Positions 1 to 40,000 of a stretch of DNA of 40,000 nt are shown piece after piece (within the stretch, counting starts at the first letter, position 1; every line of letters starts with the position of its first letter). The notes under the pieces are model-generated. The model did not search any database. It was not told the origin of the DNA and saw only the letters and a list, made by a program, of their open reading frames with translations. Source of the stretch: Lachnospiraceae bacterium (GTDB lineage Bacteria > Bacillota > Clostridia > Lachnospirales > Lachnospiraceae); the NCBI GenBank assembly GCA_017408735.1, contig JAFQUB010000041.1, forward strand, positions 89,373 through 129,372, read 5' to 3'. The position numbers and the translations under genes are program-made.

Positions 1-328
1 ATTTAAAACCAATACGTCTCGCTGGCTTTGTTTTATCTTCGCGTTCAACAGAAGTGATAAGAAAATTTAACTGACTTGCGTGTTGGATTAACTGTGAATC
101 TTTTCCATTTACAAAACCGTAGAAGTATAACATATCTGGATTTTGATAGCCTATATCAGTGACAACCATAGTGACAGAAGAACCGAAGGAAGCTAATTGT
201 AGTGCTATTTCGTGTTCTGAATCCAAAGTTTCTTCGAAGTCACGAATTTCCTCCATGATTTTTTCATACTTCCAATCGGCAAGATGATAATCTCTTATCG
301 GTTCTATATGAGGAAAATCAAAGTCCAT
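1..328 (-). CDS. Hypothetical protein, 3' part outside window (MDFDFPHIEPIRDYHLADWKYEKIMEEIRDFEE...)
   Basis: Reverse strand is open from ATG (complement of 326-328) to the window edge. AGGAGG lies 7 nt upstream of the ATG. It is the only convincing minus-strand gene in the phage and is divergent from the early operon. Confidence 0.6.
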   Translation of the reverse strand, partial: MDFDFPHIEPIRDYHLADWKYEKIMEEIRDFEETLDSEHEIALQLASFGSSVTMVVTDIGYQNPDMLYFYGFVNGKDSQLIQHASQLNFLITSVEREDKTKPARRIGFK

Positions 329-440
329 AATATTTCCTCCTTTCATGCGTACTCGGACATGGCAGTGTCCTGTAATCAAATTATAGAACAGGAGAAAGAG
401 GAAAACAAGATTTAGGAGCAGAGGAAGGAGAGTGAAAACA

Positions 441-635
441 ATGGAAACAGTAATAGAAGCAATAGCGGAAACCATGGCGACAATTACAGCATTGGCAGAA
501 GTGGCACTTGTAATTTCCATGTTGTTGAGAATCAGAAAACTGGAGAAAAAAGTGACTGCTCTCGAGAAGGAACAGCCAACAGTCGAAAAAATCGCCAGTG
601 CTTTCGCAAAAAACTTAAGAAGAGAAGTAAATTAA
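441..635 (+). CDS. Small membrane/coiled-coil protein (alternative GTG start at 432)
   Basis: ORF track 432..635. GGAAGGAG RBS at 423-430 precedes ATG 441. A hydrophobic stretch (ITALAEVALVISMLL) is followed by a charged tail. Confidence 0.5.
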   Translation: METVIEAIAETMATITALAEVALVISMLLRIRKLEKKVTALEKEQPTVEKIASAFAKNLRREVN

Positions 636-643
636 CAACTATA

Positions 644-768
644 TACCGGGCACTGGAAGCCATGCGGGAGAACCCCTCATTACTTCGAATTTATTATACT
701 CCCCACAAAAAAAGATAAATGCGTTGTGCTAAAACCACACACTTCCGCATGGTGTCCAGTGCCCGGTA
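644..768. repeat. Long imperfect inverted repeat: 24-bp arms (644-667 / 745-768) flanking a 77-bp spacer
   Basis: Arm 1 is TACCGGGCACTGGAAGCCATGCGG. The reverse complement of arm 2 is TACCGGGCACTGGACACCATGCGG, giving 22/24 matches. One mismatch is a G-U wobble in + strand RNA. Confidence 0.8.
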
Positions 769-837
769 GTAGAAAAGGTGTGATAGGTACAAACAGAGAA
801 AACATAACATAAAGTAAAGCAGAAAGGAGCATTTCTT

Positions 838-1002
838 ATGGAATCTAATGGATATAAGGTAAAAATAAAGATGGAAATGCCTGATAAGACGGTAAAAGAA
901 GTAAACTCCTTGGAAGAATTTAAAGAATATACACCGGCATTGAATGAACAGGGGATGAAAGCAATCGGAGCAGTTCCGGTAAGCAAAGAAAAGGTGGGGT
1001 AG
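838..1002 (+). CDS. Hypothetical small protein (54 aa, MESNGYKVKIKMEMPDK...)
   Basis: AAAGGAG RBS lies upstream of ATG 838. It is below the ORF-track size cutoff. The overlapping minus-strand ORFs 729..1168 are Cys/Phe-rich and look spurious. Confidence 0.4.
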   Translation: MESNGYKVKIKMEMPDKTVKEVNSLEEFKEYTPALNEQGMKAIGAVPVSKEKVG

Positions 1003-1004
1003 TT

Positions 1005-1154
1005 ATGGTACATATAACAGATAAAAAGCAGATGGAAGCCGTAATTCGCTTGAATGAGCGAATGCAATGGATAGAAAGCTTTAATCTTAGCAAAGAAACA
1101 AAACAGTTTAACGATAATGTAACGATTGCAATGCTGTGGTGCATAACGCAATAG
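1005..1154 (+). CDS. Hypothetical small protein (49 aa, MVHITDKKQMEAVIRLNERMQW...)
   Basis: ATG lies 2 nt after the previous stop, with GGTGGGG upstream. It ends with TAG at 1152-1154, directly abutting the palindrome. Confidence 0.4.
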   Translation: MVHITDKKQMEAVIRLNERMQWIESFNLSKETKQFNDNVTIAMLWCITQ

Positions 1155-1169
1155 TTGCACCGGTGCAAC
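1154..1169. repeat. Palindrome copy P1, GTTGCACCGGTGCAAC (perfect)
   Basis: Exact 16-bp dyad in intergenic DNA, 18 nt upstream of ATG 1187. Confidence 0.95.
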
Positions 1170-1186
1170 GAGAAAGGAGAAACAGT

Positions 1187-1333
1187 ATGAAATATAGAAT
1201 TACGTGCACAGACGTGCTAAACACAGCACCAGTAGGCTGTGTAATGGAATTAGGAGAGAAAGGCACAGAATTTGTTGTCGTAGCCGGGAGAGTTATAAAA
1301 GCAACAAGCCGCCTGAAAAGGAGAAGAAAATGA
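1187..1333 (+). CDS. Hypothetical small protein (48 aa, MKYRITCTDVLNTAPVG...)
   Basis: Internal ATG of ORF 1136..1333, preceded by AAAGGAGA. The N-terminal extension in the track merely reads through the palindrome. Confidence 0.5.
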   Translation: MKYRITCTDVLNTAPVGCVMELGEKGTEFVVVAGRVIKATSRLKRRRK

Positions 1334-1722
1334 AACAGAAAGCATTAAAGGCATTACTTATACTTGGAGCAGCAATGGTAATAGTAACAAGTACAAAAGT
1401 AGCTGTAAAGGCAGAAAAACTCGGCCTGTTCAATTATAAAGAAATGGAAGCAACAGCCTACTGCGATGAAGGACTGTGCTATGACGAAACGATACCGACA
1501 GAAGGAATTACCTGTGCCGCGGAAAAAGAGTACATCGGCAAGACATTTGTGATTTACGACGAGAACTGGATGCTGATAGGAATTTATGAATGCCATGATA
1601 CCGGTGGAGATTACCGTATCAAGAATGGATCTGTTGTGGATATTTACATGGATAGCGAAGATGAATGTTGGAAATTTGGCAGACAAAAGGTTTACGTGCA
1701 AATTGTGGATGCAAAAGGTTAG
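1330..1722 (+). CDS. Secreted 3D-domain (RlpA/MltA-like double-psi barrel) protein
   Basis: Internal ATG 1330 overlaps the previous stop (ATGA). It has a signal-peptide-like N-terminus (MKQKALKALLILGAAMVIV). 3D-domain pattern: TAYC..GITCAA..IGKTF..HDTGG..IKNGSVVDIYM..FGRQKVYVQIV. Confidence 0.65.
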   Translation: MKQKALKALLILGAAMVIVTSTKVAVKAEKLGLFNYKEMEATAYCDEGLCYDETIPTEGITCAAEKEYIGKTFVIYDENWMLIGIYECHDTGGDYRIKNGSVVDIYMDSEDECWKFGRQKVYVQIVDAKG

Positions 1723-1730
1723 GAGGAAAG

Positions 1731-1946
1731 ATGAAGCAACCAAAGAAATTAACAAGAGAACAAAAGGAAATTGTAAGTGCACATGGATTAGTGGCGAACA
1801 ACTGGATGTTCGTGGAAGAAGTAACGGAAAGCCACATCAAAGTGATAAATAAGACATCAGGAAAGATAAAAATCTTAGACATATACAAAAAGCGGAATGC
1901 TTCCCCAATGCCGACCAAAGCAAAGAAGCATTCCAAATCTGTGTAA
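1731..1946 (+). CDS. Small conserved MGE protein (MKQPKKLTREQKEIVSAHGLVANNWMF...), resembles the DUF6906 type
   Basis: AGGAGGAAAG RBS precedes ATG 1731, which is internal to track ORF 1665..1946. The family name is from memory only. Confidence 0.5.
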   Translation: MKQPKKLTREQKEIVSAHGLVANNWMFVEEVTESHIKVINKTSGKIKILDIYKKRNASPMPTKAKKHSKSV

Positions 1947-1995
1947 TTAATAAATAATTACGGGACAATTATACACCAAAATAGGAAAAAGAGCA

Positions 1996-2244
1996 ATGAA
2001 AGAAGAATTGGAGATTGCGAAGAAGGAAGCAAGAAGCTTTTCCGGACTGAAACCGCCCAATAATGCAGTTCTGCTCGGAAAAGAACAAAAGACCAACGAC
2101 ACAATAAACTACTACAAGGATTCTGCGGGAAATTACTATTATGATACAGAGAACGGCAGAAAATTTGAACAGGACATGCAGGAGAGGATGAAGAAGCGAG
2201 AGGAAGAAAAGAGAAGAAATAGAAGACGCGGGAAAATTGCATAG
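1996..2244 (+). CDS. Hypothetical basic protein
   Basis: ORF track entry with an Arg/Lys/Glu-rich C-terminus. No motif recognised. Confidence 0.5.
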   Translation: MKEELEIAKKEARSFSGLKPPNNAVLLGKEQKTNDTINYYKDSAGNYYYDTENGRKFEQDMQERMKKREEEKRRNRRRGKIA

Positions 2245-2255
2245 AAAAAGAACAA

Positions 2256-2359
2256 AGCCGGCACGAAGCCGGCTAAAAAAATATTAAAAAATAAACTATA
2301 GATAAACTATACCATGAAATGAGGAAAAAGTCAATAAAATCAAGGGGATTCAGCCCCTT
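2256..2359. promoter_or_regulatory. Origin-like non-coding block upstream of Rep: GC hairpin, tandem 10-bp direct repeat, second hairpin
   Basis: AGCCGGC/GCCGGCT hairpin at 2256-2274 has no downstream T-run on the + strand. ATAAACTATA occurs twice with 11-bp periodicity (2291-2300, 2302-2311). AAGGGG-ATTCAG-CCCCTT hairpin at 2342-2359. Confidence 0.3.
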
Positions 2360-2401
2360 AAACAGCTTGGTAAAGTAATTATCTTTAGGACCGGAGGAAG
2401 C

Positions 2402-3157
2402 ATGCCATACATTTTAGAAACATGTATAGCAGGGAAAACGAAAGAGGTAAGTAAGTATTACAGTAGCCGCTGGAAAATAAAAGGGGAAAGAAGAAATAAA
2501 AAGAAGAAAAAAACAACCAACACACAGGAAAAGGTAAATCTAAGACTGGCGACAAAAAATCTCCGGAGGAAGATGAACCATAATTTTGAAGATGGCGATT
2601 ACCTAGTAACATTCGATTTCCGGAAAGAGGAGCGGCCGAAGCACAGCACGGAAATGACAAGATGTATGAGTAATTTCTTGAAGCGATTAAGAAATCAATA
2701 CAAAAAGCTTGGAGTGGAGCTGAAATATATTTATGTAAAAGAAATAGGACCAAGGGGTGCGGCTCACATACATATGATTATGAACAGGGCACCGGATGGG
2801 ATTGAGATTTTAAGAAAGTGCTGGACACATGGTGGAATCCACGTAGATCCGCTTAACACAGATGGCCAATACGAAAAGATTGCTGAATACTTTGTTAAGT
2901 ACGCAGATAAGACAATAAAGACAGAAGGCAAGCAGATTGGAAAGAAATATTATCCATCGCAAAATCTGAAAGAGCCAATCGTAAAAAAGAAAATAATATG
3001 GAAATCGAACACTTTTCGAACAACGGCAAAAGAAGAAAAGGGATATTACCTCGAAAAGGAAAGCGTAGTGGAAGGTGTAAACAAATGGGGCTACGAATAC
3101 TTTTCCTACACCCTGCATCAGAACAAAACAATTAGAAAGGAAAGAAAACTGGAATGA
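2402..3157 (+). CDS. HUH-superfamily rolling-circle replication initiator-like protein
   Basis: GGAGGAAG RBS. The three RCR Rep motifs occur in the expected order and spacing: YLVTFDF (motif I), AAHIHMIMN (HUH), AEYFVKYADK (catalytic Tyr YxxK). Confidence 0.6.
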   Translation: MPYILETCIAGKTKEVSKYYSSRWKIKGERRNKKKKKTTNTQEKVNLRLATKNLRRKMNHNFEDGDYLVTFDFRKEERPKHSTEMTRCMSNFLKRLRNQYKKLGVELKYIYVKEIGPRGAAHIHMIMNRAPDGIEILRKCWTHGGIHVDPLNTDGQYEKIAEYFVKYADKTIKTEGKQIGKKYYPSQNLKEPIVKKKIIWKSNTFRTTAKEEKGYYLEKESVVEGVNKWGYEYFSYTLHQNKTIRKERKLE

Positions 3158-3609
3158 GTTTCAAAGTAAACATTTACATAGCGACAACATGGACAAGCCC
3201 AAGGCAGAAAGGCGGGAAAGCCATGTGGCTAGTGGAATTTATAAAAAAAGACAACACACCGGCGACAAGGCAAGGAATTGTTGTAACAGAGGGAAAAGAA
3301 ATGGAAGCAATTCTGACAGCCTTAAAAGAAGCCGTAAGCATTTTAACAAAAAGCTGTACAATTAGAGGATTTATGCGGAGAAACGGGGTTTTGAATGCCT
3401 ATCAAAACAGCTGGATAAAGAAGTGGCAGAAAAATGACTTTAGAAGTTCGAAAGGAGTAGGGGTTGCGCACGAAGAAAAGTGGCGAGAGTTAATTGCTGA
3501 ACTGGACAAGCACCAGTACGAATTCATAGAAGGGTTAGGAGAATACGAGCTGTATATGAGGAATGAATTAGCGAAAAGCGTTGATTTTCCTCTAAAGGAA
3601 GGAGAATAA
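3154..3609 (+). CDS. RNase H-like fold protein, apparently catalytically degenerate
   Basis: ATGA overlap with Rep. By-eye alignment to RNase HI: VNIYIATTW vs VEIFTDGSC, EMEAILTALKEA vs RMELMAAIVALEAL, NSWIKKWQKNDFRSSKGVGVAHEEKWREL vs [27 protein letters not shown]. The E48 equivalent is kept. The D10, D70 and D134 equivalents are replaced. Confidence 0.4.
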   Translation: MSFKVNIYIATTWTSPRQKGGKAMWLVEFIKKDNTPATRQGIVVTEGKEMEAILTALKEAVSILTKSCTIRGFMRRNGVLNAYQNSWIKKWQKNDFRSSKGVGVAHEEKWRELIAELDKHQYEFIEGLGEYELYMRNELAKSVDFPLKEGE

Positions 3610-3649
3610 AATCTGTGAAGAATGCGGGAAACCATTCGGGCCAAGGTCA

Positions 3650-3970
3650 ATGAGACAACTAACTTGTTCGGAAGAATGTTCGAAATCAAGGCACAGGAGA
3701 AAATGTAAAGAAAGAAACAAAATAACGATTGAAAAGATATGCATAGAGTGCGGAGAAAAGTTTTTGACAAACAGAAGAAAAACACTTACGTGCTCTCAGC
3801 GATGTGTAAGCAAGCGTTCGGCAGCACGCAGAAAATACAATGCATCTTGCATTAGTGAAGGAAACAAAAGAAAAACAACAGAAATTGGAACAATAGAGAA
3901 TATGGCACGGGAAGTAGGACTTACTTATGGCCAATACGTAGCAATGCAGTACGCAAAGGAAGGAAGATAG
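3650..3970 (+). CDS. Duplicated zinc-ribbon protein (ICxECG..F..LTCSxxC x2); the frame is open from 3596
   Basis: ORF track. The second repeat is KICIECGEKFLTNRRKTLTCSQRC. The first repeat, KICEECGKPFGPRSMRQLTCSEEC, begins upstream of the first ATG. Confidence 0.55.
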   Translation: MRQLTCSEECSKSRHRRKCKERNKITIEKICIECGEKFLTNRRKTLTCSQRCVSKRSAARRKYNASCISEGNKRKTTEIGTIENMAREVGLTYGQYVAMQYAKEGR

Positions 3971-3972
3971 AT

Positions 3973-4467
3973 ATGTACGAAAAATTTGGAGAATTTAACA
4001 GTGTGGAAGAATTAAACGAAGCGGCAGCGGGATTTCTAGCAGAGGGAGATTTTAAATCTATAAGAGAACTGGCAGAAGAAAACGGACTGGACGGAGAGGA
4101 TGCGGAGGATTATATTGCTGGAGATATTCCGGAACTTGCGACTGTAGTTAGCGCAGCTATGGGAAAGTTAGACCTGGAGGAAAAAGAAATTGATAAAAAG
4201 AGTGCCATCGAAAAGATGCCCCTCTTGGTAATTCACAACATGACAAAAGGGATGTGTACAGACGAAAACTTGGCAGCGGCTGTAATGGGAAAAGGAAAGA
4301 GAATAGAAAAAATCTTCGAATTAATGCGAAAAGAGGCAAGAAAACACGCGACAGGTGAAACGGGGATGTGTTGCGGAACAGACAGAGAGTTGTGCAATGT
4401 AATCCGGGCATATTATACCGAAGGCGAAAAAAAGGCAGTGGAAGTAATAGAAGCACTATACAAGTAG
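3973..4467 (+). CDS. PcfK-like protein (family that includes the AcrIIA9-type anti-CRISPR annotation)
   Basis: Acidic N-terminal helices (ELNEAAAGFLAEGD..ENGLDGEDAEDYI) and a C-terminal CCGTDRELCNVIRAYY region, immediately upstream of a PcfJ-like gene. Assignment is from recalled family pattern and the pcfK-pcfJ gene pairing. Confidence 0.45.
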   Translation: MYEKFGEFNSVEELNEAAAGFLAEGDFKSIRELAEENGLDGEDAEDYIAGDIPELATVVSAAMGKLDLEEKEIDKKSAIEKMPLLVIHNMTKGMCTDENLAAAVMGKGKRIEKIFELMRKEARKHATGETGMCCGTDRELCNVIRAYYTEGEKKAVEVIEALYK

Positions 4468-4476
4468 GAGGCAGAC

Positions 4477-6447
4477 ATGGATAAAAGAGAATTAATAAAA
4501 CTCCCATGCACAGCTCCAGACTGGATGATAGAAAAAGCACAGGAGTACACAAAAGATACGTTCCTTCTGAGGAGGAAATTTGGACGTATAAGCACATATG
4601 AAATTTATCAAAAAAGGGAATTGCTGGCAGGTGATACAGCACCGACATTTATTATATTCCGAACCAAGAATGACTGGATAAATTATACTCCAAAAAAGGA
4701 ATGCTGGACGAAAGCAAAGTTCGAGAACGCGGTAATAGAAGTGAGCGAAAATGGAAGGGTACACTGGAGCGTATATTACGCAGTGGATCAGTATAAAATT
4801 CTGAAGAATCTTAAAAGATGGCAGAACAAAATCGGTGAAAAGCGGTTAAAAGAGAGAAGACGTAAAGAAAGAGAAAAAATAGATGAAATAATGCGTAAAG
4901 TACCAGAACTTCCAGAAGACTTTGATAATTTCATAGAGAATGACCTGATGAAACAGGCAAATTATATAATCTACAACCGGAAAGATAATAAGGCATACTG
5001 CACAAGATGTGAGAGCGACTACACCCTTGACGAACTGGAGGTAAAAAACAATACAAAGACAACACACATGGGCGATTACCAACATTGCCCGTATTGCCGT
5101 AACTGGATGAAACAAATATCATACGGCATGAGCAGAGTAGGAAAAGGTTTTATATATGGGACAGAGATAATGCAACCCTATGAAAAGGGTGTGATAGTAA
5201 GAGAATTTGTAGTACACAGGGATTTTGAGAAGGACAATACTGGGCAAAAAAGCAGTCGCATGAAGACAGAATACTATGAAATACACAGGTACATAGTAAC
5301 GCCGGAGGCGGCAAGGCAGTACGAATATGAATACACAGATGGCAATGGAAAAAGGGTATGGGCGGATAGAACGAATGCTAATTTTAAAATAATTGGCAGA
5401 GATACCGGGAAATTCTACACACAAGATGTAAAGGAAATAATTGAGAAATCAGGATTACACTACGAAGGTCTAGGCGAATTATTGCAGAACCAGATAGATA
5501 AAAATACCTACGCAACAGGAATGGAACGCCCTCTTTGTAGATTATTAGAAAAGCCGTACATAGAGCAGTTGGTAAAATCCGGTCTGAACCAACTAGCAAG
5601 CACTGAGTTAGAGAAGGACTACCACAGATATGCACTAAATGCCAAAGAAACAAAACTAACGAAGCTGCTAGGAATTAACAAAGAGGAACTAAGGATACTA
5701 AGAGAGCAGAAAAATCAAGAAATAACCCTCGAAATCATGCAGGAATACCATAGCAACAATAAGGTGGCAACACAAGAAATGATAGAAGCAGTAGTTACAG
5801 CTTGGAGTAAGAGAGAAATTCATATAGAGGACATAGAAAAACTGATAAAGAAAGAGGTAAGAGAACAGAAGGTTCTTGCCTATGTAAAGGAGCAAGGAAT
5901 CCGAATAACAGACTTTATCGACCACTTAGATTTAATGGAAAAGCTGGAAATTCCCAAAAAGAAAACAAATATCTATCCCAAGGATTTTGTAAAGTTCCAT
6001 CAGGACGAAATCGAAGAAGAACTGTTAAGGGATGGAAGCAAAATATCGAACGAAACAAATACGGAATTTCAGAAAACCTATGCGAGATGGAAAAAGATAA
6101 TAAAAAAGCAAAAGGTAACGACAACGGATGGAAGATATCAGTGTATTCTCCCCGAAAGTGCAGTGGATATCAAGATAGAAGGAAGATGCCAGCATCATTG
6201 TGTTGGCGGTTACACAGACAGAGCCGCAAGAGGAGAAACCTTAATATTCTACATCAGGGAACGCAAAGAGCAGCGGTTATACACAGCAGAGTACAAGAAA
6301 GGCGAATTAATACAGGTGCGGGCAAGATATAACGCTGACCCGACACCGGAAGCGAAAAAACTTGCGCAACAATTTGCCAAGGAGCTGGCAGTGGCAGAAG
6401 AAAAAGAAGCAAAGAAGGATAAGAAACAGATGGCAGAAGCAGTATAG
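4477..6447 (+). CDS. PcfJ-like domain protein (656 aa)
   Basis: C-terminal EGRCQHHCVGGYTDRAARGETLIFYIRER block is typical of PcfJ-like proteins. There is an internal CxxC...CPYC zinc-ribbon. Confidence 0.5.
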   Translation: MDKRELIKLPCTAPDWMIEKAQEYTKDTFLLRRKFGRISTYEIYQKRELLAGDTAPTFIIFRTKNDWINYTPKKECWTKAKFENAVIEVSENGRVHWSVYYAVDQYKILKNLKRWQNKIGEKRLKERRRKEREKIDEIMRKVPELPEDFDNFIENDLMKQANYIIYNRKDNKAYCTRCESDYTLDELEVKNNTKTTHMGDYQHCPYCRNWMKQISYGMSRVGKGFIYGTEIMQPYEKGVIVREFVVHRDFEKDNTGQKSSRMKTEYYEIHRYIVTPEAARQYEYEYTDGNGKRVWADRTNANFKIIGRDTGKFYTQDVKEIIEKSGLHYEGLGELLQNQIDKNTYATGMERPLCRLLEKPYIEQLVKSGLNQLASTELEKDYHRYALNAKETKLTKLLGINKEELRILREQKNQEITLEIMQEYHSNNKVATQEMIEAVVTAWSKREIHIEDIEKLIKKEVREQKVLAYVKEQGIRITDFIDHLDLMEKLEIPKKKTNIYPKDFVKFHQDEIEEELLRDGSKISNETNTEFQKTYARWKKIIKKQKVTTTDGRYQCILPESAVDIKIEGRCQHHCVGGYTDRAARGETLIFYIRERKEQRLYTAEYKKGELIQVRARYNADPTPEAKKLAQQFAKELAVAEEKEAKKDKKQMAEAV

Positions 6448-6455
6448 GAGGAACT

Positions 6456-8054
6456 ATGGAACAAATAATAACAGCACAAACAGTAACCGAAGAAACGAGT
6501 GTACATGGGACTTATGAACATTTTAGAGAAACCCTGCAAACAGAGTTACGAAAGAACATGGAGGGATTTATAAAAATTGGTTATCTGCTAAAGGTAGCAA
6601 GAGATACAGATATTCTGCATAAATCCGGATATAAAAGCGTAACGGAGTTTGCGGCAGCGGAATACGGACTAACCAAAGACGTGGTAAGCCGATACATAGC
6701 CATAAACGACAGGTATTCCGAAAATGGCTATGGAGAGAGCTTGAAAGAAGAATACAGCCGGTTTGGAGTAGCAAAACTGGCAGAGATGCTGACGCTGTCG
6801 GACGAGGTAATAGAGAGCCTGAGCCCACAGCTCACGCGAACGGAAATACAGGAGATTAAGAAAGAAATTAAGCAAGAAGAGAAGATAACCGACCTCGAAG
6901 TGATGATGGAATCCCTGCAACCGACAGAACGACCGTTATTCGACACATTGGCAGAAGATGCCTTATACCAGTATCTAAAAGAAAATAAAGAGGAGTTCAA
7001 GAAAATTTTCGAGGTATTGGAGAAAGGCGGAAAGTATGAGGAAATAACAGAAAAGTTTCTGGATATTATCGCACCAAGCGGAGTTGCAGCCAAGACAACA
7101 AGAATACCGGGAAAAGGCAAGATAATGATATCCGTAAGAGGAATAGATGAAAATGTGGACTTCCTGAACGTGCGGAACAATGAAAAAGAGAGCCATGATT
7201 GGAAAATGATAGCCATATTTTTAGATGAAATGTTAAGTTTTACGGAACATAGTACAAATGCAGAAGAAACGTATAAGGAATTGTACGGAGAGTCATTTAA
7301 TATTCAGGAAGAAACCCCGGAACTTTTAGATGAAACAAAGGAAAAACCGGAAGTTGCACCGGTGCAACAGGCAGAAAACAAGAATATTGTTACAACCGAA
7401 ACGGAAAACAAAGATATTGCGACAAAAGCAGCGGAAGAAAGCAACGCAGAACCGGCAAAAGAATCTCGAGAACCGGAAGTGGAAAAAGTAACTGGAGAGG
7501 TAGTAGAAGAAACACGGAATTTAGAGGAAATAAGGGAAAAATTAGCACTTGCCTTTATAAAACGTTACGAAACAAGATTAGAGGATTCAGAGAATATGCG
7601 TGACGAAGTGCTTGCTATACTCGACAAAGTGCATAAGAGTGAATGGATTTTTGAACATAACGGGGAAGACATCTTCGTAATAGAGGTAGCGGGAGGACTA
7701 AAACTGCGACAGAAGGGAGAAGAAATAGCGGCGTTCGAATGGGGAGAATTCTATAAACTAATGCACAAGGTGTATTGGAGAAATGCGGAAAATTACATAG
7801 AACCGATTATGGAAGAAAATACTGAAAGTTGCACCGGCGCAACCGAAGAACAGGTGCAAGGTCAGACTGCTATAGAAAATTATCCGGAATACCTACCGGA
7901 AAATGCAAAAAGCAATATGGAAGTATGGCAGGAAATAAAAGCCCAGGTAAAAACAAGAATGGAATCAATAGCAAGAGCAATAGAAGAAGATAACTACACC
8001 CTAATAAAATGGGATGCCAAAAAACTCGCAGAACTAATGGAGGCAATCCGATGA
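6456..8054 (+). CDS. Acidic 532-aa protein with N-terminal ParB/KorB-type HTH-like region; carries palindromes P2 and P3
   Basis: KSVTEFAAAEYGLTKDVVSRYIAINDRY ... FGVAKLAEMLTLSDEVIESL resembles ParB-type HTH plus following helices. No GxxRxxA CTPase box was seen. It has a long Glu-rich linker. Confidence 0.4.
   Translation: MEQIITAQTVTEETSVHGTYEHFRETLQTELRKNMEGFIKIGYLLKVARDTDILHKSGYKSVTEFAAAEYGLTKDVVSRYIAINDRYSENGYGESLKEEYSRFGVAKLAEMLTLSDEVIESLSPQLTRTEIQEIKKEIKQEEKITDLEVMMESLQPTERPLFDTLAEDALYQYLKENKEEFKKIFEVLEKGGKYEEITEKFLDIIAPSGVAAKTTRIPGKGKIMISVRGIDENVDFLNVRNNEKESHDWKMIAIFLDEMLSFTEHSTNAEETYKELYGESFNIQEETPELLDETKEKPEVAPVQQAENKNIVTTETENKDIATKAAEESNAEPAKESREPEVEKVTGEVVEETRNLEEIREKLALAFIKRYETRLEDSENMRDEVLAILDKVHKSEWIFEHNGEDIFVIEVAGGLKLRQKGEEIAAFEWGEFYKLMHKVYWRNAENYIEPIMEENTESCTGATEEQVQGQTAIENYPEYLPENAKSNMEVWQEIKAQVKTRMESIARAIEEDNYTLIKWDAKKLAELMEAIR
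7353..7368. repeat. Palindrome copy P2, GTTGCACCGGTGCAAC (perfect)
   Basis: Exact copy inside the acidic linker of ORF 6456..8054, translated as VAPVQQ. Confidence 0.95.
7828..7843. repeat. Palindrome copy P3, GTTGCACCGGCGCAAC (one mismatch)
   Basis: 15/16 match, in the same ORF but a different codon phase (ESCTGAT). A GGTGCAAG half-site follows at 7852. Confidence 0.85.
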
Positions 8055-8386
8055 AGAAAAGCACAAGAGCAAGAGAATTCTCCGCAAAAACAAGAGAAGC
8101 AATCAAAGAACGCGACAAAATGAGCTGCATATTCTGTAAAATGGGCTACCATATGGAAAGCACCACACAAGCCGGCTATATAATAAAATCTATAATGCAT
8201 TACATACCAAGGTCAAAAGGTGGCCTTGGTATCGAGCAGAATGGAGCCATCGGTTGCCAATACCATCATGAACTCTTAGATAATGGCAATAAAGGGCTAA
8301 GAGGAGAAATGCTAGAACTGTTTAAAGGGTACTTAAAGGAGCATTACCAAAACTGGAATGAAGAAGAATTAATTTATAAAAAATAA
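8051..8386 (+). CDS. HNH endonuclease
   Basis: ATGA overlap with the previous gene. HNH pattern: CIFC...HYIPRSKGGLGIEQNGAIGCQYHHELLDNG. Confidence 0.7.
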   Translation: MKKSTRAREFSAKTREAIKERDKMSCIFCKMGYHMESTTQAGYIIKSIMHYIPRSKGGLGIEQNGAIGCQYHHELLDNGNKGLRGEMLELFKGYLKEHYQNWNEEELIYKK

Positions 8387-8406
8387 AATTTTTAGGAGGA
8401 AGAACG

Positions 8407-8850
8407 ATGAACAAAACAATTTTAATGGGACGATTAACACGCGATCCGGAAGTGAGATATAGTCAGACGGCGGAGCCGGTAGCAATTTCGCGATACACAC
8501 TTGCGGTAGACAGAAAAATTAAGAGAGAAGGAGAACAGACCGCAGACTTTATAAGTTGTATAGCCTTTGGCCGTAATGCAGAATTTGCAGAAAAGTACTT
8601 CCGGAAGGGAATGAAAGTGCTAATTACAGGAAGGATTCAGACTGGAAGCTATACAAACAAGGATGGGCAGAAAGTTTACACAACAGATGTGGTAATTGAA
8701 GAGCAGGAATTTGCAGAAAGCAAAGGAAGTGGCGAAAGCAACCGGGAAGAAAGAGATAGAGCAGCGATGCAGGCAGCGGGATATGGCGATGCCGGAGACG
8801 GGTTTATGAATATACCAGAAGGCATAGACGAAGAGTTACCGTTCAACTAA
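8407..8850 (+). CDS. ssb: Single-stranded DNA-binding protein
   Basis: Canonical OB-fold N-terminus MNKTILMGRLTRDPEVRY...ADFISCIAFGRNAEFAEKYFRKG..V.ITGRIQTGSY, and an acidic C-terminal tip DEELPF. Confidence 0.95.
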   Translation: MNKTILMGRLTRDPEVRYSQTAEPVAISRYTLAVDRKIKREGEQTADFISCIAFGRNAEFAEKYFRKGMKVLITGRIQTGSYTNKDGQKVYTTDVVIEEQEFAESKGSGESNREERDRAAMQAAGYGDAGDGFMNIPEGIDEELPFN

Positions 8851-8869
8851 GAATTTGGAGGAAAAAGTA

Positions 8870-9271
8870 ATGAATTTTAATACAGAAAGAGAAGCAGAAA
8901 GCTTAATTAAAAGATTAGAAAAGAGCAATAAGATATTTGCTGCAAGTGCGGCAACAGAAGGGTGGAAACTAAATAGGATTTTCAAAACTATAAAAGAGAA
9001 GTTTCCACAGGCGCAGAAAATTGAATGCGCAGGAATAATATATTTGACAGCACGAAAAGAACAAGAAGAACAACTCATAGAACGCTTACAGAAAAAAAGA
9101 GCAAAATATGAAGAAATGCGAAAAAACGGCAAATATGACTTTGGAACAGATAAAGAACTAACAGAAACTTATCTGAAAGAAATAGAAGAAGTGCTAAGAA
9201 AACTAGAGGAAAGTGAGAAAGAAAATGGGAGAAATGAGAAAAACAACAAGAACCCTTTGCCAACAGTGTAA
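8870..9271 (+). CDS. Hypothetical coiled-coil protein
   Basis: GGAGG RBS at 8857-8861 favours ATG 8870 over the TTG at 8855 in the track. Confidence 0.55.
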   Translation: MNFNTEREAESLIKRLEKSNKIFAASAATEGWKLNRIFKTIKEKFPQAQKIECAGIIYLTARKEQEEQLIERLQKKRAKYEEMRKNGKYDFGTDKELTETYLKEIEEVLRKLEESEKENGRNEKNNKNPLPTV

Positions 9272-9440
9272 ATACAGCCTTAGCAATGGCAATGGTTCTG
9301 GCAGTAAGTACGCTGTAACTTGCGCATACTTAGAAATTACAAAGAAGCGGAGAAATCGCGAAGTAGGGTTGTGCGATAAGTTTGAAGCTAAGAAAAAGAA
9401 AGCAGAGCAGGCACTGGTGAAGATGAAAAAGGGGGTATAG
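9213..9440 (+). CDS. Hypothetical small Cys-containing basic protein (start uncertain: 9213/9225/9234)
   Basis: ORF track. It overlaps the end of the previous gene. Confidence 0.4.
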   Translation: MRKKMGEMRKTTRTLCQQCKYSLSNGNGSGSKYAVTCAYLEITKKRRNREVGLCDKFEAKKKKAEQALVKMKKGV

Positions 9441-9444
9441 AGTT

Positions 9445-9846
9445 ATGGACTGGGAAATAATACAAAGATTGATGAATTGTTTTCCGAACAGCTTTGTCAA
9501 TCAGTACGGAGAGTTTGTTGCACATTCGAAAGCAAACGAATATTTCATTTTGAAGAATTGCGAGAGTGAATTAGATGTCAAGTGCAAGGTGCTTGAATGG
9601 TTTTCGAGAGGTGCTTACAAAACAGAGCCTTATAGCACAAGGCAACGAAATGCTGAGTTTCACAAGTTTATGCGTGACGGAATAAATCAATTTTTGGGTA
9701 CAAAGTTCACAAAAAAGGATATAGAACAGATTTATATATATCTGGGGAACTGCTGTAATCATGAAAAGACTATTGGATTTATCGAAAGTGGATATGATTT
9801 GTCGGTACTGGATGAACAGGCATTAAAGGAGATGGAGAAGAAATGA
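9445..9846 (+). CDS. Hypothetical protein
   Basis: ORF track entry, tightly packed in the operon. No motif recognised. Confidence 0.5.
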   Translation: MDWEIIQRLMNCFPNSFVNQYGEFVAHSKANEYFILKNCESELDVKCKVLEWFSRGAYKTEPYSTRQRNAEFHKFMRDGINQFLGTKFTKKDIEQIYIYLGNCCNHEKTIGFIESGYDLSVLDEQALKEMEKK

Positions 9847-10052
9847 AAGAATTATGTAAATACAAGTGTGAGCATTGCAACACGGAATATGCTGAAAAGA
9901 ACAGAGCTATAGAATGCGAGGAAAACCACAAGATAAAATTAAAATGCAAAGAAAAGGGGTATTTACCGTACCACCAAGACCATAGCGGATATCCATTGTA
10001 CGTCAACATCGGATTTGAGGATGGTAAAACAATTAGATATAAACGTACATAA
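9843..10052 (+). CDS. Hypothetical zinc-ribbon protein (CEHC...CEENH)
   Basis: ATGA overlap with the previous gene. Cys pairs near the N-terminus. Confidence 0.5.
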   Translation: MKELCKYKCEHCNTEYAEKNRAIECEENHKIKLKCKEKGYLPYHQDHSGYPLYVNIGFEDGKTIRYKRT

Positions 10053-10070
10053 AGACTGTGAGGTGCAAGA

Positions 10071-10487
10071 ATGAACAATATGGAATTTATAGATGGAATG
10101 AACAAAGCATGGGATTTGGCTTTTAGGCTTATTGGAGAAGACGAAGATATTTTACTCAAAATATTTGGTACTGCTGAAATAGATGAAATCATATCAAACA
10201 ATGAGCCACAATATGCGTTGAAAAAGCTTGAAGAATATGATAATGAGAATAGAAAGGAATATCTTCCCGACACAAATGACGGGAACAAAGATGGATGGAT
10301 ACCGGTAGATGAACGGTTGCCGGAAGATAAGCAACAAGTATTAGTAACAAATTGGGACTATTGTGTGTTTTTAGCAAGATATGACGAGAATGAGAAAAGA
10401 TTTATTGATATAAGAAATGGTCTTGTGTTGCCGCTCATTCTTGCATGGATGCCATTACCAAAGCCATATAGGGAGAAAGGAGAATGA
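10071..10487 (+). CDS. DUF551-like phage protein
   Basis: C-terminal GWIPVDERLPEDKQQVLV....AWMPLPKPY pattern is typical of DUF551. Confidence 0.55.
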   Translation: MNNMEFIDGMNKAWDLAFRLIGEDEDILLKIFGTAEIDEIISNNEPQYALKKLEEYDNENRKEYLPDTNDGNKDGWIPVDERLPEDKQQVLVTNWDYCVFLARYDENEKRFIDIRNGLVLPLILAWMPLPKPYREKGE

Positions 10488-10491
10488 TAAC

Positions 10492-10674
10492 ATGAGTAAA
10501 TGCATACACAAATTTTTGGGAAATACAGGTTTTAGAAAAACATCCTGTGGTATGACGCAATATTCTGTTATAAAGTCAGCAGATTATCTGGAAGGAAGAC
10601 TTTGTCCAAATTGCAAAAACACAATAACATTTTATGGGATATTAACAGAAAGGGCTGGAAAGTATGAGCAATAG
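10492..10674 (+). CDS. Hypothetical small Cys protein (60 aa)
   Basis: Internal ATG 10492 follows the GGAGAA of track ORF 10417..10674. Contains a CPNC motif. Confidence 0.45.
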   Translation: MSKCIHKFLGNTGFRKTSCGMTQYSVIKSADYLEGRLCPNCKNTITFYGILTERAGKYEQ

Positions 10675-10781
10675 ATATTTATGCAAAGCAAAGGATAAAG
10701 ATGATGGTAAATGGTATGAGGGTTATAGAGGTTGTCGGCAATATTTTTGACAATCCGGAAATGTTGGAGGTGGAAGAATGA
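10664..10781 (+). pseudogene. Remnant of a YopX-like gene (N- and C-terminal ends fused out of frame)
   Basis: One frame reads MSNRYLCKAKDKDDGKWYEGY.., stopping at 10748-10750. Another frame reads ..VIEVVGNIFDNPEMLEVEE*, stopping at 10779-10781. GKWxxGY and (V/I)IGNIxDNPELLE are the typical YopX termini. The core is missing. Confidence 0.4.
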
Positions 10782-10957
10782 AGTGGAAGCATAAGACAGT
10801 AACAGAACTTACAGGTGGTTCATTAAGTGGGAATTTGGTTGTTGTGGCACGGGCAGTAAATAATAATGCGTATACTTTGAAAGAAGCAGTTCAAAAGATA
10901 GAAGAATTAAGCAAGGAAATTGAACAGTTAAAGAAAGGTGAAGCAGATGAGCGATAA
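10778..10957 (+). CDS. Hypothetical small protein (59 aa, MKWKHKTVTELTGGSLSGNLVVVARAV...)
   Basis: GGAGGTGGAAGA precedes ATG 10778. Just under the ORF-track cutoff. Confidence 0.4.
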   Translation: MKWKHKTVTELTGGSLSGNLVVVARAVNNNAYTLKEAVQKIEELSKEIEQLKKGEADER

Positions 10958-11117
10958 CAAGAAATACGAACGCAGATGTATGTATTGCGGCAAGAAACTA
11001 CCAAGCTACATAAATACGAATACGAATTTCTGCTCTTACGGATGTGACAGCAGGGATTTACAGAAAGTTTTAGATGTATGCTCTCCGAAAGGTAGGCGGA
11101 AAGAAAAAACAAAATAG
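10947..11117 (+). CDS. Hypothetical zinc-ribbon protein (56 aa, CMYCGKKL...CSYGC)
   Basis: ATG overlaps the end of the previous ORF. Has a CxxC...CxxxC arrangement. Confidence 0.4.
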   Translation: MSDNKKYERRCMYCGKKLPSYINTNTNFCSYGCDSRDLQKVLDVCSPKGRRKEKTK

Positions 11118-11157
11118 AAAATGAAAAGTGCTTTTACATACTATCGAACATTGAAAA

Positions 11158-11186
11158 TTGAATATTGGTGGTTGGAGTGGTATAAT
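11158..11186 (+). promoter_or_regulatory. Sigma-A type promoter with extended -10 for the moron gene
   Basis: TTGAAT (11158-11163), a 17-nt spacer ending in TGG, then TATAAT (11181-11186). It lies 35 nt upstream of ATG 11221. Confidence 0.5.
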
Positions 11187-11220
11187 TTGGTATTATAGTG
11201 AAAGGAGAGATAAATAATAT

Positions 11221-11598
11221 ATGATAAACAAAGAAGTTCTTGTAAAACTTAAATGCATAGAATCTGATTGGACACATGACATTTATTTGTATTTTGAAAA
11301 TGAAGAAAGCTATAGTGATTTTACTGAAACAATCAAGACAGCAAAAAAGTCAGAAAATTACACTAAAGTTGAAGTAAAAGCACAATATGGTCTTATTGAG
11401 AATTCAAGACATTTTTTAACAGACATAAAAAAATACAGCAACTTTGAAGCGATAATTGGAAGAGATACAATAATAAAAAATGTATCTATGGAATATGAAG
11501 AAGATGGCAGTAAAAAAGCTGAATATGGCAAAATGCTTATAAAAGATATTGCGATTAACTTTAAAAATAATAATTGTAATGAATTGAGTGAAATATAG
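11221..11598 (+). CDS. Moron-encoded hypothetical protein (125 aa, AT-rich)
   Basis: It has its own promoter, an AAAGGAGAG RBS and its own strong terminator. It is visibly more AT-rich than the flanking genes. No motif recognised. Confidence 0.6.
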   Translation: MINKEVLVKLKCIESDWTHDIYLYFENEESYSDFTETIKTAKKSENYTKVEVKAQYGLIENSRHFLTDIKKYSNFEAIIGRDTIIKNVSMEYEEDGSKKAEYGKMLIKDIAINFKNNNCNELSEI

Positions 11599-11605
11599 TG
11601 CATAC

Positions 11606-11639
11606 ACCAACCGTCAATATTCGATGGTTGGTATTTTTA
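11606..11639 (+). terminator. Intrinsic terminator
   Basis: ACCAACCGTC / GATGGTTGGT 10-bp stem (one G-U), 7-nt loop, then ATTTTTAT. Confidence 0.75.
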
Positions 11640-11760
11640 TACCATTTTTTTAAAGAAAGAGAGAAATGTAAAGAAAATCCCACTGCCAAAGATTACCAGT
11701 CCAGCGGCAGCGGGATAAACACCTGTTCGTATTATATCATAAGAGCAGGAGGAAAACAAG

Positions 11761-12177
11761 GTGACATTTGAAGAAGCAAGTCAAATCTATTACATAAACT
11801 TAGAAATAAAAGCATTAAGATTAGAATTAGCAAAATTAAAAGAAGAACGAAGATACTACAAACCAAACGTAATAACAGACATGCCAAGAGGCGGCAGTGG
11901 ATATGTAAACCCACAGGACGAATACCTTGTAAAAGAACAGGAACTGGAAGATATGCTAAGCTACTCTTTAAGAAAATTACAGTATGAAAGAAGGAAGATA
12001 GAGGACTTCTTAAATACTGTAGATGAAGCAGAAACGAGACTTATTATTCGGCTCAGATGCGTAAACAACATGAAATGGGAAGATATTGGAGCCGAGATTG
12101 GAGCAGACAGAAGAACAGTAAGCAGAAAATTCTATAAATTTTTTGAGAAAAGCAAAAGTTGCCCACAATGCCCATGA
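11761..12177 (+). CDS. Putative late-gene transcription regulator (sigma-70 region-4-like; DUF1492/ArpU/RinA-type position)
   Basis: GTG start follows AGGAGGAAAACAAG. The C-terminal LIIRLRCVNNMKWEDIGAEIGADRRTVSRKFYKFF resembles a region-4 HTH. The gene sits immediately upstream of terS. Confidence 0.55.
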   Translation: MTFEEASQIYYINLEIKALRLELAKLKEERRYYKPNVITDMPRGGSGYVNPQDEYLVKEQELEDMLSYSLRKLQYERRKIEDFLNTVDEAETRLIIRLRCVNNMKWEDIGAEIGADRRTVSRKFYKFFEKSKSCPQCP

Positions 12178-12210
12178 TATTTATGTTAAAGTAGTAGCAT
12201 GAAGAAAGAG

Positions 12211-12245
12211 AGAAGCAGTAAATGAGCTGCTTCTTTTTATTTTGT
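12211..12245 (+). terminator. Strong intrinsic terminator immediately upstream of terS
   Basis: AGAAGCAG / CTGCTTCT 8-bp stem, 8-nt loop, then TTTTTATTTTGTTT. About 10-20 nt before the terS start. Confidence 0.7.
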
Positions 12246-12255
12246 TTAAAGAGAG

Positions 12256-13107
12256 GTGGTGACAGTGGCAAGAGGACCAAACAAAAAAACTGAAGAAGCT
12301 CATGAATTATATAAAGCAGGAATGAAATTAATAGATATCGCCAATAAACTGGATATTCCAGCGGGAACAGTTCGCAGATGGAAATCAACATATAAATGGG
12401 ATGAAGAAGATAAAAGCGAACGTTCGGATAAACGAAGTGAACGTTCGGAAAAGAAAAAGCAAAGTAAAAAAAGAACTATTGCAGTTGAAGTTAATGAAGT
12501 AATAGAAAATACGGATTTAACAGATAAGCAAAGGCTTTTTTGTATTTATTACGTTCGTTGCTTTAATGCAACAAAGGCATATCAGAAAGTGTATGAATGC
12601 AGTTACGCAACCGCAGCCACAAATGGTCCTGCATTACTCAGAAATGCTCGGATAAAAGAAATGATACTACAATTAAAACAGGAACGTCTTAATCGAGAGC
12701 TATTGAGTGAGGAGGATATATTTCAAAAATACATGGATATTGCCTTTGCAGATATCACCGACTTCACAGAGTTTGGAAGTGAAGAAATAGAAGTGATGTT
12801 GGATAACGGAGAACGAAAAACTATTACAGTAAGTTACGTAAACATTAAGGGGAGTAATGAGGTAGATGGAACAATAATTTCAGAAATCTCAAAAGGTAAG
12901 GATGGTGTAAAAGTAAAGCTTGCCGACCGTCTGAAAGCCCTACAATGGCTTACTGACCATATGGACCTTGCTACAGAAAAACAAAAAGCAGAAATCGCAA
13001 TCTTGAAAGCAAAAGTACAGGCACCAGAAGAAGAGATGGAAGACGATGGCTTTCTGGAAGCACTGAACGGTTCTGCAAGAGAGGACTGGTCGGATGAAGA
13101 AGATTAA
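12256..13107 (+). CDS. terS: Terminase small subunit (N-terminal HTH plus Terminase_2/P27-like domain); alternative GTG start at 12265
   Basis: ARGPNKKTEEAHELYKAGMKLIDIANKLDIPAGTVRRWKSTYKW is a YjcR-type HTH. LTDKQRLFCIYYVRCFNATKAYQKVY....AATNGPALLRNARIKE is the small-terminase core. Confidence 0.85.
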   Translation: MVTVARGPNKKTEEAHELYKAGMKLIDIANKLDIPAGTVRRWKSTYKWDEEDKSERSDKRSERSEKKKQSKKRTIAVEVNEVIENTDLTDKQRLFCIYYVRCFNATKAYQKVYECSYATAATNGPALLRNARIKEMILQLKQERLNRELLSEEDIFQKYMDIAFADITDFTEFGSEEIEVMLDNGERKTITVSYVNIKGSNEVDGTIISEISKGKDGVKVKLADRLKALQWLTDHMDLATEKQKAEIAILKAKVQAPEEEMEDDGFLEALNGSAREDWSDEED

Positions 13108-14365
13108 ACAATTTTTCCGATTCCAGCCATTTTCCAAAAAGCAAAGGAAAGTACTTAACTGGTGGTGTAAGGATTCGCCGGTTAAGGATAAAGATGGAAT
13201 CATAGCAGACGGAGCAATCCGTTCCGGAAAAACGGTATCCATGTCATTATCATACGTGCTGTGGGCAATGTCTGTGTTTAATGGTCAGAATTTTGGTATG
13301 TGCGGGAAGACTATAGGTTCCTTTCGGCGAAACGTACTGTTCTGGCTTAAGCTTATGCTGAAAAGTAGAGGTTATACGGTTGCGGACCACAGGGCGGATA
13401 ATCTTGTCATTGTCACCAAGGGTATAGTAACCAATTATTTCTACATTTTTGGTGGCAAGGATGAACGTTCTCAGGATTTAATACAGGGCATTACATTGGC
13501 AGGAGTGTTTTTTGATGAAGTTGCACTTATGCCGGAAAGTTTTGTTAATCAGGCAACAGGACGATGTTCTGTAGATGGTTCGAAATACTGGTTTAACTGC
13601 AATCCGGATGGGCCATATCATTGGTTTAAAAGGAACTGGATAGATAAAAGAAAAGAGAAAAATCTTATCTACCTCCACTTCACCATGGATGATAATTTGA
13701 GTTTATCTGAAAAAATAAAAAAACGATATCGCAATATGTATAGTGGTGTATTTTTTAAGAGATACATATTAGGACTTTGGGCGATGGCAGAAGGTATTAT
13801 CTATGATATGTTTGACGAAAGCAGACATGTGATTAGAAAATTAGATAATATCGAAAAAGGTAATTATTTTGTTTCTTGCGATTATGGTACTCAAAATGCA
13901 ACAGTATTTTTGCTTTGGTGCAAAGATACTGCAGGAAGATGGATATGTATTAGGGAATATTACTATAGCGGAAGAGACGTAGGAAAGCAAAAGACGGATA
14001 CGGAGTATGCGGATGACTTGGAGAAATGGCTTGATGGATTAGAACCTGAGAAAATTATAATCGATCCATCTGCAGCTTCTTTCATAGCCGAATTGAAAAA
14101 GAGAGGCTATAGAATAAAAAAAGCCAAGAATGATGTTCTGGACGGGATAAGATATGTGTCTTCATTGCTGAATGAGGATAAAATAGCGATACATGAAATA
14201 TGCAAAAATACAATGATAGAATTTTCTTCATACATTTGGGATGAAAAAGCGGCAGAACGCGGTGAGGACAAGCCGGTAAAACAGTTCGACCATTGTTTGG
14301 ATGCTTTGAGATATTTTTGTTATACGATTATTAGGAAACCAAGCGGAATTAACATACTAAAATAG
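13094..14365 (+). CDS. terL: Terminase large subunit (PBSX-type)
   Basis: Walker A GAIRSGKT and Walker B-like VFFDEV. The C-terminal nuclease region has a DxxDALRY motif. It overlaps terS. Confidence 0.93.
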   Translation: MKKIKQFFRFQPFSKKQRKVLNWWCKDSPVKDKDGIIADGAIRSGKTVSMSLSYVLWAMSVFNGQNFGMCGKTIGSFRRNVLFWLKLMLKSRGYTVADHRADNLVIVTKGIVTNYFYIFGGKDERSQDLIQGITLAGVFFDEVALMPESFVNQATGRCSVDGSKYWFNCNPDGPYHWFKRNWIDKRKEKNLIYLHFTMDDNLSLSEKIKKRYRNMYSGVFFKRYILGLWAMAEGIIYDMFDESRHVIRKLDNIEKGNYFVSCDYGTQNATVFLLWCKDTAGRWICIREYYYSGRDVGKQKTDTEYADDLEKWLDGLEPEKIIIDPSAASFIAELKKRGYRIKKAKNDVLDGIRYVSSLLNEDKIAIHEICKNTMIEFSSYIWDEKAAERGEDKPVKQFDHCLDALRYFCYTIIRKPSGINILK

Positions 14366-14379
14366 AGGCGGTGAAATAA

Positions 14380-15768
14380 TTGGAATTAGAAGTGATGAAA
14401 GTATTAATAAAGAAATATGAGCCGGGACATGTAGGATTTATGTTAAAGGCAGAAAAGGCAGAACGATATTACCGGAATGAAACAGATGTACTTTTTCAGA
14501 AAAAAGAAGATGAAGAAGGGAATGTACTTAGAAATGCTGATAACAGAATACCAAGAAACTTTCATGGTTTAATAGTAAATCAAAAAGCTTCCTATGCATT
14601 CACTGTACCACCGCTATTTGACGTAGGGAATAATGCCGCAAATAAGCAGATTGCAGAGGTTCTTGGGGACGAATATGCTAAAAATTGCATGGAACTATGT
14701 GTAAACGCTGCCAATGCTACAGTAGGGTGGGTTCATTACTGGGAAACAGATGAAGGTTTTGAATGGGCGGTAGTGGACAGCAAGCAGATTATTCCAATAT
14801 GGGATAAGAGCCTTAAAAAGAGGCTTATAGGTGTAGTTAGAGTATATCCGGAAATTGATGAACAGACAGGAGATATATACGCAATATATGAGTATTGGAA
14901 TGAAAAGGAGTGTCAGGCGTTTAGGAGAAACACGGAACAGACGATTGATGGATTGGAATTGTATTATATGTTCTATGAGCCATCTTCGGGTGAAATGATA
15001 GCGCAATATTCCCACAACTATGGAAAAGTGCCATTTATCCCATTTTTTAACAACAATATCCGCACGGATGATTTAAAAAATATAAAGCCACTGATAGACG
15101 TATACGACAAGGTCTACAGTGGCTTTATTAATGACCTTGACGATATTCAGGAACTAATCTTTGTGTTATCCGGATATGGCGGAACAGAATTAAACGGATT
15201 CCTACAGGATTTGAAAAAATACAAAACCATAAAACTGGATGAAGATGCAGAACATCCAGGAGTAAGTACCTTAAACATTGAAATTCCAATAGAGGCAAGA
15301 AACAGCGTGCTGGAAGCTACCAGAAAAGCCATATTTGAACAGGGACAGGGCTATGATCCACAGCCGGAGAGTTTTGGTAATCAGTCAGGAGAAGCATTGA
15401 AGTTTATGTATTCTCTGTTGGAAATGAAAGTTGGATTAATGGAAACAGAGTTCAGATTAGGCTTTGCAAAACTTGTAAGAGCCGTTTGTAGGCATAAAGG
15501 AATAGAATGTGGGACTATCCGGCAAACATGGACCAGAACACGAATAAAGAATGAAACTGAGCTGGTAAATATGTGCAAGAATAGTGTGGGTATCGTAAGT
15601 AAGAAGACAATTCTTGCAAATCACCCGCTTGTAGAAAATGTAGAAGAAGAATTGAAACAGATTGCGAAAGAAGAACAGGAAGAACAGGAAAAGTCGCAAG
15701 TATATGCAGAAGCTTTCAAAGCTGATAATAAAGAACAAGACGGAGGTGAAACAAATGCAGAAGATTAG
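14380..15768 (+). CDS. Portal protein (SPP1 gp6-like)
   Basis: 462 aa, located directly after terL, with an acidic C-terminal tail. The overall pattern fits SPP1-family portals. Confidence 0.85.
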   Translation: MELEVMKVLIKKYEPGHVGFMLKAEKAERYYRNETDVLFQKKEDEEGNVLRNADNRIPRNFHGLIVNQKASYAFTVPPLFDVGNNAANKQIAEVLGDEYAKNCMELCVNAANATVGWVHYWETDEGFEWAVVDSKQIIPIWDKSLKKRLIGVVRVYPEIDEQTGDIYAIYEYWNEKECQAFRRNTEQTIDGLELYYMFYEPSSGEMIAQYSHNYGKVPFIPFFNNNIRTDDLKNIKPLIDVYDKVYSGFINDLDDIQELIFVLSGYGGTELNGFLQDLKKYKTIKLDEDAEHPGVSTLNIEIPIEARNSVLEATRKAIFEQGQGYDPQPESFGNQSGEALKFMYSLLEMKVGLMETEFRLGFAKLVRAVCRHKGIECGTIRQTWTRTRIKNETELVNMCKNSVGIVSKKTILANHPLVENVEEELKQIAKEEQEEQEKSQVYAEAFKADNKEQDGGETNAED

Positions 15769-16114
15769 CATTCTTGGAACAGAGTATGCAATTGAAATTC
15801 ATAAAGTATCTGAGGATAATTTTATGAAAGATAATAGATATGCAGGATATTGTTGTGAAGAAAGCAAACTGATTGTAATAGCCGATATGTCAGAAAAAGG
15901 ATATTTCCCTGATATGAGCGAAAAGGAACAGGAAAATTACAAGAAAAGAACACTTAGACATGAATTAATACACGCATTCTTGAATGAATCGGGATTATCT
16001 GATAGTGCAAGTGTTCCGAATTGTTCTTGGGCAAAATATGAAGAAATGGTAGATTGGATTGCAATACAGCTTCCTAAAATCTTAAATGCATGTAGAGAGC
16101 TGGGGTGCATTTAA
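15755..16114 (+). CDS. Small HExxH zinc-metallopeptidase-like protein
   Basis: GGAGGTGAAACAA RBS precedes ATG 15755, internal to track ORF 15662..16114. Has the RTLRHELIHAFLNESG (HExxH) motif. Confidence 0.5.
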   Translation: MQKISILGTEYAIEIHKVSEDNFMKDNRYAGYCCEESKLIVIADMSEKGYFPDMSEKEQENYKKRTLRHELIHAFLNESGLSDSASVPNCSWAKYEEMVDWIAIQLPKILNACRELGCI

Positions 16115-17646
16115 TGAAAAATGCAGAATACTGGAGAAAGCGTTCTGAGGCGGTAGAAGCACAGTTACACCAAAAGAGTGAAGAATATTACAGAGAAGCA
16201 GAAAAACAGTTCAAAAAGGCTGAAAAGCAGATTGCGGATGATATTGAAAAGTGGTACGCAAGACTTGCAGATAACAACGATATAGGCTTAGCAGAAGCGA
16301 GGAAGTTCTTGGATGCGGATGAACTGGAAGAATTTAAGTGGACTGTAGAAGAATACATAAAACGCGGAAAAGAAAATGGAGTGAGCAAAGACTGGACAAA
16401 AGAACTGGAGAATGCATCTGCCAAATACCATATTCGAAGGCTAGAAGCTATACAGTTACAAATCCGGCAAGAATGCGAAATGCTTTACAATGAATTACAG
16501 ACCGGAATAGAGGAACACCTTGGCAATATCTACACAGAAGCCTATCACAGAACAGTATTTGAAATCCAAAAGGGGCTAGGGGTTGTCACGACCTTTGCAA
16601 CTATAGATGACAGACGAATACGAACAGTATTGGATACTTGCTGGGCAGCGGATGGAAAAACATTTAGTAATCGCATTTGGCAGAACAAAACGAGCCTAAT
16701 GAACGAATTAAATACGATTCTAACGCAGAGTGTTATTAGAGGCGAGAATCCGGGTAATTACATTTCAACTCTTGCAAAAAAGATGAAGACTTCAAGAGTG
16801 AATGCAAGCAGGCTGATTTATACGGAATCTGCCTTTGTGGCAGCTCAGGCGGATAAAGATTGCTACAAGGACCTTGGGGTAAAAGAATTTGAGTTCCTAG
16901 CCACATTAGACAGTCATACATCGGAAATTTGCCGAGAAATGGATGGGCAACACTTTCCAATGAGCGAATACAAGATAGGTGTAAATGCACCGCCACTTCA
17001 TCCTCATTGCCGTTCAACTACATGCCCATATTTCAACGATGAATTTACCATCGGAGAAGAAAGAATTGCCAGAGATGAAAATGGTAATACATATAACGTG
17101 CCAGCAGATATGACATATAAGGAATGGAGAGAGGAATATGTTCAGGATTCTATTTCTGGTGAAACAAAGAGATTATACACTAAATATCAAGAAATTTTAG
17201 GCGATAAGACACCAAGCATTGAAGAATTTGCAAAAATACGTTATAATGCAAATGAATGGAAACAATTCAAAGCCTACACATCATCAATCAAAACAGGGGA
17301 ATTGACACCACTGGCAGACTTTGAATTGTATAAAAATATTAGTAAGCAGATGGACGAGTTGCTTGTTGGAGCTTTGTCCAATACGGGTGTAAAAATTACA
17401 GGAAAATCAAATCATTCTATTGCAAGGGTGATTGGTTCAATAGAACAGAGAAGAAACGGAGTATCCGTAAAGGATGTTCTGGATGCATTGACAAATAAAG
17501 ATTCTGAAATATTACCTGTTAAGGTGCTGAAAAATGGTAAAAGTCAGAAATTTAGAAATGGCATAGTTGAAGTTTCCGTCAACCCTGATACAGGCAATAT
17601 CATTCAGGTAAACCCAGTGCATTCAAGAAAGAAGGTGAAATCATGA
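16114..17646 (+). CDS. Head morphogenesis protein (Mu F / SPP1 gp7 family) with extra C-terminal DUF4258/toxin-like domain; alternative GTG start at 16105
   Basis: MuF signature LATLDSHTSEICREMDGQHF...PPLHPHCRSTTCPY. About 200 further residues end in GKSNHSIARVIGSIEQRRNGVSVKDVLDAL....VEVSVNPDTGNIIQV. Confidence 0.85.
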   Translation: MKNAEYWRKRSEAVEAQLHQKSEEYYREAEKQFKKAEKQIADDIEKWYARLADNNDIGLAEARKFLDADELEEFKWTVEEYIKRGKENGVSKDWTKELENASAKYHIRRLEAIQLQIRQECEMLYNELQTGIEEHLGNIYTEAYHRTVFEIQKGLGVVTTFATIDDRRIRTVLDTCWAADGKTFSNRIWQNKTSLMNELNTILTQSVIRGENPGNYISTLAKKMKTSRVNASRLIYTESAFVAAQADKDCYKDLGVKEFEFLATLDSHTSEICREMDGQHFPMSEYKIGVNAPPLHPHCRSTTCPYFNDEFTIGEERIARDENGNTYNVPADMTYKEWREEYVQDSISGETKRLYTKYQEILGDKTPSIEEFAKIRYNANEWKQFKAYTSSIKTGELTPLADFELYKNISKQMDELLVGALSNTGVKITGKSNHSIARVIGSIEQRRNGVSVKDVLDALTNKDSEILPVKVLKNGKSQKFRNGIVEVSVNPDTGNIIQVNPVHSRKKVKS

Positions 17647-17846
17647 TTATTAAGGATGAGCAAATTGAAGTATTGAAGCCATGTATTGAAAATATCGCGG
17701 AACTTGTCGAAAAAGGTGATGTTCAAGAAGTACTAAATGCCATCGATGATGTCATTGTTGATAATATTCTTGGTAACAATGATGAACCTGATGAAGAGGG
17801 CATTAAACTTCAAAAGATTTATGATGAAATAGATAAACAGAATTGA
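17643..17846 (+). CDS. Small very acidic protein (67 aa), immunity-like partner of the MuF C-terminal domain
   Basis: ATGA translational coupling to the MuF gene. It is Asp/Glu-rich and followed directly by a terminator. Confidence 0.55.
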   Translation: MIIKDEQIEVLKPCIENIAELVEKGDVQEVLNAIDDVIVDNILGNNDEPDEEGIKLQKIYDEIDKQN

Positions 17847-17879
17847 TACCACCAGTCATTAGGCTAGGTGGTATTTTTA
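17846..17879 (+). terminator. Intrinsic terminator
   Basis: ATACCACC / GGTGGTAT 8-bp stem, 13-nt loop, T-run at 17874-17878. Confidence 0.7.
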
Positions 17880-17895
17880 TACCCAAAATTCAAAA

Positions 17896-17911
17896 GTTGC
17901 ACCAGTGCAAC
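17896..17911. repeat. Palindrome copy P4, GTTGCACCAGTGCAAC (one mismatch)
   Basis: 15/16 match. Intergenic, 17 nt after the terminator and about 205 nt upstream of the scaffold gene. Confidence 0.85.
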
Positions 17912-18118
17912 AAACCCGATAATAGCAGAATCACTGAAAATCTATGAACCGAACAGTGTAGAGGTGACACCAAGTAGGCTCCTTCGGTGGTTCTGTTTTT
18001 ATATTGTCCAAAGCCTCAAGACGCTTAAAAGGTCGGTAATATGCCTAGTGCAGGGCACCTAAACAGCACACTGTCGTGGAGACACCACATTTAAAAATGG
18101 TACAGAGAAAGGAAAGAT

Positions 18119-18778
18119 ATGGAGTTTTTAAAAGAAGTATTAGGAGAGGAACTTTACAAACAGGTAGAAACAGCAGTAAATGCCCACAATGGCAATCCGG
18201 AAAATAAAGACAAGCAGGTAAAACTTGCAAATCTTTCTACTGGACAGTATGTGGACAAAGGAAAGTATGACACCGTTGTTGCAGAAAAAGGTAATCTGGA
18301 AGGACAGATAAGTACACTGAACACCACAATATCTAACATGAAAAAAGATAACAAAGACAATGAAGAATTGCAAACCACAATTACTAATTTGCAGACAGAG
18401 CTGACAAAGCAGCAGAAAGCAAACGAGGAAATTTCTAAGACTTATGCCCTAAAAGAACAGCTCTCCAAGGCCGGTGTGATAGATGCAGATTATCTTATTT
18501 ACAAGCATGGCGGTATTGATAAGTTTACTTTTGACAAAGAAAACAAGCCGGTAGGTGTAGAAGACGCCATTAAGTCATACAAAGAAGATGCAACTATGGC
18601 GCATCTGTTCAAACAGGAATCTGGAAAACCACCATACAACCCTAAAGGCGGTAACGGAGGTGGAGCCGTTAATCCGTTTGCAAAGGAAACCTACAATCTT
18701 ACTAAGCAGGGAGAATTATTAAAGAATAATCCGGAAGAAGCTCGCAGACTTGCGGCAGCGGCTGGATTAGTCATTTAA
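18119..18778 (+). CDS. Scaffolding protein (GP20-like)
   Basis: MEFLKEVLGEELYKQVETAV...KLANLSTGQYVDKGKYD plus a coiled-coil centre. Positioned just before the capsid gene. Confidence 0.75.
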   Translation: MEFLKEVLGEELYKQVETAVNAHNGNPENKDKQVKLANLSTGQYVDKGKYDTVVAEKGNLEGQISTLNTTISNMKKDNKDNEELQTTITNLQTELTKQQKANEEISKTYALKEQLSKAGVIDADYLIYKHGGIDKFTFDKENKPVGVEDAIKSYKEDATMAHLFKQESGKPPYNPKGGNGGGAVNPFAKETYNLTKQGELLKNNPEEARRLAAAAGLVI

Positions 18779-18797
18779 GGAAGAGAGGTAAAAAGAC

Positions 18798-19736
18798 ATG
18801 AAAACAAAAATTAGTGATGTTATTGTGCCAGAGGTGTTTAATCCTTATGTGGTACAGAGAACAATGAAATTATCCGCACTGTATAACAGTGGAATTATTT
18901 CAAATAATCCGGAATTAGACAAACTTGCATCTTCCGGCGGAACAACAATCAATATGCCATATTGGGAGGACTTGGATGGTGAGGATGAAGTGCTTACTGA
19001 TGATGGGGCGTTAACACCGGGTAAAATCACGGCTGGTCAGGACGTTGCAGTTCTCTTGATGCGTGGTAAAGCGTGGAGTGCAAATGATTTAGCAAAAGCG
19101 TTATCTGGAAGTGACCCGATGGCGGCAATCGGAGATTTGGTTGCAGAATACAGGGCAAGACGTATGCAAACAACCCTCATTAATGTGTTGAATGGCGCCT
19201 TTGGTGCTGAAAACATGACAAATAAGGTGCTGGACATTAGTGCGAAGACAGCGAGTGCAATTAATGGAGAAACCTTCCTTGATGCATTACAGCTTATGGG
19301 AGATGCCAAAGATAAATTAACAGGTGTAATTATGCATTCGGCAACAGAAACTCAGTTAAGAAAGAATAATCTTATTCAGACCGAATTGGACTCCAACAAT
19401 AAGCCAATTTCCTTATTTATGGAAAAGAGAGTTATTGTTGATGATTCCTGTCCTTACTCTGATGGAACTTATACGACTTACTTATTTGGGCAGGGAGCAA
19501 TTGGACTTGGAAATGGTGCGGCGCCAGTACCAACTGAGACAGACAGAGATTCATTAGCAGGCGATGATATCCTTATTAACAGATGGCATAATATCTTACA
19601 TCCACGAGGTGTTAAATGGATCGGAAGTGCAGCGGGGTCTTCACCAACAAATGCGGAACTTGCCATTGGAACAAACTGGAGCAGAGTGTATGAAGATAAA
19701 GCTATTCGTATGGTTAAATTCGTTCACAAACTGTAA
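18798..19736 (+). CDS. Major capsid protein
   Basis: 312 aa after the scaffold gene, with a strong RBS (GGAAGAGAGG). The N-terminal VPEVFNPYV...SALYNSGII pattern is typical of this capsid family. Confidence 0.8.
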   Translation: MKTKISDVIVPEVFNPYVVQRTMKLSALYNSGIISNNPELDKLASSGGTTINMPYWEDLDGEDEVLTDDGALTPGKITAGQDVAVLLMRGKAWSANDLAKALSGSDPMAAIGDLVAEYRARRMQTTLINVLNGAFGAENMTNKVLDISAKTASAINGETFLDALQLMGDAKDKLTGVIMHSATETQLRKNNLIQTELDSNNKPISLFMEKRVIVDDSCPYSDGTYTTYLFGQGAIGLGNGAAPVPTETDRDSLAGDDILINRWHNILHPRGVKWIGSAAGSSPTNAELAIGTNWSRVYEDKAIRMVKFVHKL

Positions 19737-19749
19737 GGTAGGTGATTAG

Positions 19750-19878
19750 ATGAGTGCAACAGCGTTTCAGAGAAGAAGAAGAGAAGCTGCAAAGAAAGCG
19801 GCTGAGGCAGAAAAAGCAGCGGAACAGGAAAAAGAAGAGGTCGCAAAGAAAGCGGCTAAGACTTCAAAAAGCAAGTAG
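19750..19878 (+). CDS. Small Lys/Ala/Glu-rich protein (42 aa)
   Basis: GGTAGGTG precedes ATG 19750. Low-complexity sequence. Coding status is uncertain. Confidence 0.3.
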   Translation: MSATAFQRRRREAAKKAAEAEKAAEQEKEEVAKKAAKTSKSK

Positions 19879-19886
19879 GTGACATT

Positions 19887-20228
19887 ATGGAATTAGAAAC
19901 ATTAAAAGGTCTGCTAGGCATTTCGGAAGAAGATACTTCAAAAGATATATCCTTGCAGTTTATTATTTCTAATACAGAAGAAGCCATAGAAAACTACTGC
20001 AATATAGAAGAAGTTCCAGAAGGGCTTACAAACACAGCCTATCGTATGGCAATGGATATCTATCGGAATGAACAGCCTGGGGAAACAGAGAAACCTCAGG
20101 CTGTAAAATCCATTACAGTGGGAGATACAAGCACCAGTTTTGGAGATATAGCTTCTAGTGACTACACAGAGAGTATTTTGAAGAACTACACAAAGCAGTT
20201 AAACAGATACAGAAGGGTGGTTTTTTAG
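19887..20228 (+). CDS. Head-tail connector (gp6-like / DNA-packaging) protein
   Basis: LKGLLGISEEDTSKD..L.FII...EEAIENYCN pattern and position after the capsid gene. Confidence 0.7.
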   Translation: MELETLKGLLGISEEDTSKDISLQFIISNTEEAIENYCNIEEVPEGLTNTAYRMAMDIYRNEQPGETEKPQAVKSITVGDTSTSFGDIASSDYTESILKNYTKQLNRYRRVVF

Positions 20229-20590
20229 TGAATTTACACAGAAAAGTGATTGAACTTATGTATGAAGACAACTTAACAGTAACAGAGTATGTAAGCAAGA
20301 AAAATGAGAAAACCAAACTCATGGAACCGGAAGAAGTCGTTGTATTGGAAGAACAGCCTTGCAAATTGTCATATGAAAAGGTATCGCAGGCATCCCAAAG
20401 TGGTTCAACAGCAAATGTAGTTCAGGTAACAAAGATATTCCTTGCGCCAGAAGTACAAATTAAAGAGGGCTCAAAGATTACAGTTACCACCAAAGCCGGA
20501 ATAACAAAAGAGTATAAACAAAGTGGTATTCCGGCAATTTATCCTACACATCAAGAAGTTGTTTTGGAGGCGCTTGAAAGGTGGGCTTAA
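20228..20590 (+). CDS. Head closure / head-tail adaptor protein
   Basis: Size and position. GTG start overlaps the previous stop. Confidence 0.5.
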   Translation: MNLHRKVIELMYEDNLTVTEYVSKKNEKTKLMEPEEVVVLEEQPCKLSYEKVSQASQSGSTANVVQVTKIFLAPEVQIKEGSKITVTTKAGITKEYKQSGIPAIYPTHQEVVLEALERWA

Positions 20591-20591
20591 C

Positions 20592-21095
20592 ATGGCCAGA
20601 ATGGGAAGATTTGATATTAGCGGTCTAAGAGAGTTGGAAAGGCAGTTGCAGCAGACAGATGACCTTGTAGATGCGTTCTGTAGGGAATGTGCGAATGAAC
20701 TTGCGGCAAGGCTTTTGAGGAAGGTTAAAAAGAGAACACCGGTAGGAGATTACAGTGACACATGGGAACTAGAAGACGATGGAGAAAATAAATTTCTTGT
20801 AGAATCTGCAAGACAAGGCGGAGAACTCAGAAGGGCATGGAGTTGCGGAACGGTACAACATGTACAGGGAAATTATGTGGTGGAAGTAATAAATACAAAA
20901 GCATACGCATCGTATGTGGAGTTTGGACATAGGCAGACACCCGGACGGTATGTGCCGGCGATTGATGCTAAATTGAAAAAAGCATGGGTTCCGGGACGAT
21001 TCATGCTAACTATTTCCGAAAACGAAATAAAGCAAATTGCACCAGCTCTATTGGAACAAAAAATACAACGATTCTTAGGAGGGTGCTTCAGATGA
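20592..21095 (+). CDS. HK97 gp10-family tail-connector protein
   Basis: Internal ATG 20592. Pattern: L..L...AR.LL.KVKKRTPV..G.LRR.W......YASYVEFG. Confidence 0.7.
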   Translation: MARMGRFDISGLRELERQLQQTDDLVDAFCRECANELAARLLRKVKKRTPVGDYSDTWELEDDGENKFLVESARQGGELRRAWSCGTVQHVQGNYVVEVINTKAYASYVEFGHRQTPGRYVPAIDAKLKKAWVPGRFMLTISENEIKQIAPALLEQKIQRFLGGCFR

Positions 21096-21526
21096 CAAAT
21101 GACTTAATGAGCTGTATTGGCAATGCACTTGACAAAGAATTTGGCTATGAAATTTATATGGAAGAAATCAAGCAAGGTTTAAAAGAGCCTTGTTTTTTTC
21201 TTACCCTTTTGGACAGTTCCACAAAAATTGTGGTAGGAAAAAGATATGAGAAAAGAAATCAGATATGCATTCAATACTTTCCGGAAACAGGCAAAATACA
21301 ACAGGAATGTAATGAGGTAGCCGAAAGACTTACCCTGCGCTTGGAATACATAAAGGATGAAGAGGGTGGATTTCTGCATGGAACAGATATGCACTATCAG
21401 GTTACAGATGGAATTCTGAATTTCTTTGTGAATTATAACTTCCACGTATTTAAGCGAACAGTACAGGAAGAACCAATGCAGAAAATTACCATAAAGACAG
21501 AATTTGGAGGTGAACGAAATGAGTGA
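21092..21526 (+). CDS. Tail completion/terminator-like protein
   Basis: ATGA overlap. Assigned by position before the sheath gene in the PBSX-type layout. Confidence 0.5.
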   Translation: MTNDLMSCIGNALDKEFGYEIYMEEIKQGLKEPCFFLTLLDSSTKIVVGKRYEKRNQICIQYFPETGKIQQECNEVAERLTLRLEYIKDEEGGFLHGTDMHYQVTDGILNFFVNYNFHVFKRTVQEEPMQKITIKTEFGGERNE

Positions 21527-21719
21527 AACAGCAGAAAAGACGGAAAAGGTTTCAACCAAGAAGGAAACAACAAAGTATCAGAAGGAAAGTATTATCAAAT
21601 CTGAAAAATACAAAAACAGAGCTGATATTTTAAATGTTTTGCTAGAAGATGGAAAAACATACGACCTTGAAACCGTAGACAAAACAATTGAAAAATTCAT
21701 GAAAGGAAAGGTGAAGTAA
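21519..21719 (+). CDS. Small hypothetical structural-module protein
   Basis: GGAGGTGAACGAA RBS precedes ATG 21519. It ends one nt before the sheath ATG. Confidence 0.5.
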   Translation: MSETAEKTEKVSTKKETTKYQKESIIKSEKYKNRADILNVLLEDGKTYDLETVDKTIEKFMKGKVK

Positions 21720-23036
21720 ATGTCTTTAGGTGGAGGAAATTTTACATTCCAGAATAAGGTAGTGCCGGGGGCTTATATCAACGTGGTATCAGCCGCTTCT
21801 GTAAGTACAGAGGCACAGGAACGTGGTTATACAGCCATGGCATTACCGTTAAACTGGGGTGCAGATGACAAAATCATAACGATTACGGCAGAGGATTTTT
21901 TGAAAAACAGTAGAAAAATTCTTGGTTATGCGTACACAGCGGATGGAATGAAAGGGCTGAGAGATTTATTCCGAAATGCCACTGTATTGTATTTATACAA
22001 GCTCACAAGTGGCGGAGAAAAAGCTTCTTGTGATTTAGCAGAGGCGGTGTGCTGTGGAACAAGAGGAAATGATTTAAAGATTGTTGTAACAGCAAACGTA
22101 GATATCAGCGGAGCTTATAATGTAAGTACTTACTTGGAAACAACTTTGGTAGATGAACAGACAGTAACGGAAATGTCGGAATTGGTTGCAAATGATTACG
22201 TTGCCTTCAAAGCAGATGCGATATTGACAGAAACAGCCGGAATGAACCTTACCGGGGGAACAAACGGAACAGTAGATGGCGCTTCACATCAGGCATTTTT
22301 GGATAAAATCGAAAGTTTTACAAATGTAAATGCAATCGGAGCAGTTACCACAGACGAAACCGTAAAATCCCTTTACGCCGCCTTTACAAAGCGTTTAAGG
22401 GACAATGTAGGCGTAAAGTTCCAGACGGTTCTTTACAAAAGTCCTTCGGATTTTGAAGGAATTGTAAATGAAAAAAATAAGGCGCTGAATATTGGAGAAG
22501 ATGAAAGTGAAGCAGCTCTTGTCTATTGGACAACAGGAGTAATTGCCTCCTGTGCCGTAAATGCATCCAATACGAACAAGATTTACGATGGTGAGTATGA
22601 GGTGGAAGCAACTTTCACACAAACAGAACTGGAGCAGGCAATTAAGGCAGGAGAATTCACACTGCATCAGGTTGGTTCTGATATTAGAGTGTTAAAGGAT
22701 ATCAATTCCCTTGTAACCACTACAGCGGATAAGGGAGAAATCTTTAAATCCAATCAGACTATCCGTGTGGTAGACCAGATTGCGACAGACATTGCCCGGA
22801 TTTTCAATACCAAGTATCTGGGAGTAACACCAAATGATGCAGACGGACGCACCGGACTGTGGAATGATATTGTAAATCATCATCAGAATTTGCTCCGTAT
22901 TAGAGCGATTGAAAATTTCTCGTCCAAAGACGTGACCGTGGAACAGGGAGAAACCAAGCAGTCTGTAGTGGTAACTGATAACATTACTGTAGTAAATGCC
23001 ATGGAACAGCTTTACATGACAGTAACAGTATCTTAG
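21720..23036 (+). CDS. Tail sheath protein (XkdK-like)
   Basis: N-terminal GGGNFTFQNKVVPGAYINV is characteristic. 438 aa, followed by the tube gene. Confidence 0.9.
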   Translation: MSLGGGNFTFQNKVVPGAYINVVSAASVSTEAQERGYTAMALPLNWGADDKIITITAEDFLKNSRKILGYAYTADGMKGLRDLFRNATVLYLYKLTSGGEKASCDLAEAVCCGTRGNDLKIVVTANVDISGAYNVSTYLETTLVDEQTVTEMSELVANDYVAFKADAILTETAGMNLTGGTNGTVDGASHQAFLDKIESFTNVNAIGAVTTDETVKSLYAAFTKRLRDNVGVKFQTVLYKSPSDFEGIVNEKNKALNIGEDESEAALVYWTTGVIASCAVNASNTNKIYDGEYEVEATFTQTELEQAIKAGEFTLHQVGSDIRVLKDINSLVTTTADKGEIFKSNQTIRVVDQIATDIARIFNTKYLGVTPNDADGRTGLWNDIVNHHQNLLRIRAIENFSSKDVTVEQGETKQSVVVTDNITVVNAMEQLYMTVTVS

Positions 23037-23049
23037 GAGGTGTAAAATC

Positions 23050-23538
23050 ATGAGTGAAACGGTACAGGTATATATGAAAGCGGCAGACACGCTTTTTGCT
23101 TCCATGGCAAGATGTTACATAGTAATTGGAGATAAACGTTACAATTTTATGAACATGATTAACATGGAAGTTACTTTTAAAAAGAATAAAGTAGCTGTTG
23201 CTATTCTTGGCAGAACCGGAAAAGGACATAAGTCTGCAGGATGGGAAGCTACAGGAAAAGGAAAAATGTATTACAACTCAACTGTAATGCGAAAAATGGC
23301 GGAGAATTACAAGAATACTGGCGAAGATGTTTATTTTGATATTCAGATTGTAAATGAGGATAAAGGTACATCGGTCGGCAAGCAGGAAATTCTTTTGAAA
23401 GATTGTAATCTGGACAGCTTAATTCTTGCAAAATTTGATGCAGACGGTGAACTTTTGGACGAGGATATCGAATTTACTGTAGATGACTTTGAAATAAAGG
23501 AAGGCTTCAAGGAATTGGCAGGAATGTTAGGAGAATAG
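23050..23538 (+). CDS. Tail tube protein (XkdM-like)
   Basis: 162 aa after the sheath gene. Pattern: A.CY..IGDKRYNFMN.IN.E..F.KNK..V.ILGRTGK. Confidence 0.85.
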   Translation: MSETVQVYMKAADTLFASMARCYIVIGDKRYNFMNMINMEVTFKKNKVAVAILGRTGKGHKSAGWEATGKGKMYYNSTVMRKMAENYKNTGEDVYFDIQIVNEDKGTSVGKQEILLKDCNLDSLILAKFDADGELLDEDIEFTVDDFEIKEGFKELAGMLGE

Positions 23539-23551
23539 TAGAAATGTTTAG

Positions 23552-23571
23552 AGAGCCACAGGCTCTTTTTT
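23552..23571 (+). terminator. Short hairpin with T-run after the tube gene (attenuator/terminator)
   Basis: AGAGCC-ACA-GGCTCT followed by TTTTTT. Confidence 0.5.
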
Positions 23572-23597
23572 AGTTGAAAAAATGGAGGATTAGAAAA

Positions 23598-24026
23598 ATG
23601 TCAGATTTTAAAATGTTTATGAAAGGCAACAAAAAGAAAAAAGAAAATCAGAAGTATGCGGCAACCAAGAGCTTGGTAGACGAAAATGGGAAACCATTGG
23701 AGTGGGAGCTTAAGCATATTACATCAAAGGAAAACGAAGACATCAGAGATGAATGTACGACAGAAGTACAGGTTACCGGAAAATTCGGAATGTACAGAAA
23801 CAAAACCAACACTGCAGAGTATGTAAGAAAGTTAATTACGGCATCTGTTGTGCATCCGGATTTGGATAACACAGAACTGCAGAACTCCTATGGAGTTATG
23901 TGTGCGGAGGACTTGCTTATGGAAATGGTGGATGATCCGGGAGAATATGCAGACCTTGCACAGTATGTACAGGAGATGCAAGGATTTAAAACACTGCAGG
24001 AAGATGTAGACGAGGCAAAAAACTAA
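23598..24026 (+). CDS. Tail assembly chaperone (XkdN-like), zero-frame product
   Basis: GGAGGA RBS precedes ATG 23598. Positioned between the tube and tape-measure genes. It ends at a slippery heptamer. Confidence 0.75.
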   Translation: MSDFKMFMKGNKKKKENQKYAATKSLVDENGKPLEWELKHITSKENEDIRDECTTEVQVTGKFGMYRNKTNTAEYVRKLITASVVHPDLDNTELQNSYGVMCAEDLLMEMVDDPGEYADLAQYVQEMQGFKTLQEDVDEAKN

Positions 24027-24223
24027 TAGAGCAGGGCGACCCGGAGAGCGTGTATGCACATTACGCCCTGCAGGAGTTACATATATTGCCATCCGTATTT
24101 CTCAATATGGACCAGGAAGAAAAGGCATTTGTAATAGCGTCGATTAAACAACGTTCGGAAGACAATAAAAAAGAAGTAGATGACATAAAAAATCCGAAAA
24201 AAGGAAAACGGAGAAAGAGGTGA
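24017..24223 (+). CDS. -1 programmed-frameshift extension of the tail assembly chaperone (G/GT-type)
   Basis: Canonical A_AAA_AAC heptamer at 24017-24023 lies in the correct zero-frame phase, one codon before the stop. The -1 frame is open from 24023 to TGA at 24221-24223 (LIEQGDPESVYAHYALQELHILPSVFLNMDQEEKAF...). There is no start codon or RBS for an independent gene. Confidence 0.7.
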   Translation, partial: KKLIEQGDPESVYAHYALQELHILPSVFLNMDQEEKAFVIASIKQRSEDNKKEVDDIKNPKKGKRRKR

Positions 24224-24227
24224 TACC

Positions 24228-26465
24228 ATGGCGACAATTCAAAGTTCCATTGCGCTATATGATAACTTTAGCCCGGTTCTGCACAATATTATGGATGCCA
24301 TGAATCTGACGATTGCTGGTGTCTATGATTTGCAGGATTCTATGGATAATTCTCTTGATGTAAATAGCTTTGAAGCGGCTGAAAATGCAATACGACAAGC
24401 AGGAGCTGCCATGGAATCACTGGAACGTCAGGCGGAAGATGTAAACCGCTCTGTGCGGAATAATGAACGAGTGCAGGAAAGTTTTAATCAGGAAGTGAGA
24501 AATGGAGCAACAGCCTCGAATGAGTTATTGTCTACAATAAAGAAAGTTGCCGGAGCATATCTTACGATACAAGGTGTAAGCAATTTGATGGAGCTTTCGG
24601 ATTCTGTTGCACAGACAGAGGCAAGATTAAGCCTTATTGTGGACGATGGCGGAAGCGTGGAGGAATTGCAGCAGAAAATTTTTGATGCCGCACAGGATGC
24701 CAGAGCGGACTATATGACAACAGCAGATGCTATTTCCAAGCTTGGAACGCAGGCAGGAGAAGCTTTTGCGAGCGACGATGAATTAATTGCCTTTACAACC
24801 TTGTTGAATAAAGAATTTGTCAACGCTGGAACTTCCGCTCAGGGAATTGATTCCGTAATGCTACAGTTAACACAGTCCATGGCGGCAGGTAAGCTTCAAG
24901 GCGAGGAATTAAATGCCGTTTTGGATAATGCAGCACCGATTGTAAGTAAGATAAAAACCTATTTGGAAGAGGTGCAGGGAATTGATGCAACCAACATTAA
25001 AGAACTAGCGTCAGAGGGTGTAATAACGGCAGATGTTATAAAGAACGCGATGTTTTATGCATCGGATGAAATAAACCAGACGTTTGATTCTATGCCAATG
25101 ACCTTTGAACAGGTAACAAATTCTATAAAAAATAATGCATTGGATGCTTTTGACCCAGTATTACAGAAAATGAATGACATAGCCAACAGTGAAAATTTTG
25201 GTGGCATGGTAAACAGTATAATTGGTAATTTAAATGTGTTGGGAGCAGCAACCGCAGAGATAATGGATTCATTCGACCCCATATTACAGAAAATGAATGA
25301 TATAGCAAACAGTGAAAGCTTTAATGATATGGCAAATGGCGCTATTGGTGCATTAACAGTACTGGGAGAAACAGCCATAAAAGTAGTGGATTTTCTTGTT
25401 ACCGGGACGGAATTTATAATTGACAACTGGTCATGGATTGGACCTATTGTTTATGGTGTTGTAGGTGCACTTGTTGTTTATTATAGCTGGCAGTTATTGT
25501 GTGCAGCAGGAAGCGCCATTATGGCAGCGGGAATGGCTCTGTTAAGTGCAAATCCGATATTACTTATTGTTATGGCAATTGTTGTTTTGATTGGAGCAAT
25601 TTATGCCGTTAGTGCTAAGATTGCGGACATGACAGGGGTAGCAGAATCAGGCTTTGGAGTTATCTGCGGAGCAATTAATGTAGTTATCGCATTTTTTATC
25701 AATTTAGGATTAACTGCGACGAATATCAGTCTTGGCATTACAAATGCCATCCTTGCACTTTGTGGAAATATGCAAACAGCTTTTCATAACGCCATTTGCA
25801 ATGTACAGTCATGGTTTTATAACTTATTATCTACGGCATTAACGGTAATTGCCGGAATCTGTGAGGCATTAAATCAATTACCGTTTGTGGAATTTGATTA
25901 CTCTGGAATTACATCAAAAGCAGCGGAATATGCTTCAAAATCAGCGGAAGCGGCAGGAAAGAAAGAAGAATATGAATCTATATCAGATGCTTTTAACAAA
26001 GGAATGTCAACATTTAACACATTTCAGGATGGTTGGGCCTCAAGTGCATTCGCAGCCGGCGCAGCATGGGGTGATGGTATTTCAGAAAAAGTTTCTAATG
26101 CCTTTGATTTTGGTAGCGGAGATGAAAATACAACAACCTATAATCCGGCAGATTATCTTAGCGGTTTAGAAGGTGTAGCCAACAACGCTGCTGACAGTGC
26201 TGGAAGTGCTGCCGGAAATACGGCTGACATTTCCAATAACACCGCAGATATTGCAGATGCCCTTGATATAACAAATGATGAACTTAAGTACTTAAGGGAT
26301 ATAAAGGAACAGGAAGTTATTGATCGGACAGTTTACAGAGATATTATTGTGGATATTGGCGAAATGAAAAACACAGTAAAAAATGAAGCAGATTTGGATG
26401 GCATAGCCAGCAAACTGGCAAATCATATTACGGAGCAGATAAAAATAAGTGCGGAAGGGGTGTAA
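24228..26465 (+). CDS. Tape measure protein
   Basis: 745 aa with a helical N-terminal part, a central cluster of hydrophobic helices and an internal tandem repeat. Canonical position. Confidence 0.9.
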   Translation: MATIQSSIALYDNFSPVLHNIMDAMNLTIAGVYDLQDSMDNSLDVNSFEAAENAIRQAGAAMESLERQAEDVNRSVRNNERVQESFNQEVRNGATASNELLSTIKKVAGAYLTIQGVSNLMELSDSVAQTEARLSLIVDDGGSVEELQQKIFDAAQDARADYMTTADAISKLGTQAGEAFASDDELIAFTTLLNKEFVNAGTSAQGIDSVMLQLTQSMAAGKLQGEELNAVLDNAAPIVSKIKTYLEEVQGIDATNIKELASEGVITADVIKNAMFYASDEINQTFDSMPMTFEQVTNSIKNNALDAFDPVLQKMNDIANSENFGGMVNSIIGNLNVLGAATAEIMDSFDPILQKMNDIANSESFNDMANGAIGALTVLGETAIKVVDFLVTGTEFIIDNWSWIGPIVYGVVGALVVYYSWQLLCAAGSAIMAAGMALLSANPILLIVMAIVVLIGAIYAVSAKIADMTGVAESGFGVICGAINVVIAFFINLGLTATNISLGITNAILALCGNMQTAFHNAICNVQSWFYNLLSTALTVIAGICEALNQLPFVEFDYSGITSKAAEYASKSAEAAGKKEEYESISDAFNKGMSTFNTFQDGWASSAFAAGAAWGDGISEKVSNAFDFGSGDENTTTYNPADYLSGLEGVANNAADSAGSAAGNTADISNNTADIADALDITNDELKYLRDIKEQEVIDRTVYRDIIVDIGEMKNTVKNEADLDGIASKLANHITEQIKISAEGV
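25143..25388 (+). repeat. Tandem 123-bp (41-aa) duplication inside the tape measure gene
   Basis: DAFDPVLQKMNDIANSENFGGMVNSIIGNLNVLGAATAEIM / DSFDPILQKMNDIANSESFNDMANGAIGALTVLGETAIKVV. Confidence 0.85.
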
Positions 26466-26468
26466 GAA

Positions 26469-27170
26469 ATGGGAAATGGATACAGAATGTACTTAGGAAC
26501 ACATCTCATGCCGGTTCCACCGAAAAAGCTGGAGCTGAAAGTAAACAATAAAAATGAAACCATTGACCTTTTAAACGGTGGAGAAATAAATCTTGTAAAA
26601 CAGCCGGGGCTTACTGACATAAAATTTGACCTGCTGATACCAAATACAAAATTACCGTTTGCATCTTACAGGCATGGATTTAAGCGCGCCTATTATTATC
26701 TAAAAATTTTGGAAAGATACAAAACAGGTGAAAAGACGTTTAGTTTTATTTTATATAGGACTTTGCCGAATGGTACAAATACCTACCAGACAGCACTTAA
26801 AGTAACGCTGGAAGATTACACAATAAAGGAAGATGCCGAAAATGGACTTGATGTTATTGTAAGTATACAGCTTAAACAGCATGCTTCCTATGGTGCGAAA
26901 ACAGCAAAAATTGTAAAGGGTAAAGTATTAACAAGAAAGATGGGAAGACCACAAAAGGAAATAAAACTCCCAACAACACATAAGGTTACAAAAACGGACA
27001 CGATATGGTCCATCGCAAAAAAGTATTACGGTGATGAATTGAAGTATCTGCCAATAAGGAGAGCGAATAGCAAGATATCAAAGAATCCGGAAGATTTAAA
27101 ACCGGGAATGAAGCTTACTATTCCAAAGATAGGAACTACGGATAAAACCATGGGAAGCGCACAAAAGTAG
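26469..27170 (+). CDS. LysM-domain tail protein (XkdP-like)
   Basis: C-terminal LysM: HKVTKTDTIWSIAKKYYGD....I...N......LKPGMKLTIP. Confidence 0.8.
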   Translation: MGNGYRMYLGTHLMPVPPKKLELKVNNKNETIDLLNGGEINLVKQPGLTDIKFDLLIPNTKLPFASYRHGFKRAYYYLKILERYKTGEKTFSFILYRTLPNGTNTYQTALKVTLEDYTIKEDAENGLDVIVSIQLKQHASYGAKTAKIVKGKVLTRKMGRPQKEIKLPTTHKVTKTDTIWSIAKKYYGDELKYLPIRRANSKISKNPEDLKPGMKLTIPKIGTTDKTMGSAQK

Positions 27171-27180
27171 GTGACAGCAT

Positions 27181-28134
27181 ATGAATATCGGACTTTATAT
27201 TTTTAATGGAAAAACAAGATATGAGCCTGTGGTGCTGGAAGAAGTAAAAGTAACATGGCAGAGAAAAAATACTCCGGGAAAATTGGAGTTCAAAGTTCAC
27301 CGGAAAGGTCTAAAATGCACAGAAGGGAATGCTGTTGCCATGTACGTGGGAAAAGTAGCATTTTTCTATGGCTATATTTTCAAAAAAAGCCGGAGCGAGG
27401 AAGATATAATTTCCATAACAGCCTATGACCAGTTACGGTATCTTAAAAACAAAGATACCTATAACTATTCCGGAAAAGCGAGTGATTTTATAAAGAGAGT
27501 TGCCAGTGATTTTGGGATTAAAACAGGAAAAATTGCGGATACAAATTATTCCATTCCCCCACGAATAGAGGATAACAGCACCTTGTTTGATATGTTTCAA
27601 AATGCGTTAGACTTAACCATGGCAAATACAGGGAAAATATACACTTTATATGATAAGTTTGGAGAGCTTACGCTTTCTGATATGGACACAATGATAACAA
27701 ATGTGCTGATTGATAAAGATACCTGCACAGAACTGGACTACACTTCCAGTATTGATGATGATACTTATAATAAGATAAAGCTTACGTATGATAACGAAGA
27801 AACCGGAAAAAGGGATGTTTATATAGCAAAAGACTCCAGCAATATTAATAAATGGGGTGTCCTCCAGTATTATGACACCCTGCAGGAAGGCGAAAACGGA
27901 CAGGCGAAGGTAGAACAACTGCTTAAATACTATAACCGGAAAACCAGAAACTTAAGTGTAAAAAAAGCAATTGGCAGCACAAAAGTACGTGGTGGAAGTT
28001 ATATAGTTGCTGTGCTAAGTCTTGGAGATATCAATGTAAAGAATTATATGCTTGTTGAAAAAGTAGTGCATAAGTTCGAAGCCGGAAAACATTTTATGGA
28101 TCTTACACTTGCAGGAGGTGAGTTTGTTGAATAA
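27181..28134 (+). CDS. XkdQ/YqbQ-like baseplate hub (gpD-like) protein
   Basis: Size and position, plus the pattern V.W...R...PG.L.F.V.......G..V. Confidence 0.7.
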   Translation: MNIGLYIFNGKTRYEPVVLEEVKVTWQRKNTPGKLEFKVHRKGLKCTEGNAVAMYVGKVAFFYGYIFKKSRSEEDIISITAYDQLRYLKNKDTYNYSGKASDFIKRVASDFGIKTGKIADTNYSIPPRIEDNSTLFDMFQNALDLTMANTGKIYTLYDKFGELTLSDMDTMITNVLIDKDTCTELDYTSSIDDDTYNKIKLTYDNEETGKRDVYIAKDSSNINKWGVLQYYDTLQEGENGQAKVEQLLKYYNRKTRNLSVKKAIGSTKVRGGSYIVAVLSLGDINVKNYMLVEKVVHKFEAGKHFMDLTLAGGEFVE

Positions 28135-28381
28135 CGATGATTTGCTTAATGCGATAAAACAGGCTGCAATGGATGCCGTAAGGGCAAGTAAGCCAACGAC
28201 TGGGATTGAGGCAGAAATCATATCTCTGGAACCACTAAAAATAAAAGTAGATCAGAAGCTTACCCTTACAAAAGAATTTCTTATTATTACAAACGAAATG
28301 AATTTAAAGTTGAAAAAAGGAAAAGTGTTGCTGTTACAGCTTCAGGGCGGACAAAGGTATGTAGTACTTGGAACTTTATAG
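28127..28381 (+). CDS. DUF2577 (XkdR-like) baseplate protein; start TTG 28124/28127 (track gives 28109)
   Basis: GGAGGTG at 28114-28120. Pattern: I.SLEPLKIKVDQKLTL..EFLI........LKKG..V.LLQ.QGGQRYVVL. Confidence 0.65.
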   Translation: MNNDDLLNAIKQAAMDAVRASKPTTGIEAEIISLEPLKIKVDQKLTLTKEFLIITNEMNLKLKKGKVLLLQLQGGQRYVVLGTL

Positions 28382-28391
28382 GAGGTGCATT

Positions 28392-28805
28392 ATGGTACCG
28401 GAAACAGATATCGAACTGGATTATTTGGAGGGCATAGAGGAAGAAGCCGAAATGCCTTCTTTTGATTTTAAATTAAATACGGAAACCAACCGGTTAAGCG
28501 GTAATGTGGAAGATTTGGAAGCTGTAAAACAGGCTATTTTCCTTATTTTAAGTACGGAAAGAGGCGAACATGCAATCTATCCGGAGGACTATGGTGTGGA
28601 ATTTAATGATTTAATCGGACAGGATGTAGAATGGGTAATACCGGAATTAGAAATGAGGATTAAAGAAGCTTTAATGATGGATGAAAGAATAACAGAGGCG
28701 ACAGATTTTGCATTTGATACCAGTACAAAGGGTGTTATAACGGTTACATTTTCTGTAGAAAGTACAAAGGGAACAATTACAGTAGAAAAGGAGGTGCCGG
28801 TATAA
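28392..28805 (+). CDS. DUF2634 / gp25-W-like baseplate wedge protein (XkdS-like)
   Basis: TAGGAGGTG RBS precedes ATG 28392. Pattern: EAVKQAIFLILSTERGEHAIYPEDYGVEF.DLIG. Confidence 0.75.
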   Translation: MVPETDIELDYLEGIEEEAEMPSFDFKLNTETNRLSGNVEDLEAVKQAIFLILSTERGEHAIYPEDYGVEFNDLIGQDVEWVIPELEMRIKEALMMDERITEATDFAFDTSTKGVITVTFSVESTKGTITVEKEVPV

Positions 28806-29900
28806 ATGAATTTTGATGAAAAGACTTATGAGAGCCTTTTACAGGAGAAACTTGATATGGTGGACAATAAGTATGACAAAAGGGAATCTTCCCTGATTTA
28901 CAGCGCACTTGCACCAAACAGTATGGAAATCCGCTCCATGTACATTTTTATCCAGTGGGTTCTTGATAATATTTTTGGAGATACAGCAGAACGGGAATAT
29001 CTGGAAAGAATAGCTTTGTTTACAAAAGGGCTGATTCCGGCAAAGGCAACAAGAGCAGTGTACCGCCTTGAAACGAATCTACCGGTGGAAATAGGAAGCA
29101 AATTCACATCGGACGTAATGACATTTGAGGTTACGGAAGAAATGGAAAGTTTCGGAGGTTATTGCAATTATAGGGCACAGTGTAACGAATACGGAATTGC
29201 AGGAAATGGATATGCAGGAATAGCAATACCGGTGGAATACATACAGGGACTTGAACATTGCGAGCTTGTGGAACTACTGGTACCGGGAGAGGATGAAGAA
29301 GACACGGAAGTTTTCAGGCAGAGATGGAGAGATAGCTTTAATAATACAGCTTTTGGTGGAAATAAAGCGGATTATAAAGCAAAAGTAAACTCCATTGATG
29401 GAGTTGGAAACTGTAAAGTTTACAGGGCTACAGATAGCGCTGGGAATCGTGCAGGAGGATATGTAAAGATTACAATAATAAATTCCGAATTTGAAGCTCC
29501 AAGTACAACACTTGTGGATGCTGTGCAACAAGAAATAGATCCTACAAGAGATGGAGAAGGAAATGGACTGGCACCGATAGGACAAATAGTGACTATCACT
29601 GGTGTGGAATCAGTAACAATTAATGTGAAAATGACTGTAACCTGTTCCGGAACAGTGGTGTTTGATGATATTAAAAGTTTTATTGAAAGTGCCATTAAGA
29701 AGTATTTCAAAGGTCTTTCGGAGAACTGGTCGGAAGAAAAAAGCATTACAGTATACAGCCGACAGGTACAGGCTGCCATTATTACATCCGTAAAAGAAAT
29801 TGAAGATATAACATCATTTACGATGAATGAATCTGATGGAAATATTGAGCTGACATCGGACCAGATACCTGTGCTTGGAGGTGTTACAAATGAAGCGTAA
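28806..29900 (+). CDS. Baseplate J-like protein (XkdT-like)
   Basis: 364 aa in the canonical position, starting one nt after the previous stop. Confidence 0.8.
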   Translation: MNFDEKTYESLLQEKLDMVDNKYDKRESSLIYSALAPNSMEIRSMYIFIQWVLDNIFGDTAEREYLERIALFTKGLIPAKATRAVYRLETNLPVEIGSKFTSDVMTFEVTEEMESFGGYCNYRAQCNEYGIAGNGYAGIAIPVEYIQGLEHCELVELLVPGEDEEDTEVFRQRWRDSFNNTAFGGNKADYKAKVNSIDGVGNCKVYRATDSAGNRAGGYVKITIINSEFEAPSTTLVDAVQQEIDPTRDGEGNGLAPIGQIVTITGVESVTINVKMTVTCSGTVVFDDIKSFIESAIKKYFKGLSENWSEEKSITVYSRQVQAAIITSVKEIEDITSFTMNESDGNIELTSDQIPVLGGVTNEA

Positions 29901-30432
29901 TCTGATTGATTTTCTTCCAGATATATTTAAAACCTTTGAAGAATTCAAAGAAATCATGCGCGTGGAGCAAAAGCAGATTTCAGAACTGTGGGAAATAATT
30001 TATGGAATTATAAATGAGGCTCTGGTAGATGAAGCAACAGGTGAAGGTCTGAAACGATGGGAAAACATACTGAACATAACAGTATTCGATACAGATGACG
30101 TAAAAGTGCGTAGGCTTCGTATACAGGCGAAGATAATTGAGGATGTTCCATATACAGAACGTGTGTTAAACAATATTCTTACAGGTCTTTGTGGAGAAAA
30201 TGGTTTTATGTCCGCTTTAAATAACGAGGAATATACGCTGACGATTAAGGTGGCATTAACAAGTAAGAACTTAAAGGATGAAGTTGTTGCTATGTGCGAA
30301 AGGATTGTGCCGGCGAATATCGTCCTTGACATCGACTTGATGTACAACACACACGGAATACTTAGAGGGTATACGCATAAGCAACTTAGACAATTTACGC
30401 ACGGACAGTTAAGAAATGAGGTGTTGCCATGA
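29890..30432 (+). CDS. DUF2313 / XkdU-like tail protein
   Basis: GGAGGTG RBS precedes ATG 29890. N-terminal LIDFLPDIFKTFEEFKEIM pattern. Confidence 0.7.
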   Translation: MKRNLIDFLPDIFKTFEEFKEIMRVEQKQISELWEIIYGIINEALVDEATGEGLKRWENILNITVFDTDDVKVRRLRIQAKIIEDVPYTERVLNNILTGLCGENGFMSALNNEEYTLTIKVALTSKNLKDEVVAMCERIVPANIVLDIDLMYNTHGILRGYTHKQLRQFTHGQLRNEVLP

Positions 30433-31256
30433 AAAAAAGTGAAATTTATGAAATGAATCTTTTCGATGAAGACGATTTTTATTCGGAAGAACTAATTAAT
30501 GAAAACACGCAGAAAATAGAAGAAGTAATGAAAAGTTTAGAAAAACCGGAACATGATACTACAGAGCAGACAAACGTAGAAGAACTGGAATCCGGCGAAA
30601 GCTTAAAAATAGCACTTAGGAAGCTTGCTAAATCGGTAGCAGACTATATAAGCCACAAAGCAGACCAAGTGGCGCACATAACCGCAGCGGAACGCACTGC
30701 ATGGAACGCAAAGTTGGGCGCGGAAAAGATAGCGGCGAATTTAACAACAGATACAGATGGCATGGTATTGGCAGCGGCTATGGGAAAGAATTTAAAGGAG
30801 CAGATAGATACAAATGCGAATGCCATTAGTACACTAAACTCAAATTTATTTATCAATGCATGTCATAAAACAGTGGATATTTCACAAACAGGATGGTATA
30901 GAATTTGTTGCATGCCAAATCAGCATGGAGATAGTAATACTCCTTACTTTATTTGTATTGGGCAAAATTACTACAAGAATAAGCCTACAACTGCGGTGTT
31001 ACTTGCATCAGAATGCTATCAATATGGTTATTTAGAAAAAATAACTTCTCATAGGATGGATAGTAATAATTACACGATAGATAAAGTAAGGTTGGCTGGC
31101 TCAGTGAATGAAAAATATGTAGACGTCCATATTATATCCACATCAGCAAATTATTATAGCTTTTCGGTAACAGCGTCGCGAATTAGATGGGAATTAGGTT
31201 ATATAGATGATGCAGATGCAGGTACGGTATTTTCGGAAATTGACTTATTTAGTTAG
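30429..31256 (+). CDS. Tail fibre / receptor-binding protein: constant N-terminal 139 aa fused to currently expressed variable cassette A (136 aa)
   Basis: ATGA overlap with the XkdU-like gene. The constant part ends in ...NANAISTLNSN at crossover site S1. Confidence 0.85.
   Translation: MKKSEIYEMNLFDEDDFYSEELINENTQKIEEVMKSLEKPEHDTTEQTNVEELESGESLKIALRKLAKSVADYISHKADQVAHITAAERTAWNAKLGAEKIAANLTTDTDGMVLAAAMGKNLKEQIDTNANAISTLNSNLFINACHKTVDISQTGWYRICCMPNQHGDSNTPYFICIGQNYYKNKPTTAVLLASECYQYGYLEKITSHRMDSNNYTIDKVRLAGSVNEKYVDVHIISTSANYYSFSVTASRIRWELGYIDDADAGTVFSEIDLFS
30828..30849 (+). repeat. Crossover site S1 (AGTACACTAAACTCAAATTTAT)
   Basis: Contains the shared core TAAACTCAAAT (30835-30845). It is in frame as TLNSN. 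Confidence 0.85.
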
Positions 31257-31512
31257 GTCCTATAGTTACAACACTCACCCTTATATCCGTCGCGGCAGAT
31301 GTTGATTTAGGTAAGTACATCAATTTTCCGTTGGCGGGTATATATACTGTACCACCATCATGCACTTTATCTGCTGTTCCACAGTTAATTAAACTAATTG
31401 AAATAATGTTGCTATAGCTTCCGATTGTTGCAATTTCTACTGAAACACCCTCTGTTATAGCGCCATTATAAAAATATGTCCTACAAATTCCTGTTAGTTT
31501 ATTTGAGTTTAG
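31249..31512 (-). other. Silent tail-fibre C-terminal cassette B (LNSN + 83 aa), no start of its own at the site
   Basis: Part of minus ORF 31249..31539. It reads ..SSLNSNKLTGICRTYFYNGAITEGV... and lies tail-to-tail with cassette A (8-nt overlap). Confidence 0.75.
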
Positions 31513-31518
31513 TGAACT
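31497..31518 (-). repeat. Crossover site S2 (reverse complement AGTTCACTAAACTCAAATAAAC)
   Basis: Core at 31501-31511, inverted relative to S1. It shares a 14-bp identity, CACTAAACTCAAAT, with S1. Confidence 0.85.
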
Positions 31519-31556
31519 TCCGGAGTATCCTAAAACCAAAAACGGAGGATACGGAA

Positions 31557-32537
31557 ATGGAAGAAAGATTTAGAAGCGAACTATTAATGGGGTTGGCAGA
31601 ATTTAGCAAAGAAGTAACAGAAAAAGTGGACAGGTTGCTTATTGGATTATTGCAGCGGTACCAGATAACGCAAAAAACAACAGAATTGGCAGTATTCCAA
31701 GAAGATACAAATATTCTGTTAATGCAAAGGTATATCGCAAGCTTGCGACTAGAAGGAAAATCGGAAGCTACGTTGGAACAGTATAAGAGAGCGATAGAAA
31801 AGCTTTCAGAAAGCATTTATAAGGCTTTCAAAGACATTACAACAAATGATATCAGATGCCACCTGGCGCGATATCAGACAATTAGAAAAGTGTGCAAAGC
31901 CACATTGGATAATGAGCGCAGATACTTGTCTGCGTTCTTCCGTTGGCTTACGGTAGAAGAGTACATAGAAAAGAACCCCATGTTAAGAATAAAAAAGGTA
32001 AAATCGGAAAAGAAGATAAAGAAAGCATTTTCTGATTTGGAATTAGAGAAATTGCGTGGGGCTTGCAGAACAAAAAGAGAAAAAGCACTGATAGAGTTTT
32101 TCCTATCAACTGGGTGCAGAGTATCAGAAGTAGTTGGGTTAGATATAGACCATGTAGATTTTAGTAAGAAAGAATGTGTAGTGTTCGGAAAAGGTGGAAA
32201 GGAAAGGACGGTATATTTAACTGAAAGGTGCCTGTATTACTTGGAAGAATACTTAAAAAGCAGAGAGGAGCAGGGGACTTTATTTGCCGGGAAGAAAAAC
32301 CAAAGATGGAGCAAAGCGGCAATAGAAAAGTGTTTAAGGAGTATGGGAGAACGTGCAGGAGTGCAGAACGTGCATCCGCATAGATTTAGACGAACATTCG
32401 CAACAAATGCACTGAATAAGGGAATGCCATTGCAGTATGTGCAACGCATCCTAGGGCATACGTCTATGGATACTACACTTATTTATTGCGTTGTAGATAC
32501 AGAAAACATGAAATTAGAGCATAAGAAAGTAGCATAA
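31557..32537 (+). CDS. Tyrosine site-specific recombinase (XerC/D / Rci-like), putative shufflon invertase
   Basis: GGAGGA RBS precedes ATG 31557, internal to track ORF 31476..32537. It has an N-terminal SAM-like domain. Catalytic pattern: STGCRVSEV (R), HPHRFRRTFAT (HxxR), LGHTSMDTTLIY (H...Y). Its stop codon lies inside site S3. Confidence 0.85.
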   Translation: MEERFRSELLMGLAEFSKEVTEKVDRLLIGLLQRYQITQKTTELAVFQEDTNILLMQRYIASLRLEGKSEATLEQYKRAIEKLSESIYKAFKDITTNDIRCHLARYQTIRKVCKATLDNERRYLSAFFRWLTVEEYIEKNPMLRIKKVKSEKKIKKAFSDLELEKLRGACRTKREKALIEFFLSTGCRVSEVVGLDIDHVDFSKKECVVFGKGGKERTVYLTERCLYYLEEYLKSREEQGTLFAGKKNQRWSKAAIEKCLRSMGERAGVQNVHPHRFRRTFATNALNKGMPLQYVQRILGHTSMDTTLIYCVVDTENMKLEHKKVA

Positions 32538-32558
32538 GTACTATAAACTCAAATTCTT
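32537..32558 (+). repeat. Crossover site S3 (AGTACTATAAACTCAAATTCTT)
   Basis: Core at 32544-32554, same orientation as S1. The upstream AGTAC is also shared with S1. Confidence 0.8.
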
Positions 32559-32884
32559 CTGGAATTAAAAAACAACTTAACGCTGGCGAATCCGCATACA
32601 TATACATTAACGATGGTAACGGAACTGGTGGAATTGTGCTAATTTCTGTATGGCGAGAAACTGCAAATCTTAGAGGAATATATATGGCGCAACCAGGGAA
32701 TGGTAATAACACAAACCAATATCAAGAGTCAACCGTTATTGCATTAAAAGAGCTATCCAGTATATCCGTAGAAGCTGCGGTGGATTCAAAATATTCGTCC
32801 GTGAAAATAACAAATAATCACACTTCCGCAGTATGTGTAAGAGCAGTTTCATTATGTGGAAGTCAACCAGAATGGATTTCATAA
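32546..32884 (+). other. Silent tail-fibre C-terminal cassette C (NSN + 109 aa)
   Basis: The frame is open from the site through track ORF 32636..32884 (..INSNSSGIKKQLNAGESAYIYINDGNGTGG...). No RBS or start at the site. Confidence 0.7.
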
Positions 32885-32892
32885 TTCTTATA

Positions 32893-33189
32893 TTATAGCA
32901 ACTTTAATTTTGTTGAACTAATATTAATACCAGTACCTAACTCACTGGATGCTGTTATTGTTACGCCAGTTGAATTAATTGTTACAGTTAACATACTTGA
33001 TAGATTTCCACAAATCCAGCTAAAATAAGAACCATCAGCGTAACCCGTTAGGTCGAGGTATGCAAGACCATTTCGAGGCCAGATACCGTTTTGTGAAAAA
33101 TGCAGTAAATACCTCCCTTTATCAAAAGAAATATCTTTTGAAGAATCTGAATTTAAGATACTATGATTCTTATATAAATTTGAGTTTAG
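32893..33189 (-). other. Silent tail-fibre C-terminal cassette D (LNSN + 94 aa)
   Basis: Reverse strand reads LNSNLYKNHSILNSDSSKDISFDKGRYLLHFSQNGIWPRNG...STKLKLL*. An in-frame stop lies just upstream of the site. It is tail-to-tail with cassette C and absent from the ORF track because it has no Met. Confidence 0.7.
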
Positions 33190-33195
33190 CTTACA
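33174..33195 (-). repeat. Crossover site S4 (reverse complement TGTAAGCTAAACTCAAATTTAT)
   Basis: Core at 33178-33188, inverted relative to S1. It shares a 16-bp identity, CTAAACTCAAATTTAT, with S1. Confidence 0.85.
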
Positions 33196-33219
33196 TTAAT
33201 TGAATAATTTGTTTAAAGC

Positions 33220-33261
33220 GCCTTACAAGAGCCGGATAATCCGACTTTTATAAGGCTTTTT
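33220..33261 (+). terminator. Hairpin plus T-run downstream of the invertible region
   Basis: GCCTTA...TAAGGC outer stem with an inner CGGA-TAA-TCCG, followed by TTTTT. Confidence 0.45.
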
Positions 33262-33296
33262 AAGCTACAAAAAATAAAAAGAAAGAAGGAAAACAT

Positions 33297-33644
33297 ATGG
33301 AGAAAGTAGTGTTAAAAGATGAAACAGAAATCGTAATCTGTGACGGAGCAGCGGAGAACTGCATAACAGTGCCTTTTACAGATGAATCTGAGGTTGCAGG
33401 AATTACTGAAAATTTCACGCAGCAAAATCTTGAGGAATTTAAGATTTACAATGCCAGCGGAGTTTTGTGTACTACAATTACCAATAAAAAGGTAAAAAGT
33501 TACACAACCAATTTGGAAGAAAAAACAGTAACGTTCAATCTAGAAGATGTTTCTAAATTAGAAAATCGCGTAACAGAATTGGAAGCAACACAGGAAATGC
33601 AGGATGAAGCGATTATGGAACTGGCAGAAATGGCGGTAGAATAG
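33297..33644 (+). CDS. Hypothetical protein with C-terminal coiled coil (occupies the XkdW-like slot)
   Basis: GAAGGAAAAC RBS. Position between the fibre and XkdX-like genes. No motif recognised. Confidence 0.55.
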   Translation: MEKVVLKDETEIVICDGAAENCITVPFTDESEVAGITENFTQQNLEEFKIYNASGVLCTTITNKKVKSYTTNLEEKTVTFNLEDVSKLENRVTELEATQEMQDEAIMELAEMAVE

Positions 33645-33654
33645 GAGGTAGAGC

Positions 33655-33762
33655 ATGGTTAATTTTTATGTGTATCGCATTAAAAAAGGTAAAATGACAC
33701 TAGAAGACGTTCCGCCAAAATGGAGAGCGGAAGTAGCAGAAAGACTGGAGGAAGAAGACTAA
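33655..33762 (+). CDS. XkdX-family small phage protein (35 aa)
   Basis: TAGGAGGTAGAGC RBS. MVNFYVYRIKKGKMTLEDVPPKWRAEVAERL matches the XkdX pattern (fw...i..g..tl..VP...r..V...L). Confidence 0.65.
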   Translation: MVNFYVYRIKKGKMTLEDVPPKWRAEVAERLEEED

Positions 33763-33845
33763 TGTCATTTGCAATTGGAGTTATTTTAGGAGTATTCTTT
33801 GGAACATTTTACTTAGCCTTGGTAAACAAGGACAAGGAACAGTAG
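33762..33845 (+). CDS. 27-aa hydrophobic peptide (MSFAIGVILGVFFGTFYLALVNKDKEQ)
   Basis: TAATG overlap with the XkdX-like gene. It has a single TM-like segment and is followed by a terminator. Confidence 0.35.
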   Translation: MSFAIGVILGVFFGTFYLALVNKDKEQ

Positions 33846-33867
33846 ACCGCGGAAATGCGGTTTTTTT
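33846..33867 (+). terminator. Intrinsic terminator
   Basis: ACCGC-GGAAAT-GCGGT followed by TTTTTTT. Confidence 0.6.
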
Positions 33868-33886
33868 ATGGAAAGAGGTAAAGAGA

Positions 33887-34321
33887 ATGGAGAAAATCAG
33901 CACAATTAAAGCAATTATTTTAACAATCATCGGGACATTAGGGAGCATTGTAACAAAATGGTTCGGAGGATGGACAGAAGATTTGACAACGTTAATTATT
34001 TTTATGGGAATCGATTACTTAATGGGACTTGCTATTGCAGCCTTTTGGAAAAAGAGCGGAAAGTCCAAAACTGGAGCATTAAATAGCATTTCCGCATGGC
34101 AGGGGCTTATCCGGAAAGGATGCTCATTGTTGGTTGTATTAGTAGGATATCGTTTGGATTTAGCAATTGGCACAGATTACATAAAGACAGCGGTAATAAT
34201 TGCATTTATAACAAACGAAGCAATTTCTATTGTGGAAAACATTGGTATTATGGGCATTCCGTTGCCAAAGACAATTACAAAAGCAATAGATGTGTTAAAG
34301 AGTAAATCAGAGGGCGAGTAA
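33887..34321 (+). CDS. Holin (phage_holin_4_1 / TcdE-like family)
   Basis: Multiple TM helices. Family-typical W.G..ED..TL..FM.IDY..G...A.........S....G..KK........NE.ISI.EN....G..IP. Confidence 0.88.
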   Translation: MEKISTIKAIILTIIGTLGSIVTKWFGGWTEDLTTLIIFMGIDYLMGLAIAAFWKKSGKSKTGALNSISAWQGLIRKGCSLLVVLVGYRLDLAIGTDYIKTAVIIAFITNEAISIVENIGIMGIPLPKTITKAIDVLKSKSEGE

Positions 34322-34356
34322 TCGTCCTCTTTTCTATTAGAAAGGGTGTGAAAAGT

Positions 34357-35247
34357 ATGAAAACGAGCCAAAATGGAATTGATTTAATTAAGAAATTTGA
34401 GGGTTGCCGATTAAAAGCATATAAGTGTGCGGCGGATGTGTGGACGATTGGGTACGGGCACACGAATGGGGTAAAATCTACAAATGTGATTACAGAAGTA
34501 CAGGCAGAAGAATACCTAAAGGAAGATTTAGAGCGATTCGAGAAAAATGTCGAGAAATATAATTACCGATATAATTGGAACCAGAATGAATTTGATGCCC
34601 TGGTTAGCTTTGCATTTAATCTCGGATCCATCGACAAATTGACAGCAGATGGAACACGGAGCAGAGAAGTGATAGCAGAAAAAATCCTTTGTTATAATAA
34701 AGCCGGCGGAAAAGTTCTTACTGGGTTAACAGAAAGAAGAAAAGCGGAACAGAAGTTATTTTTAACCAAAGTTGCACCGGTGCAACAGTATTCTAAAAAT
34801 AAAACCACAGACGGATCCGGTTTGATTCGAGCAGTGCAGCAGTGGTTAAATAAAGAATATGGAAAATATATTAAAGTTTGCGAAGCCTGCGGCAAAAAGT
34901 TACTGGAAGTAGACGGAGAATTCGGTGCAAAGACCAAGGCTGCTCTTACAATTGCCCTACAGGTATGGTTAAACGACTTCGAAGATATTAGTTTAAAAGT
35001 AGATGGAGAGTTCGGAGCTAAGACCAAGGCAGCATGTAAAATTGTTAGCACAACAATTAATGCTTACACTAGAGGAGCCCAGATTGTACAGGCAATTCTT
35101 TATTGCAATAAGTACAATCCGCAGATGTTCGACGAAGCATTTAACAAGGACTGTGAAACAGCATTAAAAGCATACCAAACCGGCCGAGGACTTAAACCGG
35201 ATGGAGTGGCAGGGCCGCTTTTCTTCGAATCTGCTTTGACAAACTAA
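34357..35247 (+). CDS. Endolysin: GH24 lysozyme domain plus C-terminal peptidoglycan-binding repeats (alternative GTG start at 34348)
   Basis: GIDLIKKFEGCRLKAYKCAADVWTIGYGHT (catalytic E, T4/lambda-lysozyme type). Repeated VDGEFGAKTKAA and LKPDGVAGP PG_binding_1-like motifs. Confidence 0.9.
   Translation: MKTSQNGIDLIKKFEGCRLKAYKCAADVWTIGYGHTNGVKSTNVITEVQAEEYLKEDLERFEKNVEKYNYRYNWNQNEFDALVSFAFNLGSIDKLTADGTRSREVIAEKILCYNKAGGKVLTGLTERRKAEQKLFLTKVAPVQQYSKNKTTDGSGLIRAVQQWLNKEYGKYIKVCEACGKKLLEVDGEFGAKTKAALTIALQVWLNDFEDISLKVDGEFGAKTKAACKIVSTTINAYTRGAQIVQAILYCNKYNPQMFDEAFNKDCETALKAYQTGRGLKPDGVAGPLFFESALTN
34771..34786. repeat. Palindrome copy P5, GTTGCACCGGTGCAAC (perfect)
   Basis: Exact copy in the inter-domain linker of the endolysin, translated as VAPVQQ, in the same phase as P2. 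Confidence 0.95.
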
Positions 35248-35300
35248 TTCCCTCAATATATAATTAAATTAGAAACACATTTAATAAGGTAAGAAAAAAT

Positions 35301-35867
35301 TATATCCTAGCGAAGTTCGGAGGTCCGGACGGTGAATTGGCAGCATCTATGCGCTATTTATCCCAGAGGTATGCCATGCCGTATCGAGAAGTTATGGGAA
35401 CGCTGACAGATATCGGTACGGAGGAACTTGCACATTTAGAAATGATTGGAGCTATTGTGCATCAGCTTACAAGAAACCTGACTCCGGAGGAAATCGTTGC
35501 TTCCGGTTTTGATAAATACTATGTAGACCATACCACTGGCATCTGGCCACAGGCAGCAGGAGGAATTCCGTTTAATGCTTGTGAATTTCAGAGCAAAGGG
35601 GACCCGATTACGGATTTGGTGGAAGACTTGGCAGCGGAACAGAAGGCACGATCCACTTATGACAATATTTTGCGTCTGGTACATGACAGTGATGTGGCCG
35701 ACCCGATTCGTTTCCTGAGAGAAAGAGAAATTGTACATTTCCAGAGGTTTGGGGAAGCTTTAAGACTGGTTCAGGATAAACTGGATTCGAAAAACTTTTA
35801 TGCCTTTAACCCGGCATTTGATTGTAAAGTGAATCCATCCACAGGATGTAAATGTCAGAAATCATAA
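35301..35867 (+). pseudogene. 5'-truncated manganese-catalase-family / CotJC-like gene (host side of the prophage junction)
   Basis: ..ILAKFGGPDGELAASMRYLSQRYAMP..LTDIGTEELAHLEMIGAIV...AEQKARSTYDNIL...FLREREIVHFQRF matches CotJC/Mn-catalase from about residue 20-25 onward. Upstream in frame there is no ATG or RBS, and a stop lies at 35265-35267. Confidence 0.65.
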
Positions 35868-35872
35868 GAAAG

Positions 35873-35910
35873 AATGCTGTATATGGGGGAACCTGTGTAC
35901 AGCATTTTTT
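35873..35910 (+). terminator. Intrinsic terminator of the cotJC-like gene
   Basis: AATGCTGTA / TACAGCATT 9-bp stem followed by TTTTTT. Confidence 0.65.
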
Positions 35911-36130
35911 ATGGTGCAGCAGAACTGATTTTGAACAATAATCAAAGAAGGATTGTGCAAATTGCATAAAAACAGTAGAAAAGTAATATTTTTATTAAGT
36001 GCAAAAAAGAAAAGGTTTGTTGAAAACGTAGAAAATTTGAAAAAAGAAAATAATATGTGTAAAAGAAAAGATAAAATGTTATAATAAAATTGTAACATCT
36101 AGAAAGAAAGTACTATAGGAGGAAGAAGTA

Positions 36131-39100
36131 ATGCATAAGAAACGTATTTTTAAGTTTTTCCGTATTTCTATTTCAGCTGCATTAGCATTCTCCATGATTT
36201 TTGGACAGATTGGTTCAAGTCTTGGATTTTCATATGCGCAGGAAGTGCAGGCACAGGAAGCGGAAAGCGAATATGTTGAGGAGAATGTTGATGCTTCTAA
36301 TGCATCAAATGCGGAAAAGTATGGATTGGCAGACAATACAAAAGATGGTGTTATTCTCCACGCGTTCTGCTGGTCATTCAATACAATTAAAGAAAATATG
36401 AAAGATATTGCAGAGGCAGGATATACAACAGTTCAGACTTCACCTGCAAATGCATGTAACGACAGTTATCCAACCAAGGCACTTTGGGATTTAAACCAGG
36501 TGTGGAATACTAGTTATGATGGAAAACAGGGCGCATGGTGGTGGCATTATCAGCCAACAGACTGGACTATCGGTAATTATCAGTTAGGTAGTGCAGAAGA
36601 TTATAAGGCTATGTGTGAAGAGGCAGACAAGTATGGTGTGAAAATTATCACAGACGTAATTCCAAACCACACTGCAAGTGATACAAGCAAAGTATCTCAA
36701 AATCTTATCAATGCCGCTGGAGGCAGTTTATATCATGCAAATGGTTTTAACCAGATTAACAATGAAGGTGAATGGTCTTGGGGAAACCGTTTGGCATGTA
36801 CTACCGGTATGATGGGAGGATTACCTGATGTTAATACAGAAAATCAGGGATTCCAGGCGTACTATTTGAAATATTGTAATGATTTGATTGCTCTTGGATG
36901 TGACGGTTTCCGTTACGATACAGCAAAACACATCGGTGTACCAAGCGACCCGAAAGATTCCGCCAATACTCGTGGAGTAAACGATTTCTGGGATGTGGCA
37001 ACCGGTAAAAAAGCTGTAAATGGAGTATCATTAAGTAACAAGGACAACCTGTTTATTTACGGTGAAGTATTACAGGGAGATAATGTTCCTACCAGTGAAT
37101 ATGCAGGCTACATGGAACAGACAGCCAGCAATTATGGAGGAGCATTAAGAGAGGCAGTTAAAAATAAAAATTTCAGTGTAGGAAATATTTCAAATTGGCA
37201 GCATTCTGATCCTGGTAAGATAGTTACCTGGGTAGAATCTCATGATACCTATATGAATAATCATGAATCTGCTTCCTTGACAAACGACCAGATTAAAATG
37301 GCATGGGCTTTGATTACAGCTCGTAAAGACGGTACTCCATTGTTCTTAAGCAGACCGGATGGCTCCGACGGTGCTTCTGGAAATTTCTATGGAAACAACG
37401 TACTTGGTGCCAAAGGTAATGATCACTTTAAGGATCCTGAAATTGTTGCAGTAAACAAATTCCGTACTGCGATGATTGGACAGGGGGAATATTTAAGAAA
37501 TCCAAATGGAAGTTCTCAGATTCTTCAGATTGACCGTGGAGAATTAGGAACATGTATTATTAACCTTGGTGGAAACACAAGCATTAACAGTGAAACTACC
37601 ATGGCAGATGGTACTTATACAGATCAGGTATCCGGTAGAGAGTTCACTGTATCCAATGGAAAAATCAGCGGACAGTTAGACAGCTACAAAGTGGCAGTTA
37701 TTTATAATCAGGATGGCAATACAAAACCAAGTATTAAAGCGTCTGTAGAAGCCGGAAGTACTTTTACTACAGATACAATAGATGTAACATTTACAGTAAA
37801 GAATGTAGCGAGTGCAACCTATACTATAGATAATGGAGAAAGCGTTCCATTTACAGACAGTGTAACATTAACATTAGGTTCTGATACAGCTTATGGAGAT
37901 GAAGTAAGGGTTAGAATTGATGTTACAGCAGAAGATGGCGCCATGACGGGACCGGTCTTTAGCTATAAAAAGAAAGAAGCTGGTAAGCTGGAAAAGAATA
38001 CAGTATACTTCACAAAACCTTCCGGATGGAGTTCAGCAAGCATTTATGCGTATATTCCAAATGGAAATGAAGCAACCAAACTTACAGGAGCTTGGCCGGG
38101 AACAGCTATGACAGATGAAGGTAACGGAGTTTATTCTTATACTTTTGATGCAAGCGTTTCTGAATGTAAAGTAATTTTTAATGATGGAAAAGGGGAAAAT
38201 GCACAGCAGACACCGAAAGATGAAGAAGGAAAGGCTTGTGGATATGATTACACAAGCGGAAAAGCATATACATGCGAGAATGAAGTTTGGACAGCTGTAG
38301 AAGTAAGTAATCCAACAACTCCACCAACAAACACACCAACAAACACACCGGTACCAACAGTAACAGAAGCGCCGGTGGGAATTAAAATCAATTCCTCTCT
38401 CGCAGACAACAGCAGTTTCTCAACAGAAACAGAAACAATTAAGATTACATTGGAAAATGCTGAAAAAGGAACATACTGCGTAGACGATGGTCCTGTAAAA
38501 GAATTTACAAACAGTGCAGATGTTGTAATTGGTAAAGGTAAAATCGCAGACAGCACAGTTACTGTAAAAGTAACAGCTGAAGGAAATGGCGAAACAGCAA
38601 CAAAGACATTTACATATACAAAAGAATATGTGGCAACCTACAGCAATCAGGTTGTGCCTGTAAATGCAGGAGCAGCTATGGAAGAGGTTGTAGAAGAAGC
38701 AGAAGTTAACGCAGCAGCAGAATCCACTGCATACTATGCAACCAACCCAAGTGGTAAAGTTGGTAAGAAAGCAACAATTACTATTGATGGTGACTGTTCA
38801 GACTGGACAGAAGACATGAAAGTAGCTAATTCGGGAGCATGGGATATTTCTAATAACTTCAAAGGTGCACATGAAAACTCTGTAGCAGATTGTTACGGTT
38901 TATATGCTGCATGGGATGATGAAAACCTGTACCTTGGTCTTGAAATGGTAAATACTACAGACACCTGGGGAAATCCTGGAGATGGACCTTTATCAGATGG
39001 TGGAAAAATTTCAAAGGTTCCAATTGGTTTTGCGATCGATACAGGTAGAGGAAATGCACTTACAGGTAAGATGGAAGAAGGTTTGGATCCATATATTTGG

Positions 39101-40000
39101 AGCTGTGCCATTGAATTCGAAACAAGAATTGACTATTTGATTTATGCCAGCGCAGTATTTGAAGGAACACCGGGATTGTTCCGTGCAAATGCTGAAGGAC
39201 TGACAAACTATACAACAAACTGCTTATCCTTTGAAGATGAAGGAATCAGCTATAAGAAAGCGGATGACAGTGTTTCCGCGCAGATTATGGAAGTATGCAA
39301 TGCAACCTCTCCGAAAGATGTTTATAATACAGCAAAATACCGTGATGCGTTAACAGCAGCAAGCAACGGCGGAAAAAGAAATCATGACAGAAAATATGAT
39401 TCATTTTATGAAATTAACATTCCGTTATCAAGCTTAGGAATTGACAGTACTTATATTGAACAGAACGGAATTGGAGTTATGGGACTTGGAACAAGAGGAA
39501 GCTCAGGAATTGACTGTGTACCACATGACCCGACTATGTTAGACAATGCAACGGGAGAATGTGCGGTAGATCCATCTACTTCTCATGAAAAAGATGATAC
39601 AGATGTTATCACGGTTCCATTGGCAAGTGTTGGTAAATTACGAGATGGAACAGTTAATCCGGTAACACCAGCAGTAACAGCACCACCGGTAGCAACAAGT
39701 ACACCTGTACCAACAGCAGAACCAACAGATGTGCCGGTTGATGGAATTGCTGTAAACTTCGGTGCAGACCGTTCCGCGCCACAGTACAATTCAACAGCAT
39801 TGGAAATTAAGGCAGAAGTAAGCGGTGGAACAGCACCATATAACTATGAATTCTTTGTAGACAATGTATCTGTAAAGAATGGTGCAGAAGATACATATAC
39901 ATGGCAGAATGGCTCAGCAGGGGCACATACCATTAAAGTAGTAGTAACAGACAGCACAGGAAAGACAGCAACAGTTGCAAAAGAATATGACTTAGAACAG
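36131..40000 (+). CDS. Secreted multidomain GH13 alpha-amylase (AmyE-like catalytic domain plus Ig/CBM-like modules and Thr/Pro linkers), 3' end outside window
   Basis: TAGGAGGAAGAAG RBS precedes ATG 36131, followed by a signal peptide. GH13 motifs: VILHAFCWSFNTIKENMKDIAEAGYTTVQTSP, DVIPNH, GFRYDTAKHI, YGEVLQ, WVESHDTY. The frame is open to position 40000. It is absent from the ORF track because no stop falls in the window. Confidence 0.92.
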   Translation, partial: MHKKRIFKFFRISISAALAFSMIFGQIGSSLGFSYAQEVQAQEAESEYVEENVDASNASNAEKYGLADNTKDGVILHAFCWSFNTIKENMKDIAEAGYTTVQTSPANACNDSYPTKALWDLNQVWNTSYDGKQGAWWWHYQPTDWTIGNYQLGSAEDYKAMCEEADKYGVKIITDVIPNHTASDTSKVSQNLINAAGGSLYHANGFNQINNEGEWSWGNRLACTTGMMGGLPDVNTENQGFQAYYLKYCNDLIALGCDGFRYDTAKHIGVPSDPKDSANTRGVNDFWDVATGKKAVNGVSLSNKDNLFIYGEVLQGDNVPTSEYAGYMEQTASNYGGALREAVKNKNFSVGNISNWQHSDPGKIVTWVESHDTYMNNHESASLTNDQIKMAWALITARKDGTPLFLSRPDGSDGASGNFYGNNVLGAKGNDHFKDPEIVAVNKFRTAMIGQGEYLRNPNGSSQILQIDRGELGTCIINLGGNTSINSETTMADGTYTDQVSGREFTVSNGKISGQLDSYKVAVIYNQDGNTKPSIKASVEAGSTFTTDTIDVTFTVKNVASATYTIDNGESVPFTDSVTLTLGSDTAYGDEVRVRIDVTAEDGAMTGPVFSYKKKEAGKLEKNTVYFTKPSGWSSASIYAYIPNGNEATKLTGAWPGTAMTDEGNGVYSYTFDASVSECKVIFNDGKGENAQQTPKDEEGKACGYDYTSGKAYTCENEVWTAVEVSNPTTPPTNTPTNTPVPTVTEAPVGIKINSSLADNSSFSTETETIKITLENAEKGTYCVDDGPVKEFTNSADVVIGKGKIADSTVTVKVTAEGNGETATKTFTYTKEYVATYSNQVVPVNAGAAMEEVVEEAEVNAAAESTAYYATNPSGKVGKKATITIDGDCSDWTEDMKVANSGAWDISNNFKGAHENSVADCYGLYAAWDDENLYLGLEMVNTTDTWGNPGDGPLSDGGKISKVPIGFAIDTGRGNALTGKMEEGLDPYIWSCAIEFETRIDYLIYASAVFEGTPGLFRANAEGLTNYTTNCLSFEDEGISYKKADDSVSAQIMEVCNATSPKDVYNTAKYRDALTAASNGGKRNHDRKYDSFYEINIPLSSLGIDSTYIEQNGIGVMGLGTRGSSGIDCVPHDPTMLDNATGECAVDPSTSHEKDDTDVITVPLASVGKLRDGTVNPVTPAVTAPPVATSTPVPTAEPTDVPVDGIAVNFGADRSAPQYNSTALEIKAEVSGGTAPYNYEFFVDNVSVKNGAEDTYTWQNGSAGAHTIKVVVTDSTGKTATVAKEYDLEQ

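Follow-up and report, generated by a model that had tools for sequence, protein, structure and literature searches.

A 16-bp palindrome, GTTGCACCGGTGCAAC, recurs five times across a prophage in the 40,000-nt stretch of Lachnospiraceae DNA that we analysed (the window). It is selected at the DNA level and is tightly linked to one family of phage proteins, represented in the window by ORF532 (6456..8054, + strand): one site almost always lies within the linker-coding DNA of the family's own gene, where it is read as VAPVQ, and the site type changes with the protein subfamily. The pair of protein and palindrome, not previously described, is present in well over a thousand related gut phages. On balance, and with some reserve, we favour the reading that the palindromes are cognate sites of the ORF532-family protein, a putative dimeric helix-turn-helix (HTH) protein of the phage replication module, and act as dispersed loading points.

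Three of the five copies are perfect and two carry a single mismatch, as the first-pass annotation had reported, and a search of the window at up to three mismatches returned no others. Across 100 dinucleotide-preserving shuffles, the mean number of matches was 0.00 at ≤2 mismatches and 0.07 at ≤3, and no shuffle contained five copies; the claim that the repeat cannot be due to chance is upheld. Site 1 (1154..1169; perfect) belongs to the early rightward operon and occupies the intergenic space between small ORFs at 1005-1154 and 1187-1333, directly before a ribosome-binding site and 17 nt from the downstream ATG. Site 2 (7353..7368; perfect) is the family-wide 'self' site inside ORF532, read in frame 0 as VAPVQQ (residues 300-305) where the first disordered linker begins. 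Site 3 (7828..7843; GTTGCACCGGCGCAAC, one mismatch, T11 to C) lies in the same gene but in frame +1, as SCTGAT (residues 458-463) in the second disordered linker, and is kept in the ~30 closest homologues. Site 4 (17896..17911; GTTGCACCAGTGCAAC, one mismatch, central CCGG to CCAG) occupies a 270-nt intergenic gap (17846 to 18119) between head-morphogenesis and scaffold/capsid genes, with a stem-loop and T-run just 5' of it. Site 5 (34771..34786; perfect) is read in frame 0 as VAPVQQ at residues 142-147 of the endolysin, in the linker between its lysozyme domain (residues 15-134) and PG-binding domains (204-291); other phages also have the site in their endolysin linkers, where it falls in frame 0 or 1. 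Among the ORFs identified as phage genes, the endolysin gene (34348..35247, + strand) comes last, and a Mn-catalase-like ORF (35337-35867) follows it. Earlier descriptions of sites 1 and 4 as intergenic and of sites 2, 3 and 5 as intragenic, of the perfect intragenic copies (sites 2 and 5) as linker sequence read both times as VAPVQQ, and of an A before each site (5/5) all hold. So does the absence of the motif past 35.3 kb, although that stretch is only 4.7 kb and its lack of copies is therefore weakly informative by itself.

The proposal that the DNA rather than the peptide is conserved was borne out. Among protein-fetched homologues, 27 of 32 VAPVQ peptides were coded exactly GTT GCA CCG GTG CAA, a codon set predicted at 0.3% from the genes' own codon usage, and CAA was used in all 32 (versus 16% usage). 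The same DNA is read in frame 1, as SCTGAT, not only at site 3 of the window but also at the primary position of one homologue (P0013) and in endolysin linkers, and it is found in frame 2 and in intergenic DNA as well. Codon choice, other reading frames and intergenic copies together exclude selection on the VAPVQ peptide, and we rejected that reading. The 241 distinct exact copies found in public DNA, from phages and genomes, have unrelated flanks; the repeat is therefore not a mobile element, and the mobile-repeat reading was also rejected.

The real core of the palindrome is the 14-mer TTGCACCGGTGCAA, with A or G weakly preferred before it and C or T after it. Half-site positions 2 and 3 showed no variation and positions 4 and 7 showed two changes and one change, respectively; the remaining changes were concentrated at positions 1, 5, 6 and 8 and were mostly one-sided, a pattern consistent with a protein-bound dyad. 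The TTG and CAA triplets, both invariant, have their centres 11 bp apart and would therefore lie on one face of the helix.

The linkage to ORF532 was seen from both directions. Among loci fetched by the motif, the site lay inside an ORF532 homologue in 45 of 58. In a protein-first sample of 80 viral loci, retrieved purely on protein similarity (35-51% identity), 75 carried at least one site and 49 at least two (158 sites in 1.4 Mb, compared to 0.016 expected), counts that are not independent events because the sampled loci are related phages; by cluster, the link was found in 33 of 36 at 90% protein identity and in 8 of 9 at 50%. A VAPVQ-type island was present in 114 of 120 database homologues and is the only conserved point of an otherwise hypervariable linker. 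A dimeric HTH reader, as suggested by the first-pass annotation, is likely, and ORF 6456..8054, which was on its list, is by far the best candidate; the other proteins it named, the sigma/ArpU-like ORF 11761-12177 and terS, have no link to the motif. Taken as a whole, its interpretation is partly supported.

A sister subfamily carries a second site type, TTGCGCCGGCGCAA, which occupies the same position and is translated as IAPAQ. Relative to the first type both half-sites are changed, one synonymously and the other from Val to Ala. Among 80 sister-subfamily loci sampled protein-first, TTGCGCCGGCGCAA was found in 77 and the first site type in none, and the three loci without TTGCGCCGGCGCAA end before the linker. 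No variant of the putative recognition helix occurred with both site types, and Lys at helix position 2 was found almost exclusively with the A-type site. A distant homologue, in Clostridium phage phiCs5676-1, is accompanied by neither site type and by no clear recurrent palindrome.

ORF532 belongs to a Lachnospiraceae-phage protein family for which we found no Pfam, NCBIfam, PDB-sequence or Foldseek-PDB relative. AlphaFold2 predicted a conserved N-terminal domain (residues ~18-283; pLDDT 87, pTM 0.80) containing a helix-turn-helix-like pair (helices 62-70 and 74-87, ...EFAAAEYGLTKDVVSRYIAIN...) that bears the most conserved residues of the family; from this predicted structure and the sequence pattern we infer an HTH. 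Beyond the N-domain come two disordered linkers, a variable C-terminal part and a short conserved motif, EEQxPGQxxIxDYPExLPE; sites 2 and 3 fall within segments of pLDDT <50 (285-351 and 447-468). A conserved module spanning 2402..6447 on the + strand travels with ORF532 and encodes a Rep of rolling-circle type (REP_ORF2-G2P, 2402-3157; PF23343, phrog_3584), an RNase H-like protein (3154-3609), a small HNH (3650-3970), ORF164 (3973-4467) and a PcfJ-like protein (4477-6447). Both of the last two accompany ORF532 almost without exception, so co-occurrence and phylogenetic co-variation alone cannot single out ORF532 as the binder. Immediately 3' of ORF532, also on the + strand, are an HNH endonuclease (8009-8386) and an SSB (8407-8850), which places ORF532 inside a replication/recombination module. 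Neither ParA nor ParB was found among the prophage ORFs scanned.

ORF532 is an early gene of the replication module. In the reading we favour, the palindrome would be the double-stranded DNA recognition site of the phage's own protein, which would bind as a dimer through the N-domain helix-turn-helix, one subunit per half-site. The primary site is written in the DNA coding the disordered linker just past that domain, so that protein and site are inherited as one unit, and two to five secondary sites are retained around the phage chromosome at ~3-10 kb wherever the sequence is permissive. Along the phage genomes, site density is ~1 per 7.7 kb, with a median gap of 5 kb and few gaps of <3 kb, and the secondary sites, spaced at 3-10 kb, occupy linkers or intergenic gaps and can fall in any of the reading frames.

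It is possible, though we consider it unlikely, that ORF532 is instead a replication protein that binds an origin in the manner of lambda O, SPP1 G38P or the Rep of lactococcal phages, with the in-gene palindrome as an origin or initiator loading site and the dispersed copies as auxiliary or secondary origins. Its gene sits between those for Rep, the RNase H-like and PcfJ-like proteins and those for HNH and SSB, and the primary site lies in linker DNA between a DNA-binding-like N-domain and a variable C-terminal part. A site embedded in the binder's linker-coding DNA, within a replication module, is likewise found in lambda O/ori-lambda and SPP1 gene 38/oriL, and SPP1 has a second distant site, oriR. 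Class B phages, moreover, often have just the single in-gene site within +/-10 kb, which suits a purely local function, such as an origin, equally with a dispersed one. However, the lambda and SPP1 origins are repeat arrays next to an AT-rich stretch, whereas here the palindromes are single and have several far-flung copies: the gene holds one 16-bp site, or two 475 bp apart, rather than an iteron array, and no AT-rich unwinding stretch adjoins the in-gene site (AT ~55%, as in the background). A separate Rep, of rolling-circle type, is already present in the module, the extra copies in the endolysin linker and head-gene region would be unexpected of origins, and ORF532 matches no Pfam family and hence none of the known replication-protein families.

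We regard as rather improbable a role for ORF532 as global repressor or activator of the phage, with the palindromes as classical operators of adjacent genes. An HTH-like element and palindromic sites would suit such a role, and of the 102 sites that lie elsewhere than in the ORF532 gene, 46 are intergenic, many of them 11-21 nt upstream of a start codon, but this nearness follows from the very short intergenic gaps of phages. More than half of these sites are in coding DNA, the site with the strongest conservation lies 900 nt into a gene, promoter prediction gave nothing sigma-70-like beside site 1 or site 4, promoter-like matches were not enriched overall, and both the CI/Cro switch and the DNA upstream of terS, with which the late operon opens, were free of sites.

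That a host protein (ParB/Noc-like or another Lachnospiraceae nucleoid protein) reads the palindrome, and that the phage exploits or evades it, is very unlikely. The half-site GTTGCAC does fit the half-site pattern GTTNCAC of parS, whose consensus is TGTTNCACGTGAAACA, and an inovirus-like plasmid of Clostridium butyricum carries a gene for a relative of the ORF532 HTH region and, 185 bp upstream of it, a perfect parS. The parS likeness proposed earlier nevertheless stands as a resemblance only, since two extra central bases set the half-sites 2 bp further apart and ORF532 has no ParB domain: it has no ParB-family Pfam match and no CTPase motif, and neither the family profile nor the predicted fold matched solved ParB, Noc, KorB or SopB structures. 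In addition, the site type changes along with the phage protein subfamily, and an ORF532-like domain was found in 0 of 120 parS-bearing viral loci. As first supposed, the motif is phage-associated: Lachnospiraceae genomic matches lie among phage-like genes, and matches in other phyla equal the chance expectation (~139 in 596 Gb).

Least credible of all is that the palindrome is not a protein site but a small mobile repeat, a VAPVQ peptide (both rejected above), an RNA or ssDNA hairpin (terminator, stabiliser or priming signal) or a restriction-modification target: it can fold into a 6-bp stem with a 4-nt loop (-6.7 kcal/mol), and site 4 with an A-run is terminator-like on the minus strand, but the hairpin was rejected because common natural variants abolish it (GGTACAAC, -2.3 kcal/mol; ATTG..., -3.1 kcal/mol), one-sided changes prevail and there is no Rfam match, while the earlier restriction idea, for which the AgeI-type ACCGGT at the centre speaks, failed because ACCGGT (9 versus 3.9 expected) and CCGG (121 versus 44) are over-represented, not avoided.

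The preferred reading, that of dispersed loading sites for the ORF532-family protein, has parallels in known systems. Chromosomal ParB (Spo0J)/parS and Noc/NBS likewise combine a palindrome (16 bp in parS, 14 bp in NBS), an HTH dimer and several dispersed copies, and the spo0J (parB) gene of Bacillus subtilis itself contains one parS. Phage N15 SopB is similar in being a single phage-encoded protein matched by a few near-identical palindromes of 16-18 bp, each of which stands by itself in a ~40-kb temperate phage genome; the N15 sites are said, in work by Ravin & Lane in 1999 and Grigoriev & Lobocka in 2001, to be dispersed and partly in expressed regions. SopB, however, is a ParB-family protein with a SopA ATPase in a linear plasmid prophage, whereas the present prophage is integrated, has no ParB domain or ParA and carries its primary site in the binder's own coding sequence. 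The N15 SopB centromere consists of four natural inverted repeats, IR1-IR4, with the core GTGCGACCNNGGTCGCAC and different flanks (PMC7205306). RK2, a mobile element, has 12 OB operators for KorB (PMC11790492), many dispersed copies of one short palindrome, some of them far from promoters, that serve as loading sites for a single element-encoded long-range protein, which we count as a likeness; KorB differs in being a ParB-family CTP-dependent sliding clamp with KorA, TrbA and IncC, none of which is detectable here.

The palindromes would then act like parS/ParB, the KorB operators of RK2 or N15's four SopB centromere repeats, and unlike a classical promoter operator. For an integrated prophage that lacks a ParA-type partner, there is no obvious need of a role in segregation. 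As dispersed loading or nucleation points, the sites would mark the phage chromosome for a replication-linked job, candidates for which are organisation, pairing, positioning or long-range control, and their function in these phages may be genome organisation, origin-like or regulatory.

The 16-bp palindrome GTTGCACCGGTGCAAC occurs five times in the window, where the first-pass annotation had placed it: perfect copies start at 1154 (site 1), 7353 (site 2) and 34771 (site 5), and copies with one mismatch at 7828 (site 3) and 17896 (site 4). All five are directly preceded by an A, as was also stated there, and no additional copy was found in the window even at three mismatches. Dinucleotide-preserving shuffles gave no copy, in agreement with the earlier claim that a chance origin is excluded. 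Two small early ORFs flank site 1, which is 17 nt 5' of an ATG, and site 4 is in a 270-nt gap 5' of the scaffold gene. Sites 2 and 3 are inside ORF532 (6456-8054, plus strand) and both fall in disordered linkers of its AlphaFold2 model; site 2 is read as VAPVQQ in the linker of residues 285-351, and site 3, in another frame, as SCTGAT in that of residues 447-468. Site 5 lies in the endolysin, between the lysozyme and peptidoglycan-binding domains, and is again read as VAPVQQ.

The window, from a Lachnospiraceae metagenome-assembled genome, carries a myovirus-type prophage with terminase, SPP1-type portal, Mu-F-like head protein, scaffold, capsid, tail sheath, tape measure, baseplate, holin and endolysin, and INPHARED contains no phage nearly identical to it. 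A tyrosine recombinase (Phage_integrase with a SAM-like N-domain) is encoded at 31476-32537 on the plus strand, between the tail-fibre genes and the lysis cassette, and shares the strand of the structural genes. It could be an unusually placed prophage integrase, or else an invertase. The palindrome of other phages is often found immediately upstream of integrase genes. On the minus strand, site 4 (17896-17911) and the A-run of its plus-strand 5' flank together score as a weak intrinsic terminator, made up of a 6-bp stem and TTTTGAATTT. Many sites have an A-rich 5' flank, which Glu and Lys codons in the coding copies explain.

An exact-match scan found stretches containing the 16-mer both in viral contigs (at least 120) and in genomes (at least 119). 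By chance alone, ~139 exact matches are expected in 596 Gb of genomes, and the matches in Planctomycetota, Mycolicibacterium, Methylococcales and similar taxa agree with this expectation. Lachnospiraceae account for most of the genome matches listed (Acetatifactor, Roseburia, Alitiscatomonas and others), and a single contig often has two to four copies; the Lachnospiraceae loci are full of ORFs matching phage proteins, of which the out-of-family loci have none. Judged from these sequences, the motif appears to be common and restricted to phages of a single bacterial family. Two contigs binned as non-Firmicutes, CAVITM010000012.1 ('Moraxellaceae') and CAVFMG010000079.1 ('Odoribacter splanchnicus'), carry a full ORF532 gene, the in-gene site and phage-like neighbours, and are probably mis-binned Lachnospiraceae phage contigs. 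Among the matches listed, 241 distinct exact copies have unrelated flanks, save for a weak preference for A at -1 and T at +17, so the repeat unit is the 16- to 18-mer itself and not a longer mobile unit. A dispersed mobile repeat of the REP or MITE kind was rejected on the same grounds, as these copies have no extended flank in common.

We clustered the ORFs of all listed motif-bearing loci, and the ORF532 family was the one that stood out. A homologue of ORF532 was encoded in 58 motif-fetched loci and contained the motif in 45 of them, always in frame 0, near residue 265-300 and reading VAPVQ(P/Q). Because this sample had been selected by the motif, we repeated the test protein-first, using 80 viral loci fetched by protein similarity alone (35-51% identity) and counting sites with at most one mismatch. 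The first-pass annotation had staked the motif on its being kept in relatives, and at least one site was present in 75/80 of these loci and two or more in 49/80, for a total of 158 sites in 1.4 Mb compared to 0.016 expected. The association held in 33/36 clusters at 90% protein identity and in 8/9 at 50%, counts that overstate independence because the sampled phages are related. The palindrome is real and far more general than one prophage.

The database holds >1,600 ORF532 homologues (clusters at 90% identity), all without a name. A VAPVQ-type island is present in 114 of the best 120 and is, in the alignment, the sole conserved point of a hypervariable low-complexity linker 3' of a conserved N-terminal domain of ~270 residues. 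In one homologue (P0013), the island position reads SCTGAT, the translation of this same DNA with the frame moved by one. Two neighbouring genes, ORF164 and that of a PcfJ-like protein, co-occur with ORF532 too regularly for co-occurrence alone to single out the binder. Taken as evidence, the linkage of the motif to the ORF532 family suggests that ORF 6456..8054, one of several candidates named from the window, was the right choice of protein.

Codon choice indicates that the DNA, and not the peptide, is conserved, which bears out the reading given in the first-pass annotation. In the protein-fetched homologues, VAPVQ is encoded by exactly GTT GCA CCG GTG CAA in 27/32 peptides, whereas the genes' own codon usage predicts 0.3%; Gln is CAA in 32/32, although this is a minority codon with 16% usage in these genes. 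Selection on the VAPVQ peptide was rejected on this basis. Sites within genes other than ORF532 occur in each of the three frames (24, 22 and 10), and 46/163 sites are intergenic. The site also recurs in the linkers of different endolysin architectures, where it is read as VAPVQ or SCTGAT, and just upstream of serine- and tyrosine-integrase genes. Given this use of all frames, intergenic DNA and varied endolysin linkers, the phages seem to place the DNA word wherever coding constraints allow.

Variation among copies defines the anatomy of the site. Half-site positions 2 and 3 are invariant, and positions 4 and 7 changed only twice and once, respectively; changes were far more frequent at position 1 (71), position 5 (26), the central position 8 (20) and position 6 (10), which delimits the core as TTGCACCGGTGCAA. 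Variants are mostly altered on one side only. The invariant TTG and CAA triplets are 11 bp apart from centre to centre, or about one helical turn, and we infer from this the geometry usual for a dimer that contacts two major grooves from the same side of the helix. The suggestion that the AgeI-type centre marks a restriction target fared less well: ACCGGT (9 observed, 3.9 expected) and CCGG (121 observed, 44 expected) are over-represented rather than avoided, leaving a restriction role unsupported, and the ORFs scanned included no methyltransferase.

A second type of site accompanies a sister subfamily of ORF532 relatives, hereafter class B, with the palindrome of the window as class A. The protein-fetched locus L247, which lacks the class A motif, contains TTGCGCCAGCGCAA three times, once in the linker of its ORF532 homologue. 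Scanning for the class B site TTGCGCCGGCGCAA (also written ATTGCGCCGGCGCAAA) identified 17 loci with more distant ORF532 relatives, in which it lies inside the gene at the equivalent place and is read as IAPAQ. Relative to class A, each half-site is altered at the same position, equivalent to one symmetric base pair. In the coding frame, one of the two changes is synonymous (GCA to GCG) and the other replaces Val with Ala. Palindromy was preserved and the peptide gave way. When class-B-type loci were fetched protein-first, the B site was present in 77/80 and the A site in 0/80; the three loci without a B site end short of the linker.

The two classes differ in the putative recognition helix, none of whose variants is shared by the two site types. 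A Lys at helix position 2 is found almost only in class A, and non-Lys helices occur with both types; comparison of helix and site did not yield a one-residue recognition code. This co-variation is what a cognate protein-site pair predicts and constitutes strong circumstantial evidence rather than proof, since the classes are also phylogenetic groups. A small subfamily 38-44% identical to ORF532 (L240, L247 and L252; IMG/VR contigs 3300045988_067816, 3300045988_006755 and 3300030039_000039) has the helix TADIV or AADIV as opposed to TKDVV, and its site is B-like with CCAG at the centre (TTGCGCCAGCGCAA), or a degenerate form of this. The subfamily may bridge the two specificity classes.

The N-terminal domain of ORF532 (~18-283) is modelled by AlphaFold2 with a pLDDT of 87 and a pTM of 0.80. 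It consists of a long helix followed by helix 62-70, a turn and helix 74-87 (EFAAAEYGLTKDVVSRYIAIN), and this pair carries the most conserved residues of the family, with A66, S78, R79 and I83/N84 invariant or near-invariant. The pair resembles classical helix-turn-helix (HTH) signatures and, to our eye, the model places a candidate HTH here. Neither ORF532 nor 108 family members matched any Pfam or NCBIfam model, HTH models included; PADLOC gave no label, and the only PHROGs match was phrog_15077, to which no function is assigned there. Sequence and profile searches of all PDB sequences with ORF532 returned 0 matches at E<=10, and Foldseek searches of PDB with the full-length and N-domain models returned none at E<=0.001, with ParB-family chains absent from the top 50. 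Matches in BFVD were ORF532 family members, together with weak DUF3102 (E 0.24-1.2) and inovirus matches.

Outside the N-terminal domain, the family is more fluid. Directly 3' of site 3, at 7861-7920 (ORF532 ~469-488), lies the motif EEQ(I/V)PGQxxI(E/N)DYPE(Y/V)LPE, which is kept in class A, in class B and in the homologue of the isolated Clostridium scindens phage phiCs5676-1, while the rest of the C-terminal region is variable; from its sequence, it looks like a docking peptide for a partner. In one homologue (P0033), the alpha/beta domain found between the linkers of ORF532 (~350-445) is at the N-terminus, and others have ASCH/DUF3850 or zinc-ribbon C-termini. Shuffling affects the C-terminal parts, with the N-domain and the DNA site fixed.

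ORF532 belongs to a conserved module whose gene order is Rep (REP_ORF2-G2P type), RNase H-like, ORF164, PcfJ-like and ORF532, then often HNH and SSB. In the window, two small HNH-endonuclease genes (3650-3970 and 8009-8386) flank the trio of ORF164, PcfJ-like and ORF532, and the second HNH is directly 3' of ORF532 in 40/96 related loci. Phage phiCs5676-1 (OR574845.1) has the same module, in which all genes but Rep and RNase H are annotated "hypothetical". Its distant ORF532 homologue comes with no A or B site and no clear site of another kind. The phage does have two near-palindromes GTGCGACNNCGCAC (31533-31546 and 34068-34081 of the fetched locus L322), one each in the homologues of ORF164 and ORF532, with a half-site equal to that of the N15 SopB repeat; with two copies only, found post hoc, the pair may be due to chance. 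Our literature search found the motif in no paper, and no functional work on PcfJ-like proteins, DUF3102 or phage phiCs5676-1.

These sequence patterns are best read as ORF532 having the palindromes as its cognate sites. The copy embedded in its own gene would be the primary site, and the other copies would be secondary sites held ~3-10 kb apart; the observed spacing has a median of 5 kb, with one site per 7.7 kb. No promoter-like sequence was found beside sites 1 or 4 and no site at the lysogeny switch or late-operon start, and sites are tolerated or even favoured inside linkers. Promoter positions being ignored and linkers used, this distribution points to a job in which the number and spread of sites matter. 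By analogy, ORF532 could act in the manner of parS/ParB, of the RK2 KorB operators (PMC11790492), or of the N15 prophage with its four separate centromere repeats (PMC7205306). A bolder and rather doubtful extension is that ORF532 and the palindrome form a new viral chromosome-marking system evolutionarily unrelated to ParB, in which a protein of new fold would have its 'centromere' in its own linker-coding DNA, dispersed copies would organise, pair, position or license replicating phage genomes in Lachnospiraceae of the gut, and switchable classes would prevent cross-talk between co-infecting or co-resident phages.

The main rival is an origin-type role, in which ORF532 would resemble lambda O or SPP1 G38P, initiators with the origin located in their own gene. 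This reading draws on the replication module context and on the place of the site in the binder's linker-coding DNA (residues 300-305, at the start of segment 285-351), a position kept in 114/120 (best 120 of >1,600 homologues). However, the gene has one site, or two 475 bp apart, and no repeat array, and no AT-rich stretch accompanies 60 in-gene sites (mean AT of 0.43-0.62 in 20-bp bins over +/-400 bp, the same as at other sites). The module also has a separate Rep, and far-flung copies fit an origin poorly. A classical regulator with the palindromes as its operators is less likely: CI/Cro-operator and late-promoter readings were rejected for want of a site at either place, and the motif is absent from the divergent CI-like/Cro-like switch in the contig's upstream 3.5 kb. 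A site for a host factor is also less likely, the site type changing with the class of ORF532 relative. Non-protein readings are likewise less likely, as the hairpin form is weak (-6.7 kcal/mol), Rfam has no matching family, and an intrinsic terminator or structured RNA was rejected because the frequent one-sided variants destroy the stem.

Putative cognate binding by ORF532 invites comparison with ParB, and the first-pass annotation had noted the likeness of the palindrome to parS. As membership of that family, the idea fails on site register, domains, fold and partner. The site is GTTGCAC-CG-GTGCAAC, whereas the parS consensus TGTTNCACGTGAAACA has abutting half-sites; the half-site fits GTTNCAC, but the two extra central bases alter the register, and class B (TTGCGCCGGCGCAA) departs further than class A. 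The ParB/Srx-type CTPase domain and ParB-type HTH are absent from the ORF532 matches in Pfam, NCBIfam, PDB and Foldseek searches, so ORF532 is not a detectable ParB family member. Pfam and PHROGs scans of the prophage ORFs, all but a few small ones, gave neither ParA nor ParB, and neither appears in the contig's precomputed Pfam list. KorB and its OB operators differ similarly, in that domain and fold searches did not recover the ParB-family CTPase clamp, and no KorA-like partner was identified. What is shared with ParABS is the layout, a single palindrome repeated at dispersed places that include the binder gene or its immediate surroundings; here there are five copies, two inside ORF532, and the arrangement is family-wide.

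The Clostridium butyricum plasmid pCBU3 (NZ_AP019719.1), a 6-kb inovirus-like element with Zot and Rep genes, carries a perfect canonical parS TGTTTCACGTGAAACA (18 bp with flanks) beside a second perfect palindrome GTAACGACGTCGTTAC (L321:2790-2828; record ~3689-3727). The pair is ~185 bp upstream of the gene for a 231-residue protein whose N-terminus is homologous to the ORF532 HTH region. This link to parS is an isolated lead, because such a domain was encoded in 0/120 other parS-bearing viral loci.

A protein with dispersed cognate palindromes is of a known kind; on the sequence comparisons, what appears new is that the putative binder has no known relatives, that its primary site is encoded in its own disordered linker, and that two specificity classes co-vary. 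These results show how a cis-acting DNA element can be hidden in the coding sequence of a disordered linker, and that conserved linker peptide islands such as VAPVQ and IAPAQ can be DNA signals. The two classes, differing by one symmetric base pair, offer a clean natural experiment on protein-DNA recognition by a fold without a solved relative, and the motif combined with ORF532 provides a compact metagenome marker for this phage group. For a large "hypothetical" family that sits in prophages of Lachnospiraceae, a major gut family of humans and animals, the results suggest a concrete and testable function, the putative sequence-specific binding of a 14-16-bp site.

Follow-up and report, generated by a model that had tools for sequence, protein, structure and literature searches.

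The prophage locus described here is very probably a working shufflon, which would change the C-terminal, presumably receptor-binding, domain of a putative tail fibre in a PBSX/Mu-like myovirus prophage of a gut Lachnospiraceae bacterium. The constant N-terminus of the fibre runs into an 11-bp core, TAAACTCAAAT, and the same core heads three silent cassettes, each open in frame. In the window, which is the whole stretch of 40,000 nucleotides analysed, the locus is organized as follows:

30429..30845, plus strand: constant N-terminus of the putative tail fibre, 139 aa, ending ISTLNSN; part of the ORF 30429-31256
30827..30845, plus strand: site S1, core 30835-30845 plus conserved upstream arm AAGTACAC/AGTACAC
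30846..31256, plus strand: cassette A, 136 aa and stop; the C-terminus expressed in the window
31249..31500, minus strand: cassette B, 83 aa and stop; silent in the window, without its own start codon at the site
31501..31519, minus strand: site S2, core 31501-31511; minus-strand upstream arm AGTTCAC
31557..32537, plus strand: Xer-like tyrosine recombinase, 326 aa (Pfam Phage_integrase, 3e-39, and SAM_4)
32536..32554, plus strand: site S3, core 32544-32554; upstream arm AGTACTA; overlaps the end of the recombinase gene region
32555..32884, plus strand: cassette C, 109 aa and stop; silent in the window
32893..33177, minus strand: cassette D, 94 aa and stop; silent in the window
33178..33196, minus strand: site S4, core 33178-33188; minus-strand upstream arm TGTAAGC
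33297..33644, plus strand: constant 115-aa gene directly 3' of the shufflon, the right-hand anchor

Much of this organization had been put forward in a first-pass annotation, and it withstood re-examination. The fibre ORF (30429..31256), with its constant 139-aa part ending in LNSN, and the four core copies were recovered with the coordinates and strands it had claimed, as were the flanking sequences shared by S1 and S4 (CTAAACTCAAATTTAT) and by S1 and S2 (CACTAAACTCAAAT). The same holds for the four cassettes of 136, 83, 109 and 94 aa, each read in frame from its own site, and for their arrangement as two tail-to-tail pairs (A and B overlapping by 8 nt, C and D separated by a gap of 8 nt) on either side of a 326-aa tyrosine recombinase. 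Cassette D is indeed preceded by a stop, two codons upstream of LNSN, and the C-termini are mutually unrelated, with no pairwise sequence similarity detectable among the four cassettes. NCBI annotation at the locus comprises the fibre and the recombinase only.

The core is expected by chance at 0.06 copies per 40 kb, and none of 100 shuffles reached the observed count. With its flank, the site has the consensus AAGTACAC-TAAACTCAAAT, about 19 bp long and asymmetric: the upstream arm is conserved and the cassette side is not, so that there is a single conserved arm and no dyad. Read in its own orientation, each site encodes (L/I)NSN and leads in frame into an open segment that differs from the others. 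Across 16 sites in 6 lineages, whose fibre N-termini are 68-80% identical, the core never varies and the upstream arm is conserved. A fifth copy of TAAACTCAAAT, overlooked in the first-pass annotation, lies at 13695-13705 on the minus strand, antisense within the terminase large-subunit gene (terL). We weighed it as a possible fifth site and discarded it as a probable chance occurrence, since the conserved AGTACAC is missing upstream and the sequence after it is not open.

The silent cassettes have the features of maintained coding sequence. From base composition, the chance that all three silent frames (B, C and D) would be open is estimated at about 6e-10. Cassette C, silent in the window, is under purifying selection: its dN/dS against the expressed copy in the related contig L002 is 0.14, compared to 0.17 for the constant part. 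All four cassettes serve as a fibre C-terminus somewhere, A in the window itself and the others in related sequences. Cassette B is expressed after the constant region in a contig of the same phage (P0001, encoded by L001), and a relative (P0003/L134) has a B-like C-terminus, with the cassette 96% identical at the nucleotide level and the constant part 82%. C-like fibre C-termini are found in the relatives P0009 and P0015, and cassette D is expressed in P0020 and P0021, where it is fused to unrelated N-termini.

The assignment of the switched protein as a tail fibre is tentative, being suggested by gene order and weak profile matches. The gene occupies an XkdV-like position, downstream of genes for Baseplate_J and Mu Gp48-like proteins, and its product has a weak match to Phage_fiber_rpt (20.3 bits, with a cut-off of 27) and to PHROG tail families (E ~1e-5). 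Among 18 fibre homologues, the N-terminus and the ISTLNSN junction are kept while the C-termini differ. The 115-aa gene at the right-hand end, which matched no family, is likewise conserved behind the fibre locus in every relative. The window fibre protein is identical to NCBI MBQ2801743.1, and an exact look-up of this protein in the contig index gave no match. An AlphaFold model of a C-type fibre, built with an 18-sequence alignment, had a mean pLDDT of 44, too poor for a fold search; it hints that the N-terminus is helical and the cassette rich in beta structure.

Inverted isomers of the same phage exist in nature. The metagenome contig L001 matches window positions 22666-30845 at 100% (8180 bp) and then continues with 31518-30834 in reverse at 99.85%, with the crossover falling within the core; it encodes P0001, the constant region followed by B, and ends at the far site. 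This is the S1xS2 product that had been predicted to express B. Similarly, in contig L078 the right flank is attached to the beginning of cassette C, as in an S3xS4 product, and this flank runs for 3035 bp at 100% identity into a host amylase gene. Independent public assemblies of this phage thus support the proposed shufflon logic: the suggested comparison for alternative arrangements turned up inverted joints in contigs of 100% identity. Of the inversion routes that had been listed, those through S1xS2 and S3xS4 stand, their products being present, but the list was incomplete, since the recombinase segment can flip too, which brings the number of isomers to 16. On its 5' side the recombinase gene is joined to B in the window and to D in L058 and L059; on its 3' side it is joined to C (window, L060-62), A (L058, L059) or B (L063). 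Altogether, 9 of the 16 possible flank-cassette joints were seen. The joints of the constant N-terminus to C and to D in the window phage were not found among public contigs; we presume that the joint to D forms. In L058 the recombinase/D/A block has a host deoC gene and a shortened C cassette as its neighbours, so some genomes have a second, possibly static, copy, which could be the source of part of the joints on the recombinase side.

It is hardly credible that the alternative joints are chimeras made by the assembler at a short repeat. All alternative arrangements do come from short-read metagenome assemblies. However, the repeat is identical over 11 bp (14-19 bp with flanks), shorter than the k-mers of the usual de Bruijn assemblers, so that spanning reads are needed and the joints must be read-borne. 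In addition, the same joints recur across independent assemblies from ENA and Logan (L058/L059; L060-L062), and the fusion of the constant region to B is an intact ORF that is also present in the diverged relative P0003. In other collections the locus could not be found: blastn against 50,697 phage genome records gave no match, and exact-site scans of IMG/VR and JGI metagenomes with 17-mers and 15-mers gave single chance-like matches only, with no two-core locus except one unrelated tandem repeat.

Another potential reason for the different arrangements is that the shufflon is a fossil, in which inversions or recombination between strains occurred rarely in the past, switching has since been lost and each lysogen is fixed. 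Most of the evidence does consist of contigs compared across different samples, the NCBI MAG was assembled straight through the locus (in a 129-kb contig), and the other four-site lineage shows one arrangement in all three of its contigs (L068-L070, including L069). Nevertheless, we regard this explanation as very improbable. Across flanks of 8.2 kb and 3 kb the isomers keep 100% identity, which makes the inversions more recent than any point mutation there. The recombinase gene, too, is intact, and none of the catalytic residues is missing from its product. One run, SRR12529389, contains cassette C joined both to the recombinase (L062) and to the right flank (L078); two different joints of one cassette mean that isomers coexist in one sample. 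Furthermore, assemblies from at least 6 samples break exactly at the sites. Five contigs of 1054-1099 bp correspond approximately to the S2-S3 segment alone, the exact recombinase protein is encoded by 7 short contigs with breaks at S2 and S3, and L077 begins exactly at S4. Of the Logan contigs, L062 stops 19 nt and L078 18 nt beyond the core; if, as we assume, Logan assemblies use k = 31 with an overlap of k-1 = 30, these end points are close to that overlap, the 11-bp core plus 19 nt making 30. Judging from these contigs, the phage is likely to be heterogeneous within a clone.

The working shufflon would use the enzyme encoded in its middle. The recombinase gene lies on the invertible segment X2 (31512-32543), between the inverted sites S2 and S3, and its product, identical to MBQ2801744.1, has the catalytic motifs ascribed to it: aligned to its best solved relatives, XerD (1a0p) and a XerC-like protein (4a8e), residues R188, K215, H275, R278, H301 and Y310 match all six XerD catalytic residues. 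Phage_integrase and SAM_4 are its only Pfam matches, with no arm-binding domain, and there is an extra N-terminal region of ~55 aa. In a scan of GTDB species representatives with the recombinase, the best match was only 45% identical, in a Lachnospiraceae MAG, so the host's own genome is absent from that set. The embedded enzyme is the presumed catalyst of the inversions. Flipping of its own segment could also switch the enzyme on or off. A promoter and terminator scan of 30300-33400 gave counts no higher than in shuffles and identified no promoter for the recombinase.

Alternatively, the inversions might be real but carried out in trans by an enzyme of the host or of another prophage, with the Xer-like protein serving in dimer resolution or integration. 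Several relatives have two inverted sites of the same core and no recombinase in cis (L002, L065, L071-73, L131-133), which makes trans catalysis possible in principle, and the protein does score above the cut-off of an Xer-type model, the NCBIfam XerA_Arch model for archaeal XerA and integron integrases (231 bits, cut-off 220). We nonetheless consider this unlikely. The XerC and XerD equivalog scores, 183 (cut-off 335) and 174 (cut-off 330), are far below threshold. The gene is bracketed by the sites, and its position is kept in the independent four-site lineage, where L069 combines four sites in the same layout with other cassettes and a recombinase 63% identical; more distant homologues (49-55% identity) also adjoin fibres with LNSN-type sites (L035, L037). 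By contrast, two-site loci lacking the recombinase (L071-73, L131-133) have one arrangement across the three samples of each, and their assemblies run through without a break. As to integration, the prophage integrase in the relative L071 is a separate large serine recombinase.

With the embedded recombinase as the catalyst, switching could proceed as follows. The core encodes L-N-S-N in frame after the constant 139-aa N-terminus, and the same site heads four promoterless cassettes. The recombinase would pair oppositely oriented sites, with strand exchange inside the identical core, and would thereby invert X1 (A and B), X2 (the recombinase), X3 (C and D), or all three together. Every joint would be a seamless in-frame fusion, with an outcome of 16 DNA isomers and four fibre variants, and a phage population would then be a mixture of adsorption specificities. 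As had been proposed, the cassettes would set host range and give four host-range states. As to the exact cleavage positions and the timing and regulation of switching, we infer these as well.

The first-pass annotation had treated a fibre shufflon run by a tyrosine recombinase as unprecedented, but there are precedents (PMC6109161, PMC8778435, PMC13596623). The Rin shufflon was described in prophages of Bifidobacterium breve and B. longum (Mavrich et al. 2018, PMC6109161) and is also reported in Eggerthella lenta prophages (PMC8778435), and a 2026 preprint describes a tail-fibre shufflon in BV01-like phages of Phocaeicola vulgatus (PMC13596623). The principle is therefore already known, and the present locus is a new variant of it in Clostridia myophages; our searches of the literature turned up no account of a system of this sort in phages of Firmicutes. 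As in Rin, a phage-encoded, armless, XerD-like tyrosine recombinase adjoins the gene for a receptor-binding protein (here a putative one), a constant N-terminus is followed by several promoterless and dissimilar C-terminal cassettes, and a short asymmetric 11-bp site heads every cassette. Both undergo inversions at these sites (seen for Rin in prophage and virion DNA, and here at the level of contigs), and the presumed role in both is host-range variation. The locus works like Rin, and we liken the two recombinases by their shared Xer-like type alone, not as members of one lineage. In contrast to the present case, the Rin hosts are Actinobacteria, the target is a TP901-1-like receptor-binding protein of a siphovirus rather than a PBSX/Mu-like myovirus fibre, the rix site is TTCCCTAACCC (PMC6109161) rather than TAAACTCAAAT, and rin stands at the end of the cassette array, whereas here the recombinase is central, on an invertible segment between the pairs. 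The BV01-like shufflon is also multi-cassette, overlaps the distal end of the fibre gene and is flanked by a recombinase; its 10-bp motifs are directional, with extensions of 14-18 bp, and every configuration was detected in natural samples. It differs in belonging to a Bacteroidota siphovirus, with the motif TGGGAGAACT, three cassettes and six variants.

The R64/IncI shufflon (Rci, sfx, pilV) shares with the locus a tyrosine recombinase that performs multiple inversions, and a constant N-terminus with alternative C-terminal segments that determine recognition specificity. The sfx sites, known from the work of Gyohda and Komano, are reportedly asymmetric as well, with one conserved arm and core of ~19 bp and the other arm non-conserved; the site sequence here is unrelated to sfx. 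The R64 target is a conjugative pilus adhesin rather than a phage fibre in a tail module, rci lies outside the invertible segments whereas the recombinase here lies inside, and the 326-aa enzyme, whose best profile is Xer-type, need not belong to the Rci family. In Gin, Cin, Min and Pin (Mu, P1, p15B and e14), fibre C-termini are likewise switched by site-specific inversion behind a constant N-terminus, and p15B Min is a multi-segment shufflon. However, these are serine invertases of the Resolvase family with a Fis-dependent enhancer, and their segments carry their own assembly chaperone genes, of which the cassettes here have none; neither of the two ORFs of the locus, fibre or tyrosine recombinase, had a Resolvase match. 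In the hsdS shufflons of type I restriction-modification systems (pneumococcal ivr/SpnD39III, creX), the tyrosine recombinase gene lies between half-gene cassettes inside the locus, and in-frame recombination within the coding sequence gives several specificities. The target there is the DNA-specificity subunit of a defence system, not a phage structural gene, and the repeats are longer, at 15-333 bp. With the Xer recombinases of dimer resolution the fold type is common and the function probably is not; the dif-like sites of XerC, XerD and XerA have two inverted arms and a 6-8-bp spacer, as opposed to the one arm found here.

For gut and rumen phages the chief gap in knowledge is host range, and the phages of Lachnospiraceae have hardly been characterised. 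The locus would be a sequence-defined switch, with four fibre tips from one prophage, and its flipped forms are visible in public data. It extends shufflons of receptor-binding proteins run by tyrosine recombinases from phages of Actinobacteria and, presumably, Bacteroidota to Clostridia myophages, and the ~19-bp site, now defined, can be searched for. A shufflon also explains the fragmentation of assemblies at the fibre gene and the silent cassettes missed by annotation pipelines. The compact recombinase, short site and seamless in-frame fusions could aid the engineering of phage host range.

Among the relatives, the two-site loci were considered as S1xS3 deletion products; this was given little weight, as their right-hand flank is unlike that of the four-site loci. 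A possible but rather doubtful extension is that the LNSN site acts as a docking point for a pool of fibre tips shared among Clostridia phages, in which the recombinase would carry cassette pairs, each enclosed by its sites, from one co-resident phage to another, unrelated one and would also serve the recombinase-less two-site loci in trans. This is hinted at by the C/D pair, which together with its two bounding sites recurs at 97.9% identity over 666 bp in a phage with nothing else in common across the 8.7 kb examined, and by the cassette B identity of 96% against 82% for the constant region in P0003/L134. The sharing of such pairs between unrelated phages suggests a horizontal route for receptor specificities. 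A pool of this kind would amount to a natural form of recombinase-mediated cassette exchange.

The fibre locus belongs to the tail module of a prophage, with genes for terminase, portal, capsid, sheath and tape measure upstream of it in the window. Its features, in window coordinates, are as follows.

Features of the fibre locus and the adjoining prophage genes
28806-29900, Baseplate_J gene, tail module of the prophage
29875-30432, Mu Gp48-like gene, tail module of the prophage
30429-31256, 275-aa ORF, putative tail fibre, tail module of the prophage
30835 (+), site S1, heading cassette A (136 codons)
31501 (-), site S2, heading cassette B (83 codons)
between S2 and S3, 326-aa tyrosine recombinase
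32544 (+), site S3, heading cassette C (109 codons)
33178 (-), site S4, heading cassette D (94 codons)
33297-33644, conserved 115-aa gene, right of the shufflon
33887-34321, holin gene
34348-35247, lysozyme-type endolysin gene

The four sites are exact copies of the 11-bp core TAAACTCAAAT (chance expectation 0.06 per window), as claimed in the first-pass annotation, and each, read in its own orientation, encodes (L/I)NSN followed by the open segment assigned to it. From base composition, the probability that all three silent frames are open by chance is ~6e-10. The claimed arrangement in tail-to-tail pairs also holds, with the segments nearly filled (8 nt of overlap between A and B, an 8-nt gap between C and D), and no similarity is detectable among the four cassettes, which had been described as unrelated. 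The enzyme between S2 and S3 is indeed a tyrosine recombinase: its residues R188, K215, H275, R278, H301 and Y310 fall on those of the XerD active site in an alignment. The core has a fifth exact copy at 13695-13705 (-), antisense within the terminase large-subunit gene (13094-14365), which would invert 17 kb if it recombined with S1. It was rejected as a real site, being without the AGTACAC arm and having a stop 8 codons downstream and no open frame, and is probably a chance occurrence.

The gene order is that of PBSX/Mu-like myoviruses, and by synteny the 275-aa protein would occupy the fibre (XkdV-like) position; its direct fibre matches are weak (Phage_fiber_rpt, 20.3 bits with a cut-off of 27, and PHROG tail families). 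In NCBI, the window corresponds to a 129-kb contig of a Lachnospiraceae bacterium MAG, with the fibre as MBQ2801743.1 and the recombinase as MBQ2801744.1. Downstream are a truncated Mn-catalase (CotJC-like) ORF at 35337-35867, right of the endolysin, and an ORF of >1289 aa from 36131 past the window end at 40000, by eye a large secreted amylase-family host gene, so the right end of the prophage should fall between about 35250 and 36130. Early-region genes include those for a rolling-circle Rep-like protein (REP_ORF2-G2P, 2402-3157) and a PcfJ-like protein (4477-6447); the same search, which covered ten window ORFs, turned up no prophage integrase.

Inverted isomers of this locus exist in public assemblies. 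When the constant 139 aa of the fibre was searched against 5.8 billion proteins, one match (P0001) was 100% identical over the constant part and then continued into cassette B, the predicted product of S1xS2 inversion. Its contig, L001, matches window 22666-30845 over 8180 bp without mismatch, then runs as window 31518-30834 reversed, with 1 mismatch in 685 bp, and ends at the far site. Through the exact 115-aa protein encoded downstream, two further contigs were found, one of which (L077) begins exactly at S4. In the other (L078), the core plus 18 nt from the start of cassette C abut the right flank, the DNA beyond S4, which is identical to the window for 3035 bp; this is the S3xS4 product. 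Since these flanks carry no substitutions, the inversions must be very recent.

The exact recombinase protein is found on seven contigs from different samples, each 1054-1987 bp long, five of which are essentially the S2-S3 segment alone. Recombinases of at least 90% identity also occur on 24-kb and 47-kb contigs (P0023, P0025). The order of elements in some of the short contigs is as follows.

Recombinase contigs and the cassettes that they adjoin
L059, D-site-recombinase-site-A
L063, recombinase-site-B
L060-62, recombinase-site-C, same as the window

Cassette B thus adjoins the 3' end of the recombinase in L063 and the 5' end in the window, as inversion of the recombinase segment predicts. 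Counting all upstream flanks (the constant N-terminus, recombinase 5', recombinase 3' and right flank) against the four cassettes, 9 of the 16 possible joints have been seen. The upstream arm always stays with its flank, which places the crossover inside the 11-bp core. Run SRR12529389 contains both the recombinase-C (L062) and the right flank-C (L078) joints, so that, on contig-level evidence, isomers coexist in one sample.

It could be argued that the alternative joints are assembly chimeras formed at a short repeat. However, the site repeat is shorter than the assembler k-mers, and in a de Bruijn assembly a join at such a repeat must be carried by reads, which makes this explanation very improbable. 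The Logan contigs L062 and L078 end 19 and 18 nt past the core; with k = 31, as we assume, contigs that stop at a branching node should share k-1 = 30 nt, here the 11-bp core and 19 nt more, and these two ends lie close to that. A separate observation is that L058 (1-840, ENA ERZ28654015) has a deoxyribose-phosphate-aldolase-like host gene (deoC) directly beside the final ~30 codons of a C-like cassette, after which comes D-site-recombinase-site-A. It looks like a second copy of the shufflon, truncated or relocated and perhaps defective, that some genomes carry in another genomic context. Some of the recombinase-side joints could stem from such a copy; the N-B and right flank-C joints are unaffected, because they are anchored in long unique flanks.

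The site orientations alternate (+,-,+,-), so any odd run of segments can invert: A/B (S1-S2), the recombinase segment (S2-S3), C/D (S3-S4) or all three as a whole. Two orders and 2^3 orientations give 16 isomers and four fibres. The inversion routes proposed in the first-pass annotation included S1xS2, whose product is observed, but the list was incomplete in that the recombinase segment is itself invertible. In the mechanism we propose, the late operon would supply a fibre whose N-terminal anchor and helical shaft are joined to one cassette. The Xer-like recombinase would bind ~19-bp one-armed sites and pair inverted copies, with strand exchange within the identical core; because the core forms the LNSN codons, every product would be an in-frame fusion. 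The embedded enzyme is probably the catalyst, given that it sits inside the sites, that it is conserved in a related locus (L069) and that loci with no recombinase are uniform. We also infer where the spacer lies, by what means the direct-repeat pairs S1/S3 and S2/S4 escape deletion of the DNA between them, and at what stage the recombinase is produced; the cassettes presumably bind receptors.

All 18 homologues of the constant region (47-100% identity) keep the ...ISTLNSN junction, one with ISALNTD, followed by at least 14 unrelated C-termini. Just before the junction there is a seven-residue indel (IDTNANA or TDASLQEQ vs none; alignment A1, columns ~136-142), consistent with heptad-wise length changes of a coiled-coil shaft. 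Comparison of 16 sites from six lineages shows an invariant core and 7-8 conserved nt upstream of it (AAGTACAC), with no conservation on the cassette side. L069 shares the exact architecture of the window; its four cassettes are different ones and its recombinase is 63% identical. L002, L065, L071-73 and L131-133 have two inverted perfect sites, one expressed and one silent cassette, and no recombinase in cis; they show a single arrangement in every sample and are assembled straight through. L066 has neither the site nor spare cassettes. The dN/dS of cassette C against the expressed copy in L002 is 0.14 (0.17 for the constant part), indicating that it is under purifying selection, and in P0020 and P0021 a D-like cassette is the expressed C-terminus of two N-termini that are unrelated, the junction again being LNSN. 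The locus is a real shufflon, as had been proposed, and evidently an active one.

Cassettes are also shared between phages. L131 (2408-3071) carries the whole C/D module with both sites, 97.9% identical over 666 bp to window 33202-32537, and nothing else in its 8.7 kb matches the window; the fibre N-terminus of this phage (390 aa) is unrelated, and it has a Peptidase_G2 tailspike. The two copies of cassette D differ at 7 positions, all non-synonymous and none synonymous, which is not statistically significant. In L134, cassette B is 96% identical to that of the window and the constant region 82%. These comparisons indicate that cassette pairs pass between phages as site-bounded modules. It is conceivable, if somewhat doubtful, that the site is a shared docking point for such exchange, with recombinase-less loci serviced in trans. 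L135 (4816-6192) has two convergent fibre-like genes, each with an LNSN site where its C-terminal domain starts; one has the window-type N-terminus, and the other, on the opposite strand, is a distinct gene at least 249 aa long. An inversion at this locus would exchange the C-termini of the two, both of them complete genes.

The closest known system is that of Rin, a phage-encoded armless tyrosine invertase of Bifidobacterium prophages, which acts on 11-bp asymmetric sites and joins a constant RBP N-terminus to variable C-termini, with inversions in both prophage and virion DNA (PMC6109161). Functionally the two loci are the same, and the one-armed sites of the window resemble both the asymmetric 11-bp rix of Rin and the one-armed sfx sites of the R64 plasmid. 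What sets the window locus apart is its host phylum, phage type, fibre, site sequence and layout, with a central recombinase on a self-invertible segment between two tail-to-tail pairs. Rin-type loci have also been reported in Eggerthella prophages (PMC8778435), as has, in BV01-like Phocaeicola phages, a fibre shufflon with multiple cassettes (PMC13596623). We liken the window recombinase to Rin and Rci by mode of action, with no claim of orthology; a Gin/Cin/Min system is ruled out, the enzyme being a tyrosine recombinase. In the searchable literature we found no account of a comparable system in phages of Firmicutes. What seems new here is a tyrosine-recombinase fibre shufflon in a Firmicutes phage with a central self-invertible recombinase, and not a new principle, which is already known from Rin.

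More distant recombinase homologues (32-36%, annotated 'integrase') are flanked by the last tail gene and the holin gene in Terrisporobacter phage TPELB_ph1 (PP197244.1, 17645-18640), which has a separate integrase, and C. perfringens phage phiCp-D (MW478291.1, 21639-22616); a quick repeat scan found no convincing inverted site pair in either. Homologues at 49-55% adjoin longer fibres with ...STLNSN and near-consensus sites (L035, L037). In L035 (5546-5913), a 464-aa fibre with a near-consensus site lies beside the 55%-identical recombinase, and a second site, inverted and degenerate, is just past the fibre stop, at a distance of only ~340 nt. Beyond the second site, the antisense strand of the fibre's own C-terminal segment stays open for 67 codons, so the segment might code on both strands. 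The IMG/VR contigs L037-L047 (~5427-6850) have a 689-aa-type fibre, the site variants CTAGACTCGAAT and CTAAACTCGAAT, and the 49%-identical recombinase between two inverted sites. The switch of L049 (5427-6369) looks decayed, with a degenerate site and a recombinase cut short at 142 aa.
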